Part shown: positions 1 to 64,000 of the stretch, piece after piece
How positions within the stretch are numbered: the first letter of the stretch is position 1
Layout of the letters: every line of letters starts with the position of its first letter
IMG/VR virus record: IMGVR_UViG_3300042922_001018
DNA: 64,000 bases
DNA from: a virus
Taxonomy: Duplodnaviria; Heunggongvirae; Uroviricota; Caudoviricetes
Strand: one strand, 5' to 3'
Translations under genes and position numbers: made by a program
The notes under the pieces: generated by a model
What the model saw: only the letters and a program-made list of their open reading frames with translations
Told to the model about the DNA's origin: nothing
Databases searched by the model: none

Positions 1-1
1 C

Positions 2-121
2 CCATTCGTCAACGCCTTGCTGGCCCGTATTGTCCGCGAAGCCAGCGACCTGCACAGTCGTATGAACGAGTTCAGCCGCGTGCTGGGGATGTTCGCTCCG
101 TCTACGCCCGCGTACATGTAG
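2..121 (+). CDS. 3' end of a truncated hypothetical protein
   Basis: Frame open from the window edge (PFVNALLARIVRE...TPAYM) to TAG at 119-121. Confidence 0.4.
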   Translation, partial: PFVNALLARIVREASDLHSRMNEFSRVLGMFAPSTPAYM

Positions 122-123
122 GT

Positions 124-792
124 GTGACATTCGCCCTTTCGCAGCACCCTCGTGAGACCAACGGGCGTTTCGCGACCAAGGTCGGCGCAGCAGCAGAGGT
201 TGCCCTCATCTCGGTACCCGTCGTTGAGAAGAGCGGCCTCGCCCATGTCGGGACACTGAACGCCGCCGACAAGAAGTCGCATTCGTATGAGGGGCAAGGC
301 CTCAGCGTCTCCCAACATCCGGACGCCTGGCAGAAGATTGCACGCCTCAGCGGCAACGTCCGCAAGTTTTCGCGCCTCGGTCGATTCCTTGACTTCCACG
401 AGCTGAACGATGAGCAGCGTGAGGACATCGCGACATACGCATTGGCGCAGGGGTGGGTCGAGCGTGCGGATGTTCACTACGTCTCCTACCACGACGATGA
501 GTGGGAACAGGACATGCGACTAGAGTTCTCAGATTACGATGAAGCTCTCGAAGAGGCGGAAGCGATTGAAGCAGAAGTCGAAACGGTGTCCGGCTTCAAG
601 TATCTGGACCTGCCCGACAGCACTGCTCGCCCCGGCGAGACGGCAGACTTCGGTATCGTCACGGCCGCATGGGTCAATGAGCAGCGTCCCGACCTGGACG
701 GCGTATGGTGGGATGATGACCTAGACGAAAGTCGCCTCAGCGCTCCGCGGGGCGTCATCGTCCCTTCTCGCATTGCGTCATGGCTCGCATGA
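124..792 (+). CDS. Leader-tagged protein 1; possible ADP-ribosyltransferase-like fold
   Basis: N-terminus MTFALSQHPRETNGRFATKVGAAAEVAL; the H-x-G ... GLSVS spacing loosely recalls the ART fold (weak). Confidence 0.75.
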   Translation: MTFALSQHPRETNGRFATKVGAAAEVALISVPVVEKSGLAHVGTLNAADKKSHSYEGQGLSVSQHPDAWQKIARLSGNVRKFSRLGRFLDFHELNDEQREDIATYALAQGWVERADVHYVSYHDDEWEQDMRLEFSDYDEALEEAEAIEAEVETVSGFKYLDLPDSTARPGETADFGIVTAAWVNEQRPDLDGVWWDDDLDESRLSAPRGVIVPSRIASWLA

Positions 793-801
793 CCGCCTAC
801 A
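793..801 (+). promoter_or_regulatory. CCGCCTACA motif (putative alternative-sigma -10 element), 7 nt before ATG 809
   Basis: Same motif and 7-nt spacing at 7024, 8748, 16460 and 17901; variant CCGCGTACA at 108. Confidence 0.65.
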
Positions 802-808
802 GCCGGTC

Positions 809-1723
809 ATGACTTTCAACGAGAAGAAGCACCCCCGCAAGACGGATGGCAAGTTCGCCGCGAAGACCGGCACCGCCTCCGGGATTTCGCTGGCAGGCTC
901 AAAGCTCGAACAGACGCAAGCGCTCATCGGCGTCGCAAGGTTCGATGTTGATTACGACGATGACGTGGACTCTCTCGCTCGTGAGCTTCGCTCGGAAGGC
1001 CTCAGTGACCTCTCGGTACGCACACTCTCCAGCATCATCAAGCAGGACCGATTCTGGGATGTAGAAGGGGACTCGCGGTCTATCAAGTCGGATGAGCTTG
1101 CCGACGAGATTCTCCGCGACCGCAGCGAAGATGAGGTCGCCATCGCCGACCACCTCGCAGGCGGCTCCGGCGCCGTATGGTCCGGCAAGGACAGCACCAC
1201 GCCCGAAGGCTACTACGCCACGTTCGGGAAGGCCGGAGACGGTTCCACCTACACCTATCTCCTGGATGACGAGACGAAGAGCATCGTTGGCCGTATCGAG
1301 TCGAACCTGAAGCCGGGTCAGGAGGGTCGGTTCGATACTCGCGTCTACGAGGGTTCGAGCCTTCGCGGTGGCTACTACATGGGTGCTGGCTCGCCGAACG
1401 GCCATCAGGAAATCTTCTCAGACATCGCGCGCATGCACGAAGGCCGCAAGGCTGTCGCTCGCGTCGATGCGTCACTCAGCGAATCGAGCGACTTCCGCAT
1501 CTCGGAGTACGCCTCCCGCGCGGCCGAAGGCGATTCGACACTGGAGCACATCCTCCGTCACGAGAACGGCATCAACGTCATCCTACGACGCAAGCTGCTC
1601 CAGGCTTACCAGTCGGAGAATGGCCGTGTCGAAGTCCCCAAGCTCATCGAAGAGAACGCCTCCATGATTGACGGCGACCTTCTCCGAGACCTGCGAAAGC
1701 TTGCCGCTGACGCCTCGCAGTGA
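809..1723 (+). CDS. Leader-tagged protein 2 (acidic hypothetical)
   Basis: Start moved to ATG 809 (MTFNEKKHPRKTDGKFAAKTG), which lies 7 nt after CCGCCTACA. Confidence 0.8.
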   Translation: MTFNEKKHPRKTDGKFAAKTGTASGISLAGSKLEQTQALIGVARFDVDYDDDVDSLARELRSEGLSDLSVRTLSSIIKQDRFWDVEGDSRSIKSDELADEILRDRSEDEVAIADHLAGGSGAVWSGKDSTTPEGYYATFGKAGDGSTYTYLLDDETKSIVGRIESNLKPGQEGRFDTRVYEGSSLRGGYYMGAGSPNGHQEIFSDIARMHEGRKAVARVDASLSESSDFRISEYASRAAEGDSTLEHILRHENGINVILRRKLLQAYQSENGRVEVPKLIEENASMIDGDLLRDLRKLAADASQ

Positions 1724-1881
1724 CGTTCTGCTTCGTTCTAAAAAAGGTGTGCTAGGCTCTTCTCGTACCCACCGCCGGGTGGGTGCCCACTAGCCTCGGA
1801 CCTCGGGGAGTGTGGTAGAATAGGAACAAGGCCAACACCGGCCCTGCCCAACATACGGAACCAGAGAAAGTAGAGAAACAC

Positions 1882-2367
1882 ATGGCAGGCGAGACCATCA
1901 TCACTGTGGTTGGTAACCTCACGGCGGACCCGGAGCTGCGCTACACGCAGAGCGGACTCCCGGTCGCCAACTTCACCATCGCGAGCACGCCTCGCTCGTT
2001 CGACCGTCAGGCGAACGAATGGAAGGACGGCGAAGCGCTGTTCCTCCGCTCGTCCATCTGGCGTGAGGCGGCGGAGCACGTGGCCGGTTCGCTGAAGAAG
2101 GGCGACCGCGTCATCGCGACCGGCGCGCTGAAGCAGCGCTCCTACCAGGACCGCGAGGGCCAGAACCGGACCTCCATCGAACTGGAAATCGAGGAGGTCG
2201 GCCCGTCGCTGCGGTACGCGACGGCCCAGGTCACCAAAAGCGCGGCTTCGGGGGCTTCGAAGCCTGCTGCGACTGCTGAGGCGAGCACGGCGGCTCCCGC
2301 CGCTCCCGCTGCCTCCGCTCCCGCAGCACCGGCAGCAGCCGCCGCTCCCGCCGACGACATCTTCTGA
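1882..2367 (+). CDS. ssb: Single-stranded DNA-binding protein
   Basis: Typical actinobacterial SSB N-terminus [22 protein letters not shown]; OB fold, Ala/Pro linker, acidic tip DDIF. Confidence 0.96.
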
Positions 2368-2454
2368 GTCGTCAGCACCGCGTCAACCACAGCATGTTGA
2401 GCCGTTAGGTAGAGGAACTTCCGAACCACACGACCCAACTAGCTAGGTCACCAC

Positions 2455-2487
2455 CGATGCCCCCGGCCATTCAGGTCGGGGGCATCG
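2455..2487 (+). terminator. Hairpin terminator after ssb
   Basis: CGATGCCCCCG...CGGGGGCATCG inverted repeat. Confidence 0.65.
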
Positions 2488-2517
2488 TGCTTCCATGATA
2501 AGCTAGGCGACGGAGAA

Positions 2518-3042
2518 ATGAACGACATCAACCTCATCCCATCGTTCGGAGCACGGGTCCGCTATTACATCGCGGGCGCGCCATTCCGCGTGGCCGGAGG
2601 CGTCCTCTCCCTCGCCCTCCTTCTCGGCGTCGGCTTCGCCACCGGCCCTTCCATCTCGACCTTCATCAATGGCGGGTTCACCAACCTCCAGACAGCGGAA
2701 GCGTCCGAACCTCAGCCCATCTCGGAGAACCGAGACCGAGTCACCGCTAGCTGGGTCGCGCTCATCGAAGAACGCGCCCTCGCCCGAGAGAACGTATCGG
2801 AACTTGACGTGACCATTCTCACCGGAGATGATGCGCTACTCATCGACGAGTACCAGAACGCCATCACCCGCGCAGACGTTCTCGTCGAAAACGGTACGCG
2901 AGACGAGAACGCGCTGATGTCCGCGACCGCAGAAATCCGCAGCTCCGTAGCCGCGCTCGAATACGCTGTCCAGATTGTTGAGTGCGAAACCACCGTGGTA
3001 GCTGAAGACGCCGCCCGGAGCGCGACGTGTCTCGCCGAGTAA
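2518..3042 (+). CDS. Single-TM helical hypothetical protein
   Basis: N-terminal hydrophobic helix; GGAGA RBS. Confidence 0.7.
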   Translation: MNDINLIPSFGARVRYYIAGAPFRVAGGVLSLALLLGVGFATGPSISTFINGGFTNLQTAEASEPQPISENRDRVTASWVALIEERALARENVSELDVTILTGDDALLIDEYQNAITRADVLVENGTRDENALMSATAEIRSSVAALEYAVQIVECETTVVAEDAARSATCLAE

Positions 3043-3539
3043 GGCTCTACGCCGGACCTATAGCACGCCTACGGTACGCGTTCACATCGAACGTCGCTCG
3101 CTGGGCGGGTCTAGGCGTGTTCGCCCTGCTCCTCATCGGCGCCATCATCGGCAGCATCCCCTACGTTCCAGCGATGTACGAGAAGGTCGTAGCGGACGCA
3201 ACAGTCGCGGGCGAGTACGTCCGGGACGACCTCACCGTTGCGAACACGCTCACACCCAGCAAGGAAGACGCCGCCAGCACGAAGCTGCGCATCGACGCCG
3301 GACTCTACATCCGGAACAGCGAAGCGTGCTTCGAGGAGGCCCAGCTCGGTGGACAGCGAGTGAAGGACACATCGTTCGCTATCGCCAAGCTGAAAGAGTC
3401 TCTCGATGGGGTATGGCTTGACATGGATGGTGTAGCCGCAGCCCAGGAACAGCTCACGGAAGCGTGGAGAGGTATCGGCGACGAAGCGCTCTGGGCACAC
3501 CCTACATGCGCTCTCATCCAGCCGATGACCACCGCATGA
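3027..3539 (+). CDS. Single-TM hypothetical protein, same architecture as the upstream gene
   Basis: ARLRY versus ARVRY before the TM helix; helical C-terminal part. Confidence 0.7.
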   Translation: MSRRVRLYAGPIARLRYAFTSNVARWAGLGVFALLLIGAIIGSIPYVPAMYEKVVADATVAGEYVRDDLTVANTLTPSKEDAASTKLRIDAGLYIRNSEACFEEAQLGGQRVKDTSFAIAKLKESLDGVWLDMDGVAAAQEQLTEAWRGIGDEALWAHPTCALIQPMTTA

Positions 3540-3560
3540 TGCTGGTACAATGGACTCAGC

Positions 3561-5741
3561 ATGGCTGACCCTCGCGAAACCCCCGAATCCTCCCCTGAGC
3601 AGAACCCTGCGGCACAGGGTGCCGTTCAGCCTGCCCCGAGCGCGGCCGGGAAAGCGAAGGACGCCGCTGGGAACGCCGCAGCAGCGGCAGCCGTCAGCGT
3701 CGTCAAGGCTATCGTCACCCGCAACGCAGGCGAAGCGGTCAAGGGCGTAGGGGCTTCCGCCGCCAAGACCGCAGCAACCGGTGCCGCCGCTTCGGCAGCG
3801 AAGGGCGCAGTCACAGACGCCGCGAAGACGGCCGCTGGCGATGCCACGAAGAAGGTGGCATCAGACGCAACCAAAAGCGTCGCCGAGGACGCCGCCAAGA
3901 ACCTGTTCAGCAACGTCAAGCAGGACGCCACGAAGACCGGCGTCGGCCGGGCGAAGGATATCGCGAGCAGCGTAGCTGAAGGCGACGCAAAGGGGACCGC
4001 AGGCAAGGTTCTCTCTGCCGCCACTCCCGATTCAGAAGACAACAGCATCAAGGGTAGCGTCCAGAACACTGTGAAAGGTGCTATCGGCGGCGCTGCGGGC
4101 GGTGCGATTGCTGGTGGTGTCGGCGCTATCCCTGGCGCTATCATCGGTGCCGCCAGTGGTGCCCTCGCAAACAAGCGCGGTCGCGCTCTGCTGATTGCCG
4201 CTATTGCCGCCCTCCTCGTCATCCCAGCGATGGTCGCGGTCCTCTGGTTCGGTTCCTTCGTCATCGTCTCATCTAGCCTCGTCAGCGGCATGCAGTCCGC
4301 CAGCGCCGAGTCTGTCAAGTCGTCCGGCTTCACGGATGAAGAAGTCTCCGAGGCCATCCGCCTCGGAGGCGTCACGCTCGCCCCCTGGCAGATGACGAAA
4401 GCCATCCAGGAGGAGAGCGGCGAACCCATCGACGCGGAGCTGCTCAACAGTGCCATGCGCGAAGTGAACAGCAGCCTCGACGGGTTCGAGATGGGCGACG
4501 GCGCCGGGTACATGCCCGGTCAGAACTGGCGGACCATCGGCGAAGACGACCGCTCTAAGGAAGCAGCCGCGGCTGTGAAGGCCAACTGGATTCGCGTGCT
4601 GGAGAAGTACAAGGCAGAGCACGAACTCGACCCCGAGAAGACCTACAAGCTCGCGCTCATGTGGTACCTCGGAGAGAAGCTCGATGAATGCACTCCGGCT
4701 GGCCCGATGCCTGAACTCGTGGGACAGACCTTCAAGATGTCCGACGGCTCCGAGCGCAAGCTGACCGATGTGCAAATCAAGAACGCCGCCGCCATCATGT
4801 CTGAAGCTCAGAAAGTCGAAGGCATCAACGAGACCGCCATCACCATCATGTTCATGGCGGCGCTCGTGGAGAGTGGCCTGAAGAACTACGCGAACAAGAC
4901 CATCCCGGAGTCTCTGACCTACCCCCATGACGCAGTAGGCCAGGACCACGACTCCGTCGGTTTCTGGCAGATGCGGCGTCACTGGGCAAAGCCGTACGGC
5001 GATATGTCGAAGCTCATGAGCGTCGAGTATCAGGTGAAGGCTATCCTCGGTGGCCCGAACGGTCCCAACTACCCGTCCCCGCGCGGTATCTTCGACATCA
5101 AGGACTGGGAGACTCGTCCGAAGGGGGACGTGGCTCAGGCCGTTGAAGTCTCGGCGTTCCCCGACAAGTACGCGAAGCAGGAGGAGCTGGCTACACAGCT
5201 TGTCAAGTTCTTCACGGGCGGAGGCTCGTTCGGTTCCTGCGGCGGTGGCGTCGTCACCGGTGACTTCGCTCACCCGCTCGGCGACGGCACCAAGTACGGC
5301 ATCTCGTCCATGTTCGGCCCACGAGACTCTATTTGCAACGCCAGTGGTTGCGCGTCCAGCTTCCACAAGGGTACCGACTTCGGCGCTTCCTGCGGAACCC
5401 CGCTCTACGCGGTCGCTGATGGAACTGTCACGCGGACCGGAATCAACGGAGGCTGGGGTAACGTCGTCGAGTACGACCTTGCCGACGGGACCAAGCTCCG
5501 TTACGCTCACCAGCCGTACGGGACCACCTGGCCCGGCGTAGGGTCCACCGTGAAGGCCGGTCAAGAAATCGGTAAGGTCGGCCAGACCGGCGTAAGCCAG
5601 GGCTGCCACCTCCACTTCGAAGTCATCGTAGGTGGCGCCCAGATTGACGCCTTCACATGGATGAAGGAACGGAACATCCCGCTCACCTTCCAGAGCAAGA
5701 ACGTCAAGGGCTACGTCCCCGGCACGCCGACGCTATGGTAA
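3561..5741 (+). CDS. Membrane-anchored peptidoglycan hydrolase (lysozyme-like domain + M23 peptidase), conjugation-type
   Basis: Ala/Lys-rich N-terminus, TM helix, ALVESGL...DSVGFWQMR transglycosylase-like motif, M23 motifs HKGTD, YAH and HLHFEV. Confidence 0.85.
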   Translation: MADPRETPESSPEQNPAAQGAVQPAPSAAGKAKDAAGNAAAAAAVSVVKAIVTRNAGEAVKGVGASAAKTAATGAAASAAKGAVTDAAKTAAGDATKKVASDATKSVAEDAAKNLFSNVKQDATKTGVGRAKDIASSVAEGDAKGTAGKVLSAATPDSEDNSIKGSVQNTVKGAIGGAAGGAIAGGVGAIPGAIIGAASGALANKRGRALLIAAIAALLVIPAMVAVLWFGSFVIVSSSLVSGMQSASAESVKSSGFTDEEVSEAIRLGGVTLAPWQMTKAIQEESGEPIDAELLNSAMREVNSSLDGFEMGDGAGYMPGQNWRTIGEDDRSKEAAAAVKANWIRVLEKYKAEHELDPEKTYKLALMWYLGEKLDECTPAGPMPELVGQTFKMSDGSERKLTDVQIKNAAAIMSEAQKVEGINETAITIMFMAALVESGLKNYANKTIPESLTYPHDAVGQDHDSVGFWQMRRHWAKPYGDMSKLMSVEYQVKAILGGPNGPNYPSPRGIFDIKDWETRPKGDVAQAVEVSAFPDKYAKQEELATQLVKFFTGGGSFGSCGGGVVTGDFAHPLGDGTKYGISSMFGPRDSICNASGCASSFHKGTDFGASCGTPLYAVADGTVTRTGINGGWGNVVEYDLADGTKLRYAHQPYGTTWPGVGSTVKAGQEIGKVGQTGVSQGCHLHFEVIVGGAQIDAFTWMKERNIPLTFQSKNVKGYVPGTPTLW

Positions 5742-5758
5742 TCTGAGGCAGGGCACCC

Positions 5759-6511
5759 ATGAACAAGCGTCTACTCATCCTCGGAGGGGTCATCCTCGCC
5801 GTTTCCGCCATCGCCATCGCGATGCTGCTTTTTATGACCCCTCCGTCTTCTCCTGACCCTGAACCCACAGGCGATGTACGTGGCGGCACAGTCACACTTC
5901 CCGATGGTTCCGTCGTACCCGCAGACGACTCAGAAGCAGTCAACGAGCCGGAGCCGGACGGCGAGCGGAACCCGGACGGCACCTTGAAGGTCGAAGACCC
6001 TCACTTCGGCGATGACGGTGTCCACGCCGAAGACGTTGTGGAATGCGGCGAGGGACCATATAGCCTCCCCTGCGACGGTGAAGAGTTCTATGAGATGCCG
6101 ACCGCAGAGGCGATGGACAAGGCTTCCACGGCCTCTAAGGCGTTCGCAGCGGCCTGGCTAGTCATCGCCCCGTCTGAGGCCGCAGAAGCCCGCCAGGCGC
6201 GTCTCACGGCCGCTGGAGCTGCTCCTACCGTCGCGGCTCAGGTTCCGGCGCTCACACGGCCGAACACATCACTGACCGGCCTCACGACATCTTCAACTCC
6301 CTACGGCAACATGTATGCCGCGTTCACCCGTGTGCAGAATGGCGACATCGTGATGGTCGTCAGCGTGACAGCCACAGTGAAGTACGACCTCAATGGAGTT
6401 CAGAACCAGACCTGGACGATGCCCGGCACCATCCTCGTCTCAATCAACCCGTCCAGCGGTCAAGTGACCAACATCGTCGAGAACTACCCCGAGCTGGCGG
6501 AGATGTCATGA
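5759..6511 (+). CDS. Membrane-anchored exported protein, possibly transfer-associated
   Basis: N-terminal TM/signal anchor and Pro-rich linker; follows the hydrolase. Confidence 0.7.
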   Translation: MNKRLLILGGVILAVSAIAIAMLLFMTPPSSPDPEPTGDVRGGTVTLPDGSVVPADDSEAVNEPEPDGERNPDGTLKVEDPHFGDDGVHAEDVVECGEGPYSLPCDGEEFYEMPTAEAMDKASTASKAFAAAWLVIAPSEAAEARQARLTAAGAAPTVAAQVPALTRPNTSLTGLTTSSTPYGNMYAAFTRVQNGDIVMVVSVTATVKYDLNGVQNQTWTMPGTILVSINPSSGQVTNIVENYPELAEMS

Positions 6512-6951
6512 CGCGGACCATCTTTTACGCAGTCGTCGCGGTCATCGTCAGCGGCGCCGCGCTCTTCCTCACCACCTACGCCGTGGTCCCTACCATCGGC
6601 CGAATGATGACCCACCCCTGGTCAACGGAAGCCATCGTGACCCCGCCTGATGGGAACTACCCCGGAAGCGTCATCTACGAGGTGGACGGACAAGTCATCG
6701 AAGCGGTACCGAATCTGCCCGCAGAGGCGTACCAGAGTCTCCCTGACTATCCGGCGCCCACCTCGGCAACAGTCTTCTACGACCCACAGAACCCCGTCAA
6801 CGGTACACTCATCAACCCCAGCCCTCCCATCTCTACCATCCTGATGAGCCTCGGGCTATCCGCCGTCATCGTGGCCCTCGCCATGTGGCGTCTCGTCTTC
6901 GCGCGCCTCATCTTCGACCGTTTCGAGCGGCGCGAAGAAGTCCTCCCTTGA
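6508..6951 (+). CDS. Two-TM protein, DUF3592-like
   Basis: TM - beta domain with VFYDPQNP - TM; ATGA overlap. Confidence 0.6.
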   Translation: MTRTIFYAVVAVIVSGAALFLTTYAVVPTIGRMMTHPWSTEAIVTPPDGNYPGSVIYEVDGQVIEAVPNLPAEAYQSLPDYPAPTSATVFYDPQNPVNGTLINPSPPISTILMSLGLSAVIVALAMWRLVFARLIFDRFERREEVLP

Positions 6952-7023
6952 TGCAGCATTCTCGCTGAAGGTGTGCTACCTTGAACATCAAGCCGCTGAA
7001 TGAAGGCTTGTACGTCAGATAAG

Positions 7024-7032
7024 CCGCCTACA
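7024..7032 (+). promoter_or_regulatory. CCGCCTACA motif, 7 nt before ATG 7040
   Basis: Exact motif at fixed spacing. Confidence 0.65.
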
Positions 7033-7039
7033 CACGAGC

Positions 7040-7606
7040 ATGCTGCTAGAACAACCTCGTGACCTGGGTGGCCGATTCTCCGAAAAGGAAGGCCAGGCGC
7101 CAGAAGTGACCCTCTCCTACAACGACCACAACATCCGTCTCAACATCGAAGACGGTGACGAGGCTGTCTTCGACCGAGTGGACCTCGGCGACCAGAACAT
7201 CCCGTACGAGACGGTCACAGTCGAACGCGACGGCGACACCTACTACATCCAGGGTGAGACCGACTTCCTCAACATGGCGTACAACATGTACCCCGACATC
7301 GAGGACGAAGATGCCCGCAAGGCTCAGCTCGCGAAGGACTGGCCTCGAATCGCTCGCGTCGCCAATGAGGCTTACGGCGACATCTTCAACGAGCAGGTTC
7401 CCGCCGGACCGCGCTTCCGCTACTCGCCCGACCTCGGCTCCGTGGACACGACCTCACTCACCTCCAGCAAGGTCCGCCACGCCATCTACGAGCAGGAGGA
7501 CCAGCTCTCCGCCGCTCAGGCCATCCGGTCCGGCGCCCTCTACGAGCTGGTCCGCAACAACATCACCGCCGCGGAAGACGACAGCGATGACGACGACCTC
7601 GACTGA
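7040..7606 (+). CDS. Leader-tagged protein 3
   Basis: MLLEQPRDLGGRFSEKEGQAPEVTL; very acidic. Confidence 0.8.
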   Translation: MLLEQPRDLGGRFSEKEGQAPEVTLSYNDHNIRLNIEDGDEAVFDRVDLGDQNIPYETVTVERDGDTYYIQGETDFLNMAYNMYPDIEDEDARKAQLAKDWPRIARVANEAYGDIFNEQVPAGPRFRYSPDLGSVDTTSLTSSKVRHAIYEQEDQLSAAQAIRSGALYELVRNNITAAEDDSDDDDLD

Positions 7607-7672
7607 GACCGCCGCCTGCGAGATTGACCCCTCGCAGCCGGCCCTCCCCGGCATCGACTGGGAAACGTACTG

Positions 7673-8470
7673 ATGCCTGATACGCGCGGCTTCCTTCCCG
7701 ACGGCACTCATGCTGAAACGGGTGTCGCGCGTGACCCGCAGGGGTACGACGCCCAAGGCCAGCACATCTCCCAGAGCAAGCAGACCCGAGGTCTGCGCGG
7801 AGAGCAGCCCCGGCGCGAAGACGGGAAGTTCGGCGAGAAGACCGGTGCTGCGCCGGAAGTCACTCTCGATGAGCGGAGCGACGTAGTCGAACCGTACGTC
7901 GGCATCCTCGGCGAAACGCCTTCGCAGTACGCGCGCCGCAGCCAGCGGTTCGAGCAGCTCCTACGTCGTGACCTGAACATCGACGAAGATACGACCACTG
8001 AACAAGCGCTTCGCTACAGCGACCTGGACGCACGAAGCATCATCGCCCTGATGCACGCGGCAGTCGAGAACGAACATCACGCCGACACTGTCGCCGCCTG
8101 GCCCGAAGTAGATGCCCTCTACGCGCAGGCGCAGTCCGCCGAACGCCGTCTCCTGGACACCGAAATCCGCGCGCTCCTCAACGAGCACCGGCCAGGAACG
8201 AAGAGCATCCTCCTCGGGACATGGAGCGGGGTCACCGATGTAGACCTCGTCGCATTCGAGAACGAAGACGGTACCCTCGATACCGACTACGACAGCATCA
8301 ACGCTGCGACCGCTTTCCACTCGAAGAACTACCAGCGTTTCACCCGGCTCATCGAAAGTGGCGCATACGCGCGCGTAACCGATGAGGAACAGGCTACCTT
8401 CCGCGACCGAGTCGAAGGCGAGCAGAAGCTCGTCGGACAGGCCTTCTACCGAATCGGAGTACAATCATGA
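7673..8470 (+). CDS. Leader-tagged protein 4 (leader ~43 aa inside the ORF)
   Basis: EQPRREDGKFGEKTGAAPEVTL near the N-terminus. Confidence 0.75.
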   Translation: MPDTRGFLPDGTHAETGVARDPQGYDAQGQHISQSKQTRGLRGEQPRREDGKFGEKTGAAPEVTLDERSDVVEPYVGILGETPSQYARRSQRFEQLLRRDLNIDEDTTTEQALRYSDLDARSIIALMHAAVENEHHADTVAAWPEVDALYAQAQSAERRLLDTEIRALLNEHRPGTKSILLGTWSGVTDVDLVAFENEDGTLDTDYDSINAATAFHSKNYQRFTRLIESGAYARVTDEEQATFRDRVEGEQKLVGQAFYRIGVQS

Positions 8471-8745
8471 CCCTAGGTACCACCGACCAGCCGCGCGCTA
8501 CCGACGGTCGCTTCGCGGAGAAGGCTGGTTCCGCGCCAGAGTCGGTTCTTGACGGCACCGATTTCGTTCCCGCAGAGAGCCTTCTGGAGTCTGCTCCCGA
8601 AGCTCTCGTCGATGATTACGGCAACGCGACGTTCGTCACCGGAGAAATCTACCGCTCGAACGTCATCACGGGAATGCTGGCCGTCGAAGTACCTTTCGGC
8701 ACGCTGTACATCCGCGAGGATGAAGACATCCGCGTTCGTTACTGA
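8467..8745 (+). CDS. Leader-tagged protein 5 (small)
   Basis: MTLGTTDQPRATDGRFAEKAGSAPESVL; ATGA overlap. Confidence 0.8.
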   Translation: MTLGTTDQPRATDGRFAEKAGSAPESVLDGTDFVPAESLLESAPEALVDDYGNATFVTGEIYRSNVITGMLAVEVPFGTLYIREDEDIRVRY

Positions 8746-8747
8746 AC

Positions 8748-8756
8748 CCGCCTACA
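8748..8756 (+). promoter_or_regulatory. CCGCCTACA motif, 7 nt before ATG 8764
   Basis: Exact motif at fixed spacing. Confidence 0.65.
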
Positions 8757-8763
8757 CCCTGGC

Positions 8764-9540
8764 ATGACTTTCAACCCGACTGAGCACCCGCGCGCGAATG
8801 ACGGCAAGTTCGCCGAAAAGCTGGGCGCGGCGCCAGAAGTAGGACTCCAGGGGCCGACTACCACCGCAGACATTCGTGACCTCGTTCAGCAGATTGAACC
8901 CGGTGCTACGAAGCTCGTGTACACGGACCAGGATAACGGTGGCCCGCGCGTCATGACACTCCGGGACGACCACAACATCATCCTGAACTACGGTGTAGGC
9001 AAGTGGGAAGACCTCGACGCCGCACTCGACCGCTACGAGCCATCCTTCGGTGGGGCGAGAGACTTCAAGGTCATCCAGGAGAGCCGCCTCACGCCAGATG
9101 TCGAGAAGCTCTCCGGCTTCCTGAACAACCCGAAGCTCTCCACGGCAGACATCACGACCGACGAACTCGGTCGCCTGCGCTACGCCGTCAACCACGCCGA
9201 GTTCCGCCTGGCCGAGAAAGAACTCGGCAAGCTCCTCACCGAAGAAGCACCCGGCGCGTTCGGTATCGCCGTGGCTGAAGACGACGAAGGCAACGCCTAC
9301 CCGCTGGGTATCGAGACCCATGAAGCCATCCCGAACATCGGTCGCAACTGGGGCGTCATCGACTACGAGAACATCCCCACTCCCATCCGCGACTGGTTCG
9401 TCACTGATGGATACCGTCTCGGTCGCGATGACCGACTCACCGATTACGCCGAGAACCTGACCAACTCCTACGGCGACTTCGACGATGACGACATCGTCTG
9501 GGATGGTCGTCCCGTCTATCGCGTGGCGGTGCCAGAATGA
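8764..9540 (+). CDS. Leader-tagged protein 6
   Basis: MTFNPTEHPRANDGKFAEKLGAAPEVGL. Confidence 0.85.
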   Translation: MTFNPTEHPRANDGKFAEKLGAAPEVGLQGPTTTADIRDLVQQIEPGATKLVYTDQDNGGPRVMTLRDDHNIILNYGVGKWEDLDAALDRYEPSFGGARDFKVIQESRLTPDVEKLSGFLNNPKLSTADITTDELGRLRYAVNHAEFRLAEKELGKLLTEEAPGAFGIAVAEDDEGNAYPLGIETHEAIPNIGRNWGVIDYENIPTPIRDWFVTDGYRLGRDDRLTDYAENLTNSYGDFDDDDIVWDGRPVYRVAVPE

Positions 9541-10079
9541 GCTTCAACGAGACCGAGGTCAACCGGGCAACGGATGGGAAGTTCGCCGAGAAGACCGGCG
9601 CATCCCCAGAAGTGAAGCTCGACGCTCCTACGCCAGCGCTCCGCGCGATGCCTCGTATGCCCGGCTCGGAGCGCGAGGACGCTATCTACGCGAACGTGGA
9701 CTCGTTCGCGGGCATCGACGAAATCTGGACGCAGGAAGTCACCCGTGCCGACGAGAACGATGACTACCTGAAGCGTATGCTCACCACGGATGCCGCTGCT
9801 GCACGGAGCCGTGAACTTCGTGAGCGCGGTCTCGCGCCCACGACCCCAACGCAGCTCCAGGTCGGCGGCTTTTTCGGGCAGCCGTTCGCCGAATGCCAGA
9901 ACGATGTCGAGCTGTATCACCAGTTCTCTATGATGACCGAAGAAACGCCCGGCGACGGCGAAGCCTCCAAGAGCCAGGTAGACCGGTGGCTCCAGCGGGT
10001 GTACGATGACCATGACGCTCGACGCGCCGAGCTGGTGGCAGCCGGTGTCGTCTCAGGGAAGGACACCATCACAGAATGA
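9537..10079 (+). CDS. Leader-tagged protein 7
   Basis: MSFNETEVNRATDGKFAEKTGASPEVKL; ATGA overlap. Confidence 0.85.
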   Translation: MSFNETEVNRATDGKFAEKTGASPEVKLDAPTPALRAMPRMPGSEREDAIYANVDSFAGIDEIWTQEVTRADENDDYLKRMLTTDAAAARSRELRERGLAPTTPTQLQVGGFFGQPFAECQNDVELYHQFSMMTEETPGDGEASKSQVDRWLQRVYDDHDARRAELVAAGVVSGKDTITE

Positions 10080-10924
10080 GCTTCGACGAGACCAAACACC
10101 CGCGTGCCAAGACGGGTCAGTTCGCCCAGAAGCGTGGCACCGCTCCAGACGAGTTCCTCCTCGGCGCTTTCGGTACCGCAGAAGACACCCGAAACTTCAC
10201 CGAGCTGAAGTACATCCACGACCGTGACATTGACATCTACGGCGACGCTGCCTGGAAGAAGGATGTCCAGCTCGCTACGCTCGCGAACACCAATCGGTTG
10301 CTCAACGAGGGCGTGGAGCTGCGTGATGAGCACAAGTCCTTCATCACCGAGGTCAACCGCGCAGCACACCCGCAGCCGGTTGACCTCGTGGCGGAACGCT
10401 ACCCGGATGCGGTAGGCATCAACCTGCGACGTTACGATAGCGGCCGTCTCGAACCCGTCATGCTGTTCAACGAGAACGACGAAGGGGTGTGGTCCGCCTC
10501 ACTCGCAGACGTTCGCGGTGACGAAATCCCTGGCCTCGCTGAGGCTATCAACCGCCTCCCCACGGAGGCCTTCGTCAAGACTGGCCGTAGCGCTGACTAC
10601 CGTCCAGAGCTGGCAAACCCTCGGACCGACCATGACCTCGGTTACGTGGACCTGACCCCTCGGCCAGCTATCCTGGCGGACTTCCCCGAAGCGACCAACG
10701 TTCACGCTGTTGAGCAGGGCGGTGTTCTTATCCCCGACTATGCCGAAACTGACAACGACGATGAAGAATCATTCTACGATTTTTCTGCTGAGTCCCAGGC
10801 CGCTGTCGCAGCGTCATGGACCCCAGAGAACCCCGGTAAATGGGAACCGTGGGACGACAACCAGAATCGCTGGGTTCTCCGCGTGGCTCCCTTCCCCGAA
10901 GCAACCGACCCGTTCAACGACTGA
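10076..10924 (+). CDS. Leader-tagged protein 8
   Basis: MSFDETKHPRAKTGQFAQKRGTAPDEFL; ATGA overlap. Confidence 0.85.
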   Translation: MSFDETKHPRAKTGQFAQKRGTAPDEFLLGAFGTAEDTRNFTELKYIHDRDIDIYGDAAWKKDVQLATLANTNRLLNEGVELRDEHKSFITEVNRAAHPQPVDLVAERYPDAVGINLRRYDSGRLEPVMLFNENDEGVWSASLADVRGDEIPGLAEAINRLPTEAFVKTGRSADYRPELANPRTDHDLGYVDLTPRPAILADFPEATNVHAVEQGGVLIPDYAETDNDDEESFYDFSAESQAAVAASWTPENPGKWEPWDDNQNRWVLRVAPFPEATDPFND

Positions 10925-10937
10925 GAAAGGCATCACC

Positions 10938-11648
10938 ATGAGCTTCAGCGAAACCGAGCACCCCCGAGCGACCGATGGCAAGTTCGCTGAGAAGACCGGC
11001 GGCGCGCCCGAGGTGGCCCTCGATGTCCAGGACATCAGCAAGGTCGGCGTCACCGAGAATGACGAGACCGGCTACGGATGGCGCAACCTTCGCGGCGCCG
11101 GAGTCGGTTACGACGAAGCAGAGTTCGCATTCCAGTCTCCAGACGGAACTACCGTCGTGGGTCTTCGTGATGCCGATGACTCCTCCCTGAGCATCGCTAT
11201 CGACGGCACCGACCCTGAGACCGGCGCGCATTTCGGCGACAGCGGCTACTTCCCTTCGCAGGGGTCATTCGACACCGCGGACCTCGGTCCTCACGGTGAC
11301 AAGGCCGCAATCGCTCTTCGCGACCATCTGAAGTTCGTCCCGGAGTTCCGAAACTCCCGCGCGTGGACGGCTGTAGACATCATGCCGGGCGACATGGTAG
11401 ACATGGCGCCCGTCCTCGAACGCCTCCAGGAGCAGGGCAGCGAAATCGACGAAGCTGACCTCATCGTCGCCGACAGCGAGCTGTTCCTCATCACCGACGT
11501 GAAGCGCGAAGACGAGAACACCGTGGTGCTCTACTCCGAGTCCGGTAACTACGCAGTCCCCGCCGAAGAACTCATTCTGGTCGAATACCACGACCCGGCT
11601 TACATCGAAGACTCGGAGTTCGAGCAGCCGAAGCATCCGCTCACCTGA
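10938..11648 (+). CDS. Leader-tagged protein 9 (paralog of 14655-15353)
   Basis: Start moved to ATG 10938 after the GAAAGG RBS; MSFSETEHPRATDGKFAEKTGGAPEVAL. Confidence 0.85.
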   Translation: MSFSETEHPRATDGKFAEKTGGAPEVALDVQDISKVGVTENDETGYGWRNLRGAGVGYDEAEFAFQSPDGTTVVGLRDADDSSLSIAIDGTDPETGAHFGDSGYFPSQGSFDTADLGPHGDKAAIALRDHLKFVPEFRNSRAWTAVDIMPGDMVDMAPVLERLQEQGSEIDEADLIVADSELFLITDVKREDENTVVLYSESGNYAVPAEELILVEYHDPAYIEDSEFEQPKHPLT

Positions 11649-11684
11649 GTAGCGCCGTGAACTCGGGCATGGTACGATGAGACC

Positions 11685-12509
11685 ATGTCCGAGTTCACGC
11701 ATGAAGTCTCCGAAGACGGCCTCACCCTGACTACCTCTGTCGCGGCCGGTGACATCACTGGCTCTGTGTCCGTCACGTGGGAGACCGCTGAGGTCGCAGC
11801 CGCACACATCGACACGACGAAGCTCGCCAACGAGGCGCGACTCAGTGAGATGGTCAATATCGGACGCTCGACCTCTGCGGGCATCTCCCGTAAGCGCCTC
11901 GGCCCGTTCTCCGTCGGGTATGGCAGCACCCGAGGGGACTACGACAACTGGCTCCTGCGTATCGGCAGCCTCGCGATTCGCCCGTCCGGAATCTCCCGTG
12001 AGGCAGACGGAAACCGCTTCGCCCTCGGCTTCGGCACTCGCCGTAAGGCCAGGTTCCTGACCGTGGAGAAGCACACTGACCCCGCAGCCCCGGCGCCCGA
12101 GGCGGAGACCAAACGCGTCATCAGTCGTGAAGACGTGGCGGTCCCGCTGAAGAACCCGTTCCGTCACGGCGACACCGTCATCGTCCCGGCGGGAGCGCTT
12201 GTCTGGGAGAAGGACATGCGCGAAGGCAAGACCATCGACCGCAAGCGCACGGTCAAGCCATGGCATCTCGGCGACGGCTACTTCTCCATGGAGAAGCTCT
12301 CGCCCGGTCACTACGGCTCCGGCCTCGTCGGCACCATCCTCGCTCACAAGCCGTACATAGTCTGGGGCGAGAAGGAGCTGCGCACCGAGGTTACTCCGGA
12401 GCTTCTCGAAGCGAACGGCAAGTCAGTGGAGTACGTAGAGGGCGAGTATGAGAACTTCTCCGCCTACATCGAGTCAGGCAACTACGAGCTGAAGGATATG
12501 GGCCTATGA
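11685..12509 (+). CDS. Untagged hypothetical protein with PLKNPF domain
   Basis: Leaderless transcript signature (TACGAT-6nt-ATG); PLKNPF...LEANGK domain shared with 12718 and 13587. Confidence 0.8.
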   Translation: MSEFTHEVSEDGLTLTTSVAAGDITGSVSVTWETAEVAAAHIDTTKLANEARLSEMVNIGRSTSAGISRKRLGPFSVGYGSTRGDYDNWLLRIGSLAIRPSGISREADGNRFALGFGTRRKARFLTVEKHTDPAAPAPEAETKRVISREDVAVPLKNPFRHGDTVIVPAGALVWEKDMREGKTIDRKRTVKPWHLGDGYFSMEKLSPGHYGSGLVGTILAHKPYIVWGEKELRTEVTPELLEANGKSVEYVEGEYENFSAYIESGNYELKDMGL

Positions 12510-12721
12510 CATTCGACGAATCGACGGTGAACCGTCGCAGCGATGGACGATTCGGCAACCGTTCCGGACAGAAGCCCGAGGTCTCGTTGGCGCCCAAGCG
12601 GGCCAAAGCGTCAACAGTTCCAGGTACTCCGCAGACTTCACTTCGGAGTATTCTCGATGTGACAGGAGCGTTCGGTCACAGCCGCGCGATGTCCACGCCT
12701 TCGGGGGCTAAGCGACCATGA
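12506..12721 (+). CDS. Leader-tagged protein 10 (71 aa, nearly leader only)
   Basis: MTFDESTVNRRSDGRFGNRSGQKPEVSL; ATGA overlaps on both sides. Confidence 0.7.
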   Translation: MTFDESTVNRRSDGRFGNRSGQKPEVSLAPKRAKASTVPGTPQTSLRSILDVTGAFGHSRAMSTPSGAKRP

Positions 12722-13590
12722 CGTTCAACGAGACCGAAGTCAACCGTGACCGAGGCGGTAAGTTCGCCGAAAAGACCGGCAGCGCCGCCGAAGTGTCGCT
12801 GGGAGCAGAACCCGCGCCGAAATACACGGTCAAAGGAATTCGTCGCTCGACCCCAGAAGAGCTTACGGCTGGTCCCGGCCTGGTAGCTGTCAACCCGCTC
12901 CCCGATGACGACGCGCTTCTCGTCGGGTCCGAAGCCTGGGACATCCGCGCCCAAGGCGTAGAGCCTGGCCCGACCCGAGGCACTGCGCGTCAGGCTCTCG
13001 CCACTAGCGAGCGTCGTCCCGGCTGGGAAGTCGAAGAGGAGTACGCCGCAGAACGCGAAGCCCGAGCGAAGAACGCCACAGGGAACCAAGCGGAGCTTCT
13101 TCTTACCCAGGCTCGTCAAGCGCGCGGACGCGCTGAAGAACTTCGGGCGCGGGCTGAACTGCGTGAACGCACCATCGTGCCGCTGAAGAATCCGTTCGCC
13201 GAAGGTGACAAGCTCACCATCCCGGCAGGCACCACCATCATCGAGACCGATTCCTACGGTGGGTACAAGGGGAAGACCGTCGCGAGCCGGAAGCGGAACG
13301 CTGCGGCTATCACCGCCACCCAGGGGTACTACCTCCACGTGCCACACCGTCACGTCTACGGCGGGACCGCTGCCGACCACGCTGCGAACATGCGCATCCT
13401 AAACGACTTCCAGATGGCGCGGCCGTATGTGCAGTGGTTCGGCCCGAACCACGTCAACCGCGTCTACCTCACCGAAGAGTTCCTGGAAGCCAACGGGAAG
13501 AACGTCGAGTACGACGAGGAGATGTTCGACAAGTACGCTGAAGACATCGGCAGCGGCCACTTCGGCGTAGAAGGAGTAACGAAGTCATGA
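12718..13590 (+). CDS. Leader-tagged protein 11 with PLKNPF domain
   Basis: MTFNETEVNRDRGGKFAEKTGSAAEVSL. Confidence 0.85.
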   Translation: MTFNETEVNRDRGGKFAEKTGSAAEVSLGAEPAPKYTVKGIRRSTPEELTAGPGLVAVNPLPDDDALLVGSEAWDIRAQGVEPGPTRGTARQALATSERRPGWEVEEEYAAEREARAKNATGNQAELLLTQARQARGRAEELRARAELRERTIVPLKNPFAEGDKLTIPAGTTIIETDSYGGYKGKTVASRKRNAAAITATQGYYLHVPHRHVYGGTAADHAANMRILNDFQMARPYVQWFGPNHVNRVYLTEEFLEANGKNVEYDEEMFDKYAEDIGSGHFGVEGVTKS

Positions 13591-14216
13591 CGTTCAACGA
13601 AGCTGAGACTAACCGCGACCAGACCGGTCGGTTCGCCGAGAAAGTTGGCGGCTCCCCCGAGGTATCTCTCGATGAGGACAAGACCGCGAACTTCGCGGGT
13701 CGTTACTTCGATGACCACATCCGGGGAACCTATGGGGACATCCCCTCGGACCACATCGAGAAGCTTCGCGAGCAGTACGTCGGCGATATTCTCGGCAACC
13801 CGGAAGCTGCTCGTCAGCTCGACGCCATCTACGTCGCCGACAGCGGGTTCACCGACGCGAACGGCCTGCCTGTTCCCAAGCCTCTGAAGAACCCGTTCCG
13901 AAAGGGACAGCGGGTTGTCATCCCCGCCGGTACCGTCGTGAGGTTCAAGGGTGAGGAAATCCTCACCGAGCGCAAGCAGACGGTGACCGTCCATATGTCG
14001 GGCAACGGGTACTACGACGAGGTCCGCACAGTAGACGGATGGGGCAACTTCAAGCTGCGGAAGCCGACCGTCACCTGGGCCGGAGCTGGCGGCTACTGGA
14101 AGGACGCACAGGTTGACCTGGATGTCCTCGAAGCGAACGACAAGACCCCCGAGTACGACGAAGAGGCAGTCGGGCACTGGAAACACCAGCTCGGCCGGAA
14201 GAACTTCCTAGGCTGA
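13587..14216 (+). CDS. Leader-tagged protein 12 with PLKNPF domain
   Basis: MTFNEAETNRDQTGRFAEKVGGSPEVSL. Confidence 0.85.
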   Translation: MTFNEAETNRDQTGRFAEKVGGSPEVSLDEDKTANFAGRYFDDHIRGTYGDIPSDHIEKLREQYVGDILGNPEAARQLDAIYVADSGFTDANGLPVPKPLKNPFRKGQRVVIPAGTVVRFKGEEILTERKQTVTVHMSGNGYYDEVRTVDGWGNFKLRKPTVTWAGAGGYWKDAQVDLDVLEANDKTPEYDEEAVGHWKHQLGRKNFLG

Positions 14217-14221
14217 GACCT

Positions 14222-14386
14222 ATGGGAAGGCGAGAACGCTACAGTGAAGAGTCTGTCCGCCTCGCCCTTGCCGTAGCAGAGAAAGCCGCCGCGAACCTCC
14301 GGCGCACCGGCCATACCGTAGATGTTGACCAGAACACGGGCCGTTACATCGTGAGCGGCAGACCCAGGCGGAAACTGATACGATAG
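14222..14386 (+). CDS. Small basic hypothetical protein (54 aa), not in the ORF track
   Basis: MGRRERYSEESVRLALAVAEKAAANLRRTG...; preceded by TAGGCT-7nt-ATG. Confidence 0.45.
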   Translation: MGRRERYSEESVRLALAVAEKAAANLRRTGHTVDVDQNTGRYIVSGRPRRKLIR

Positions 14387-14390
14387 GCGA

Positions 14391-14630
14391 ATGTCCACCC
14401 AGTTCTACCGCGGCACCCGGAAGAGTACCGGCGCCCAGAGCTTCCTCCACGACACTGATTCTCCGCTGGCGTTCTTCGAGGAGATGAACAACGCCAGCCC
14501 GCTGATTCTCGGTGATTGGACCGTGGACAGGCTGGACTACAAAGGTGACGTGCTAGAGACGGACATCGACTGGTCTGAAGTGCGCATCGAGACCACCGCG
14601 GGGCGTCTCTTCGGCGCGCCCAAACCGTGA
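14391..14630 (+). CDS. Small hypothetical protein
   Basis: TACGAT-6nt-ATG; high-GC3 codon usage. Confidence 0.65.
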   Translation: MSTQFYRGTRKSTGAQSFLHDTDSPLAFFEEMNNASPLILGDWTVDRLDYKGDVLETDIDWSEVRIETTAGRLFGAPKP

Positions 14631-14654
14631 CATCCCGTTTGCTAGACTGTCCGC

Positions 14655-15353
14655 ATGCCTAAGAAAGCAGCGCCAGAAATCAAGGGTGTCACACCCATCC
14701 CGAAGCCGCTGACGGAACTCAGCGGCTACGACGGTCCCTACAAGGACGGCATCTACCCCGACAGATTCGGTGGTAAGGGCTGGACCACGCTCCGCGTTGA
14801 GGACGAGTACGCAGACTACACGATGGCGCTGAAAGCGCCGGACGGTACCGTCATCACCGCCCAGCAGGCGCCGAACAACGACCTGCACATCGAGGTGAAG
14901 AAGGACGGTGCTATCGTCGAGACCACCGACCTCGGACCGCTCGACTATCTTCGTCCGCATCACTTCGGTGAGAACGGCTACGACCTGTACTCCGCCGCTC
15001 ATGAGCATCTCCTGTTCCTGGTGCAGTTCCGGAACAACCGCCTCACCACCCTCCGGCACCTCTTCCCCGGTGACTGGATTGACATGTTCCCGCTCCTGAC
15101 CCGTCTGAAGGAGGACGGCGAGATGCGCGTGGACAAGGAGAAGCTCTCCGAAGCCGAGGACAACAAGTTCCTCATCGAGGACGTGGAACGCGAGAAGGAC
15201 GGCGTCGTCATTCTGTACACCGACGGTGGCATCTTCACGTTCGACACCGACCTTCAGTCCTACGAGAAGTACAACTTCATCCGGATTCTGAAGCACGAGC
15301 CGAAGCACGCCAAGGACTCGATGTACCCGCAGTTCCGCCGCCCGCTCTACTGA
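14655..15353 (+). CDS. Hypothetical protein, paralog of 10938-11648 without the full leader
   Basis: Shared PDGT...HL.F...FRN...PGD..DM.P.L.RL...FLI.DV.RE...V.LY; TAGACT-6nt-ATG. Confidence 0.8.
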   Translation: MPKKAAPEIKGVTPIPKPLTELSGYDGPYKDGIYPDRFGGKGWTTLRVEDEYADYTMALKAPDGTVITAQQAPNNDLHIEVKKDGAIVETTDLGPLDYLRPHHFGENGYDLYSAAHEHLLFLVQFRNNRLTTLRHLFPGDWIDMFPLLTRLKEDGEMRVDKEKLSEAEDNKFLIEDVEREKDGVVILYTDGGIFTFDTDLQSYEKYNFIRILKHEPKHAKDSMYPQFRRPLY

Positions 15354-15367
15354 GGGAAGTCCCCTCT

Positions 15368-15400
15368 GACGCCCCGCCGAGATGATTCCGGCGGGGCGTC
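15368..15400 (+). terminator. Hairpin terminator
   Basis: GACGCCCCGCCG...CGGCGGGGCGTC. Confidence 0.65.
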
Positions 15401-15428
15401 GCCGTTCCTACAAGCAACTCCTCCTCCA

Positions 15429-15437
15429 CCGCCTACA
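15429..15437 (+). promoter_or_regulatory. CCGCCTACA motif ~40 nt upstream of the RBS-led gene at 15477
   Basis: Exact motif directly after a terminator. Confidence 0.55.
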
Positions 15438-15476
15438 GAGCGTTACAGCGGCACCGCCGCACGAGAGGAGTCCACC

Positions 15477-16154
15477 ATGTCTTTCACCGAGGCTGAGCAC
15501 CCCCGCGCGACCGATGGCAAGTTCGCTGAGAAGACCGGCGCGTTTCCGGAAGTCTCTCTGACCGACACGAAGCGTGAACTCATGCTGGGCAACATTCAGC
15601 AGAGCATCGCGCTCCTCAGTGATGCAAGCTTCGAGAAGTTCCCGCTCTCCATGCAGGAGTCCGCTATTGCGGCGGTGAACAGCCGGGAGGCGGACGATGA
15701 AATCCTCGCTGCGGCAGACGAACTGGCCGAAGCCTGCGAGTCCTGGAACTTCCATGACACGTCCCTGAAGCTGCGCGCTGGCATCTCGCGCAAGCATCAC
15801 GCAGCCGACCCGGACGCTCCACTCGACCACCCATACGCGCTCGCGTACGACCCTTCAACGCCGCCGGAGCTGCTCCGCCGTGTACGAGACGAAGGCGGCA
15901 GCACGTACACGTACGCGTTCCTCTCCAACGGGAGCGCGCCCAGCGAGTTCATCGACGAAATCGCTGGGGCTGAGAATGCTTGGATGCGCCAGCGCGCAGC
16001 CGCCCACCCGAACATCTCCAGTGTGGTCCTCCAGAAGCTCATGGACGATGACGACGACACTGTCCGCGACATGGCGAAGGCACAGATGGGGCACCGCAAC
16101 CGCATGTCGCTTGCGGAGCACTGGGAAGGCCGCGACAGTGACGAAGCAGTTTGA
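15477..16154 (+). CDS. Leader-tagged protein 13 with HEAT/LRV-like helical repeats
   Basis: MSFTEAEHPRATDGKFAEKTGAFPEVSL; repeats such as AAAHPNISSVVLQKLMDDDDDTVR; GAGGAG RBS. Confidence 0.85.
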   Translation: MSFTEAEHPRATDGKFAEKTGAFPEVSLTDTKRELMLGNIQQSIALLSDASFEKFPLSMQESAIAAVNSREADDEILAAADELAEACESWNFHDTSLKLRAGISRKHHAADPDAPLDHPYALAYDPSTPPELLRRVRDEGGSTYTYAFLSNGSAPSEFIDEIAGAENAWMRQRAAAHPNISSVVLQKLMDDDDDTVRDMAKAQMGHRNRMSLAEHWEGRDSDEAV

Positions 16155-16479
16155 CGAAGCAGAAGTCAGTCGGCATCTCGACGGCAAGTTCGGCGAGAAG
16201 CTAGGCAGTCAGCCAGAGGTATCGCTCGCGCCAACGCTGACTCCTACGCGCCAGGAGGCCTTGTCAAAGGCCGCTGACGGCGAAGTCACGCACATGATGT
16301 CTACCCGACTGGGCGGCAAGAACATCCCCGCGCACTACCGTATCGACCACAGGAAGGTGCCCGGCGCCGCCTACGAGTGGCTCCGCGCCAACGGGTACAT
16401 CCGGCACGATAGCCCGAGCCTCCGCGGTACGAAGGTCATCTTGACCGAAGCGGGCGAAGCCGCCTACAGCCAGTCATGA
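16138..16479 (+). CDS. Leader-tagged protein 14, possible winged-helix domain
   Basis: GTG 16138 after GGAAGG: MTKQFDEAEVSRHLDGKFGEKLGSQPEVSL; LTPTRQEAL...WLRANGYI...ILTEAG pattern. Confidence 0.75.
   Translation: MTKQFDEAEVSRHLDGKFGEKLGSQPEVSLAPTLTPTRQEALSKAADGEVTHMMSTRLGGKNIPAHYRIDHRKVPGAAYEWLRANGYIRHDSPSLRGTKVILTEAGEAAYSQS
16460..16468 (+). promoter_or_regulatory. CCGCCTACA motif, 7 nt before ATG 16476
   Basis: Exact motif at fixed spacing, embedded in the upstream gene. Confidence 0.6.
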
Positions 16480-17189
16480 GCTTCGACCCACAGGAACACC
16501 CCCGCGCCACTGACGGCACCTTCTCTCAGAAGGTAGGAACAGAGTCCGAAGTGGCTCTGGCACCTACGCCTTCCGTCATTGTCGCTGAAGGTGGCTCCGA
16601 CAGTATCGCGTTCACGGCTCCTGACGGTGAAGAGCTGGTCATGTACCACGACGAGAAGCAGTTCGCCGAGCACATCGACCCCATGGTCCGCGAACGCGAA
16701 GACGGCAACTTCGACGTGTACTTCGCATCCTACGACGAAGACCCACCGGAGTATCAGTTCATGGAAGGCGACGAGCTGGAAGGCTTCAGCTCCGCATGGG
16801 AACGAGATGAGTACATCGAGAAGAAGCTCTCCGAAGGCGTCTCGCCACAGAACATCTTCGTCGTAGAGCGCTTCGAGCACAGCAGCGTTCGCTACACGCC
16901 CCTTGCCAACTGGGAAGAGTGGTCCAACGACCCCCGCCCGGAAAGCCAGCGGCTCAACGACCAGTGGGACTCCGCTCCCAGCCATGTCTACATCGCGGGT
17001 GAAAGCGACAACCCGGCCGAGCAGGCAAAAGGCATCATGGACGACTACACCGACTACGCCAACGGTGACAACTACGTACTCCACCACAACGTCGTAGACC
17101 GCGATGGTGAGGTGCTGGAGCGCGAGAGCGTTCACGGTTTCATCGGCTCGGATGCCGCTGAAGAGAGCGTTCGCGCCGGAGAGGTCTGA
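16476..17189 (+). CDS. Leader-tagged protein 15 (very acidic)
   Basis: MSFDPQEHPRATDGTFSQKVGTESEVAL. Confidence 0.85.
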   Translation: MSFDPQEHPRATDGTFSQKVGTESEVALAPTPSVIVAEGGSDSIAFTAPDGEELVMYHDEKQFAEHIDPMVREREDGNFDVYFASYDEDPPEYQFMEGDELEGFSSAWERDEYIEKKLSEGVSPQNIFVVERFEHSSVRYTPLANWEEWSNDPRPESQRLNDQWDSAPSHVYIAGESDNPAEQAKGIMDDYTDYANGDNYVLHHNVVDRDGEVLERESVHGFIGSDAAEESVRAGEV

Positions 17190-17241
17190 GCCATGAGCTT
17201 CGGTCCGACACAGCATGCTGCGCTGACCCTGAACTGACTAC

Positions 17242-17892
17242 GTGTCGCTCGACTCCTGGTTCGACCCGCCCTCGGGTTCCCAGCCACGTCATCGGAATGG
17301 ACGCTTCGCTCAGAAGGCTCACTCTGCCCCGGAAGTCTCGCTCGGCGGTGAACCCGTAGCCCACGGTGCGCCTGAACGTGACGTACTGCGCTACGCTGTC
17401 GTTACCCACGGCGTCAGGTGGACTACGGCAACAGACCGGCAACATGTCATCGACGAATACGCTCCCGAGTTCGTCGTCGCTGTTACTGCTTCCGGGGCAT
17501 CATCGTACCGACGACACCCCGACGATGCGGAACATCAGAGATGGAGTTCGCAGGAGCACCGTACTGTGCCCGAACTCGCTCGTGTTCTCCTGCACGAAGA
17601 GGATGCAGGTTACTACGCATCGGTTCTCGTCCGCCCCGACATCACGCCCGCGATGGCACATTACGCTGCGCATCATCCAGACGCTTCCATTGCCCGCACC
17701 GCAATCGCACACCCGAGCATGACGATGAACGCTCTGCTTGCCCTCCGAGACCGATATGTTCGCAAGGCTGCCCGCGCTCAGGAACGCCACGCCGCTGAAG
17801 GGTGGCCTCCCGCCCAAGAGCATTGGTCATGGCTCCACCAGCGAGAACGTGCCACGGCCGCTTTCGCGGAACGTCGTCTGATGGGCGGCTGA
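17242..17892 (+). CDS. Leader-tagged protein 16
   Basis: SQPRHRNGRFAQKAHSAPEVSL near the N-terminus. Confidence 0.7.
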   Translation: MSLDSWFDPPSGSQPRHRNGRFAQKAHSAPEVSLGGEPVAHGAPERDVLRYAVVTHGVRWTTATDRQHVIDEYAPEFVVAVTASGASSYRRHPDDAEHQRWSSQEHRTVPELARVLLHEEDAGYYASVLVRPDITPAMAHYAAHHPDASIARTAIAHPSMTMNALLALRDRYVRKAARAQERHAAEGWPPAQEHWSWLHQRERATAAFAERRLMGG

Positions 17893-17900
17893 AGCCATCT

Positions 17901-17909
17901 CCGCCTACA
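17901..17909 (+). promoter_or_regulatory. CCGCCTACA motif, 7 nt before ATG 17917
   Basis: Exact motif at fixed spacing. Confidence 0.65.
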
Positions 17910-17916
17910 TCCGAGC

Positions 17917-19221
17917 ATGACCTTCAACGAAGCGGTAGTGAACCGTGACACTGTCGGCCGCTTCTCTGAGAAGAACGGCCTCGCGCCGGAGATTTTCCTG
18001 GACACGGACGAGCACCCCGACGAACTCGATGACCTCGCCCCAGCTCTGAGCTACACCATTCCGATGCACAATCTGGAAGCGTTCCGCGACCGCATCGACA
18101 AGGCGAACCGCAAGCTGGAAAGAGCGGGTATCGACGAACGCTTCAAGATGACCTACGCGCCTGAGATTCGTCGCGAAGAGGACGGCTCATTCACCCAGGT
18201 CGCATCCGTCGAACTCAACCAGCCCGTCATCAGCCACGGCGATTTCCGTTTCCTCGCCTACCACGAGGCCACGCCCAACGGCGACTTCATCACCCACGCG
18301 CAAGGGCGCGATATCGCCGACCCGACCGACGGCCGCTGCGACCACTGCAAACTGAACCGTCATCGCGGCAAGCTCTACACGGTCCAGAACAAGGAGACTG
18401 GCGAGGTACTCCAGGTAGGTTCCACCTGTCTAGAGCCATTCTTCGGCGTGAAGCCGAGCGGGCTGTGGGCGCTGGAAAACGAGGACGGACTCGACCTCGA
18501 AGAGTTCCGGTACCAGCCGGGCGGCGGCAATGGCTCGTCTCGCGCTTACGATGGCGACACACTGCTTCTTGCGGCGTACCGCGCTACGAACCGTGGCGAG
18601 AACTACGTCTCGCGTGACCGCGCAGACTACCAGAACCGCGCTACCGCCGACATCGTACGAGAGCAGCTCGACACTCGGTACACCGCGTCCGACGGTGAGA
18701 CCTACGCGGGTCACCCAACGGACGAGGAGACCGCGTACATCAAGCGCCTGAAGGAGTACGTCTCCGGTCTGGGCGATGAAGAAGAGTACGAACGCAATCT
18801 GAAGACGGTCCTCACCCCTGCCGAAGACGGAAGCACTTACGTCGGTTCGAAGCACATCGGTATCGCCGCCTCCGCGGTGGCAGCGCTCGCTCGCGCAGAC
18901 CGTCAAGCGGCCCGCGATGCAGCGAGGGCCGCACAGAATGCTTCGAAGAAGCAGGAGTATCTGGCACCCCCGAAGACAAAGGTCGCAGGCGTAAAAGCGA
19001 AAGTGACCGGTATCCATGGGTTCGATAATCAGTACGGATACCAGGAAATCGTCATCATGCAGGATGACCAAGGGCACATTCTGAAGTGGAAGACTTCGAG
19101 TTCCCCTGACCTAAGCACGGGCGATGACATCGTTCTGAGTGCCACTGTGAAGGACAATGAGGTCTACAACGGTGACTTCCAGACCTCCATCATCCGGCCG
19201 AAGTTCGAGAAGCAGACCTGA
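17917..19221 (+). CDS. Leader-tagged protein 17 with Zn-binding motif and probable C-terminal OB fold
   Basis: MTFNEAVVNRDTVGRFSEKNGLAPEIFL; CDHC...VGSTC; beta-rich C-terminus ending TSIIRPK. Confidence 0.8.
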   Translation: MTFNEAVVNRDTVGRFSEKNGLAPEIFLDTDEHPDELDDLAPALSYTIPMHNLEAFRDRIDKANRKLERAGIDERFKMTYAPEIRREEDGSFTQVASVELNQPVISHGDFRFLAYHEATPNGDFITHAQGRDIADPTDGRCDHCKLNRHRGKLYTVQNKETGEVLQVGSTCLEPFFGVKPSGLWALENEDGLDLEEFRYQPGGGNGSSRAYDGDTLLLAAYRATNRGENYVSRDRADYQNRATADIVREQLDTRYTASDGETYAGHPTDEETAYIKRLKEYVSGLGDEEEYERNLKTVLTPAEDGSTYVGSKHIGIAASAVAALARADRQAARDAARAAQNASKKQEYLAPPKTKVAGVKAKVTGIHGFDNQYGYQEIVIMQDDQGHILKWKTSSSPDLSTGDDIVLSATVKDNEVYNGDFQTSIIRPKFEKQT

Positions 19222-19238
19222 AGACGTAGGTCTACACC

Positions 19239-19281
19239 CGGTGAAGGGGCATTCGAGCAGATTTCGGGTGCCCCTTCACCG
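19239..19281 (+). terminator. Hairpin terminator ending the tagged-gene array
   Basis: CGGTGAAGGGGC...GCCCCTTCACCG. Confidence 0.65.
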
Positions 19282-19319
19282 TTCCATCGGCCTACCATGA
19301 ACCTGAGAGCAAGCTGAGA

Positions 19320-19680
19320 AAGTGGGTAAATGGGTAAATGGGTAATACCCACCTACCCACCTTTTGCTCTCAGCGTTCTCCCATGTTAACGCTAACACCC
19401 GCGGAAACACGGGGATTTCGGCTGTTTTTGGCCTTGCGTCCCTCGCGTCCCCTAGAAAACACTGGGATGTTGACGATAACATGGTGAGCTGCGTCAGCGT
19501 GCGTCCCGGCACAACTGGTTAAGTCTGGGAAAACGCTGGGAGACTCGATTCCACAGCGGAGTAGGGCGGAAACCCTTGAAAACACTGGGGAGAAGGGGCC
19601 TCTCTACTACTACTTACTCTTCAAATTTGGTTAGAATTAGATAGATAGAGGGGACGCTGCGTCACTGCGTCCCGTTTTTC
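19320..19680. repeat. Repeat-rich non-coding region, candidate replication origin or partition site
   Basis: 3x TGGGTAAW followed by inverted TACCCA copies; GAAAACRCTGGG x3 plus a variant; GCGTCCC x5; AT-rich tract ~19603-19650. Confidence 0.55.
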
Positions 19681-19830
19681 CCGCTCGTATAGGGCGGGGT
19701 TGGTTCATTCATGCAATAGAACAAGGGGAGTCTCTATAGGGGCTAGTACCGCGGACACCGGATACAAGCTGCGAGTGCAGCCGAACTCAGATTCCCGCAA
19801 AAAGTTTCTCGCGAGGTGCATAAAGGGTGT

Positions 19831-22164
19831 ATGAGCAAGCTGGGAATCATCGCACCATCGAACTTGGTTCAGTTCTTCAAGCAACTGGGCGTAGAAGTCA
19901 TCGAATCGCAGACCGGGGAACGCGAGTCTGCCGTAGCCATCACGAACGCTGTCTCGGCAGCGCCCGGAAGCGCACCGCGCTTCCCCATCCTCATCCACGG
20001 AGCCGTAGAGTTCATGGGCGCAAGCGCCTGGCTCCGCGCCATGACGACGACCCGCGGGTACACCGCCCTTATCCTCGGTGGAGACCCCGAGCAGTTCAAG
20101 AACGCCGGGGAAGCTTCGCACCTCGCGCTTCCCGCCTCGATGCAGGACGTTTTCGTCGCGCTCGGTCCTGAATTCGCAGGCATCGCTGCCAACAACCGTT
20201 TCGGAAACCTCGTCGTGGGCGAAGACTACGGAATCACCGATGCTACGGCCGCTGTTGCCGAAGCCCCCGCTCCCCAGCAGGAATCCGTCTACGCGGACCT
20301 GCCCGAAGACCTCATCCCCGCACCCGTCTCCACCGAGACTACGAGCGCGCCCACATGGGCGCAGGCTGCCCCTTCCCCTGCTCAGCAGCCTGCACCTGTC
20401 CCGGTCGTTCCCGTAGCTCCGGTGGATGCGGATGTCCCGGCATGGGCACAGGCAGCCGTTCCCGCTCCTGCGCCCGCTCCGGCGGCAGCGCCCACCGTTC
20501 CTGCGCCCGCTCTTGCGCCGGAAACGGGTGCGGGTGATGACACTCCTGCCGAACCGCTTCCGGTGCTGACGCCAGAAGCGTACGAGGCGACTTTCGAGGA
20601 AGAGGCTCCGGTCGCTGCACCGCAGCCTGCTCCCGTCCAGGAATGGACGCAGGCGGCTCCGCCGGTCGGCGAGCCGGTCTACCGTCCCGAGCAGGTTTCA
20701 ACCCCCGCTCCGACTGGCGCGCCGCTTACGCGACGTGAAGCTGCCGCGCTGGCAGCAGCCCAGGCCGCAGCGACCAGCGCTCCCGTGCAGGAAGACGCCC
20801 CCGCGTGGGCCACAGACCCGACTCCGACCCCCGCGCCTCAGCCTGCGTTCACCCCTGAGCCTGTCGCTCAGCCTGCGTTCACTCCGGCACCGACCCCGCA
20901 GCCGGAGCCGGAAGCGCCTGCCGCACAGGTTCCCTTCGTGCAGACTCCGGCTGTCCAGCCGTTCGTGGCCCCCGCACTCGCACCGGCCCCCGCCCCGACG
21001 ACGCCAGAGCGGAAGCTCACCGTCTTCGACCCGTACAGTGGCGGTACGTCCACCGCGCCGGTACACACGTACGAGCAGAATCCGGCTCCCGCGGCACAGC
21101 CCGCTCCGACTCCTGCACCTGAGCCGACGTTCGCACCTGAGCCGACTCCGTCCATCCCCGTGTTCAACCCGGCTTCCCCGCCGTCGGCGCACCAGCCGCT
21201 TCCTGTCCCGGTAATGCCGCGTCCGGAAGCCGACTACGCCCTGCCTGCCCAGCAGGCTCCGGCCTACGTCGAACCTCCGGCATACACAGCTCCTCGCATG
21301 GAGCCGGTGCCGAGCACCTTCGCTGGCCCACGAGCCAAGATTGTCGCTTCGTTCGCCGGTAAGGGTGGCGTAACGAAGACGACGACTGCCCTCATCATGG
21401 CGAAGAAGGCGGCGGACGCTCGCCTGCGGACTGTCGTCATCGACATGGACAAGGGCCAGGACAACGTCGCGGCGTACATGCGTCTGCGTTCGGCTTCTCT
21501 CCCGACCATCTTCGATGCTGTCGCCGCCGGTCGCCCGGAAGCTGCACTCATCACCCCTGACCAGTACGGAAAGTTCCGTCACGAGGCCGCAGGTCGTCTT
21601 GACTTCGCTGTCGTCTTCGGTCCGGGCAACGAGCACGCGTCGAACCACCCTTCGCTCACGAGCGATGTCTACCGCCAGGTCATCGACTTCGCTGCCGCAA
21701 ACGCCGACCTCGTGATTCTGGACACCCAGATTCTCAAGGCCGACCGGAGCGCTTCGAAGCTGTTCTACGATGTGGTCGCTCCTCTTCTCGTCGAGGAGGC
21801 GTACGGCGTCGGCATCACCGACCAGTCGCGCGCGGGTCTCGAAGACCTGGAGAACCGCCTGAAGGAACTCCAGAAGAACGAGGGGCTGACCCGCGACCGC
21901 ATGCTCATCATGGCCGCGAACACGACTGGATTCAACCAGACCCAGGCGGAGTCCTTCGCTCGCCGCTTCCGCACCTACGGCGACTTCATCGGCGCTACGT
22001 CTTCTGACGATGCGTTCAAGGCGCAGCTCAACGTAGGTCGTATCGACGCAGACTCGCCCGCCGTGTCCGCGACGATGGATGCTATCCTTCACAAGGTGAC
22101 GGGCAACGATGTGTTCGCGCCCAAGCCGGTGAAGAAGCGCCGCGGTCTCTTCGGCCGCGGCTGA
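19831..22164 (+). CDS. MinD/ParA/CpaE(TadZ)-like ATPase with long Pro/Ala linker
   Basis: Deviant Walker A GKGGVTKTT, VVIDMD, LVILDT; basic/hydrophobic tail KKRRGLFGRG resembling the MinD membrane-targeting sequence. Confidence 0.8.
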   Translation: MSKLGIIAPSNLVQFFKQLGVEVIESQTGERESAVAITNAVSAAPGSAPRFPILIHGAVEFMGASAWLRAMTTTRGYTALILGGDPEQFKNAGEASHLALPASMQDVFVALGPEFAGIAANNRFGNLVVGEDYGITDATAAVAEAPAPQQESVYADLPEDLIPAPVSTETTSAPTWAQAAPSPAQQPAPVPVVPVAPVDADVPAWAQAAVPAPAPAPAAAPTVPAPALAPETGAGDDTPAEPLPVLTPEAYEATFEEEAPVAAPQPAPVQEWTQAAPPVGEPVYRPEQVSTPAPTGAPLTRREAAALAAAQAAATSAPVQEDAPAWATDPTPTPAPQPAFTPEPVAQPAFTPAPTPQPEPEAPAAQVPFVQTPAVQPFVAPALAPAPAPTTPERKLTVFDPYSGGTSTAPVHTYEQNPAPAAQPAPTPAPEPTFAPEPTPSIPVFNPASPPSAHQPLPVPVMPRPEADYALPAQQAPAYVEPPAYTAPRMEPVPSTFAGPRAKIVASFAGKGGVTKTTTALIMAKKAADARLRTVVIDMDKGQDNVAAYMRLRSASLPTIFDAVAAGRPEAALITPDQYGKFRHEAAGRLDFAVVFGPGNEHASNHPSLTSDVYRQVIDFAAANADLVILDTQILKADRSASKLFYDVVAPLLVEEAYGVGITDQSRAGLEDLENRLKELQKNEGLTRDRMLIMAANTTGFNQTQAESFARRFRTYGDFIGATSSDDAFKAQLNVGRIDADSPAVSATMDAILHKVTGNDVFAPKPVKKRRGLFGRG

Positions 22165-22173
22165 CGGGAAGAC

Positions 22174-22986
22174 GTGTCCAAGTATCAGGCGATTCGCGGG
22201 TACCTGGGCCGACTGGATGACATCTGGGCGCGTCTCGCGTACATTCCTTTCGGTCTTGTAGACCTCTCGCAGTATCCGGCCGAGTGCCTCGGGGCGGTTG
22301 TCCCGAGGCACATCGGCGAGCACACGGTCGTGTGGTCAGACGTACCCGTCATCCTCGACGAAGAACATGACATCGAGTGGATTTCGGAAGTCGGCCGAGG
22401 CCGGGTGACGGCGTACACCGACGGCGAGATGCACGGTACGCTGCCCGCCGAACTCATCGAGCTTGCGCCGCTGCGTGTTCTTCGACAGAAGGGCAAGGAA
22501 GCTGCCTGGGAACTCGTCATGCGACTGGAACCGTACGTTCTCTCGCTGGTCCTCGGCGCTGCGCGTCGTATCGCTGCGGAGGTAGGTCAGCCGGGCAGCG
22601 TGCTCGACGACGTAGCGGCTGACGAGGTGACGGACGAGCTGGTTACAGGTGGCCTGGTGCTGAAGCTCGTTGAGCGTCTTGCGACGACGGAGAAGCTGCT
22701 GAGCCAGTCACTCGGTTCCTACCTGCACATCAACCTCCGTTCGATGGCGGAGACGGCTGTTCGACGCCGCATCGGCGACCCCCATGTGGGCCGTAAGATT
22801 CGCCGTGTTTTCGCGGAATCTGGCGCTTCCTCGATGCCGGAACTCCTGGCCTATTACCGTGACAAGTACCCCTCGGAAAAGGTATCTGAGAAGCGTGCAC
22901 TTGCGGCACTGTCGGCTGGTAGTCTAGTCGGAGCGAGCGCTTTGCCGTTCGATGAAACCATCTTCGAGGAGTCCCATGACCGCTGA
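22174..22986 (+). CDS. Hypothetical protein (helical, possibly DNA-binding)
   Basis: Operonic ORF with suitable codon usage. Confidence 0.65.
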   Translation: MSKYQAIRGYLGRLDDIWARLAYIPFGLVDLSQYPAECLGAVVPRHIGEHTVVWSDVPVILDEEHDIEWISEVGRGRVTAYTDGEMHGTLPAELIELAPLRVLRQKGKEAAWELVMRLEPYVLSLVLGAARRIAAEVGQPGSVLDDVAADEVTDELVTGGLVLKLVERLATTEKLLSQSLGSYLHINLRSMAETAVRRRIGDPHVGRKIRRVFAESGASSMPELLAYYRDKYPSEKVSEKRALAALSAGSLVGASALPFDETIFEESHDR

Positions 22987-23401
22987 CATGACTGAGCTGT
23001 CCGTAGCTCACGCAGCGGCTCGCCGAGTCCGCGCTGAGTGGCTGGCTGGCCTGGAGCAGGGCTTCGTGACGCTCGCTGACTTTCTCGCCTTCGCGGCCGA
23101 CAGCACCGATGAGTCATCCCGTGAAGCTGTTCGGCGTATGCGCCTGGTTTCGGTCCTCGGCGCGGCGTTGAACAGCCGTCCCCGCGCGTATTCGGCCGTT
23201 GTTCACATCCTGGCTGTTGCTCACAATGACCGAGACTCGAAGCTCGAATACCCCGCACCCAGCAAGCTTCGGGTGTCGTGGCTGTTCGACAAGCGTACGC
23301 ATGGCAAGCGCATCCTGATGCTCGCGGATGCGCTCACCCCGCGTAACGCCCCTCCTGTTCTAGGGTTCCCTTTCCGCGTGCCGAAGGCGGCTGCGGCATG
23401 A
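22976..23401 (+). CDS. Actinobacterial integration host factor (mIHF/sIHF)-like protein
   Basis: AAARRVRAE...LEQGFVTLADFL...AVRRMRLVSVL parallels mIHF AAARRARAE...LKRGGTNLTQVL...VLGKMKVSALL (recalled); GAGGAG RBS. Confidence 0.6.
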   Translation: MTADMTELSVAHAAARRVRAEWLAGLEQGFVTLADFLAFAADSTDESSREAVRRMRLVSVLGAALNSRPRAYSAVVHILAVAHNDRDSKLEYPAPSKLRVSWLFDKRTHGKRILMLADALTPRNAPPVLGFPFRVPKAAAA

Positions 23402-24234
23402 GCACTCTAGACGAACAGAAGACTTCCGCCCTTGTATCGACAGCGCTCGGTACAACGGGCGCGGCGCGTCGGCGTGCCGAGAACAACCTCATCGAGTACC
23501 TCTACCGCTCTGGCGTAATGGAGGTGTGGGCGAACTCGCTGGCGAATCGCCACGGTGAAGTCGGTGTCCGCCACAGAGAAGACCTCGTAGGGGTCATTGC
23601 GGTGGCCCTAACCAAGTGGCTTCAAGACCTCGAAGTGTCCCGCCTCGAAGACGTGAAGTCCTGGCCTTCGTTCATGTTCCGCATCGCGGCGTTCGGTGTT
23701 CGCGACTACCTGAACTCCTCCCAGGTGACAGTCGCATCGAAGATGTCCGCCTTCGCTCGGCGTACTCGGTACATCGGGTACGCTCAGGAGAAGCTCCGAG
23801 ACGACCTGGGACGGGAACCTACTCGCGAGGAGGTCATCGAGTTCGCGAACGCTGAGGCCGCTCGTCGTCTGAAAGACCCGAAGCGCCAGGGCGCTCTCAT
23901 CGACCACCAGGACTTCGGGGACGTTGCCCGCCCGGCTGCGGATGTCTCCGAGCTGAACATGAGTTCTCCGGCCGCAGACAGCAACCTCGCAGAACGCATG
24001 CAGGTAGAGTCCGCGATGGACCGCGTATTGTCCGAGTGCCAGCGCCGGTCGCCGAACGACGAGCAGCTCATGAGCGTGGTCAACGAGTGGGTAGACATCG
24101 TCGCTTCCGGAGACGAACCCACGCCGCACATCATCTCGCGCTCGCTGGGTCTGTCCATGACGGCTACCGCCCGTGCGCTAGACACACTGAACTCGGTCCT
24201 GGCCGACATGCGCCGGGAGTCAGTAGCGGCCTGA
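23398..24234 (+). CDS. Divergent sigma70-family sigma factor-like protein
   Basis: Region-2-like EDL...VRDYL, region-3 LGREPTREEV, C-terminal HTH-like ISRSLGLSMTATARAL. Confidence 0.65.
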   Translation: MSTLDEQKTSALVSTALGTTGAARRRAENNLIEYLYRSGVMEVWANSLANRHGEVGVRHREDLVGVIAVALTKWLQDLEVSRLEDVKSWPSFMFRIAAFGVRDYLNSSQVTVASKMSAFARRTRYIGYAQEKLRDDLGREPTREEVIEFANAEAARRLKDPKRQGALIDHQDFGDVARPAADVSELNMSSPAADSNLAERMQVESAMDRVLSECQRRSPNDEQLMSVVNEWVDIVASGDEPTPHIISRSLGLSMTATARALDTLNSVLADMRRESVAA

Positions 24235-24437
24235 TGTCAACTGACTGGCCGTGCCTGGTATCGGAGGCGTCTGTATCTGCTTCGGCATACCGCCGCCATC
24301 AACACGAGCTGCTGACCGCTCTTTTCGGGCCTGCTTTCTTCGCCCCGGAGCTAGAACCAGAGAACCCCGTTGAGGTGTCCCAGCGCCGTCGGCGTGCGTA
24401 TGATGACGACTATCCCCGGCGGCGCCGACGACGCTGA
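24234..24437 (+). CDS. Small hypothetical protein with Arg-rich tail
   Basis: TGATG overlap with the sigma-like gene. Confidence 0.45.
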   Translation: MSTDWPCLVSEASVSASAYRRHQHELLTALFGPAFFAPELEPENPVEVSQRRRRAYDDDYPRRRRRR

Positions 24438-24481
24438 GGCGCTGTAACTCCGACCTGTTTGGCTGTGCTATGCTTGCTAGC

Positions 24482-25135
24482 ATGACTGCAATCGCACCCC
24501 AGGCGGGCGCTCAGGTTACACCGGCTGCACGATTTGCCCTTCTTACCGCCCTGGAGGCGGCTATCAAGGCCGAAAAAGAGCCGCTGAAAGCTGAGCTTAT
24601 CGCCCAAGCACGCGCAACCGATGCCACGGGATTCAACTCCCCGTTCGGCAAAATCTCCATCACCCAGCCGCAGGCGTCGGTCTCGGTGAGTGACGAGTCC
24701 GCATTCGTGGACTACATCGAGGAGACCCTCCCCAACGCCATCCAGACCATCAAAATCGCCGCCGAATGGGCGCGGGCTTCCCTGCTCGACCGGCTCGTGT
24801 ATGTCGAGAGCGGCGTACTCGTGAACGGCGCGTACGTCCCCGACGCTACGGTCATGGCTGTTCAGCCGGACCCGGACGCCGACCCTGACGCTCCCGAAGA
24901 GGTCGTCGTGTTCGCGGTGGACGGTACGCCGCTGGACGATGCGGTAGTGAAGAGCTTCTTCGTGGACCCGTCCACGGACCGAGTGCTCGACTTCGTCGCG
25001 CTGAAGCCCGCAGGCGACGCCTACCCGGCCTTCCCTTCGTCCCCGAACAAGAAGGCGGCTGTCGCAGCCGCCCGAGACTTCCTCAGCGGCGCCGCTCCTC
25101 AGCTCGTTGACGCCGTGAAGGAGCTGACTGCGTGA
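24482..25135 (+). CDS. Phage/plasmid-type hypothetical protein (N-terminal coiled coil)
   Basis: TATGCT-7nt-ATG; strong coding bias. Confidence 0.7.
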   Translation: MTAIAPQAGAQVTPAARFALLTALEAAIKAEKEPLKAELIAQARATDATGFNSPFGKISITQPQASVSVSDESAFVDYIEETLPNAIQTIKIAAEWARASLLDRLVYVESGVLVNGAYVPDATVMAVQPDPDADPDAPEEVVVFAVDGTPLDDAVVKSFFVDPSTDRVLDFVALKPAGDAYPAFPSSPNKKAAVAAARDFLSGAAPQLVDAVKELTA

Positions 25136-26061
25136 GCGATGTCTTCTACGGCGACTCTACGCCGCCGGACTACGATGGTCGCGTTTCACGCGGCGCTTCG
25201 CCTGACGGCCCTCCGATGCCGCGTGAGACTCCGGTCTCTGTGTCTGTGCTGACGGCTCCGGAGCCGGAGGACTCGGAAGAGTCTTCGGGCGACCTGTCGA
25301 AGCTGGAACAGCAGCAGAACTCCTGGCTCCAGAAGTCGCAGGCCCGCGTCAACCCCGACCGCATCCTGTCGGCCATCATCGCACTGGTGCTAGTCATCAC
25401 CGTGATGGCCGCGTCGTTCATCTTCTCGTTCACTGCCATCTATGAGGCAGCAGAGTGGACCGGCCAGCCGCAGTGGGTCTGGATTTTCGCCCCCATCTAC
25501 ATCGACGGTGCAATCCTCGCCTACACCACGGCGCGAGTGCTCCAGCGGTGGCGTGGCGAGCCGGGCAAGTGGTCCATGTTCTTCCTCTTCCTGTACACCG
25601 CACTCTCGGTGGCGGTGAACTTTGCTCACGTTGCATCGTTCTGGGAGTGGACGTTCGCGGAGCCGGAATCCTGGTTCGGCATCGCCATCGCCTGTGCTGC
25701 CCCTATCGCGGCTCTCGGTACGGCTGAGCAGATTATCCACCTCATCTTCAAGCGTCCCGGCAAGACGAAGAAGAGCTTCCTGAACCGCGCTTTCGACCGG
25801 TTCACGGACCCGGAGAGCGACGCTACCTACCTGGAAACGAAGGAGCGTACGATGAAGGCCGACGCGTTCGACCCTAACGACGTTCCGAAGCCCGCTGAGG
25901 CGGCGCAGGAGCCTGCTGGAGCACCTGAGACCGCCTCACTGGTCCTGCCAGCCACAGAGGCTCAGACGACGCCTCAGACGCCCGTAGAGCGCGCTCCAGA
26001 CCCAGCCGGGTTGACGGGCTTCCATGAGCTGATGACCGGCTCGACGCGGGCGACGAGCTGA
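25132..26061 (+). CDS. DUF2637-family four-TM protein (actinobacterial plasmid/ICE spread-type)
   Basis: SFTAI..AA...PIYIDG...SVAVNFAH...APIA pattern. Confidence 0.7.
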   Translation: MSDVFYGDSTPPDYDGRVSRGASPDGPPMPRETPVSVSVLTAPEPEDSEESSGDLSKLEQQQNSWLQKSQARVNPDRILSAIIALVLVITVMAASFIFSFTAIYEAAEWTGQPQWVWIFAPIYIDGAILAYTTARVLQRWRGEPGKWSMFFLFLYTALSVAVNFAHVASFWEWTFAEPESWFGIAIACAAPIAALGTAEQIIHLIFKRPGKTKKSFLNRAFDRFTDPESDATYLETKERTMKADAFDPNDVPKPAEAAQEPAGAPETASLVLPATEAQTTPQTPVERAPDPAGLTGFHELMTGSTRATS

Positions 26062-26456
26062 TGCCGGTGGTGAGTCACGAAGAGCAGCTTCAGGCGGACC
26101 TCGTTGAGCGGGTCGTCGAACTCGGGTTCGATGAAGTCTGGCAGATTCCTGCCCCGGTGGCACTGGCGTGGATGCGTCATGTGCTGGGGGATGGATTCTC
26201 TGCGGAGGACATCACGCGGGACGTGCTGCTGAACACACTGACGGACTACATCGGCCAGTTCGACTCGGCCGTTACGGTCTTGAAGACCGCAGCGCAGCAG
26301 GCCTACCCGAAGATTTCGTTCGAGCGCTTCCCGTTCTCCCACATCGACTGGGATGCGGCAGCGAAGGTCTACATGGAGCATGGTGTCCTCGTCGTAGGCG
26401 ATGGACACTACTTCGACCGCGACCACAACGCGTTCTCGCTCGAAGACATCATCTGA
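26061..26456 (+). CDS. ArdA-like antirestriction protein (C-terminal-type domain)
   Basis: Acidic; YIGQFDS...HIDWDAAAK...GHYF resembles the ArdA C-terminus. Confidence 0.55.
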   Translation: MPVVSHEEQLQADLVERVVELGFDEVWQIPAPVALAWMRHVLGDGFSAEDITRDVLLNTLTDYIGQFDSAVTVLKTAAQQAYPKISFERFPFSHIDWDAAAKVYMEHGVLVVGDGHYFDRDHNAFSLEDII

Positions 26457-26460
26457 CACG

Positions 26461-26507
26461 ATGCGAAGAGGGCCGGTACAGACAGTCTGTACCGGCCCTC
26501 TTCGCAT
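26461..26507. terminator. 23-bp perfect palindrome between convergent genes
   Basis: ATGCGAAGAGGGCCGGTACAGAC-A-GTCTGTACCGGCCCTCTTCGCAT. Confidence 0.7.
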
Positions 26508-26519
26508 TCCTGCGAACGT

Positions 26520-27107
26520 CTATCCCTCTGGGAGAGAGTCCTTCTTCTCGGGCTGGGCACCGTCCGCGGGCACATCGGCGATGGCTTCGATGATACGGTC
26601 ACGCTCGGCCGGGTCCATCGTGAACAGTACATCACCTTCGAAGGCCCACCAGGCTGCGGTCTCTTGGGCGCGTTCCTGCGCGTAGTCACTGCCCTGCCCG
26701 AGGATTCCTCGGAAGTGGGAGGGCTCTTGGGAATGCGCTCCGTCTTCGACCCAGCGCTCGAACTGGGCGATGTTCGCTTCGAGGTTCTGGCCCACGAAGT
26801 AGACGGTGCGCGTCGAGCCGTCGTCCATGGTGATTTCGTGCTCGGCAGTCTCAGGCGCCTCGTCGCGGCTGCGCAGCCGGATGAGGCTCTTGCGCTGTCC
26901 ACCGGTCTCGTACTCGGTAGCGCCCATGTACGGCATGTGGTAGACCTGCATGCCCGGCTTGCCTGCGTCCCAGTCACGTCGTTCGAGAGGCTGGACGAGG
27001 TCGAAGTTGTCATAGCCCTCATCGTCGAGGCCGATGCTGGGCGCGGTTCCGGTCTTCGGGGCGTACTTGCCGTCGTTCGCGCGGGGGTGCTTCTCGTCTT
27101 CGTACAT
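26520..27107 (-). CDS. Leader-tagged protein 18 (isolated, minus strand)
   Basis: MYEDEKHPRANDGKYAPKTGTAPSIGL; TATTCT-6nt-ATG. Confidence 0.8.
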   Translation of the reverse strand: MYEDEKHPRANDGKYAPKTGTAPSIGLDDEGYDNFDLVQPLERRDWDAGKPGMQVYHMPYMGATEYETGGQRKSLIRLRSRDEAPETAEHEITMDDGSTRTVYFVGQNLEANIAQFERWVEDGAHSQEPSHFRGILGQGSDYAQERAQETAAWWAFEGDVLFTMDPAERDRIIEAIADVPADGAQPEKKDSLPEG

Positions 27108-27121
27108 GTTCTAAGAATAGC

Positions 27122-27153
27122 AGAACGCCCCGCGGTTCTCCACGGGGCGTTCT
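27122..27153 (-). terminator. Terminator after nrdH
   Basis: AGAACGCCCCG...CGGGGCGTTCT. Confidence 0.6.
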
Positions 27154-27170
27154 CGGTTCTGCGGGGCAGG

Positions 27171-27467
27171 TCAGGCGGCGACGAGGGACGCGCTCTTGAC
27201 CCATTCGTCGAGCTTGTCGGGGTCGTACCCGGTCCACTTGTCCGTGATGTTCCCCTCGGTGTCGCGAACGACGAGCGTGGGCATCTGGAGGTTCTTCAGT
27301 CCGTTGACGACGAAGTCGTACGCCTCCGGGTCGGTGGTCACGTCGATGTAGACGTAGTCACCGTTCTCGTGCTTGAAGCCCTTCGAACTCAGGTGACGCA
27401 CGCTGCCGGTGCACTGCACGCAACCGGGCTTCGAGTAGAGGGTGAGGGTGGTGGCGGAATCGGCCAT
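27171..27467 (-). CDS. nrdH: NrdH-like glutaredoxin
   Basis: TLYSKPGCVQC active site; WTGY.PDKL resembles NrdH WSGFRPD. Confidence 0.85.
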   Translation of the reverse strand: MADSATTLTLYSKPGCVQCTGSVRHLSSKGFKHENGDYVYIDVTTDPEAYDFVVNGLKNLQMPTLVVRDTEGNITDKWTGYDPDKLDEWVKSASLVAA

Positions 27468-27510
27468 TGGGGGTGTTGCTCCTTCTTAGGTGAATGTTTC
27501 GGTAGGGGTG

Positions 27511-27519
27511 TGTAGGCGG
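27511..27519 (-). promoter_or_regulatory. CCGCCTACA motif upstream of nrdH
   Basis: TGTAGGCGG on +; TCCACCGCCTACA context shared with the 15429 copy. Confidence 0.55.
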
Positions 27520-27702
27520 TGGAAAGAGACCGCCGAGAGTCTGCCGAACGAGGTGGAAACATCCATGATAGCCCCACTTCGACACGACGGCGAACGTGGT
27601 CTGAGTGTCGTCATCTTGTGCTACGATGGGAAAGTCAGCCTTCGCGGGCGGGGCCGGATGTGAAGCCCCGCGAACCGTGTTAGACTGTTCGCGCCTTAGA
27701 CA

Positions 27703-30700
27703 TTGGAGACATACGTGGAGCAGCTTCGCACTCCCTGGACAGCCCAGGATTACTACCCGTTCGTTCAGGGAGAGGGTGCTCGTAAGCTCGCGGATTCTGG
27801 TGTCGCGCCGCTTCTCGCCGTTGCTCGCGGGTACAAGACCATCGACAACGCGAACCTGAAGACCTCCCTCCAGTTCCTCGCGCTGAGCGGCACGACTTCC
27901 TGGGGCCGTAAGCTGAAGCAGCTCACCCCGGACGGCGAAGACGTTCTCTACCTCCCCTGGTACAACATCCAGCGCGTGTTCGAGGATGGCACCAACGCTC
28001 GTACGTCGTCGCGCCAGTTGCGGCCGTCGCAGCCGATGGAAGACCCGTCCACGGGCAAGATTCGCAAGTACGAGTTCCTTGCCGGAAGCGGCACGGTTCT
28101 CGACGCTCACCCTTCCACGCCGACCGAGTGGATTGAGTCGTCGCCGACGATTCTCTTCACGGAGGGTGTACTGAAGGGCGACTCGGCGCTCACCGCTCTG
28201 CTCCTGGCTTCGGGTGTCTCGGCAGACGACCTGGCCCACGCGAGCCTGCCCTCTGAGGCTGCCCGCATGAAGATGCAGGGTCTTCTCCTGAACGTTCCGC
28301 CGTCCCAGCGTGTGACCATCATCTCTTTCGCTGGTGTCGCCAACTGGCGCAACCAGCCGGAGTGGCGCACCATCTCGGTCAAGGACCGCGAGGCATGGGT
28401 GGCGTTCGACGGCGACGTGCGCACGAACCGTCAGGTGTGGAAGCAGGCTTCTGACCTGTGGACGTTCATCAAGGACGCGAAGCACGGCAAGCCTCGCCTG
28501 CTCGACTTCGATGGTGCTGCTGCGGGCATGCAGAAGATTTCGGTCGGCCTGGACGCTGAGACGAAGGTCGGTCTGGACGACTACCTGACGCGCGTGGGCA
28601 CCTGGGAAGACCTCGGCAAGACCATCCTCGAAGACTCCCTGCCTCCGGAGCCGGAGCGCGTCATCCGCGAGTCCAGCGACCCGGTAGGCGAAGTTCGTGT
28701 CACCGAAGACGGCGCCGCTGTCGAGCAGTTCAAGAAGGCATCCCTCGTCGAAATCGGTGCGGGTATGCCTCCTGTCCGCTGGGAGGTCGTTGCGAACGTC
28801 GGCGGTCGAGTCATCTCGGTTGAAACGCGCCGCGTCCCCGCCGCGGCTGAGGTCGAGTCGGGCGAGATTGACCGGAACATCGACGACGAGCAGTCGGAGA
28901 CGACCTGTGAAATCGAAATTTCCTGGTTCAACGACATCATCGGCGACGTGGACAAGGAGATTGTCCGCGGACCCGCGAACCTCCTGTCGATTCCGCCGAA
29001 GGACTGGCACAAGCACGCTTCTATCCCGCCGCGCGTTCAGCGCATTCCGGCGTGGCCCCCGCAGAAGGGCGCTGAGTGGCTCCAGGCCATCAAGTCGAAC
29101 CGCCAGGAAGAGACCAACATGCGCATGGCCTGGGACGTGATGGGTTGGGTTCCGGTCGAGAACGGGCACCCTGCATTCATCGTCGGTAACGACACGCTTG
29201 TCACCCCGAACGGCGATGCGAAGGCCATCGAGCGTGGCGTGAACGACCCCGGTTCCTCGAAGTTCGGCGTCATCGACGTGTACCCCGAGTGCAAGACGCT
29301 GGATGAGTACCGCGAGCAGGTTCGCGCGGACATTCGCGCTGTGGTCGCTGCCTTCCTCGACTCCGATGTCTGGCTGAACCGTTCGATGTCGGCCGCTGTG
29401 GTCGCGTCCATGCTGCGTCCGACGCTGCCCCTGCTCCCGCACGCGGTCAACTACCTCTACGGTCCCCCGCGCTCGGGTAAGACGTGGACGGCTGGCGCCA
29501 TCATGGCCGGGTGGAACAAGATTCCCGGCACGTGGTCGCCTGACCAGCTCCCCGGCCAGGCAACGGACACGAAGCCAGCCATCGAGCGCGACCTCTCGCG
29601 TCACCCCATCTGGGTGGCGGACGACCTTCCGCCGTCTGTTGACAAGCGGAAGGCTGAGAACGACGAGGCGAAAATCGGTGAGGTCATCCGTGCGGTGCAC
29701 AACGGTTCCGGCCGTCGTAAGATGAACGGTGAGGGTGGCGTTGCCACGGCAACCCCGCGCGCACTGTTCATCATCACCGCCGAGAACGAGCCGACGGTTC
29801 CTTCGGTCCGTGACCGAGTTCTGCTGCTGAACACGCCTCCGAAGGAGACGTTCGGCTCCACGGACCAGATGAACAAGCTGATGGACCTGGCGCAGAAGGA
29901 TGGCGCTCCGGCGCGTCTGACCGCGCACATGGTCCGTTACTGGCTGAACGCTACCTCGAACGAGTCGTGGGCATCCCGAGTGGCCGAACTGCGTGACACG
30001 TACGAGAGTGAGGTGCTGGAAGCATGCTTCGACCACCTCCAGGAGCACCACAACATCGCGCGTGGTGAGGCGACCCGTCACGGAAAGATGGCGTCTGACC
30101 TGGCGCTGTCGTTCCTGGTTCTCGGCCAGCTCGCGCTGTGGGCCGGTATCCCGCTGGATGACCCCATCGTGAAGAAGTGCTCGTTCGGTGAGGACACCTG
30201 GGTCGAGGATGTGTTCGAGCTGGCGGCTCAGGGCATCACGCGTCAGCGCGATTCGTCGCCGGGCGCAACCCTGGTCGAGTGCGTGGCTGGTGTGCTGCGC
30301 CTGGGCAAGGGCCACCTCCTCAACCCGATGGACCCGGCTGCACCGCCGTTCCAGGGCGAGAACGCTGCCATGATGAACCGCTTCGTCGGCTGGGCACCGG
30401 ACCCGAGTGGTCAGGGTACTCGTCCGCTGGGCGACATGCTCGGATACATCATGACTGACGCTGTGACGAACGAGCAGTTCGCCGTGTTCACGCCGGACGA
30501 GGCGTTCTCCGCAGCCCAGCGTCAGTACCCGAACAAGATTCTGTACGGACAGAATGCGAAGGTCGCGTGGGACTCGGTCTGGGCTGAGGGTCTGACGACC
30601 ACTGCCCGGTCGCGTCGCGATGGCCGTAACCCGCAGTTCCGCATCGGAATGAAGAGTTCCATCCGCGCCGTCCCGGTGCGCCTGGATGCTCTTGTGAAGT

Positions 30701-30717
30701 CGGCGGAGGACGAGTGA
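27703..30717 (+). CDS. TOPRIM (DUF3854-like) primase fused to a P-loop helicase-like domain; probable replication protein
   Basis: FTEGVLKG, VAFDGD and GLDDYL TOPRIM motifs; Walker A GPPRSGKT, WVADD, IITAE. Confidence 0.8.
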   Translation: METYVEQLRTPWTAQDYYPFVQGEGARKLADSGVAPLLAVARGYKTIDNANLKTSLQFLALSGTTSWGRKLKQLTPDGEDVLYLPWYNIQRVFEDGTNARTSSRQLRPSQPMEDPSTGKIRKYEFLAGSGTVLDAHPSTPTEWIESSPTILFTEGVLKGDSALTALLLASGVSADDLAHASLPSEAARMKMQGLLLNVPPSQRVTIISFAGVANWRNQPEWRTISVKDREAWVAFDGDVRTNRQVWKQASDLWTFIKDAKHGKPRLLDFDGAAAGMQKISVGLDAETKVGLDDYLTRVGTWEDLGKTILEDSLPPEPERVIRESSDPVGEVRVTEDGAAVEQFKKASLVEIGAGMPPVRWEVVANVGGRVISVETRRVPAAAEVESGEIDRNIDDEQSETTCEIEISWFNDIIGDVDKEIVRGPANLLSIPPKDWHKHASIPPRVQRIPAWPPQKGAEWLQAIKSNRQEETNMRMAWDVMGWVPVENGHPAFIVGNDTLVTPNGDAKAIERGVNDPGSSKFGVIDVYPECKTLDEYREQVRADIRAVVAAFLDSDVWLNRSMSAAVVASMLRPTLPLLPHAVNYLYGPPRSGKTWTAGAIMAGWNKIPGTWSPDQLPGQATDTKPAIERDLSRHPIWVADDLPPSVDKRKAENDEAKIGEVIRAVHNGSGRRKMNGEGGVATATPRALFIITAENEPTVPSVRDRVLLLNTPPKETFGSTDQMNKLMDLAQKDGAPARLTAHMVRYWLNATSNESWASRVAELRDTYESEVLEACFDHLQEHHNIARGEATRHGKMASDLALSFLVLGQLALWAGIPLDDPIVKKCSFGEDTWVEDVFELAAQGITRQRDSSPGATLVECVAGVLRLGKGHLLNPMDPAAPPFQGENAAMMNRFVGWAPDPSGQGTRPLGDMLGYIMTDAVTNEQFAVFTPDEAFSAAQRQYPNKILYGQNAKVAWDSVWAEGLTTTARSRRDGRNPQFRIGMKSSIRAVPVRLDALVKSAEDE

Positions 30718-31229
30718 TGGTCAACGCGAACAAGCAGAAGGGCGACCGGGCGGAGCGCGAGGCAGTGGAGGCGCTTGTCTCCATGTCCTCGGGTCTCCGG
30801 CTCACGCCTCTCCAGATGCGCGCTCTCGGTGCGGGGCGCAAGGAGGACACGGGCGACATCCATGTGTTCCCCGATGTCGCCATCCAGGTGAAGAACTACG
30901 CTGCGGCGCGGTTGAACGCGGGTATCCGCGAAGCTGCTGTCGGTGCGGTGCGGCAGGCTGCGAACGGCCTGCTGAGCTATCACCTTGGCATGACTGTCAT
31001 CCCCCGCGCTCGGAAGGACGGTCTCCGCTGGGTGGCTTCGGCTGTGACCTGGGTTGCGCCGGTTGAGCCGGAAACTGTAGTCGCGAACCCCACAGCAGCA
31101 TTGGAGCTGGTGAAGAAAAGCCCCTTCTCCCTGATTCTTGTCCAGCGCAAGGGCACCGAGGACATCCTGGTATCGTCTCTGGACCGATGGATGGACGACT
31201 ACCGCACCGTGAAATCGCTGGGCCTGTAA
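30717..31229 (+). CDS. Holliday junction resolvase-like PD-(D/E)XK nuclease
   Basis: NKQKGDRAERE...GDI...IQVKN. Confidence 0.75.
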   Translation: MVNANKQKGDRAEREAVEALVSMSSGLRLTPLQMRALGAGRKEDTGDIHVFPDVAIQVKNYAAARLNAGIREAAVGAVRQAANGLLSYHLGMTVIPRARKDGLRWVASAVTWVAPVEPETVVANPTAALELVKKSPFSLILVQRKGTEDILVSSLDRWMDDYRTVKSLGL

Positions 31230-31250
31230 GGCGTGGTGTACACTATTCAC

Positions 31251-32108
31251 ATGAGTACGACGGATGAAATGACGCCCGAACCTACGAGCACGTACCCTGC
31301 GGTTGACAACCCGGCAACCGACAACAGTCCGCCGACCCCTGAGCCGATGGACGATGTTACCGGCGGCGGTGGCTTCTCCTGGGACGACAACGGTTTCGTG
31401 GACCTCTCGAACACCGACCGGTACCCGTTCGTCCAGCCCGAATGGGGCGACGGCTTCTACCTGACCCAGACGTACGACTTCACTCCGTTCATCGCGGCGG
31501 CAGTGGGCCTCCTGGCTCTCTTCGTCGCTGGGTGGTTCATCTGGGGGAGCTTCCGCAAGCAGGTTGCTGCTGTCGAAGCTCTTGGGGACAACGCCGCCGA
31601 GCCTGCTCCTGAGACGCTGAAGGCGAAGAAGCGTGAACGACTGATTTCCGCTATCCTCTCCGGCGGTGTCGCGGCGTCGCTCATCATGACTGCCATCCTG
31701 TCGATGCTCTCCGTTCTCGACCTTCGCGGTTCGCAGGTCGATGAGTTCGGCGAGTGGGCTGCGGAGCGCTACCCGACGGCACTCATCTCTCGTGACCAGG
31801 CCGAAGCTCTTCTGTACGGCCAGCCTGCACTCATCCAGCAGGCCGGTTACGGCGTCTCGGTCTCTCTCGAACTGGGTTACGACGGCGGCTACTACCTCGT
31901 GGGCGAAGGCAGCTCCACCGAGGTGAACACCGCGGGTGTCCCCAGCTCGGGCAACGTCGAAGTTCCTGTGAACCCAGAGACCGGTACCAACGCTCCCGCT
32001 GACGGTAGCGGGGACAACGGTTTCGAGCAGCCTGACCAGGGGGACGTGGACCTTCCCGCTCCCGGTAGCACGGGCAGCACGGGTACCACGGAGACTGACT
32101 CCGAGTAA
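31251..32108 (+). CDS. Two-TM membrane protein with acidic disordered termini
   Basis: TACACT-6nt-ATG; two hydrophobic helices. Confidence 0.7.
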   Translation: MSTTDEMTPEPTSTYPAVDNPATDNSPPTPEPMDDVTGGGGFSWDDNGFVDLSNTDRYPFVQPEWGDGFYLTQTYDFTPFIAAAVGLLALFVAGWFIWGSFRKQVAAVEALGDNAAEPAPETLKAKKRERLISAILSGGVAASLIMTAILSMLSVLDLRGSQVDEFGEWAAERYPTALISRDQAEALLYGQPALIQQAGYGVSVSLELGYDGGYYLVGEGSSTEVNTAGVPSSGNVEVPVNPETGTNAPADGSGDNGFEQPDQGDVDLPAPGSTGSTGTTETDSE

Positions 32109-32119
32109 CCGCGAGCCAC

Positions 32120-32884
32120 ATGAAACTTGCAGACCCAGTGTCGGTAGACCCGACACTCCCACCATCGCGGCCAGCAATCGTCCTGGGCCTGCTTACTGAA
32201 GCTCGTGTCAACGGCTGGAGCCGAGAACTCACGGCAGATATCCTTCGTGAAGGCGTCGCCCTGTACAAGCCACTCGCTAAGAGGCTAGGGTTCGCTCCCG
32301 AAGAACTGATGTCCCTCCTGTGGGAGTTCTGGCAGGATGCTGTGCCCGATGATGCACTCCTCGATAACACAGCGGCATTCATCTACCGTACGCTTGCGCG
32401 CGAAGCTTCGGCGCAGGTCCGCTTGACCAGTGTCGAAGGTACCCGGCGTGTCGGCGCGAAGGACTTCCTCGTTGTCGCTATTCCGGCGAATGATGCTGAT
32501 GTTCCCACCGTAGGTTCCGCTGGTGAAGATGATGAGGAGCTTCCTCTATCTTCGACAGGAACGATTGCAGTTCGGCACATCCTCATCGCGGCCGGTTTGG
32601 ATGAGGATGCGGCGACTGGGCTAGTCGAGGCCGTTGTTGACCAACTGGTCACGAGCAGCTCTCTTCAAGGGGCCATCAAGCAGCTCGGAAAAGACGGAGC
32701 GATGGCCGGTCGTTTGGGCTTGTCGCTCGCTCAGTGGCGTGCCATCGTTGGGCTAGTATTGGGTACGCCAAGAGGCCAGCCTGGATTGTATGAACTCGTC
32801 TCCAGGGGCCACCCGAACCCGAGGCGCTTGAACTACGTCAAGCGTCAGATAGCGAGACTTCTGGAGCATGACTCTACCAACTGA
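32120..32884 (+). CDS. Hypothetical protein, possible C-terminal HTH
   Basis: Operonic ORF; MAGRLGLSLAQWRAIV. Confidence 0.6.
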   Translation: MKLADPVSVDPTLPPSRPAIVLGLLTEARVNGWSRELTADILREGVALYKPLAKRLGFAPEELMSLLWEFWQDAVPDDALLDNTAAFIYRTLAREASAQVRLTSVEGTRRVGAKDFLVVAIPANDADVPTVGSAGEDDEELPLSSTGTIAVRHILIAAGLDEDAATGLVEAVVDQLVTSSSLQGAIKQLGKDGAMAGRLGLSLAQWRAIVGLVLGTPRGQPGLYELVSRGHPNPRRLNYVKRQIARLLEHDSTN

Positions 32885-33356
32885 TTTCCTGGTAGCCGTC
32901 TCTGCGTGGCCTGCGCTTGGCATCATCCAGAAGGCGCACGGTGCTACGGCAGCGCGGAACCTGCACAAGTTCTTGGTGGACCTCCAGGCTTCGGAGCCTG
33001 AGCGGATGTCGGCGGAGAAGGCAGCTCTTGACGCTGTCTGGGGCGTTCCGAGTTCGCTGCCTCAGATTCGCGAGAACGTCTTCGAGATGTCTCAGCAGAT
33101 AAGCGACATCTCTCGTTGCTGGGACAAGGAGAGCCTCGCTCTTGTGGCGCCGGAGTTGCCTCTGGGCACGCGAATCGTGTGGCTTCGCCTTGCTACTCAG
33201 CTCGATGCTGTGGCCAGCGAAATCCGCGAAGTGATGGCCGATTCTTCCCGTTCTCGTGGTGCTGACGATGTGCTAAACTATAGTGGACCGTCCACGACCG
33301 TGCACGCTTCCGTGGTGGATGGCGCTCACACGGATAACCAGGGGTACTTACTATGA
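32868..33356 (+). CDS. Hypothetical protein
   Basis: Overlaps both neighbours; GGAG RBS. Confidence 0.6.
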   Translation: MTLPTDFLVAVSAWPALGIIQKAHGATAARNLHKFLVDLQASEPERMSAEKAALDAVWGVPSSLPQIRENVFEMSQQISDISRCWDKESLALVAPELPLGTRIVWLRLATQLDAVASEIREVMADSSRSRGADDVLNYSGPSTTVHASVVDGAHTDNQGYLL

Positions 33357-34510
33357 CGGAACAAGCGATTGTCTGGCTCGACAGGCTGGTGGACATGGCC
33401 GTCGAGTATCGCATCTCCGACCTCCATCTCCGCTTCGTCGATGACAACCCTCCGACGCTTACGGTTCGTGCTCGCCGCGACGGACAGCTCGTGCAGTGGG
33501 GTGAACCTCTGGTCGGTCAGGTAGCTCGCGCTGTCACCCTCCGCATCAAGTCTCTCGCGAACGTCGGTTCAGGTCAAATCCGCAAGGCGGAGGAAGGCCG
33601 GTATCCTCACCGACTCGGTTCCGGGAAGATTCCGGAGAACACGTTCGAGAACGTGTATGAGGATGAGGTGAAGAAGCTGCCTCGGATGGAGCTTCGTCTC
33701 GCCGTGCTGCCTACGGGTCGCGGTGAGACGATGATTATGCGTCTCCCGAGCGTTTCAGCAATCCCTGCCCTCAGCGACCTCGGGTTCTCGACCCACAACT
33801 ACAACGTCCTCCAGAAGCTCTTCGGTTTCGCGAACGGGTTGACTCTGTTCGCTGGTCCGATGGGTGCTGGTAAGACGACGAGTATGTACTCGGCTCTGAC
33901 CTATCTCGGTGGCGCCGACAAGGCCGTCTACTCGGTGGAAGACCCCATCGAGCGATTCCTCGACGACGTTGAGCAAATCGAGGTCAACGAAGAGGCGGGT
34001 AACGACTACAAGTCCATCCTTCGTTCTATGCGACGAGCGGACCTTCAGGTCATGCTCCTCGGTGAGATTCGAGACCGCGACACTTCGATGGCGGCTATCC
34101 AGATTTCCATTGCTGGTGCGCGAGTCATCTCCTCCATCCACGCTAACGACTCGGTCGGCGCGATGGAGGCCATGGTGACGCTTTCTGGCGCACCGCCCCT
34201 CCAGGTTCTCCAGTCTCTCCGTGGTGTCGTGTCTCAGCGTCTTGTGAAGACGCTGTGTAAGGCGTGCAACAAGGCCGGATGCCAGGAGTGCATGGGCACC
34301 GGCTACCGCGGCCGTGCGGCCATTCACGAGGTTCTCCACATCACACCTGAGCTGTCCTCGCTGATGGTCCGAGGCGCGCCCCGTCACAAGCTGCTGGAGA
34401 TGGCGAAGGAACAGGGGATGATGGCTCTGGAAGAGGATGCGAAGCGTCTTCTCAGCCAGAACCTCACCGACTGGGACGCTGTCAACGAGGTTCTCGGCGC
34501 GGGCGAGTAA
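33353..34510 (+). CDS. pilB: Type IV pilus assembly ATPase (GspE/PilB family, short form)
   Basis: SDLH, GPMGAGKTT, SVEDPIE, LLGEIRD, SIHAND, QRLVKTLC, CxxC..CxxC.GTGYRGR.AIHE. Confidence 0.9.
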   Translation: MTEQAIVWLDRLVDMAVEYRISDLHLRFVDDNPPTLTVRARRDGQLVQWGEPLVGQVARAVTLRIKSLANVGSGQIRKAEEGRYPHRLGSGKIPENTFENVYEDEVKKLPRMELRLAVLPTGRGETMIMRLPSVSAIPALSDLGFSTHNYNVLQKLFGFANGLTLFAGPMGAGKTTSMYSALTYLGGADKAVYSVEDPIERFLDDVEQIEVNEEAGNDYKSILRSMRRADLQVMLLGEIRDRDTSMAAIQISIAGARVISSIHANDSVGAMEAMVTLSGAPPLQVLQSLRGVVSQRLVKTLCKACNKAGCQECMGTGYRGRAAIHEVLHITPELSSLMVRGAPRHKLLEMAKEQGMMALEEDAKRLLSQNLTDWDAVNEVLGAGE

Positions 34511-34586
34511 CCCGCGTACCGCGCTCAGTTCACAGGCCTCTCAGCGGTAGAGTATTACACGACTTCCCTAACAGAAAGACGTGTAA

Positions 34587-36125
34587 ATGTCAACTGATTC
34601 CGTATGGGGCGGTGCTCCGTCCGCCGAGGCGTTCCCGCCCCCGCAGCAGCGAGAGCCGCACCCCGTTCAGGTTCCCACACCTGTTCCCCAGCAGGCCGTC
34701 CAGCCACAGCCGCTCACCAGGGCTGAACAGCGCCAGGCCGCAGCCTCGGTCGCGGCGCCTACCCCGGTTCCGGTGCCCGTCCCGGTCCCTCAGCCAGTCG
34801 CTCCTGACGCCGCGCCGCAGGCAGCTCCCGCAGCTCCTCAGCCCGTAGCTCCCCAGCCTGTCGCCGCCGCTCCTGCTCCGGTGGCAGCCCAGCCGCCGCA
34901 GCAGGTACAGCCGCTTCAGACGGTGAAGGTCGGAGAGGCCGCAGCGCGGTTCACGGAGGCACAGCTCGGTGGTGCGCGCGTGAAGTTCGAGCACATCATC
35001 GGTGTCGCGGCCGGTATGGGTGTCTCGGACATCCACATCGTTGGCGACTCGCCTCTTCGTGTGCAGAAGGCGGGTGCTGTTGTGACCATCGACGGCATCT
35101 ACGTCACGAACCAGGAAATCCTGATGTTCGTCGAGATGTACGGCAAGCAGCGCGGTGGTGCACACGAACTGGAACACGGCCGGAAGGGAACAGTCGAGTG
35201 TATGACGCAGGTCGGCGATGTCCGACTGCGTATGACGTACGTCCGCGAGGTTCACGGATTCGGCTGCACCGCTCGTATCGTGCCGGGTGACCCGCCCAGC
35301 ATCCACAGCGGCGTATTCGAGGACAACCCGATTCCGCAGAAGCTCATCGACATCACGATGGGCACCCGTGGCGGTGGCCTCATCATCGCAGAGGGACCGA
35401 CGGGTTCTGGTAAGACGACGCTCATCGCAGCTCTGCTGCGCGAGGTGAACGACAACCTCGAACGTCACATCTACACCATCGAAGACCCCATCGAGTTCTT
35501 GCACCGCTCGAACCGTTCGCTGGTTACCCAGCGCGAGGTCGGCGAGCACGCGGAGTCCATCCCGAGCGCTCTGCGTACTTCGCTGAGGTACAAGCCGCAC
35601 ATCATTCTCGTCGGTGAGCTTCTGGACCTGGAGACGGTCAAGGGCGCTATCGAAGCGGCGAACAAGGGTCACCTCATCTTCGCGACCTCGCACGCCTCGT
35701 CGGCGGAGGAAGGCGTCTCGGCGCTGGTGAACCAGTTCCCCGGTTCCGAGCAGAAGCAGATTCAGGTGGCCCTCTCGCAGGCGTTGAAGGCGGTCGTGGT
35801 GCAGCGACTCATCCCTCGTGTCGGCGGCGGTCTCGTACCGGCTCGTGAGCTTCTGCTGAACACCATCCCGGTGGCACTGAAGATTCGCGAGGGTAGCTTC
35901 CAGCAGCTCTCCCAGGCTATGAAGCCGACGGACAACATGTTCAAGTTCGAGAACGACCTGGCGCGCCTCATCCACGAGGGTCTGGTGGATGTCGAAGACG
36001 CGAAGCAGTTCGCGAACGACCGCAAGGAGCTGTACTCCAACGTGGACATGTACGTCCGCGAGCACGGCATGGACGCTCGCGTTCGTGAGCTGTTCACGGA
36101 TGACGAGAAGGGCATCGCGCGGTAA
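34587..36125 (+). CDS. pilT: Type IV pilus retraction ATPase with Pro/Gln-rich N-terminal extension
   Basis: SDIH, GPTGSGKTT, HIYTIEDPIEF, VTQREVG, ALRTSLRYKP.IILVGE, GHLIFATSH. Confidence 0.9.
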   Translation: MSTDSVWGGAPSAEAFPPPQQREPHPVQVPTPVPQQAVQPQPLTRAEQRQAAASVAAPTPVPVPVPVPQPVAPDAAPQAAPAAPQPVAPQPVAAAPAPVAAQPPQQVQPLQTVKVGEAAARFTEAQLGGARVKFEHIIGVAAGMGVSDIHIVGDSPLRVQKAGAVVTIDGIYVTNQEILMFVEMYGKQRGGAHELEHGRKGTVECMTQVGDVRLRMTYVREVHGFGCTARIVPGDPPSIHSGVFEDNPIPQKLIDITMGTRGGGLIIAEGPTGSGKTTLIAALLREVNDNLERHIYTIEDPIEFLHRSNRSLVTQREVGEHAESIPSALRTSLRYKPHIILVGELLDLETVKGAIEAANKGHLIFATSHASSAEEGVSALVNQFPGSEQKQIQVALSQALKAVVVQRLIPRVGGGLVPARELLLNTIPVALKIREGSFQQLSQAMKPTDNMFKFENDLARLIHEGLVDVEDAKQFANDRKELYSNVDMYVREHGMDARVRELFTDDEKGIAR

Positions 36126-36139
36126 TCCCGCAGCCAGAC

Positions 36140-36190
36140 AAGCAGTCTGCCCGCCACCGGCCGTTTGGTCAGGTGGCGGGCAGACTGCTT
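36140..36190 (+). terminator. Hairpin after pilT
   Basis: 19-bp arms AAGCAGTCTGCCCGCCACC / GGTGGCGGGCAGACTGCTT. Confidence 0.7.
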
Positions 36191-36218
36191 TAGGGAAAGT
36201 CCCTGGTATGCTGGCAGC

Positions 36219-36686
36219 ATGAACTCTTTCGCCCGTGGCTCAATCTTCGTCGTCAGCTCCATCATCGGTCTTACCGCGCTGGTCGGATGCACGTCTTCGA
36301 CCCCGGCTCCGGTAGCGACCACTGAGACACCGATTTCGAGTGGCATTTATGTGGAGGCTCTGGCGACTGCCTTCCCCTCTGCGACTGAGATTGTCGCGTC
36401 CTCCGGAGGGACCGCCCCAACACCGGAGCTGACAGTTTTCGTCACCGTCCTGCCCGAGACAGAAGTCGGCCCGGAACAGGTACGTAGCGCTGTCGATGCG
36501 GTCTGCGACGTGGATGAGGGAGCGCACCGGCTTCTCTCGCTCTCAGTGGCCCGTGAAGGGTCGGAGAGCGGCATCTTGACGCCAGAGGACTACATCGACA
36601 CAGAAGCTCTCCTGGACGCTGCATTCCCCGAGGAGGGCAAGGTCTCGGCCAGCGGCATTGTCGTGCTGGAAGAGGCTTGCGCCTGA
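36219..36686 (+). CDS. Lipoprotein
   Basis: Lipobox LVGC; TATGCT-6nt-ATG. Confidence 0.75.
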   Translation: MNSFARGSIFVVSSIIGLTALVGCTSSTPAPVATTETPISSGIYVEALATAFPSATEIVASSGGTAPTPELTVFVTVLPETEVGPEQVRSAVDAVCDVDEGAHRLLSLSVAREGSESGILTPEDYIDTEALLDAAFPEEGKVSASGIVVLEEACA

Positions 36687-36752
36687 CCGCGCGTCCAGTT
36701 TCAATGAGTGGCCTCGGTAAACTGAACCGAGCGCCTGAACCGGAGATTTCGC

Positions 36753-37217
36753 ATGCCTTTTGAACCTGACTATGAGTCGAGCTTGTCGTACCGGCCTCCG
36801 GGCGTGAAGGAACGCAACACTGCACGTTTCGTGGGTGCCCTCCTGGTGCTCATCGCTATCGGCATTGTCGTGTGCGGCTTCTTCTTGGAGACACAGTCGG
36901 AGCCGGTCCGGTCGCAGGGGACCGAAGCGGTAGGCACGCTGGAGAGCTTCAAGTACGTCGAGAACGAGGGGTACTACGCGGAGGTGCGGTTCAACGATGC
37001 GGCCGGGAACACCCACGTAGCTACCGCTCGCGAACCGATGTTCACTCAGAGCGCACGCCTTCTGGACCAGCCGTACACAGTCTTCTACAGCGGCGGAGAG
37101 CCTCCGGCGACGTTCATTGAAGGGTTGGACCCGACGATGCCGCTGTGGCCGTTCTTCGCAGGAGGCGGCTTCGTCGGCCTCCTGGGCATCGTGTTCCTGA
37201 TGAAGCCTAAGCGGTAG
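36753..37217 (+). CDS. Two-TM DUF3592-like protein
   Basis: TM - G.EAVGT...EVRF.D..G...VFY - TM. Confidence 0.65.
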   Translation: MPFEPDYESSLSYRPPGVKERNTARFVGALLVLIAIGIVVCGFFLETQSEPVRSQGTEAVGTLESFKYVENEGYYAEVRFNDAAGNTHVATAREPMFTQSARLLDQPYTVFYSGGEPPATFIEGLDPTMPLWPFFAGGGFVGLLGIVFLMKPKR

Positions 37218-37264
37218 TCGAAACTTCGTTCACTCTGCGAGCACCCCTCTATTACCATGAGGGT

Positions 37265-37855
37265 ATGAAGATTCGCAAGTTTGTACCTTTGACCGGTCTT
37301 GTTCTGGCCGCGTCGTTGGGTCTTGCGGGTTGCGCTCCGTCTGAGGCTCCCGCCCCGGACACGACTGCTACAGCCCCGGTTGTTCAGACTCCGGAGGTCG
37401 GAGGAACCGTAGACGCGGCGCAGGCGGAGGGCTTGAACGGTGGCGCCGTCCCCGGTCTTCGTGCCTACGCGATGCAGGACGGTACGTTCCTCGTCGTCTC
37501 GGAGACTGAACCACTCCCCGAAGCGGTACTCGCCGACATGGAGGCGCGCGTTGCTGCTGTACCTCTTGCAACGGACACCGCGTCATCGGCGGAAGTGGAT
37601 GCCCAGCTCAGCGGGTTCGTATTCGATGCTCGGGAGCAGACTGGGAAAGACATCGTCGTCCTGACGTACTCGTGGTACCCGATTGGGGTGGACGTGGATG
37701 CTCCGACGCAGGAGCGCTGGGTCCACATGGGGGATGTCGAGGGCGTCACTGACCCCATGGGGGACATCACGATTCGTACTCGCGAAGAGTACAGGGCGAT
37801 GCTGGACGCGGCTCAGGCTAACGACCCGAACATCGTCATCATCGAACACGGGTGA
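37265..37855 (+). CDS. Lipoprotein paralog 1
   Basis: LAGC lipobox; YAMQDGTFLVV...PLPE. Confidence 0.8.
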   Translation: MKIRKFVPLTGLVLAASLGLAGCAPSEAPAPDTTATAPVVQTPEVGGTVDAAQAEGLNGGAVPGLRAYAMQDGTFLVVSETEPLPEAVLADMEARVAAVPLATDTASSAEVDAQLSGFVFDAREQTGKDIVVLTYSWYPIGVDVDAPTQERWVHMGDVEGVTDPMGDITIRTREEYRAMLDAAQANDPNIVIIEHG

Positions 37856-38445
37856 GCGCCGTGCGTCGGCCCGCGTTCTTTGTCGTGCCTGCGATGGCCC
37901 TAGCGCTCGTCCTAACGGCCTGTGGCTCCACGGAGACGCCCGAGCCAGTTTCGTCGCCCACAGAGGCCGTCAGCGGCTCCCAGGAGCCTTCTGTCGGTGA
38001 TGTGGTCGTGCCAGAGCCGGGAGCGACACAAGTCCCCTCCTGGTCTCAGGAACCTCGGCCATACCCGATGCGCGATGGGACGTTCGTTCTGGTCGCTCCC
38101 GGTGTCCCGCTTCCTGAGTCTGCCCGGCTGGACATGGAAGCTCGCGTCGCGGCCGTAACGCCTGCGACGCTGGAGGATAGCCCGGAAGTGGTGGACGCTG
38201 TCTTCTCGAACTTCTCTCGTCTTGCACAGACGCTACGTAGCGAGACCGGCCGGGCGGTGGTCATCATCGCGCACACCGTCTTGCCTTCGACAGGGCGTGA
38301 CCGATGGGTCCATTTCGGTGGGACGGCTCGTGAGAACATCCCTGCTCCGGAGTCTCTGACGGGTACTGAAGTTACCGTGGAAGAGTACCAGGAGAAGGTC
38401 TTCGAGCGCTCGAATGAGGACTATTTCGACGTGTTCATTCGATGA
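37852..38445 (+). CDS. Lipoprotein paralog 2
   Basis: LTAC lipobox; YPMRDGTFVLV...PLPE. Confidence 0.8.
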   Translation: MSAVRRPAFFVVPAMALALVLTACGSTETPEPVSSPTEAVSGSQEPSVGDVVVPEPGATQVPSWSQEPRPYPMRDGTFVLVAPGVPLPESARLDMEARVAAVTPATLEDSPEVVDAVFSNFSRLAQTLRSETGRAVVIIAHTVLPSTGRDRWVHFGGTARENIPAPESLTGTEVTVEEYQEKVFERSNEDYFDVFIR

Positions 38446-38504
38446 GTGCGAACCGTACCATACTCGCGCTCACTGCGCAACTACCCCGCCGCTAACATAG
38501 GGGT

Positions 38505-39140
38505 ATGTCTAAGAAGAATCGCTTGGGTGGCCTGCTTGCGGTGCCCCTCGTTACCATCCTCCTGATTACGGGGTGCTCCGTCGGTTCGCCTGAACCTACC
38601 GAGACGCCGAACCCGTCTCCGAGCATTTCCGCGCCCGCCGACCCCACGGCCGCGCCCGAGCCGACGGAGCCACCAGCGCCCGCCCCGGAGGAGACTGCGG
38701 GTGCTGTCGTTGACGCTGCGACGGCCAGTGAGCTGAACTCGGAGAAGAACGGACAGTTCCGCGGCTACCCGATGCCGGATGGCTCCTACGTCGTCGTTGA
38801 CAAGACCGCTCCGCTCCCGGCCCCCGTCCAGCAGGACATCCACAACAAGGGGACGAACCACGCGAACACCTACACGGTGGACGACGGCACAAACGCCTTC
38901 CTTCAGGAACGTCAGAAGATGATTAACGAAGTCCAGACGAACACGGGAAAGCGTGCGGTTGCGCTTCTCCGTATGACCGGCTACGACTTCAACGAGAACC
39001 TCGTGACGAAGTATTTCTTCAACGGCCCGTATCAGCCTGACACGGCCTTCGGCTCAGCCGCTGAGGCTCAGGCTGCCGCCGAGGCGTGGATTGCTTCCCA
39101 GGAGAACCCGAACAACTACGTTCTCATCCTTCCGGAGTAA
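38505..39140 (+). CDS. Lipoprotein paralog 3
   Basis: ITGC lipobox; YPMPDGSYVVV...PLPA. Confidence 0.8.
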   Translation: MSKKNRLGGLLAVPLVTILLITGCSVGSPEPTETPNPSPSISAPADPTAAPEPTEPPAPAPEETAGAVVDAATASELNSEKNGQFRGYPMPDGSYVVVDKTAPLPAPVQQDIHNKGTNHANTYTVDDGTNAFLQERQKMINEVQTNTGKRAVALLRMTGYDFNENLVTKYFFNGPYQPDTAFGSAAEAQAAAEAWIASQENPNNYVLILPE

Positions 39141-39141
39141 G

Positions 39142-39280
39142 AGCCGCGGCAACAAGAAAGGCACCCACGCGATGTGGGTGCCTTTCTTGTTGCCGCGGCT
39201 GGGGCTTGCACAGGAACCGCTGCCGACTAACGGTGCATGAGTGAGGGCCGGAGGCATCTCGCCCCGGCCCTCACTCATGC
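39142..39280. terminator. Two long hairpins between the convergent halves of the pilus locus
   Basis: 27-bp perfect stem 39142-39200; second stem 39235-39280. Confidence 0.7.
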
Positions 39281-39284
39281 GTGC

Positions 39285-42200
39285 TTAGAAGCAGCCCATG
39301 TTCACTCGGTCGATACCGGTCGGCACGCTCGTAGCGCCAGTGGTGAACCAGCCGCTAGAACCCCAGCCGTTAGTAGCCTGGGACTGAGCCTGCTTGCTAG
39401 AGGCGCCGTCGAAGCAACCAATCTGAGTGGCCCATCCGGTCCAGGTACCACCGTTACGGGGTACCGTTCCCTGGATACGAACGCTGTTGTTGTATCCGTT
39501 CGCGTTCGCACCACCCGAGCCGTTGAAGCGGAGGGTGTTGACGACGTACCCACCGTAGTCGGTACCACCGAGAGCGGCCATGTACGAGCCGTCGTAGGAG
39601 CCGCCGGTCGGGGTGCCGGGGTAGGGAGGAACCTCCCAGTTGGCGCCGACTCGAACCGAACGGTCCTGCCATCCGGTGCCGACACCAGCGCCGCGAGTAC
39701 CGTTGTCGTTGGCTGCGCAGTAGACGGAAGCGCCGAAGCTACGGGTGACCCAACCGCTGTAGTAGGTTCCAGCGCTGCTGGAGCTGCGGCTTGCCGAAGC
39801 GCTCTGCGAGGTCGGGCTGGCCCAGTCCACCTGAGTGTTGGTGCCCGCCGGGCATCCGCCACCGGCCGAAGCGCTCCACGAGCCGCTCGTCGAGACGGTG
39901 GTACCCGTGTAGACGGTGCCGCGCCAGGTGTCCACGTTCGACCCAGAGACGTTCAGGTAGACGCCACCCGGTGCGGGCGGGATTTCAGCCTGGACGCCGC
40001 CGGTCTGGCGGAACTCGACACCGGAGTTGGCGAAGACGCCGACGCAGATGTAGTTGGCCGAGCTGCCGTACCAGTTCGCCCACGTTGCCGTGATGTTGCC
40101 GGTGCGGAAGCCGTTGCCGCTGTTCGGGTTGAACCAGCCCTGCCAGACACCCGTGTTGCCACCAGCGCCGTCGTTACGCCACTGGTACTGGATGCCTACG
40201 GTGCTGGCCGAGCAGTTCGCCTCGATGCCGACAGAACGCTGCGTGCCGTTCGGCACACCGCTCCAGAACGGCTGCTCCAGGTACATGCCAGTCGGGTTCT
40301 CGACGTTGCGGACCGTTTCGCGGTGCTCTACGGCGCTAGCCGGACCCTTGTTGTTCAGGCTGTCCTGAGTGTAGGGGTCGATGCAGCGGTGCTGAACGTC
40401 CACGTCGAGACGGTGTCCCTGAGCGACGTTGTACAGTACGGCCAGGTGGCGGTTGTCACCCAAGTTGCGCGGCGACGTGCCAGCGAGAACCGGGAGGGTG
40501 GTGTTCTGGCGCGTGTTGTTGATGTAACGCTCACGACCAGCCGTGTCACCCCAGGTGCTCCAGCCGCTCCAGGCGTTACCGGCACCCGTGGTGTTGATGC
40601 GGTAGCGGAAGCGGGACTCGCCCCACTGTCCGGCGCCGGAGCAGTTCTCGTAGGTGAAGACGTTGTCGAGGGTGGTCGAGTTGCCGCTTCCGCCCTGGTC
40701 AACACGGATGCGCTCAGCGGTGGCCGTGTTGTTGACGACCGGGTAGTTGACTCGGATGAGTCCCTGGCCCGGACCGGGAACGGTCGAGAGCGCTTCGAGC
40801 GGGTTGGTGATGGAGGCGTCGCGGTCAGGTCCGTCACAGACGGCGTAGCCGACGTAGCTCGCGTCGTAGAAGTTCGCGCGAGCCTTCGGAGCGGTGTGGC
40901 TGACCGACAGGTTGTTCCAGCGGGTCGGCTCCGAGCGCTTGTCCGTCTCGAAGGTGGACCAACCGCTGTTGAACCAGGCGCGACCAGCGTTCTGGAGGGC
41001 GTTGTTGGTACCGGTCATCGCGTAACGGATGGTCGTACCTGCGGGGCAGGACGAGTTGCCACCGATGGTGACGTTGTACTCAATGTCCATCGGAGTGGTG
41101 GACGGAGCGGCCAGGGTGATGTTACCGCTGGGGAGCGGCAGGTTGGTCGTCCACGTGGTGCTACGGGTCGGGGAAGGGTCCGAGGCCAGGTACGGGGAGA
41201 TGCAGCGTGCTACGGCCTCCCAGACGTAGTAGCGGCCCCATGCGGTGTCCACGTTGTAGAACGGTCCACCGACCGGCGAGGCAGCCCACGTCGTCCATGC
41301 ACCGGTCGGCGCAGGCGTGGTCTGACGGTAGCGGTACTCCGCCGTGGTGCCAGCCGGGCAGACAGCCGCGTCGTGGATGATGCGGTTGTTGATAGGCTCA
41401 GCGGTGCCCTGGTCGTTGGTCGTGAGGTTGGTCAGACCCGGCGGGGCCGGGATGGGACGAATCCACGTCTCGGTGTTGGTCGGGGACTCCGGACCCTGAG
41501 CGTAAGGGGAGACACAGCGTGCCTTCACTTCGATTTCGATGCGTCCACCGCGAAGGATGGCGATGAGGGCGCTCGTGTCACCGCTCCACGAAGTGAATGA
41601 GGTGTACGAAGTCGCCTCGTTCAGGCGGTAGCGGTAGCTGTACTCGGGAGTCGTGCCAGCGGGGCAACCCGTGGTGACGAAGTTCGCGGGTACCGGGTCA
41701 GCGTCGGCCGAAGGGTCGGTGAACGTGACGGTCGGCGTCGCCGGTACCGTCACGATGGGGCGAATCCACTGTGCCGTGTTGCGCGCGGCCTGAGTCGGCG
41801 AGAACTGAGTCGCGTTGTATGCACAACGGACCTGAGCGTTGACCTGGATGCGGGCACCCTCGGCGACGTTCGTCGTCATCACACGCGTGGTGCCCCAGGT
41901 GGTCCATGCGCTCCATGCGGAAGTACCGAAGCGGTAGCGCTGCTGGTACTGGCCGCTGGTGCCAGCGGGGCATGTGATAGCGGAGACAGTCGTCTGGTAG
42001 GAAGCCGTCGTCGGGTTAGTGCCCGTGATGGTCGGCGCCGCAATCGGGGGCCATGGTGTCTGGATGGTGACGATGTTCGACGGGTTGGACTCCACCGGAG
42101 GGAGCACGGCGATGGCACGGTAACGGTGGTTCTGACCGTAGGTCGAACCAGTGTCGAAGGTGAGCTGTGCGGTTACGCCGTCCTTCGGGTTCGGCGAGAT

Positions 42201-43460
42201 TGCCGGGGAAGGCGTCCAGGCACCGTTGTTGATGCTCTGCTCGACGCGGTAACGGACTGCCTGAAGCGACGAGACCGGACCCCAGGAGAGGTTGTGCTCG
42301 TGCGGACGGGCCGAGTTCTCGGAACCGGCGAGGACCGGAGCAGGAAGCGTCTGCGTGTAGTTCACCGTGTCGGTGGACGTGGCGTTCGATACGCTCGGCG
42401 GGCAGGCGGCGACAACCGCGACCTGGCCGACGGAACCGTTCGGTACGCCTTCAATCTGGACAGGCTCGAATGCGCCGTAAGAGGTGAAGGTGACTTCGTG
42501 GTTCTCAGCGCCCGTGGTCGAGGTGACCCAACGGACGGTGTACTCCGTCGTGAACGGCCCACAGGTCACGTAGTCCCAGGTAATCTGGATACCTTCACGC
42601 ATGGAGCCATAGATGTCACCGTTGGTGGCGGAGCGCTCGACCCGGAGGTTGTTGATGGGTCCAGGGTTGTAGAGAGTCTGCTCCGGCTGCTCTTCGGGGT
42701 TGGTGAGCGTGTCACCTTCGGCCGTCGGAGTAATCCAAGTCTTGCCAGCGATGTCGGTCGGACGGGGACCGGTGAGCGGCATGGCAACCTGGGTCTCCGA
42801 GCCGTTGGCGCGAGAAATCTTCACCAGCGAAGGCTGGCTCCATTCCCACTCGTAGTCACGCCAGTAAGAGTCGCGAGTGGCGGTGGACTTCTGAGCCGCG
42901 GGGACAGTCGTGGACAGGCCCACTTCGAGACCGGAAGCGTTGTAGTGGAGGTCACGACCGGCAGAGTTCGATGCGACGAACACTGCGTCGGTCGCGAAGC
43001 CGTCCACCGAGATGGTCTTAGTGGTCGCGGCGGGGGTACCTGGCGATGTGCCGAGGTCACAGACTTCGTTGTTGAAGTACGAGACCGTGTTGCTCAGCAC
43101 TCCACCGTCGAGGGTCCAGACGCTCTTACGGCAGTCGTCACGGAATGAACCGCTGCCGCGCTGCTGGTAGACACCAGGGGACCGACCGGGTAGCTCATAG
43201 AAGATAGCCGTCTTGTCGCCTCGAAGGAAGACCTGAGACGAGTTGTTGGCGTCGAGCGACCACGCCTTGCTAGCCGTGGTGAGGTTCGCTGCGCGAGTCT
43301 GCTCGTCGGCGTACTTACCTACGAAGTTGAAGGTCGTGATGAGCACGGCGAAGATGGTCGCGCCCACAATCATGCTGCCGAACACAGCGATGATACTCAG
43401 GACGGGGTCAGTGGCCCCTCGCTCTGAGCGCAGGTGTGTGAGCAGTCTGTTCATCATCAT
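39285..43460 (-). CDS. Giant pilin-like adhesin (~1390 aa) with Cys-containing Fn3-like repeats
   Basis: Class III-like signal RSERG/ATDPVLSII; about 8 repeats of C-P-A-G-T..Y.YR...W..W..W; start moved to 43460. Confidence 0.8.
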   Translation of the reverse strand: MMMNRLLTHLRSERGATDPVLSIIAVFGSMIVGATIFAVLITTFNFVGKYADEQTRAANLTTASKAWSLDANNSSQVFLRGDKTAIFYELPGRSPGVYQQRGSGSFRDDCRKSVWTLDGGVLSNTVSYFNNEVCDLGTSPGTPAATTKTISVDGFATDAVFVASNSAGRDLHYNASGLEVGLSTTVPAAQKSTATRDSYWRDYEWEWSQPSLVKISRANGSETQVAMPLTGPRPTDIAGKTWITPTAEGDTLTNPEEQPEQTLYNPGPINNLRVERSATNGDIYGSMREGIQITWDYVTCGPFTTEYTVRWVTSTTGAENHEVTFTSYGAFEPVQIEGVPNGSVGQVAVVAACPPSVSNATSTDTVNYTQTLPAPVLAGSENSARPHEHNLSWGPVSSLQAVRYRVEQSINNGAWTPSPAISPNPKDGVTAQLTFDTGSTYGQNHRYRAIAVLPPVESNPSNIVTIQTPWPPIAAPTITGTNPTTASYQTTVSAITCPAGTSGQYQQRYRFGTSAWSAWTTWGTTRVMTTNVAEGARIQVNAQVRCAYNATQFSPTQAARNTAQWIRPIVTVPATPTVTFTDPSADADPVPANFVTTGCPAGTTPEYSYRYRLNEATSYTSFTSWSGDTSALIAILRGGRIEIEVKARCVSPYAQGPESPTNTETWIRPIPAPPGLTNLTTNDQGTAEPINNRIIHDAAVCPAGTTAEYRYRQTTPAPTGAWTTWAASPVGGPFYNVDTAWGRYYVWEAVARCISPYLASDPSPTRSTTWTTNLPLPSGNITLAAPSTTPMDIEYNVTIGGNSSCPAGTTIRYAMTGTNNALQNAGRAWFNSGWSTFETDKRSEPTRWNNLSVSHTAPKARANFYDASYVGYAVCDGPDRDASITNPLEALSTVPGPGQGLIRVNYPVVNNTATAERIRVDQGGSGNSTTLDNVFTYENCSGAGQWGESRFRYRINTTGAGNAWSGWSTWGDTAGRERYINNTRQNTTLPVLAGTSPRNLGDNRHLAVLYNVAQGHRLDVDVQHRCIDPYTQDSLNNKGPASAVEHRETVRNVENPTGMYLEQPFWSGVPNGTQRSVGIEANCSASTVGIQYQWRNDGAGGNTGVWQGWFNPNSGNGFRTGNITATWANWYGSSANYICVGVFANSGVEFRQTGGVQAEIPPAPGGVYLNVSGSNVDTWRGTVYTGTTVSTSGSWSASAGGGCPAGTNTQVDWASPTSQSASASRSSSSAGTYYSGWVTRSFGASVYCAANDNGTRGAGVGTGWQDRSVRVGANWEVPPYPGTPTGGSYDGSYMAALGGTDYGGYVVNTLRFNGSGGANANGYNNSVRIQGTVPRNGGTWTGWATQIGCFDGASSKQAQSQATNGWGSSGWFTTGATSVPTGIDRVNMGCF

Positions 43461-43495
43461 GATTGTATCACCCTGTAGGTAGGAACGCTGACGGA

Positions 43496-46400
43496 TTATC
43501 CGTATGCGCCAGCGGACCACTGGTATCCGCTGTTGGCGTACGGACCGGTGCACGTCGCGCGAGAGTTCCACTCGACGTAGCCCCAGCTACCACCCTGGTT
43601 GTTGTAGTCCCAGGCGGCACCTTCCCAGCGCCAGTTGGATGCCTTGTTCATCAGCATCCAGAAGTACGGGTCTGCGCCCCACGCACCGTTGTAGCAGTTG
43701 ATGCCGTGGTTGAAGTGACGGTAGCCTGCACGGCCACTCCACTTGCCACCAGCGCTGACGCCACGGACGTAGAAGCCATTGCTGCCGCCCAGTGTGGACT
43801 GGTTCGTAGCTGCACCGCGAGCGCCCGTGAGGTCGTTGTAGCACGTCGTCTGCACGTAGGTCTTCTGAGCGCGACCTTCTTCAGCCTGCGTACCCCGGCT
43901 CCGGTGGTTGCGGTCCCAGCCGGTCCAACCGCTGTCCATGTTACCCGGCTCCTTCGTCATGGAGCCTTCCCAGTTGACACGGTTGAACGAGCTGTAGTCG
44001 GTGACGGTGCCCGCGGGGCAGGCGTTGCCGTTGACAGTCCAGTTCGAGTTCAGGGAACCATCGTAGCCGATGTGGACGGTCGGGCCAGCGGGCATGTCGC
44101 GCATGCGAGCCTGCGCGGCATGTTCGACAACCGGGCCAGCGGCGCTGGAATACTGGTTGATGCATCGCGTAGCGACCTGCACGTCGAAGTAGTCACCGTG
44201 GTACCACGGGTTGCCGCCGAGCGTCTGAGCGCCGGGGTTGCCACCCCATGCACTCCATGCGCGAGTCCAGCCGCCTTCGTTCCGGTCAGACCAGACGCCG
44301 CTCTTCGTGCGGTACTGGTACTGCGGGCTGAGGCCGGTACCACAGGTGACATCGGTGAACTGGAAGGTCGCCCAGGTGGAGGTGTTCCAGGAGACGGTCG
44401 GCGAAGCGGTCGTCGCGGTAACCGGCGTGGTGAACGACACGACCGTGTACTGGTAGGTCGGGCCGGTCGAGTAGTCAGAGACGCAGCGGGCCTGAAGCTG
44501 CGCACGGGCAACGTCACCGTTCGACACTGCGTCGAAGGTGAAGTTCGGCAGGGTCGCTGCGAATGCGCCCCATGCAGCCCACGAATCGTTCATTCCGGTG
44601 CGCGAGGAGACGCGTGCGGTGGTCGTCGCGGGGCAGTTCGTGGGGTTGGAGTACGAGGCCACGGGCGGAGCACCAGCGATGACAGTCTTGCCACCGACGG
44701 TCGGCTGAGCCGTGATTTCGTAGATGTGCCAGTCGCCGGTCGATGCAGCGCTCGGGCCGACGAGGGTTGCATCGGTGCCCGAGACGCAACGCGCCTCAAC
44801 GTCGAACTGAACGCGCTCGCCCTGGTTGATGGGCGAGTTGGCGCCGTTGGCGGCTCCCCAGCCAGTCCAGTTGGACCATCCACCAGCGTTCATCTGGTAG
44901 CGGCTACGCGACTCCCAGGTGGTGCCGGTTGCACAGCCCGCCTTGACCCAGGTCGGTGCGCCGTTGGCGGCGTACGTGACGGTGGGCGCGGAGGGGATGG
45001 ACGTGACGGGGCGGACACGCTCGACAACCGACTCGTCCGAAGAGGGGCCGTAGAGCTGCGTGCCGTTACCGAGGCAGTTCGCGGTGGCAACGATACGGAC
45101 CTTGCCACCTTCGGGAACGGTCACGTTCCGGGTGAACTGGTTCGGCGAGATGTTCGTGTAGGTCTCACGAGTGACATCGTTGACCTGAGCGAGCCAGGTA
45201 TAGCGAGGGGTCGTGCCAGCGGGGCAGGTAACCTGACCGATGGTGAACTGGTTGAAGCCGCTCGCGAGCGTCAGGAGAGGAGCGTCGGGCTTCGTCGTGA
45301 CTGGCACGTTGAGGACCACGATGTCGGACTCCGGCGAACCCGGTCCCTGTACATACGGGGAAACGTAGCGCGACTGGCCCTGGCCTTCGACCTTAGAACC
45401 CTGGTCTACGGCGCGAGTGTCGATGCGGTTGGTCGTCCACGGACCGTAAGTCCATGTGTTGCCGCCGTTGACACGGACGCGGTAGCGGTACTCGGCCGTG
45501 AGGCCAGCGGTCGTAGCGGCAGTGGAGACGGTCGTGGTGACGGTGTTGGTTCCACCGATGGACACGGTCGGCTTGGTCGGCGCCGAAGTGATGGGGCGGT
45601 CGAGCTGAGCGCTAGCAGTTGCAGTCTGGTTACCGACAGCGAACTCAGAGGCACAGCGTGCACGCACCTGGAACTCGATACGAGCGCCTTCAAGAGCCTT
45701 CGTGTCGTGGGAGAGCACACCATCGGCCCAGGTCGTCCACGTGGTCCAGGTGCCCTCGTCAAGGCGCGTACGGTGCTGGTACTGAGGCGTGGTGCCGGTA
45801 CCGCAAGATACGGTGGTCCAGGAAGCGACGCCGGTCGGCGCGATGGTCAGCGTCGGGGCACCGGGAGGCGGCAGAATCGGGTGGGTGTACTCCGCGATTT
45901 CGGAAGCCGCGGTCGGGTCGGTGACGCCCATCGAGGTACGGCAACGCGCCATGGCCTGAACAGAAATCTTCTGGCCCTGGTTGATGTTCTGGTTGAAGGA
46001 CTTGCCTGCGGCCCATTCGCTCCATGCGGTCCACTCGCCGTTACCCATCTTGTAGCGGTAGCGGTACTCCGTCGAACCACCGTACTGGCAGTAGACATTC
46101 GAGAAGGTGGAGGTGGCGGTGTTTCCGGACGCGGTGATGTTCACGCTCGGCGGAATCGGAGGCGCGACAGAGGTGTAGTCACCACCGGGGGTCAGGTACT
46201 CGATGGAGTTCGGGTTCAGCTCCCACAGCGCGAGCGCGTCGAGGTTGTCATCAGAGTAGACCCATACCGGACGTCCCTGAGCGTCGAGACCGGTGAACAC
46301 ACCAGCGCCGGAGGGAACGAACTGGACACGGGCCTTCGCGGTAACGCCGAGAGCGTTGTCGGACTTACCTTCCATCTCGGCCGTGACTACACCGGATTCC

Positions 46401-46795
46401 GGGTTGACGGCGAAGAAGGTGACGTGGCTGTTCGCGCCGAGTTCTGGCGTGTTGCCGAACTGCGAGGTGGCCTCAGTCAGCCCTTCAGCATCCATGTACT
46501 GCCATTCCCGCGGGAAGTCAGAGTTCATCTGTCCGAGGACGTTGGATGCGAGCTGGTTGATGCTGGAGCGAACCTGCGCCTGCTGCGCGGTCGTGTAGTC
46601 GAGAGTCTGGCGGAAGAAGAACCACGACATCGAGACGATGAGCAGAGTGGTGACGACGAGCACCAGGATGAGGGCGTTCGAGAGCGCGCCTCGTTCGCTG
46701 TTACGTTCCAGGATGGTGCGACGACGTTCTACGAACGCGCGGATACGAGCGAGCGGGTTTCCCTGCTCGCTCATCGGCGACTTAGCGCTGCTCAT
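43496..46795 (-). CDS. Second giant pilin-like adhesin (1099 aa)
   Basis: RNSERG/ALSNALILVLVV; about 8 repeats of the same Cys/Trp type. Confidence 0.8.
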   Translation of the reverse strand: MSSAKSPMSEQGNPLARIRAFVERRRTILERNSERGALSNALILVLVVTTLLIVSMSWFFFRQTLDYTTAQQAQVRSSINQLASNVLGQMNSDFPREWQYMDAEGLTEATSQFGNTPELGANSHVTFFAVNPESGVVTAEMEGKSDNALGVTAKARVQFVPSGAGVFTGLDAQGRPVWVYSDDNLDALALWELNPNSIEYLTPGGDYTSVAPPIPPSVNITASGNTATSTFSNVYCQYGGSTEYRYRYKMGNGEWTAWSEWAAGKSFNQNINQGQKISVQAMARCRTSMGVTDPTAASEIAEYTHPILPPPGAPTLTIAPTGVASWTTVSCGTGTTPQYQHRTRLDEGTWTTWTTWADGVLSHDTKALEGARIEFQVRARCASEFAVGNQTATASAQLDRPITSAPTKPTVSIGGTNTVTTTVSTAATTAGLTAEYRYRVRVNGGNTWTYGPWTTNRIDTRAVDQGSKVEGQGQSRYVSPYVQGPGSPESDIVVLNVPVTTKPDAPLLTLASGFNQFTIGQVTCPAGTTPRYTWLAQVNDVTRETYTNISPNQFTRNVTVPEGGKVRIVATANCLGNGTQLYGPSSDESVVERVRPVTSIPSAPTVTYAANGAPTWVKAGCATGTTWESRSRYQMNAGGWSNWTGWGAANGANSPINQGERVQFDVEARCVSGTDATLVGPSAASTGDWHIYEITAQPTVGGKTVIAGAPPVASYSNPTNCPATTTARVSSRTGMNDSWAAWGAFAATLPNFTFDAVSNGDVARAQLQARCVSDYSTGPTYQYTVVSFTTPVTATTASPTVSWNTSTWATFQFTDVTCGTGLSPQYQYRTKSGVWSDRNEGGWTRAWSAWGGNPGAQTLGGNPWYHGDYFDVQVATRCINQYSSAAGPVVEHAAQARMRDMPAGPTVHIGYDGSLNSNWTVNGNACPAGTVTDYSSFNRVNWEGSMTKEPGNMDSGWTGWDRNHRSRGTQAEEGRAQKTYVQTTCYNDLTGARGAATNQSTLGGSNGFYVRGVSAGGKWSGRAGYRHFNHGINCYNGAWGADPYFWMLMNKASNWRWEGAAWDYNNQGGSWGYVEWNSRATCTGPYANSGYQWSAGAYG

Positions 46796-48546
46796 TCTTC
46801 CCCTCCGCGCTGGGACGTGACGCCAGCCAGAACCTTCATCAGAGTCACATCCTTGACGAGCGCAGATTCGATGATGTCACCGTCCGCACTCCACACCCTA
46901 ATGTTAGCAGACCCACACTCGTTCAAGCGGTCGAGAGCTGGAACTTCGAGGCGCGCCCAGTACCAGTCGCGGCCAGAGGTGTCCTGCGACAGGTTGATGT
47001 TGTTCGTCGAGAGTGAACCGATGCCCAGGTTGGTCGAGCAGAACACGCCGATTTTCAGGTTCCGTGGTGCGGTGCTGCCGGTGTACTGGTAGGAGACGCG
47101 GAGGACGGTGTCCTTAATCAGGGCGGGGTCAATCTTGGCGATTTCGACGCTCGACGCGGTCGTCGTGGCACTGTTACGTCCGGTGGCAACCAGGCTGATG
47201 TCCGATGCCGTAATGGTCTTGGCCGGGCCACCTGTCTGGGTGACACGGATGATGAACCGACCGACAGCGGTTGGGGTCGCGATGGTGTGGTTCAACGCGA
47301 GAGGTACGCTCTCGGTGCCGATACCTGCGAGGTCGATGGTCTGGAGGATGGTTGCCGTGCCGCTAGTGCTCGGGGCGTACTCGACGGTGACGGTACCAGT
47401 TGCTCCAGCCACCTGAGCGGTAGCCTGAAGGCGCATGCCAACGGTGATGGCGTTGATGCCGGTCATCTGCGGGGACGCGATGTTGTAGCGGAGCCACTTG
47501 CCCGTGTTTCCGCCGTTGAACGTGACGACGCCGGTTGCCTGGTCGTAGGCAGCGTTGGTGGAAGTCTCGAACGTTGCCGGGGTCTTCAGGATGTTCTCGA
47601 CGGTCTTGATGAGAGTCACATCGTCTACTGCGACGCGGCAACCGCTACAGTTCGTCACACGAATGGCGAGACGATACTGACCGGCAGCGGCGGCGGTGGA
47701 CTCGCTCGCGATGGTGGACCATTCACGGCGGTTCGTGGAAGGACCGAACGTAGGAGCGTTCGTACCCGCCTGGAGGCCCACCTGGACGAGCGCGCTACCG
47801 GATACGACCCTGGCGAAGCCGGAGGCCTTCAGGCGGTCTGCTACGGCCGCAGCGATGGGCTGGCTGTACACGACAGTGTCGCCCTGGATGATGAGTTCCT
47901 GCGCACCTGTAGAACGAGGCGTGGACGTTCCGGTCACTGTGGCGACGGCGCCTCCGGCTTCGGTGCTCCAGTTCGTCTGGGCGGCGGCACCTTCGAAGTC
48001 ACCCGCTGTTGCGAGGTTGGTCGAAAGGTTCTCGTTGTTGATGTCGCGAACGGACACGGTGATGCCGCTCGGGAGGTTCGGACCGATGTCCGAAGGCGTT
48101 CCGACCACGGTGGAGGACAGCGAGAGGCAGCCCTTCGGGGTCTTGCCCGCTGAGTCGAGCGTGCCACAGGACATCGTCGGACGGTTCGCAAGGATGCCAC
48201 GAGGCGCGGTCACTCGCAGCGTGAAACCGTTCACCGACGGGTCGAAGAAGACCTCACGGGTGACCGGAACAGTACGTCCCGAAACCGTGACGTTGAACGT
48301 CGTGGGAGGCTGGTCCGTAATCTTGTTGTACGGGGTCTTCTCGAAGTTGACGATTTCCTGTTCGAGACGGGTTGTCAGGTCGGAGTTACTCTGAGCGAGA
48401 GAGCTGCCCGCGAGCATCGTTGTGATGGCGCCACCGATAATGACCATCGTGACCATCGTGAGGATGGATGCAGCAATGAGAGCAACGGGCGAGGCATCGC
48501 CTCGGTCGCTTCGAAGGTGGGAAAGCAGTCTACGCATCACGCTCAT
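46792..48546 (-). CDS. Minor pilin-like protein with probable carbohydrate-binding (CBM4/9-like) domain
   Basis: RSDRG/DASPVALI; NL...GDFEG...W ... VAVDDVTL. Confidence 0.7.
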   Translation of the reverse strand: MSVMRRLLSHLRSDRGDASPVALIAASILTMVTMVIIGGAITTMLAGSSLAQSNSDLTTRLEQEIVNFEKTPYNKITDQPPTTFNVTVSGRTVPVTREVFFDPSVNGFTLRVTAPRGILANRPTMSCGTLDSAGKTPKGCLSLSSTVVGTPSDIGPNLPSGITVSVRDINNENLSTNLATAGDFEGAAAQTNWSTEAGGAVATVTGTSTPRSTGAQELIIQGDTVVYSQPIAAAVADRLKASGFARVVSGSALVQVGLQAGTNAPTFGPSTNRREWSTIASESTAAAAGQYRLAIRVTNCSGCRVAVDDVTLIKTVENILKTPATFETSTNAAYDQATGVVTFNGGNTGKWLRYNIASPQMTGINAITVGMRLQATAQVAGATGTVTVEYAPSTSGTATILQTIDLAGIGTESVPLALNHTIATPTAVGRFIIRVTQTGGPAKTITASDISLVATGRNSATTTASSVEIAKIDPALIKDTVLRVSYQYTGSTAPRNLKIGVFCSTNLGIGSLSTNNINLSQDTSGRDWYWARLEVPALDRLNECGSANIRVWSADGDIIESALVKDVTLMKVLAGVTSQRGGEE

Positions 48547-48626
48547 TGTACTCGTACGGAGATAGGTGGATGAACGAGGCGGGAACCGGTTGGCGCTGGG
48601 GCTTTCAATCCGGTCCTCATCTCGGT

Positions 48627-49145
48627 TTACGACTTGACGTTGTTGATGTCAGTGAGCAGTTGGCTTGCGCTGCGGCCGGAGGGGAGAACTGCTCTCAACC
48701 GGTCGTTCTCGTGGAGGATTTCGCTGCTCTCAGACGTACGGATGAACACTTCACCGTTACCCGAGTGGCTCACAGCAGTCCATCCGTTCGCGAATCCGCG
48801 GACAAGAAGAGTCGTGCCTTCCGTCGGGGTGAAAGCGATAGAAGAGTTCATAAGAGCCTTCTGCGCTGTCGTAGGGGTACCGAGGTTCGGTCCGAACACC
48901 AGCGTAGCATAGTTGCCGTCGTTCTCGGCCATGTACGCAGCTTGCGCCGTCGCGACGCGGTCAAGGTCGGCCTTCGCGTTCAGGTTGTGCGCGTTCCCGA
49001 TGAAGCCGCTGATGGCGAAGGAACCGCCCACGAGCAGGATGAGCGTGATAGCGATACCCGCGATGATGAGGATGGGGTCGGTGGCACCGCGCTCCTTGCG
49101 CAGGCGTGCGATTTCGGCCTTGCGGGCCTTCAGGTGTTCAAGCAT
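48627..49145 (-). CDS. Type IV pilin 7
   Basis: ERG/ATDPILIIAGIAITLILLVGG conserved N-terminus. Confidence 0.85.
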   Translation of the reverse strand: MLEHLKARKAEIARLRKERGATDPILIIAGIAITLILLVGGSFAISGFIGNAHNLNAKADLDRVATAQAAYMAENDGNYATLVFGPNLGTPTTAQKALMNSSIAFTPTEGTTLLVRGFANGWTAVSHSGNGEVFIRTSESSEILHENDRLRAVLPSGRSASQLLTDINNVKS

Positions 49146-49168
49146 GGAAATCTTTCGGGTTGGGAGTG

Positions 49169-49699
49169 TCATGAGCGGATGTCCGCAATGTCGGTCATCA
49201 CGGCGTTCCAGGTGATACCTGATGGCATCAGTACGCCAGCGGCTTCGTTCGTAGCGGGCGTAGTCGCTGGAATAGCGACGATGTTGGACGACACTGACGT
49301 ACGCAGAAACACAGTTCCCGAGGCGGAGAGCGTTACTGCCACCCAGCCGGAACTGGAGACACGAGCGCGCGAGGTACTCCCAGCGGTCGGCGTGAATCCA
49401 ATGGACGAGTTCTGAAGCTGGGTGTTCTGACCCGATGCATTCGGCCCAACCGCAAGGACCGCGTAACGGTCGTTCTCGGCGAGGTACGCAGCTTGCGCAG
49501 TCGCCATGCGGTCAAGGTCACCCTTGGCGTTCAAGTCGTTTGCATTGCCGATGAAACCGGAGATGGCGAAGGAACCGCCCACGAGCAGGATGAGCGTGAT
49601 AGCGATACCCGCGATGATGAGGATGGGGTCGGTTGCACCGCGCTCTTCACACAGGCGCGCGATTTCGGCCTTGCGAGCCTTCAGCTTGTCAAGCATCAT
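49169..49699 (-). CDS. Type IV pilin 6
   Basis: Same conserved N-terminus. Confidence 0.85.
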   Translation of the reverse strand: MMLDKLKARKAEIARLCEERGATDPILIIAGIAITLILLVGGSFAISGFIGNANDLNAKGDLDRMATAQAAYLAENDRYAVLAVGPNASGQNTQLQNSSIGFTPTAGSTSRARVSSSGWVAVTLSASGTVFLRTSVSSNIVAIPATTPATNEAAGVLMPSGITWNAVMTDIADIRS

Positions 49700-50202
49700 G
49701 ACCTCACGTTGTTGATGTCGGAGAGAAGCTGGGTAGCCGTAAGACCATCAGGAAGTACGACGTTTCCTCTGTCGGCCGATTCGTAAATCTGGCTCTGCGC
49801 AGAGCTACGGATGAATACCTTGCCAGAAGCAGAGTGTGTCACCGCCACCCAGCCGCTAGCGGTGAATCGGACGATGAACGTGTTCCCGGAAGTTGGCCGG
49901 AAGCCGATGGAAGAGTTCTCCAGGGCCAGGACGGGTGTGTTGATGTTCGGCCCAGAGACGTAGGTGGCGTAGGTGTCGTTCTCGGCGAGGTACGCAGCCT
50001 GGGCGGTCGCGACACGGTCGAGGTCACCCTTCGCGTTCAGGTCATTCGCGTTCGCAATGAAACCGCTGATAGCAAAGGAACCACCGACGAGGAGGATAAG
50101 GGTGATGGCGATACCCGCGATGATGAGGATGGGGTCAGTGGCGCCGCGCTCCTCACGCAGGCGCGCGATTTCGGCCTTCTTGGCCTTCAGTGCGTCAAGC
50201 AT
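49696..50202 (-). CDS. Type IV pilin 5
   Basis: Same conserved N-terminus. Confidence 0.85.
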   Translation of the reverse strand: MLDALKAKKAEIARLREERGATDPILIIAGIAITLILLVGGSFAISGFIANANDLNAKGDLDRVATAQAAYLAENDTYATYVSGPNINTPVLALENSSIGFRPTSGNTFIVRFTASGWVAVTHSASGKVFIRSSAQSQIYESADRGNVVLPDGLTATQLLSDINNVRS

Positions 50203-50235
50203 GTTGAGAGAATCTTTCAGGTTGGGGGGAGAGAA

Positions 50236-50274
50236 CCGAAGCCCTGGTCTAAGGGTATCAGACCAGGGCTTCGG
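50236..50274 (-). terminator. Terminator after pilin 4
   Basis: CCGAAGCCCTGGTCT / AGACCAGGGCTTCGG. Confidence 0.65.
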
Positions 50275-50298
50275 GACCGCGCGTTAGCGCGGAGCGGT

Positions 50299-50826
50299 TC
50301 AGAGCGCGTTGATGGCGGTGAGAACTGCGGTGGCGAACGTGGTGTTCGCCGCGGCGTTGCCAGCGTTCGGCAGCACCAGCGTGCCCGGAAGGGCCGCGAT
50401 GTTGTTGCCCTGCGAGCCGACCTCGATGATGGCCGTGCCGGACGAGGTGCGCGCGTAGCGGGTGCCCGACGCGGACTCGGTGACAGCGACCCATCCGCCG
50501 GAAGCGGTCGGGGTGGTCAGGATGGTGAGCGAGTTGCCCGCGGTCGGCGTGAAGCCGATGGACGAGCTGCCCAGCGTCGCAACGTTGTTCGAGTAGGAGT
50601 CGCGCTCGGCGAGGAACGCGGCCTGAGCGGTCGCGACGCGGTCGAGGTCACCCTTGGCGTTCAGGTTGTTCGCGTTCGCGATGAAGCCGGAGATGGCGAA
50701 GGAGCCACCAACGAGCAGGATGAGGGTAATCGCGATACCCGCGATGATGAGGATGGGGTCAGTTGCTCCCCGCTCCTCGCGGAGGCGTGCGATTTCGGCC
50801 TTCTTGGCCTTCAGCTTGTCAAGCAT
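50299..50826 (-). CDS. Type IV pilin 4
   Basis: Start moved to MLDKLK at 50826; AAGGA RBS. Confidence 0.85.
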   Translation of the reverse strand: MLDKLKAKKAEIARLREERGATDPILIIAGIAITLILLVGGSFAISGFIANANNLNAKGDLDRVATAQAAFLAERDSYSNNVATLGSSSIGFTPTAGNSLTILTTPTASGGWVAVTESASGTRYARTSSGTAIIEVGSQGNNIAALPGTLVLPNAGNAAANTTFATAVLTAINAL

Positions 50827-50936
50827 GCGTGGATGGTTCCTTTGGGTTGGTGGAGAGGAAGTCTCTCCATAAAGTAAATGGGCAGGCAGGTTCCACAAAG
50901 AGAGGTTTCTTGTGTCCCCTCTTCGGGGGACAACGA

Positions 50937-50970
50937 CGAATCCCCCGCCCAGCGAAGGGCGGGGGATTCG
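50937..50970 (-). terminator. Terminator after pilin 3
   Basis: CGAATCCCCCGCCC / GGGCGGGGGATTCG. Confidence 0.65.
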
Positions 50971-51004
50971 GTTTCCGCTAGAGTGTCGGTCCGTTGTCCG
51001 TGGG

Positions 51005-51520
51005 TTACGGGATGGCGACAACCGCGTCGCGGACCTGCGTCGCGGTGATGCCGGTCGGGAGCGTCAGCGTGCCACCGACGTAGGCGACGGTCGCGGTGGC
51101 ACCGGTACCGGTCACGTTGGCGTCGAGGACGGTCGTGGAAGCGGAGGTACGGACGTACTTCTGTCCGGAGGCCGACTTCGTGACGGCGACCCAGCCGGTG
51201 CTGCCGCTGGCGAGGATGGTGATGGGGTTGCCCGCGGTCGGCGTGAAGCCGATGGACGAGCTGCCCAGCGTGGTGACGCTGTTCGAGTAGGTGTCACGCT
51301 CGGCGAGGAACGCGGCCTGGGCGGTCGCGATGCGGTCGAGGTCACCCTTCGCGTTCAGGTTGTTCGCGTTCGCGATGAAGCCGCTGATGGCGAACGAGCC
51401 ACCCACGAGCAGGATGAGGGTGATGGCGATACCCGCGATGATGAGGATGGGGTCCGTTGCACCGCGCTCTTCGCGGAGGCGTGCGATTTCGGCCTTCTTG
51501 GCCTTCAGCTTGTCAAGCAT
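51005..51520 (-). CDS. Type IV pilin 3
   Basis: Start moved to MLDKLK at 51520. Confidence 0.85.
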   Translation of the reverse strand: MLDKLKAKKAEIARLREERGATDPILIIAGIAITLILLVGGSFAISGFIANANNLNAKGDLDRIATAQAAFLAERDTYSNSVTTLGSSSIGFTPTAGNPITILASGSTGWVAVTKSASGQKYVRTSASTTVLDANVTGTGATATVAYVGGTLTLPTGITATQVRDAVVAIP

Positions 51521-51543
51521 GGATGGTTCCTTAGGTTGGTCGG

Positions 51544-51594
51544 GTGGAGAGCTTGTCCCTCCACCTAGTAAATGTACAGGTGTGTTCCACAAAA
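51544..51594 (-). promoter_or_regulatory. Conserved pilin upstream element
   Basis: 51-bp identity with 52234-52284; variants at ~50865-50899 and ~52983-53025. Confidence 0.7.
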
Positions 51595-51637
51595 AGTGAG
51601 CGCGCTTGTCCCCTCTTTGGGGGACAAGCCTTAGACA

Positions 51638-51677
51638 CAACGAATCCCCGACCCAGCGAAGGGTCGGGGATTCGTTG
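51638..51677 (-). terminator. Terminator after pilin 2
   Basis: CAACGAATCCCCGACCC / GGGTCGGGGATTCGTTG. Confidence 0.65.
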
Positions 51678-51713
51678 AACCGATGGTGGTCGGTGTGGCC
51701 TTGGCCGTGAGGC

Positions 51714-52208
51714 TTACAGCGCGCCGAACGCGGTGGCCACGTTCGCTGCGTTGATGCCGGTCGGCAGGGTGCCGGGCACGGACTCGGTGATGGTCGTCGA
51801 GGCCGAGGTACGGACGTACTTCGTACCCGAAGCCGACTTGGTCATGGCGACCCAGCCGCTCGGCGACGCGAAGAGGCGGATGGGGTTGCCCGCGGTCGGC
51901 GTGAAGCCGATGGACGAACCGCTCAGGGCGGTCAGCGCGGTGGCCTGGGTGTAGGTGCCGACACCTTCACCCGCGTAGGAGTCACGCTCGGCGAGGAACG
52001 CGGCCTGGGCGGTCGCGATGCGGTCGAGGTCACCCTTCGCGTTCAGGTTGTTCGCGTTCGCGATGAAGCCGCTGATGGCGAAGGAGCCACCGACGAGCAG
52101 GATGAGCGTGATGGCGATACCCGCGATGATGAGGATGGGGTCGGTTGCACCGCGCTCTTCGCGGAGGCGTGCGATTTCGGCCTTCTTGGCCTTCAGCTTG
52201 TCAAGCAT
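51714..52208 (-). CDS. Type IV pilin 2
   Basis: Start moved to MLDKLK at 52208. Confidence 0.85.
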   Translation of the reverse strand: MLDKLKAKKAEIARLREERGATDPILIIAGIAITLILLVGGSFAISGFIANANNLNAKGDLDRIATAQAAFLAERDSYAGEGVGTYTQATALTALSGSSIGFTPTAGNPIRLFASPSGWVAMTKSASGTKYVRTSASTTITESVPGTLPTGINAANVATAFGAL

Positions 52209-52233
52209 GTGTGTGGTTCCTTTGTAGGTTGGT

Positions 52234-52284
52234 GTGGAGAGCTTGTCCCTCCACCTAGTAAATGTACAGGTGTGTTCCACAAAA
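52234..52284 (-). promoter_or_regulatory. Conserved pilin upstream element
   Basis: Identical to 51544-51594. Confidence 0.7.
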
Positions 52285-52318
52285 TGTGAACGAGGTGTAA
52301 CAAGACGATTGCATAATG

Positions 52319-52362
52319 CACAAGGAAGGCTCCCCAGCCGAAGCCAGGGAGCCTTCCTTGTG
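52319..52362 (-). terminator. Terminator after pilin 1
   Basis: CACAAGGAAGGCTCCC / GGGAGCCTTCCTTGTG. Confidence 0.65.
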
Positions 52363-52377
52363 GTGCGACGCTGCTAC

Positions 52378-52935
52378 TTAGCCAGCGGTGCGGATGTCAG
52401 TGACGATGGCCTGGACTGCGGCCAGGTCGATGCCCGTCGGGTACGTCAGAGCCGGGGAGATGGTGGTTCCCGATGCTCCAGCCGAGGCGATGGTGGTGCC
52501 GGTGGAGCTGCGTACGAAGACTTCGCCCGAGTTCGAGCGAGTCACAGCGACCCAACCCGAGTTGTTGGTGCCCACGACGACCTTGGTGCTGTTGCCAGCG
52601 GTCGGCGTGAAGCCGATGGAAGAAGTCTGGAGCTGGGTGTTGGCCTGGACGCCCGCGGTGGCGGAGTCTGCGTCCACGTTCGGTCCTACGACGAGGACTC
52701 CGTAGCCGTCCTTCTCGGCGAGGAATGCGGCCTGGGCAGTCGCGATGCGGTCGAGGTCACCCTTCGCGTTGAGGTTGTTCGCGTTCGCGATGAAGCCGGA
52801 GATGGCGAAGGAGCCACCAACGAGCAGGATGAGGGTAATGGCGATACCCGCGATGATGAGGATGGGGTCCGTTGCACCCCGCTCATCACGCAGACGCGCG
52901 ATTTCGGCCTTCTTGGCCTTCAGCTTGTCAAGCAT
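52378..52935 (-). CDS. Type IV pilin 1
   Basis: MLDKLKAKKAEIARLRDERG/ATDPILII. Confidence 0.85.
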   Translation of the reverse strand: MLDKLKAKKAEIARLRDERGATDPILIIAGIAITLILLVGGSFAISGFIANANNLNAKGDLDRIATAQAAFLAEKDGYGVLVVGPNVDADSATAGVQANTQLQTSSIGFTPTAGNSTKVVVGTNNSGWVAVTRSNSGEVFVRSSTGTTIASAGASGTTISPALTYPTGIDLAAVQAIVTDIRTAG

Positions 52936-53055
52936 GAGTGTAGGTTCTTCCTTGGGTTGGGTATAGCAGAAAGGGCGCTGTGCCCTCCACTAGTAAATGT
53001 ACAGGTCAGTTCCACGCAAAGTGAACGCGCCTGCCAGGAAGAATCTCAACCAGCT

Positions 53056-53850
53056 TTAGAAGATGACGCCCAGTTCCTCGGGTGTGGGTGCGTACATCTG
53101 GCCGAAGTACGGGATGGCGATGACGGCAATGACGGTCGCCAACGCCAGGAAGATGCCGAAGGGGACGCCTGTGTCTCCACCCGCGTTCTTGCGGATGCTC
53201 TTGAACAGCGCGCGCAGCAAGGTCCAGACGGTGCTGGTAAGGAAGGCGAGGAAGAGCCACGCGACGACGGCCAGTGCGCCCACGAGCCAGACAGCTCCCA
53301 TGTCACTCGGATTGTCCGGCGAGATGATGGGCGTACCGTACGCAATGCCGAGGGAACCCACCCAGAACGCCAGCGATGGCGCCAGCTTCACATCCCCCAT
53401 GCCCATCTGCTTCGCGAACAGGAACGAGAGGACGAGGAACACTACGCCGACGGCAAGTGCAATGGCCGCGCCGACGAGGAGGGAGATGACCCAGTGTTCC
53501 GTCTCGTACATGAGAGAGAAGGGGAGCACGACGAGCGAGAAGACGGCCGTGTAGCCCGTCAAGACGTTCGGCAGCGTGCGGTAGTAGTAGTCGGTCGCGG
53601 CGAATAGCGCCAGCAGTCCGAAGAGACCTGCGATAGCCGGAATGAGCGTGTACGCCCCGGTCAGGAACGCGGCCAGAGCTGCGGCGAGACCTGCTACTGT
53701 GCCCATGAGGGGCAGGTTGATGACGTGCTCCGGGTCACGAGGCTTGACGGCGTAGCGTCCAGCGAACACCGTGTGGAGCCAGGCAAACACGGCAGCAGCC
53801 ACAACGGCGGCAAGGAGTATCCAGTCGAACTCAGCAGTCATGACCATCAT
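53056..53850 (-). CDS. pilD: Prepilin peptidase (A24 family)
   Basis: Multi-TM; catalytic ATD...LPN and MGMGDVKL; C-terminal VPFGIFL. Confidence 0.85.
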   Translation of the reverse strand: MMVMTAEFDWILLAAVVAAAVFAWLHTVFAGRYAVKPRDPEHVINLPLMGTVAGLAAALAAFLTGAYTLIPAIAGLFGLLALFAATDYYYRTLPNVLTGYTAVFSLVVLPFSLMYETEHWVISLLVGAAIALAVGVVFLVLSFLFAKQMGMGDVKLAPSLAFWVGSLGIAYGTPIISPDNPSDMGAVWLVGALAVVAWLFLAFLTSTVWTLLRALFKSIRKNAGGDTGVPFGIFLALATVIAVIAIPYFGQMYAPTPEELGVIF

Positions 53851-53889
53851 CCTATCAGTCGTTGCCCAGCTTCAGCGGCGTTCGGCGGG

Positions 53890-54027
53890 TCAGTGGCCGG
53901 AGGTGACCATGGACACTGCCATCACGATTCCCCACGCGCCCATGAGGACCGACACGCCTACGGCGTACAGCACCATTTCGCCAGCGGGAGAGAGGGAGAA
54001 CGAGAGTCGCTTGCTGTCAGTGGTCAT
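53890..54027 (-). CDS. Small single-TM protein (45 aa)
   Basis: MTTDSKRLSFSLSPAGEMVLYAVGVSVLMGAWGIVMAVSMVTSGH. Confidence 0.45.
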   Translation of the reverse strand: MTTDSKRLSFSLSPAGEMVLYAVGVSVLMGAWGIVMAVSMVTSGH

Positions 54028-54066
54028 GGCTACACCCTAGCATGGTACGGGGCGGTCCAATCTCTA

Positions 54067-54189
54067 CTACCCGCCGAGAGCTTGCCAGATGAAGTAGCCT
54101 GCTCCCGTGACAAGGATAGCCCCGAATCCAGCGATGAGAGCGACATTCCGCCAACTGATGTCGAGCGGAGGCTTCTCGGTTTTCGTCAT
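54067..54189 (-). CDS. Small single-TM protein (40 aa)
   Basis: MTKTEKPPLDISWRNVALIAGFGAILVTGAGYFIWQALGG; ATGA overlap and GGAG RBS. Confidence 0.5.
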   Translation of the reverse strand: MTKTEKPPLDISWRNVALIAGFGAILVTGAGYFIWQALGG

Positions 54190-54593
54190 GCGTTCTCTCC
54201 GAGCAGAGTGTAACCCTTCAAGATGTCCCGCAGGCGCCAGCGCAGAAGCTCGTAGCGGTGCTTGGTACGCGCGTTGCTGAGCACGTAGTCTCGGTCGCGG
54301 CCGACCTCGTCTTCGATGACCAGTGGCGCGTCGAACTGCGAGCGGGTGAGGTCGATGATGGTGCCGTCTTCGAGGCGGTTCCAGTAGTGGGACTCGCCGT
54401 TGACGAGCGCCCGTCGTAGCTCTCCACCGAGGATGTCCTGGACGATGAGGGCGGTCACGGCACAGTGCCCGGCTTCGGGGCGGTCGTAGGACCAGTTGTC
54501 AGCGGCGCTGGTGTCAGCGACCCATCCCTGCTCGATGAGATGCCAGAGGCCAACAGCCTGCGGGGTGGGAACGAGGTTCAGAGCGCGTGTCAT
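54186..54593 (-). CDS. YunG-like protein (papain/transglutaminase-like Cys-His-Asp)
   Basis: GHCAVTALIVQDILGG...HYWN...IDLTRSQF. Confidence 0.65.
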   Translation of the reverse strand: MTRALNLVPTPQAVGLWHLIEQGWVADTSAADNWSYDRPEAGHCAVTALIVQDILGGELRRALVNGESHYWNRLEDGTIIDLTRSQFDAPLVIEDEVGRDRDYVLSNARTKHRYELLRWRLRDILKGYTLLGENA

Positions 54594-54727
54594 GAGACGA
54601 CTTTACCATGTACTCAGACGAATGGCACGGAGCTGCGCCGTTGGGAGCTTCGTGCCATTCGTACCCACACTCTTGGGTGGGTGTACATCTTCAGTTTACT
54701 ACGCCAAGGTCGAGAAGTGGAGCGCGT

Positions 54728-54859
54728 TCATCCGCCGAACAGAGCGGAACAGATGACGGTGACGATGCCGCTGAGGACCACGACTGCGAACAGCCCAAGG
54801 AAGACATCGCCTGCGTGGCCGATGTGCGTGTCGGCGAGCTTGTCGTGAGTGTTGGTCAT
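54728..54859 (-). CDS. Small single-TM protein (43 aa)
   Basis: MTNTHDKLADTHIGHAGDVFLGLFAVVVLSGIVTVICSALFGG; TACAGT-6nt-ATG. Confidence 0.45.
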   Translation of the reverse strand: MTNTHDKLADTHIGHAGDVFLGLFAVVVLSGIVTVICSALFGG

Positions 54860-54874
54860 AGCCCGACTGTAACA

Positions 54875-54911
54875 TGAACGGCCCCGACTCGCAATGAGCC
54901 GGGGCCGTTCA
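54875..54911 (-). terminator. Hairpin terminator
   Basis: TGAACGGCCCCG / CGGGGCCGTTCA. Confidence 0.6.
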
Positions 54912-54922
54912 GAGGGCGAACC

Positions 54923-55558
54923 TCAGAGGGCGGTGTTGTTCTGGTGACGACGCACGGTGGCGCCGACGGCGATGGCGCCACCCGCGAGCACGAGGGCACC
55001 TCCACCGACCCAGAGGCCGAGGAGACTGTTCGCGTCGATACCGGTCGGCGGCAGGGCGTTCTCAGCGGCGGTGTTGCTGGTTCCGTCAGCCGCGACGGCG
55101 GACGAGACGGTGAACGATGCGCTGACGCCCTGCGGGAGGGACGGCGAGGTGGCGATGACCGTGTACGGGCCGCTGGCGTTCGCGGGCAGCGTGATGGTCA
55201 CAGGCGCAAGCGAACCATCGGCGGTCGCGGTACGCTCGCCGAGCACCTGTCGTTCGACGGCGGCTGCGCGAATCATTGCCATCGTCGCTGCGGAGGCGTT
55301 CTCGCCCTCCAGGGTGACGGTGACGGTCTCACCCGGCTCGAAGGTGTCAGGCGTGGCGGAGAACTCGACGCTGCCACCGGGCGTGACGGTGCTGCTGGAG
55401 AGCAGCGCATCCGGTCCGAGGTCGGCGTAGGCGTGAGCTGCGGTGGGGACCGCGAGAGTGGCCGCTGCGACGATAGTCAGCGCTGCGGCGGTCTTCGCAA
55501 GCTTGTGGCGAGCAGAGACGGCTAGGGCGTTCTTTCCGGTGGCGGTTGAGATAGACAT
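54923..55558 (-). CDS. Sortase-anchored (LPxTG) surface protein
   Basis: Sec signal ending AHA; LPPTG + TM + RRH tail. Confidence 0.85.
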   Translation of the reverse strand: MSISTATGKNALAVSARHKLAKTAAALTIVAAATLAVPTAAHAYADLGPDALLSSSTVTPGGSVEFSATPDTFEPGETVTVTLEGENASAATMAMIRAAAVERQVLGERTATADGSLAPVTITLPANASGPYTVIATSPSLPQGVSASFTVSSAVAADGTSNTAAENALPPTGIDANSLLGLWVGGGALVLAGGAIAVGATVRRHQNNTAL

Positions 55559-55611
55559 GTGACCAGCCTATCAGACATCTATGAGTTTGCCGAATCCTTG
55601 GGTCAGAAGGC

Positions 55612-57270
55612 TTAGCTAGCGTCCGACAGACTCAGCATTCTGCACTGTGGGCACTTTCTGCCTCGCTTAGTCCGCTCGAAGACCTTCGACTCCCAGGTGT
55701 GTCCGTTCTCGCACTCCCACTTCACGACTTTCCCGGACCCGATGAGCGTCTCGTCGGGCGAGATGTCGGTGCTCCGCCATTCGTCGAGAAGCTCGGGCGC
55801 GGAGACGGTGACGCTCATGACAACGGGGTTCTTGCGGTCGCGTCGGTAGACGGCTCCGCCACAGTCCCAGGCCTTCTCGTACTCCTCGCCATTATTCACT
55901 TCGACGGCGTCAGGCGCGTAGCGTGTGCTGCCTTTCACGAGCGTATAGCGCGGGTTGAGCTTGTTTCGGACGGTGAACCCGTTGGCTCCGAGCGTGACCC
56001 GCTGCGAGCGCTCGTTGTTGTCGTCGTAGAGGATATGGTCGTAGCCGGTGACTGTAGCTTCGAGGTAGGTGATGAACGCTTCGAGGTAGCGAGTGTCTGC
56101 TCCGTCGGCGGCGTATCGTTCGATGCGCAGCGCACGTTCCACGGTCTTGCGGTAGACGATGACAGCGAAGAGCTTCCCATCTCCGTGCGCGCCGACAGCG
56201 ATGAGCGGGTAGCTCTTGGAAGAGTTCTGACCGATGGGCGTTTCGAGCGAACGCTCGGTGAGGTACGCATTCGCTTCGTCGAGCGTGATGTTGTCGAGGT
56301 GCAGTGTGCCGGGCGTCTTCAGGTTGAGCATGGAGCGCAGCACGGCTTCGGCGCCGGTCCGACGGACCTTCCAGTCGTCTTCCCAGATGGTGATGAGGTT
56401 GATGCCTTGACCGGCGCAGGCTTCTGCCTTGTTCGCGTGGTAGTGCTCGGTCTTCCCGAACTTCTCGGTGTGCCAGTAGACTCCGTTGGCTTCGATGGCG
56501 ATACTGCGGCCGGGGATGTACATGTCGAGTTCGCGGTTCTTCACGACACTGCGAGCCGTAGGCGTGATGTCCTCATTGGGCAGGGTTTCACGAACGAGCG
56601 CGAGAATGTCTCGCTCGAAGATGGAGGAGAACTCCTTGCGCACACAGGTGTTGCACCCGCGGTTGTCACGCGTCCGATTGAATACGCGCGTCTTCCAGGT
56701 ATGCCCGTTCGCGCATGTCCACTGGACCATGATGTTCGAGTTGGGGAGGAGCTGGTCGGCGGTGTAGTTCTCGTCGTCGAGTTCAGCGGCGATGTCTGGG
56801 AACTTGGTGGCGAGGTCGTTGTTGCCGGGGACCACGACTTTCCCCGAGCATGCGGGGCATCCACGACCGGCTGTGCGATGGGAGACACGGGCTTGCCATT
56901 GGTAGCTGCATGTATCACAATGCCATATGAACTGGACTTTGGTTCCTACAGGAACGGTAGAAGGGTCGTGCTTCCCCAACGGGTCTTTTGCGAATTGGGC
57001 TGCGATGTCCGGTCGCAGCGTAGCGAGGTCGTTCACGCCTGCGACGATGACGCGACCTGCGCATACGGGGCAGCCTAGGCCTTCACGGGCGCGTCGAAAT
57101 ACGCTGGCTTCAGAGGCCTGCCCGCACATGGCGCATAGCCACTTAGCACGGTAATCCGAACCGGAAGAGACCTGTGCCGGAGACTTTGTGTTGTCAGGGT
57201 GCCAGAGCGCGGCGAGGTGCGGGTGAGTGGTCGCGATGTCATTCACGCCGGTAACGACTGAGGTGGGCAT
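55612..57270 (-). CDS. Zinc-ribbon repeat (DUF4379-like) protein with PD-(D/E)XK/Vsr-like nuclease domain; homing-endonuclease-like
   Basis: Four W.C...H.W...V..R....GCP.C-type repeats; ELDMYIP...IAIEANGVYWH...LITIWEDDW. Confidence 0.75.
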   Translation of the reverse strand: MPTSVVTGVNDIATTHPHLAALWHPDNTKSPAQVSSGSDYRAKWLCAMCGQASEASVFRRAREGLGCPVCAGRVIVAGVNDLATLRPDIAAQFAKDPLGKHDPSTVPVGTKVQFIWHCDTCSYQWQARVSHRTAGRGCPACSGKVVVPGNNDLATKFPDIAAELDDENYTADQLLPNSNIMVQWTCANGHTWKTRVFNRTRDNRGCNTCVRKEFSSIFERDILALVRETLPNEDITPTARSVVKNRELDMYIPGRSIAIEANGVYWHTEKFGKTEHYHANKAEACAGQGINLITIWEDDWKVRRTGAEAVLRSMLNLKTPGTLHLDNITLDEANAYLTERSLETPIGQNSSKSYPLIAVGAHGDGKLFAVIVYRKTVERALRIERYAADGADTRYLEAFITYLEATVTGYDHILYDDNNERSQRVTLGANGFTVRNKLNPRYTLVKGSTRYAPDAVEVNNGEEYEKAWDCGGAVYRRDRKNPVVMSVTVSAPELLDEWRSTDISPDETLIGSGKVVKWECENGHTWESKVFERTKRGRKCPQCRMLSLSDAS

Positions 57271-57300
57271 GCTAACAGTCTAGCATGCCCACCTCAGTCG
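57255..57300. terminator. 20-bp perfect hairpin after pilC that covers the nuclease start codon
   Basis: CGACTGAGGTGGGCATGCTA-acagtc-TAGCATGCCCACCTCAGTCG. Confidence 0.7.
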
Positions 57301-57313
57301 GTCCGAACCTACA

Positions 57314-58738
57314 TCATACTTCCGTCAAACCAAGGAACATATCGTAAATTGGCAGGTACGTGGACACGATGACCAGGACCATGATGAGACCCACGGCGCC
57401 GTTCGCGATAGGCTGGAGAGCCGTGGTGAGGTTCTCCGTGCGCTTGTGCGCTTCACGTCGGTAGAAGTCGGTGAGGTTCGCGAGCGCCTTGATTTCAGAA
57501 CCGGAGTCGAAACCGTTGCGCATGATGAAGCCAGCGGACGGCGGGATGAGGTAGCCGTCGGCGACGCCTGCGAAGTCGGAAGTACCGTTGTCCATGCGGC
57601 GGATGTGCGCGAGAAGGTGGTACTTGTACGCGGCGTTCGAGGAGGCTTCCGCAGCCGTCTTCAGTGCCTCGCGGTCGGACATACCGACTTCGAGGAGACC
57701 TGACAGGATGGAGAACACCTGGACGAGACGCTGCGACTGGAGCACCTTACCGAGGATGGGCACCTTCACGCTCATCCGGCCCAGCTTCATGCGAAGCCGC
57801 TCGTTGTAACGTCCCCAGAACTTGTAGTAGATGAACCACGAGATGCCCGAGACGATGGCGATAGCACCGACCCAGATGAGGCCCGTTCCGAGGTCCATGA
57901 CGAACTGAGACAGCGGCGGAAGCGGCTTGCCGAGGGACTCGAACATGTCCGCGAACACCGGCAGAACGAACAGGATGACCGCGTAGAGGAACAGGATGAT
58001 GACCGTGAAGAGGATGATGGGCTGCATGGTCGCGGACTTGATTTTCTGCTTCAAGTCCTGGCCTTCCAGCATGATTTCCGCGCCCTTCTTCAGGTTCACG
58101 GCCTCCGCACCGGACTGGGCACCAACGTGCAGAAGGTCCGCCACGATGCGAGGGAAAATCTTCTCCTCCTCGCGCATAGCGGCGGAGAACGACTTCTGAC
58201 CAGACGCGACAAGCTGGTACATGCGGGCGTAGGCGTTGCCCAGCTCGGTCTTCTTGTACTGCTCTGCCAGCGTCGCGAGCGGCCGTGTCTCACCACGGGC
58301 CGTTTCGAGCATTAGAGCGAGGATGCGGAGGGACTCCGCTACCTCAACCGGCTTGACGTTCTTGTCGAACTCCAGCCATTGCGGGCGGCGGGAAACCTTC
58401 TCCTTGACGGGACGCGCAGCCTTCTCGATGAGTTCGCGGAGAATCTTGTCCTGCTGCGCCTTCTGCGAGGCTTCGCGAGCTTCCAGCTTCTCGCGGTTCT
58501 TCTCCGAGGTCTTGCGCTGCTTCTCCAGACCGGCGCGTTCGCGAGCGAGCTGAGCCTCGGTCTGGACCTTCGGCTGCTTGGCAGCTTCGGTGTCGCGCTT
58601 GCCCTGTTCCTTCTGGTTTCGGGCGCGCTCCTTCTCCATCCGAGCCTGCTCTTTTGCGAACTCCTTGTCGCGCTTCGCCTGCTCCTTAGGGGACAGGTCG
58701 GAAACGACTCCGGGCGGGGTGTCCGGGTTAAGCGTCAT
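57314..58738 (-). CDS. pilC: Type IV pilus platform protein (GspF/PilC family)
   Basis: Two T2SSF-like domains; SFSAAM...FP; VLPVFADMFESLGKPLP; YLPIYDM. Confidence 0.88.
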   Translation of the reverse strand: MTLNPDTPPGVVSDLSPKEQAKRDKEFAKEQARMEKERARNQKEQGKRDTEAAKQPKVQTEAQLARERAGLEKQRKTSEKNREKLEAREASQKAQQDKILRELIEKAARPVKEKVSRRPQWLEFDKNVKPVEVAESLRILALMLETARGETRPLATLAEQYKKTELGNAYARMYQLVASGQKSFSAAMREEEKIFPRIVADLLHVGAQSGAEAVNLKKGAEIMLEGQDLKQKIKSATMQPIILFTVIILFLYAVILFVLPVFADMFESLGKPLPPLSQFVMDLGTGLIWVGAIAIVSGISWFIYYKFWGRYNERLRMKLGRMSVKVPILGKVLQSQRLVQVFSILSGLLEVGMSDREALKTAAEASSNAAYKYHLLAHIRRMDNGTSDFAGVADGYLIPPSAGFIMRNGFDSGSEIKALANLTDFYRREAHKRTENLTTALQPIANGAVGLIMVLVIVSTYLPIYDMFLGLTEV

Positions 58739-58807
58739 GGGTGTTCTCCTGGTCAGAAATCTAGGCCTACTCTATCACCCTGCGGCAACTCTCAGCGACG
58801 GGGAGGT

Positions 58808-59650
58808 TCAGTCCTTCCACACCTTGACTTGCTCGATGAGAAGAGTGTCCGTGTCCAACAGCCAGGTGTTGCGATTCGTCCATTCCAGCTCGGTACCACG
58901 CACAAGGGTCTGGAAGCCGCCCTCCCCTTCCGCGTGGTCGAAACTCACGAGCCGGTTGATGAAGTGATGCCAGTGGCCGTGCCAGAACTGGGCTGGCATC
59001 ACTTCGCGGAACACGCGGTCAAGCTGCGCACGGCTCTGGTTCGCGTAAGTGAGTTCCTCCGCACGCCAACCACCCGCTCGGGAGAGGGCGTCGAGTTCCG
59101 CAATGCCGAACGGCGCGTCATGCGCCAGCATGATGTCCATAGCGATGCCGATGCGTCGCAGCTTGCCGATGCGCTCGATGATGCGGTCCGCCTGAGCGGG
59201 CGTGATGTTCTCCTGGAGCCACCAGTCGAACCCGACCTTCCGATATCGGAAGTCGATGCTGGAAGCCCCGCCGAGAGCAAGACCGTGGAGGACGCCGTCT
59301 TCGCGCGCAGCGCTCGGGCGCTCGAATACGTAGCCGCGCGGCAGAATGTTCAGTCGGCCGCGGCGCCGGATGCCTTCGTCGTTGTGGAGTTCCGGCTCAT
59401 CCTCGACCTGCTTCTCAATCCAGTCGTAGCCTTCGTGGTTCCCGAGTACGACGTTCATGGTCAGCTCGCTCTTATCGAGCCAGTAGTTGAGGCTGTTCGC
59501 GTATGCGTTCGCGTCGGAGTAGCGGCCGAAGCCCAGGCCGAGGTCACCGAGGTGGAAGATTTCTTCCGCCCCGGCGCGCTTGAAGGCAGGGATGGCGCGT
59601 TGCGCCCACTTGATGTTCCCGTGCCAGTCTCCCGCTATTCCGATGAGCAT
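58808..59650 (-). CDS. Calcineurin-like metallophosphoesterase
   Basis: GDWHG, GDLG, GNHE, HD, GHWH motifs. Confidence 0.88.
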   Translation of the reverse strand: MLIGIAGDWHGNIKWAQRAIPAFKRAGAEEIFHLGDLGLGFGRYSDANAYANSLNYWLDKSELTMNVVLGNHEGYDWIEKQVEDEPELHNDEGIRRRGRLNILPRGYVFERPSAAREDGVLHGLALGGASSIDFRYRKVGFDWWLQENITPAQADRIIERIGKLRRIGIAMDIMLAHDAPFGIAELDALSRAGGWRAEELTYANQSRAQLDRVFREVMPAQFWHGHWHHFINRLVSFDHAEGEGGFQTLVRGTELEWTNRNTWLLDTDTLLIEQVKVWKD

Positions 59651-59695
59651 GTCAGCAGTCTACAGGAGCTTCGAGACTCAGCGAGTAGCCCGGTT

Positions 59696-60397
59696 CTAGA
59701 GCAGTAACTCTTTCACGTACTCCGGCGCGACGCCCTCTTCCAGAACGAGTCTCACCGTGGAGAACGGTAGCCCTCCTTCGGGCGGGATGACACCTTCGCT
59801 TACCGGGTTGCCAATCAGAGCGAAGACTGTCCGCGACAAGTCGTCTGGGGTGGCTCCTGAGTTCACAAGCCACAGAAGGTCATCCGTGCTCCACCGATGC
59901 GCGTAGTGCCCGAAGACGATGCCCGGCCACCCAGCGGCGAACTGAGCGGAGCGCGCGAACTTCCCCTTGCTGAACCAGCGGGCCGCGGTCATAATCTCCG
60001 GCGGCGCCATGCCGTAGTGGGAAACGAACAGCATCAAGTACGTGAGGCGCTGCGATGCCGTACGGTTCTCGACGCGCCGTGTCTGAGACCAGGCTACCGC
60101 TCGGGTGGTCTCACTGACCTCGTCTCGGGTAAACCCCGTCAGCTTCCACGGGTCGTCGATGTAGAGGTTCAGGTTGACGTTGTTGTCGTTTATCGCGAGC
60201 AGGGCAGCCGTCTCGAAGTCTTCGAGGAACCGACCGGCGCCGCGCAGCCAGGCCATGTTCGACTCTGTACCGGGGCTGGAGCTGCTGGCGGTACAGAGCG
60301 TGCGTAGAGCTGGCGCGTCTACGTGTCTGAACGCCTCTGCATAGCTGTAGACAGGACGGAACAGTCGGAATACGGGACGTTCGAGTTCACGCTTCAT
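59696..60397 (-). CDS. Hypothetical protein, paralog B
   Basis: YIDDPWKLTG...HYGMAPPE...LPFS...PEY; start moved to MKRELE. Confidence 0.7.
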   Translation of the reverse strand: MKRELERPVFRLFRPVYSYAEAFRHVDAPALRTLCTASSSSPGTESNMAWLRGAGRFLEDFETAALLAINDNNVNLNLYIDDPWKLTGFTRDEVSETTRAVAWSQTRRVENRTASQRLTYLMLFVSHYGMAPPEIMTAARWFSKGKFARSAQFAAGWPGIVFGHYAHRWSTDDLLWLVNSGATPDDLSRTVFALIGNPVSEGVIPPEGGLPFSTVRLVLEEGVAPEYVKELLL

Positions 60398-61100
60398 GAT
60401 GGAGCATCTCCCTTGCGTACTCCGGCGAGATGTCATCGGCCAGAACAGCTTGCAGGACACTGAACGGCAGCTCAGCGCGAGAGGTGGTGTTCGCAGACTT
60501 TATGCCCGTGAGCGCGGTGTACGCGGCCGTGAACGCCGCCTTGTCGTCGAACTCCACGAGCCACTTCATGTCCGCTGCGCTCCAGGTGCCAGCAGGCGTA
60601 CCGAAAAGGAGCGTGGCCCACCCATGAGTGTATGTGCGCACATCAGGGGCGATGGTACGGCCTCCGCTGTACCATTCAGCACACTTGATGAGTTCGTCCG
60701 GCGCCATACCGTGACGAGTTACGGTGCGCATCAGGAACGAGAGGCCCGAGAACCCGGTGTGCTCGCGGAGGAGCGGCGGCGTGTGCACAGCGGCGAGGTA
60801 GTGAGTGGCAAGGCTCACTTCTTCGTGGCGGTAGCCGGTCAGCTTCCAAGGGTCGGAGATGTAGGGGTGCAGCTTGCCCGGTATGCGCGACGGGTCTTCC
60901 GAGTATGCGACGGCGGCTTCCTCGAAGTCATCACCGAATCGTTCGTAGGCCCGGAGCCATGTCCGCGCTTCCGTGCTCGTGCTTCCGCCGAAGCCTTCTG
61001 AGACCACACCGAACACTTCAGGATGCAAGTCTTCACGGATGTAGAGCAGTTGTGACTTCGTCGGCGCGAACGCGTGGAACGCGGTCTGCGGAACAGTCAT
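60387..61100 (-). CDS. Hypothetical protein, paralog A
   Basis: YISDPWKLTG...RHGMAPDE...LPFS...PEY; TAGAGT-6nt-ATG. Confidence 0.7.
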   Translation of the reverse strand: MTVPQTAFHAFAPTKSQLLYIREDLHPEVFGVVSEGFGGSTSTEARTWLRAYERFGDDFEEAAVAYSEDPSRIPGKLHPYISDPWKLTGYRHEEVSLATHYLAAVHTPPLLREHTGFSGLSFLMRTVTRHGMAPDELIKCAEWYSGGRTIAPDVRTYTHGWATLLFGTPAGTWSAADMKWLVEFDDKAAFTAAYTALTGIKSANTTSRAELPFSVLQAVLADDISPEYAREMLHHEA

Positions 61101-61157
61101 ACGCACACTCTACAACGTGCAACCAGCATTGTCCAGTACCGGTGGTACGATGAGGGT

Positions 61158-61475
61158 GTGACTTTCGAACCGGGTGAAGATGTAATCGTCGAACGCTTCG
61201 GCGGATTCTACGCTGACCACGTTGCTGTGGTCGTCGGTGATTTCGTGGAGCTGGAGATGGGCGGGACCGCTATGCTGTCCAGCGTCCGCAGCTTCGACGA
61301 CCCTGAGGCGCAAGCTGCTATGAAGGCGACGCTGTACCAGCGTCGTGGAGAAGATGTCGAACGCGCTCTCCTTGCCTTCGAGACGGACCCGAGCGACGAG
61401 AACCGCGAGCGCCTCGTGTTCCTGTCGTCCCAGGTTCTCCACAAGGCGGAGACCGACGTAGACTCCGACGAGTAA
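61158..61475 (+). CDS. Hypothetical acidic protein
   Basis: TACGAT-6nt-GTG. Confidence 0.6.
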   Translation: MTFEPGEDVIVERFGGFYADHVAVVVGDFVELEMGGTAMLSSVRSFDDPEAQAAMKATLYQRRGEDVERALLAFETDPSDENRERLVFLSSQVLHKAETDVDSDE

Positions 61476-61480
61476 GCGCC

Positions 61481-61693
61481 ATGCTGAAGCAAGGCGTCCT
61501 GAAGACTTCGACGCACGCTCTCGCTCGCGCGCTCCTGGCTCGTCGGGAAGGTCCGCTCCGCGGCATCACTGTCGGGCGTTTCTTCATCTCCTGGGATGGG
61601 AAGCCTGGCGACTACATGGAGACCGTGGACACGGCCGAGTTCTTCGGCGAGGCCAAGACGAAAGACCGCTTCACCGTCGGAGCCTCGAACTAG
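61481..61693 (+). CDS. Small hypothetical protein
   Basis: Operonic, with coding bias. Confidence 0.55.
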   Translation: MLKQGVLKTSTHALARALLARREGPLRGITVGRFFISWDGKPGDYMETVDTAEFFGEAKTKDRFTVGASN

Positions 61694-61731
61694 GATTCCC
61701 TTCCGGCACGGCGTATGCTATGCTGTCGAGT

Positions 61732-61836
61732 ATGAATCGTTCACTGGTCTCCCTCGCGTGGCACGCGTTTGAAACGCGCGCCATTTCGGCACTGGGGCAG
61801 CCGACCGATTCGGCATACCCCAAGCTCATCCATTAG
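61732..61836 (+). CDS. Possible 34-aa leader peptide upstream of the HNH gene
   Basis: TATGCT-7nt-ATG; MNRSLVSLAWHAFETRAISALGQPTDSAYPKLIH. Confidence 0.35.
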   Translation: MNRSLVSLAWHAFETRAISALGQPTDSAYPKLIH

Positions 61837-61900
61837 GGCCACTCCAGGTGGCTCGCCCTAGAAGGCTCGAAGTCACGAAACGCGGAGGGAGGCTCGCAAG

Positions 61901-62410
61901 ATGACTAGCAGCGAACGAGAGCGTAGTGTCGTCGTCCTTGACGCGAGCTACCAGCCTCTCAACGTCGTGTCCTTCCGTCGCGCCATCGGTTACCTTCTCT
62001 CGAACAAGGCGACTGTGGTTGAGACGGACCCGGAGGTTCCTATAGGCATCACTCTGCCTGATGGAACGAACACAGCTCCTCGCGTCATTGCGTTCGCGTA
62101 CTCGGTGCCGTGGATGTGGACTCATGATGTTCCGTGGAACCGGCGTCGGATGCTGGAACGTGACAACTGGACGTGCGCTTACTGCGGTGGGCACGCGCGT
62201 ACCGTTGACCACGTTATGCCTCAGTCCCGTGGTGGTGGGAACACCTGGATGAACACGGTGGCTGCGTGCGGCCCTTGCAACAACAAGAAGGCCGACCGTA
62301 CGCCAGAAGAGGCCCACATGACGCTGCTGTTCCAGCCTCGCGTCATGTCTCGGCGTGAACTCTTCAAGCGTCGTATCGCTACGGCCGGAGTAGACATCGA
62401 CTGGTTGTGA
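61901..62410 (+). CDS. HNH endonuclease (McrA/HNH_5 type)
   Basis: VLDASYQPL; RDNWTCAYCG, TVDHVMPQSRGG, N.VAAC..CNNKK. Confidence 0.9.
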   Translation: MTSSERERSVVVLDASYQPLNVVSFRRAIGYLLSNKATVVETDPEVPIGITLPDGTNTAPRVIAFAYSVPWMWTHDVPWNRRRMLERDNWTCAYCGGHARTVDHVMPQSRGGGNTWMNTVAACGPCNNKKADRTPEEAHMTLLFQPRVMSRRELFKRRIATAGVDIDWL

Positions 62411-62413
62411 ACA

Positions 62414-62510
62414 CGAGTGCTCACTGCCAGCAGATGCCTGCATCTGCACGTTGTAATCGCGAGGCGATTACGGCTCATGGATGGCTCCATCCATCGGTTG
62501 TGAGCACTCG
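62414..62510 (+). ncRNA. Candidate structured element with a four-way junction (not a tRNA)
   Basis: 11-bp closing stem enclosing three 8-bp hairpins. Confidence 0.45.
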
Positions 62511-62521
62511 GCAGGAATAGA

Positions 62522-62562
62522 CGAAGCCCCCGGAGGGAACCATCCAACCTCCGGGGGCTTCG
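62522..62562. terminator. Hairpin terminator between convergent genes
   Basis: CGAAGCCCCCGGAGG / CCTCCGGGGGCTTCG. Confidence 0.7.
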
Positions 62563-62633
62563 CTTGGCGTATGCCCAACCTGACTACGTGTAGGCGGCGA
62601 AGGTTTCGCGACACGCCGTCTCTCAGGCTACGG

Positions 62634-63398
62634 TCAGCTTTCGATGAGCGACCGCCAGTTATACCGGGCCAATGCCACGACTGCCGAGAGGACTGCCCCG
62701 GCGACGCCCAGCGGCGTGAAGAATGCACAGGCCACCGCGAACACGATGGCGGCGGGCGCGAGCCAGAGCCAGCGCTTACCGTACCGGAAGGCGAACACGA
62801 TGGCGCTCACCACGGTGAACAGCGTGAGAGCGATAGCGAAGACTGCCACCCAGCTCAGGAGCGCAGAGTTGGAACCATCGAACCGGTCCAGCCCGATGAG
62901 GGCAACGATGGACGAGAACAGCATCATGAAGAGGATGGGGAGCTGGCCGATAGCTGATGCCACCGCCGAGAAGGTCACTCCTCGGCTGAGGATGCTTCGA
63001 CCGACGGCGACACCGAGGAGGGGGATGCTCACGATGGTAGTGGCGAGCGCCATCCAGCCGAGCGCGCTCCCCAGGATGGGCCAGAAGCCGCTGAGTGCGC
63101 CTGCGGCAAGGTTCGCCACCCAGCCGATGCCCGCGATGAGCAGAATGAGGGCGGAACCGGCGTAGATGGCGGTGGTTGCACCAGGGCCGATGGTGAAGAG
63201 GTCGCGAATAGCGCGGTCCTGACGCCGGGCGGCTGCTCGGTCGGAAGCGCTACGTTGACGTGCGCCTGGGACGCGAGTCGTGTACGCCTTGCCTTCGAAG
63301 TAGGTAGTGCGGGCAGTGACCTGCCCCTTCTTGTTCCGGTGCTCCGTGAACTCCGGAAGCGCACCCCAGGTCTTGACCTTGCGACTGTATTTGCCCAC
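62634..63398 (-). CDS. Multi-TM membrane protein with basic N-terminus
   Basis: About 5-6 hydrophobic segments; TAGCCT-6nt-GTG. Confidence 0.7.
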   Translation of the reverse strand: MGKYSRKVKTWGALPEFTEHRNKKGQVTARTTYFEGKAYTTRVPGARQRSASDRAAARRQDRAIRDLFTIGPGATTAIYAGSALILLIAGIGWVANLAAGALSGFWPILGSALGWMALATTIVSIPLLGVAVGRSILSRGVTFSAVASAIGQLPILFMMLFSSIVALIGLDRFDGSNSALLSWVAVFAIALTLFTVVSAIVFAFRYGKRWLWLAPAAIVFAVACAFFTPLGVAGAVLSAVVALARYNWRSLIES

Positions 63399-63435
63399 GA
63401 CGCTAGGCTACCAGCATCCGCGGACATACGCAACA

Positions 63436-63930
63436 TCACATGCGTTTGGCGTTCTTGATACCCGCCCCGGCTGGCCCTGGGGGCTTTCGCGGCAAGAGGC
63501 TGCCGAAGGCTCCAGCGAACGCTGCGGTGACTGTGATGGCAATGCCGAAGATGCCGATGTAGACGAACCGTTCGGACCCTTCGAGGAAGAAGAAGTTGGG
63601 CGTCATGAGGATGTATGCCATGGCGATACCTAGCGTGAACGGTACGCTTCCCATTGCGAACCAGACGGCCCACCATGCGCGTCTAAGCCGCATCACTTTC
63701 TTCGTTGGCGCGACTCGTAGGATGTCGCCTTCGCGCGTCTGGTACCGGTTTATGAACGCCATCTCCAGTACGATGCCGCGTTTCCCATCGGCTGCGCGCA
63801 AGTCGATGGAGTCCTTACCGGAACGTGTCAGATACCCGTAGTAGGCTCTCTTGACGCGCGCGACCTGCCCGCCGGGCAGGGTAATCCACTGTCCTACGAG
63901 CGCCTCAGGCGTCAGCACCAACAAGTTCAC
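63436..63930 (-). CDS. Two-TM membrane protein
   Basis: Soluble N-terminal domain plus two TM helices. Confidence 0.6.
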   Translation of the reverse strand: MNLLVLTPEALVGQWITLPGGQVARVKRAYYGYLTRSGKDSIDLRAADGKRGIVLEMAFINRYQTREGDILRVAPTKKVMRLRRAWWAVWFAMGSVPFTLGIAMAYILMTPNFFFLEGSERFVYIGIFGIAITVTAAFAGAFGSLLPRKPPGPAGAGIKNAKRM

Positions 63931-64000
63931 GGGGAGTTCCTTCGCGTACCCATTCCCCGTTCCGACGCACTTCGACGACGGTCGTCTCAGGGTCGTCTAG

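Follow-up and report, generated by a model that had tools for sequence, protein, structure and literature searches.

A nine-base box ahead of peptide-tagged genes of a giant actinobacterial plasmid: very probable core of a promoter private to plasmids, with transcription predicted to begin at the AUG

Results

Features of the locus

The window, which is the whole stretch of 64,000 nucleotides analysed here, belongs to a giant actinobacterial plasmid. It contains nine exact copies of the 9-mer CCGCCTACA, in the following called the box, seven of them on the plus strand and two on the minus strand, as well as a variant with one mismatch, CCGCGTACA. The copies, their predicted start sites and the genes around them are as follows; "tagged" refers to a shared peptide that opens the encoded protein.

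108-116, plus: variant box CCGCGTACA; 7 nt, then GTG (124) of tagged gene 124-792
793-801, plus: box directly 3' of the upstream gene's stop codon; 7 nt, then ATG (809), the predicted start, of tagged gene 809-1723
7024-7032, plus: box; 7 nt, then ATG (7040) of tagged gene 7040-7606
8748-8756, plus: box; 7 nt, then ATG (8764) of tagged gene 8764-9540
11673-11678, plus: TACGAT-N6-ATG (11685), the other promoter class, at an untagged gene; same design at 14379-14384 and 14643-14648
12460-12468, plus: box within the 3' end of gene 11685-12509; predicted start A 12476; leader of 30 nt containing AAGGA; tagged gene 12506-12721
15429-15437, plus: box 3' of a strong hairpin (-30.9 kcal/mol) behind gene 14655-15353; predicted start A 15445; leader containing GAGGAG; tagged gene 15477-16154
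16460-16468, plus: box; 7 nt, then ATG (16476) of tagged gene 16476-17189
17901-17909, plus: box; 7 nt, then ATG (17917) of tagged gene 17917-19221
19816-23401, plus: genes for a ParA/MinD-like ATPase, an unknown 270-aa protein and an mIHF-like protein, co-oriented with the sigma-like gene; no private box upstream
23398-24234, plus: gene for a divergent 278-aa protein of the sigma-70 family that may read the box
27511-27519, minus: box between divergently oriented genes; predicted start A 27503; leader of 36 nt containing AAGAAGGAG; glutaredoxin/NrdH-like gene 27171-27467 (minus)
62589-62597, minus: orphan box behind the stop codon of gene 62634-63398 (minus), no ORF downstream; predicted start A 62581, then a 17-bp hairpin

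The box is enriched and lies at a fixed distance from start codons

Dinucleotide-preserving shuffles of the window gave an expectation of 0.44 ± 0.73 exact copies, and nine or more were reached in none of 100 shuffles. The first-pass annotation had counted eight copies, all of them before start codons; the enrichment is indeed strong, but the ninth copy at 62589 (minus) has no gene behind it. At five of the nine sites (793, 7024, 8748, 16460 and 17901) exactly 7 nt separate the box from an ATG, and the estimated chance of finding ATG at one fixed offset this often is about 4e-8. The variant at 108 is followed by 7 nt and GTG, so that the placement described earlier is correct for all six sites. 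The same six genes all open with the tag MTFNxxEHPRxxDGKFxEKxGxxPEVxL, and GGAG, GAGG and AGGA are absent from all six 7-nt spacers; as had been noted, they are tagged genes without a Shine-Dalgarno sequence. Three more copies of CCGCGTACA (18731 plus, 57625 minus and 60518 minus) are intragenic with no start codon behind them, and the variant is therefore regarded as meaningful at 108 only, where a start codon and the tag follow.

The boxes at 12460, 15429 and 27511 (minus) were measured to lie 37, 39 and 43 nt upstream of the Shine-Dalgarno-led starts 12506, 15477 and 27467 (minus), in agreement with the earlier estimate of about 40 nt. A distance of either 7 nt, or 37-43 nt with a Shine-Dalgarno sequence in between, fits a start-site signal and not a ribosome signal. 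Counted 3' from the box, position 8 is a purine in all ten copies (nine exact ones and the variant at 108), and a pyrimidine precedes it; in the four copies without an adjoining start codon this purine is always A. The Y(-1)R(+1) signature is as at a transcription start, and the box would be an element of the -10 region with constant spacing to an initiating purine, as expected for sigma-70-type promoters. The geometry also resembles that of sigma-A leaderless promoters, in which the element ends about 6-7 nt before the start codon: in six copies N7 precedes an ATG or GTG, which is the predicted 5' end of the mRNA. The T that sigma-A needs at the last position of the -10 hexamer is missing, since none of the ten copies can be read as TACAnT. 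A shared -35 element was sought among 11 sites of the window element and none was detectable.

The window also uses the canonical design. TANNNT-N6-[AG]TG opens a long ORF with high GC3 17 times, versus 0-6 times at spacings of 2-5 and 7-12, which confirms the TANNNT class with which the box had originally been compared as well as the statement that no box carries its final T. At least 14 untagged genes of the same window have the canonical TANNNT-N6-ATG arrangement at their start, and the box therefore forms a second, distinct class. Two predicted leaderless promoter classes are present together on one replicon.

The box is conserved in relatives and has sister boxes on cultured megaplasmids

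In two metagenomic relatives, L062 (sigma-like protein 91% identical) and L064 (68%), the box is exact and its flanks have diverged. At the L062 ortholog of the 17901 site, spacer and upstream sequence have changed around an exact box, and in an alignment of the NrdH upstream regions of three relatives the conserved block consists of the box and the start A only. The copies within the window likewise differ in spacer and upstream flanks and agree in the 9-mer itself. The 5' coding sequences of the tagged genes are alike, and the box could belong to a duplicated module, as a cassette junction or recombination scar without a role in expression; yet such a passive repeat does not account for an exact 9-mer between unconserved flanks, for its retention at orthologous sites at 68% protein divergence or for boxes before untagged genes, and we consider it highly improbable. 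In the window the box also precedes untagged genes, and in relatives roughly 60-75% of the leaderless ORFs behind a box carry no tag; of these box-led ORFs, about 27 of 101 in pACHL01 and about 41 of 99 in pS16 have a tag-like core. The proposal of a tagged-gene regulon was right in that tagged genes are box-led, but it is too narrow, because most box-led genes in relatives are untagged and the box of the window also heads the glutaredoxin/NrdH-like operon and occurs at the orphan site.

Sister boxes, spelled CCGCACACA or CCGCGCA[CT]A and followed by N8-ATG, were found on cultured Micrococcales megaplasmids (pACHL01, pS16 and others). They amount to 190-220 copies on each of these, and related plasmids of cultured soil bacteria use boxes of near-identical spelling some 100-200 times. 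pACHL01 contains CCG[CT]ACACA 192 times, with N8-ATG/GTG behind 108 of them, and the strand of the box tracks that of the gene; pS16 carries 217 boxes in two classes. Two further Micrococcaceae megaplasmids have the same box, and in two Pseudarthrobacter plasmids it is spelled identically. A comparison of differing spellings between plasmids of one host genus was dropped, since these two plasmids are the same and hence uninformative.

In pACHL01 a -35-like element, cGGgGAg, is located at -38 to -32 (G(-37) in 162/192 and A(-33) in 141/192) and accompanies leaderless and leadered boxes alike; judged by sequence, the two elements have a bipartite sigma-70-type layout. Leadered copies of this plasmid have a purine at +1 in 66 of 84 cases. 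A -35 element was not detectable in the pS16 sites, where base -1 is C or T in 56/56 sites and positions -3 to -1 are conserved (G/A, G, C/T).

Since the box lies so close to the AUG, it might act in the RNA, either as a nuclease processing site just 5' of the start codon or as a translation signal. The latter has been proposed for the SAS/ESAS elements of Cluster K mycobacteriophages (5'-GGGATAGGAGCCC, 3-7 bp before ATG; PMC3203893), which the box resembles: they too are short asymmetric repeats, restricted to the element and in one orientation, that precede by a few bases the ATG of some non-structural genes from various families. The frequent position of the box 16-24 nt from an upstream stop codon within same-strand gene strings, which would include it in read-through RNA, the conserved positions -3 to -1 of pS16 and the lack of a clear enrichment of hairpins upstream of boxes in pACHL01 and pS16 are compatible with this explanation. 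However, SAS has an AGGAG Shine-Dalgarno core, which box and spacers lack, and four copies lie away from a start codon, three of them followed 37-43 nt further on by an ordinary Shine-Dalgarno-led start. The pACHL01 partner element 15 bp upstream suits sigma region 4 and not an RNA signal, the intergenic region between divergent genes that holds the NrdH-like copy must contain a promoter, and the 15429 copy sits behind a terminator-like hairpin. Action in the RNA is thus improbable.

Sister boxes are confined to plasmids

Curtobacterium pusillum AA3 has 46 boxes on its plasmid and two on the chromosome. In Tersicoccus mangrovi one contig of 262 kb holds all 41 box-N8-ATG sites and all 79 bare 11-mers, and in Pseudarthrobacter sp. 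P1 the bare 11-mer occurs 15 times on the 131-kb plasmid C3 and three times on the chromosome. Sister boxes are thus plasmid-confined in these three genomes, and chromosome-wide use as for sigma-A was not found; chromosomal numbers in the relatives' hosts are at background level only. Two genomes with box-led genes, that of P1 (plasmid C3: 26 boxes, 18 leaderless) and the Kocuria dechangensis draft, lack both the sigma-like family and the primase-helicase core; either another factor reads these boxes, or the segments are captured and silent or helper-dependent.

Searches of IMG/VR with the tag-coding pattern returned internal HPRxxDGKF motifs in unrelated phage proteins and nothing else, and those with the box plus ATGACNTTC returned four matches, judged to be chance. 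Phage and plasmid collections contained no close DNA match to the window except ssb, and tblastn of one tagged protein against plasmids gave no match. Rfam and tRNA scans of the window gave none either, a scan for promoters and terminators of E. coli type was not informative, and a literature search did not find a published description of the box.

A divergent sigma-like protein is the candidate reader

A profile built from the 61-sequence family of the 23398-24234 product matches FliA sigma-28 (E 7.5e-7, FliA residues 23-123). Pfam matches among the 61 members were to Sigma70_r3 (19/61), r2 (3/61) and r4 (2/61), with the curated cut-off reached robustly by no member; together with a GREPT motif, profile and Pfam indicate sigma-2 and sigma-3 domains. 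An AF2 model (pLDDT 89) was compared with the PDB by Foldseek, and the best 50 matches listed are all sigma factors (271-319 columns, probability 0.94-1.0). TM scores are low, 0.25-0.35, as would be expected of flexible domains. Model and matches show the sigma-4 helix-turn-helix and the three-domain fold, and the protein as modelled is a divergent member of the sigma-70 family.

Homologues are located on box-bearing replicons and not on host chromosomes, and a profile search of the GTDB representative genomes found no relative. The synteny of the gene is kept on every complete megaplasmid examined, that of the 19816-23401 block on pACHL01 and pS16. Two paralogues accompany the two box classes of pS16 and one accompanies the one main class of pACHL01, an association of spelling and sigma that covers three or four lineages only. 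The operon also contains a WhiB-family gene in pS16 and the mIHF-like gene in the window. Near its start no private box was found in the window (about 600 nt), pS16 (about 1 kb scanned) or pACHL01 (same strand, nearby), which fits a cascade from the host RNA polymerase.

Two other products of the window were considered and rejected: profile comparison, Pfam, NCBIfam and PHROGs give no sign that the 270-aa protein (22174-22986) is sigma-like, and the 1004-aa protein (27703-30717), considered as a private RNA polymerase, has DUF3854/Toprim/DUF927 primase-helicases as ESM Atlas neighbours.

Discussion

We are confident that the box acts as a promoter element. From its sequence context, CCGCCTACA very probably forms the core of a promoter confined to plasmids, at which messages would begin with the AUG. 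The box would span -16 to -8, with RNA polymerase initiating at the purine 8 nt 3' of it. Where this purine is the A or G of an ATG or GTG, as at the six tagged genes, a leaderless mRNA would result for which no Shine-Dalgarno sequence is needed; where it lies outside a start codon, a leader of 30-36 nt with an ordinary Shine-Dalgarno sequence would be made (12506, 15477 and the NrdH-like operon). The host housekeeping sigma is probably not the reader, because TANNNT and, in the window element, a detectable -35 are missing. The likely reader is the element's own specificity factor, for which the 23398-24234 product is the best candidate; to the reading in which this protein recognizes the box we give a probability of roughly 0.55. 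Start site, identity of the reader and any timing are what we infer here. The first-pass annotation had proposed an alternative sigma factor, and much agrees with this: the box is distinct from the TANNNT -10, keeps a fixed Y/R start distance, is conserved, has a -35 partner in pACHL01 and sister boxes that are absent from host chromosomes, and shares the window with a sigma-70-family gene. The two box-bearing replicons without a sigma homologue do not fit.

These two replicons are also a reason to consider that the promoter is read by another factor, for example a host alternative sigma, or SigA together with an activator of the element. The WhiB-family or mIHF-like gene in the sigma operon could supply such an activator, and window sites without a visible -35 look like activator-dependent or extended -10 promoters. 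However, a host sigma would have no chromosomal regulon, because host chromosomes carry background numbers only (0/79 off the plasmid-like contig in Tersicoccus mangrovi, three in P1), SigA requires the T of TANNNT (PMC3890552), which the box lacks, and the sigma-like gene is syntenic on every complete megaplasmid examined. Another reader is thus conceivable and rather unlikely.

With recognition by the plasmid sigma as the preferred reading, a wider picture can be drawn tentatively, for which we see slightly less than even odds. A lineage of Micrococcales megaplasmids of 370-610 kb, to which pACHL01 from the type strain Pseudarthrobacter chlorophenolicus A6 belongs, may run a private transcription system in which a very divergent plasmid sigma is combined with a GC-rich box, whether a -35 is present or not. 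The box, absent from host chromosomes, would head 100-200 units on each plasmid, some half of which would be leaderless, and in the window element the system would be narrowed to peptide-tagged "cargo" genes and a few others.

In C. glutamicum TAnnnT is present at 97% of the TSS and 33% of mRNAs are leaderless, and in actinobacterial sigma-A leaderless promoters the -10 TAnnnT lies a few nt before a start site that is the AUG or GUG (PMC3890552). The box likewise adjoins the start codon, with ATG/GTG first and no Shine-Dalgarno, and TANNNT-N6-ATG is used alongside it; it differs in lacking the final T, in a conserved part reaching into extended -10 territory and in the absence of the sister boxes from host chromosomes. 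A plasmid sigma with a regulon mapped on its own plasmid is SigN (ZpdN) of Bacillus subtilis pBS32, whose gene has SigA-dependent promoters (PMC6751061). Here too, a plasmid sigma-70-family protein occurs with a putative plasmid promoter set, and the sigma operon is without a private box in the stretches examined. In contrast to pBS32, the plasmids considered here have hosts among the Actinomycetota, and with 190-220 boxes on each plasmid the relatives far exceed it in scale. Most box promoters would yield leaderless mRNAs, and the sigma-like family is very divergent.

The late promoters of phage T4 consist of a -10-region element only and are read by gp55. The window system is similar in having a single extended element near -10, no -35 and, as candidate reader, a divergent sigma-like factor encoded by the element, but sequence and host are unrelated and the candidate retains sigma-2, sigma-3 and sigma-4-like parts. 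We know of no accessory factors for the window system.

Should the box prove to be a private promoter that a plasmid sigma reads, these giant plasmids would govern the majority of their genes without depending on the host, much as large phages do, which would explain how hundreds of orphan genes are silenced or fired together. The plasmid of the window could then turn on in a single block the proteins that are presumed to accompany its DNA, and in the window element the box would define the genes co-regulated with the tagged proteins. The box plus 7-8 nt provides a sequence handle for correcting gene starts and for finding transcription units and small RNAs on these elements. P. chlorophenolicus A6 and Curtobacterium isolates are among the culturable strains in which the question can be tested.

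Two observations may be added. The window sites and those of pS16 have no visible -35, though the candidate has a sigma-4-like C-terminus. Box-led genes are followed on their strand by untagged genes, for instance ssb, before which neither another promoter box nor a TANNNT-N6 start was called.

Copies of the box and their start-site signature

The nine-base word CCGCCTACA (the box) is present nine times in the 64-kb window, compared with 0.44 +/- 0.73 copies in dinucleotide-preserving shuffles, none of which (0 of 100) reached nine. The first-pass annotation had listed eight exact copies; all eight were recovered, and a ninth at 62589 on the minus strand had been missed. The tenth copy considered here is the one-mismatch variant CCGCGTACA at 108. 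Three more copies of CCGCGTACA are intragenic with no start behind them, so that the variant at 108 counts only by its context.

Copies of the box in the window (position of the box, strand, arrangement)
108 (+): CCGCGTACA, 7 nt, GTG; tagged gene
793, 7024, 8748, 16460, 17901 (+): box, 7 nt, ATG; tagged genes
12460 (+): box 37 nt before a start with AAGGA; Shine-Dalgarno (SD)-led gene
15429 (+): box 39 nt before a start with GAGGAG; SD-led gene
27511 (-): box 43 nt before a start with AAGAAGGAG; glutaredoxin/NrdH-like gene
62589 (-): orphan box

The exact 7-nt spacing described earlier was found at all five ATG starts, and the GTG start at 108 keeps it behind the variant. All six genes with the box at this distance (N7) open with a shared N-terminal tag (consensus MTFxExEHPRATDGKFAEKxGxAPEVxL), and the SD core is absent from all six spacers, as had been stated for these tagged genes. 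The distance of about 40 nt given for the three genes led by a ribosome binding site comes to 37, 39 and 43 nt, with an SD in each case. Likewise, the box had been said to lack the final T of TANNNT, and indeed none of the ten copies can be read as TANNNT.

In all ten copies, position +7 after the box is a pyrimidine and position +8 a purine; the four copies without an adjoining start codon all have A at +8 (tcgagtcA, gagcgttA, cacccctA, cgtagtcA). Because this pyrimidine/purine step is kept at a fixed distance with or without a start codon there, the pattern is as expected of a transcription start and not of a ribosome signal, which suggests that the box is a transcription-start signal. A signal acting in the RNA, whether a processing site or a translation signal like SAS (PMC3203893), is disfavoured, since the distance to SD-led starts varies, the SD core is absent and one copy is located in a divergent intergenic region.

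Homologues of the product of the sigma-like gene at 23398-24234, 68-93% identical, were found in metagenome assemblies, and two of these contigs, L062 (91%) and L064 (68%), were compared with the window. The L062 ortholog of the 17901 box is exact, while the spacer (ctcggat vs tccgagc) and the upstream sequence differ. When the regions upstream of NrdH from the window, L062 and L064 were aligned, CCGCCTACA together with the A at +8 was the only conserved block between the genes. A passive repeat is disfavoured as well, since the 9-mer is exact while its flanks are unconserved and the box is kept at orthologous sites.

A second leaderless class

TANNNT-N6-[AG]TG opening a long ORF with high GC3 was found 17 times in the window, compared with 0-6 occurrences for the other spacings from 2 to 12.

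Examples of TANNNT-N6 genes in the window, all untagged
Starts 11685, 14391, 14655, 36219, 37265, 38505 (+)
Starts 63398, 61100, 59650, 57270, 55558, 54593, 27107 (-)
Hexamers before the starts at 11685, 14391 and 14655: 11673, 14379, 14643 (+)

Such an arrangement is ordinary for leaderless genes of actinobacteria: 97% of start sites in C. glutamicum are preceded by TAnnnT, and 33% of its mRNAs are leaderless, with AUG or GUG coming first (PMC3890552). The contrast drawn earlier between box genes and TANNNT genes is real, since tagged genes use the box and the untagged examples use TANNNT.

Sister boxes on megaplasmids

A tblastn search with the sigma-like protein detected homologues (25-34% identical) on seven plasmids of 370-610 kb from cultured Curtobacterium, Pseudarthrobacter, Arthrobacter and Paenarthrobacter. 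Gene order was checked on two of them, pS16 (NZ_CP126255.1, 546 kb, Curtobacterium sp. MCSS17_016) and pACHL01 (NC_011879.1, 427 kb, P. chlorophenolicus A6); on both, the arrangement is that of the window, with the homologue (ACHL_RS22105 on pACHL01) following a ParA-like ATPase.

Tagged genes of pS16 are headed by CCGC[GAC]CACA-N8-ATG. Of this class 1 box, CCGC[GAC]CACA, there are 90 copies, 56 of which have a start at N8; for a class 2 box, CCGCGCATA(G)-N8, the numbers are 127 and 49. Both classes are distributed over the whole replicon. On pACHL01, CCG[CT]ACACA occurs 192 times, with ATG or GTG at N8 in 108 cases; the remaining boxes lie mostly before SD-bearing leaders, and the strand of the boxes follows that of the genes. 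The pACHL01 box also prevails in the 50 kb sampled from each of two more Micrococcaceae megaplasmids.

The position matrix of pS16 showed conservation at -3, -2 and -1 (G/A, G, C/T) and none upstream of -19. On pACHL01, an upstream element, cGGgGAg at -38 to -32, precedes nearly every box (G at -37 in 162 and A at -33 in 141 of 192 sites), in the leaderless (108) and leadered (84) classes alike. A -35 element was not found among 11 sites of the window's element, the presumed plasmid to which the window belongs, and neither this element nor pS16 has a counterpart of cGGgGAg. A bipartite layout with the spacing seen on pACHL01 typifies sigma-70-family promoters. Because of this -35 partner, a signal at the RNA level is hard to reconcile with the pACHL01 data.

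Box-N8-ATG was also counted across entire genomes, accessed as GTDB contigs. In C. pusillum AA3, 46 sites are on plasmid pCPAA3 vs two on the chromosome, in Pseudarthrobacter sp. P1 18 are on a 131-kb plasmid vs five on the chromosome, and in Tersicoccus mangrovi all 41 are on a single 262-kb contig. The bare 11-mer CCGCACACATG gave the same picture, with 79 of 79 copies on that contig and 15 plasmid vs three chromosomal copies in P1. The chromosomal members expected of a host sigma regulon were not seen in these three genomes.

The candidate reader of the box

Features of the sigma locus in the window
19222-19815: 594-nt gap before the ParA-like gene
23398-24234 (+): sigma-like gene, 278 aa
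27703-30717 (+): gene for a 1004-aa protein

As a single query, the sigma-like protein gave only a weak Sigma70_r3 match. A library-wide profile search yielded 161 relatives; a 61-sequence profile matched regions 2 and 3 of FliA sigma-28 (E 7.5e-7), and Pfam matches among the 61 members were to Sigma70_r3 (19), r2 (3) and r4 (2). The AlphaFold model built on the 61-sequence alignment has a pLDDT of 89, and every Foldseek PDB match listed (ranks 1-50) is a sigma factor (SigA, SigB, RpoS, FliA). Taken together, these profile, Pfam, model and Foldseek results identify the product as a divergent sigma-70-family protein.

Homologues are present on pCPAA3 (with a paralogue) and on the plasmid-like contig of T. 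mangrovi, and none was found on a chromosome. On pS16, there are two box classes and two full-length paralogues, besides two sigma-4-only fragments; on pACHL01, there is one main class and one full-length gene. No private box was found upstream of the sigma operon within about 600 nt in the window or in about 1 kb scanned in pS16, nor on the operon strand near the pACHL01 operon. This is similar to SigN of pBS32, a plasmid sigma factor with a plasmid regulon whose own gene has SigA-dependent promoters (PMC6751061). The gap at 19222-19815 is likewise free of a private box. Besides a hairpin, it has GGGTAAAT three times in tandem, GCGTCCC several times and an AT-rich tract that includes TAGAAT; the repeats are iteron-like, and the gap resembles an origin or partition site.

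Box-led genes also exist without the sigma-like family. Of the 26 boxes on plasmid C3 of P1 (NZ_CP189586.1, 131 kb), 18 are leaderless. The 26 occupy two stretches close to the ends of the record (about 5-53 kb and 118-131 kb); should the record be circular, these might form a single segment of about 66 kb. Box-led genes are present in the Kocuria dechangensis draft, too. Neither genome contains the sigma-like family or the megaplasmid primase-helicase core, and C3 lacks the ParA-like cluster; C3 looks like a captured megaplasmid piece. The boxes in both may belong to captured segments, silent or helper-dependent, or else be read by another factor. For this reason, we assign a probability of roughly 0.85 to the box being a promoter element, and lean only slightly towards the 23398-24234 product as its reader. 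A second plasmid of P1 encodes an ordinary r2-r3-r4 sigma factor.

The 27703-30717 protein, which has no Pfam match, has DUF3854/Toprim/DUF927 primase-helicases as neighbours in the ESM Atlas. Proteins with 34-37% identity to it are encoded on the T. mangrovi contig and on both pACHL01 and pS16; its gene adjoins the sigma-like gene in the window and on pACHL01, and it is probably the replication protein.

Scope of the proposed regulon

The box had been described as the mark of a tagged-gene regulon, which is true in part. Eight of the ten window boxes precede tagged genes, of which we count 16 in the window, including those at 10076 and 13587. Beyond this description are the NrdH-like operon, the orphan site, and untagged genes with a box-led gene upstream on their strand (among others ssb at 1882 and the gene of an M23 peptidase at 3561), as well as the other plasmids, where a loose pattern found a tag-like core in about 27 of 101 (pACHL01) and 41 of 99 (pS16) box-led leaderless ORFs. 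Across the plasmid family, the box probably serves as a promoter of general use; in the window's element, its use appears to have been narrowed towards the tagged island, with other genes on TANNNT. No account of this promoter family turned up in a literature search.

ORF 7673-8470 (+) contains the tag-like EQPRREDGKFGEKTGAAPEVTL about 44 residues inside the protein, not at the N-terminus. Encoded at 33338-36125 (+), 57314-58771 (-) and 55612-57279 (-) are parts of a pilus or Tad-like apparatus (two secretion ATPases of the T2SSE type, one T2SSF platform protein) and a protein in which four DUF4379 treble-clef zinc fingers occur.

At the orphan box at 62589 (-), in the region 62480-62597, a 17-bp GC-rich hairpin follows from the predicted start A at 62581. 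The fold (102 nt, -52.7 kcal/mol, z -4.3) sits between convergent genes with no ORF behind it, and the site could be a box-driven short RNA or a box stranded beside a bidirectional terminator. On pACHL01 too, hairpins instead of genes come after some boxes.
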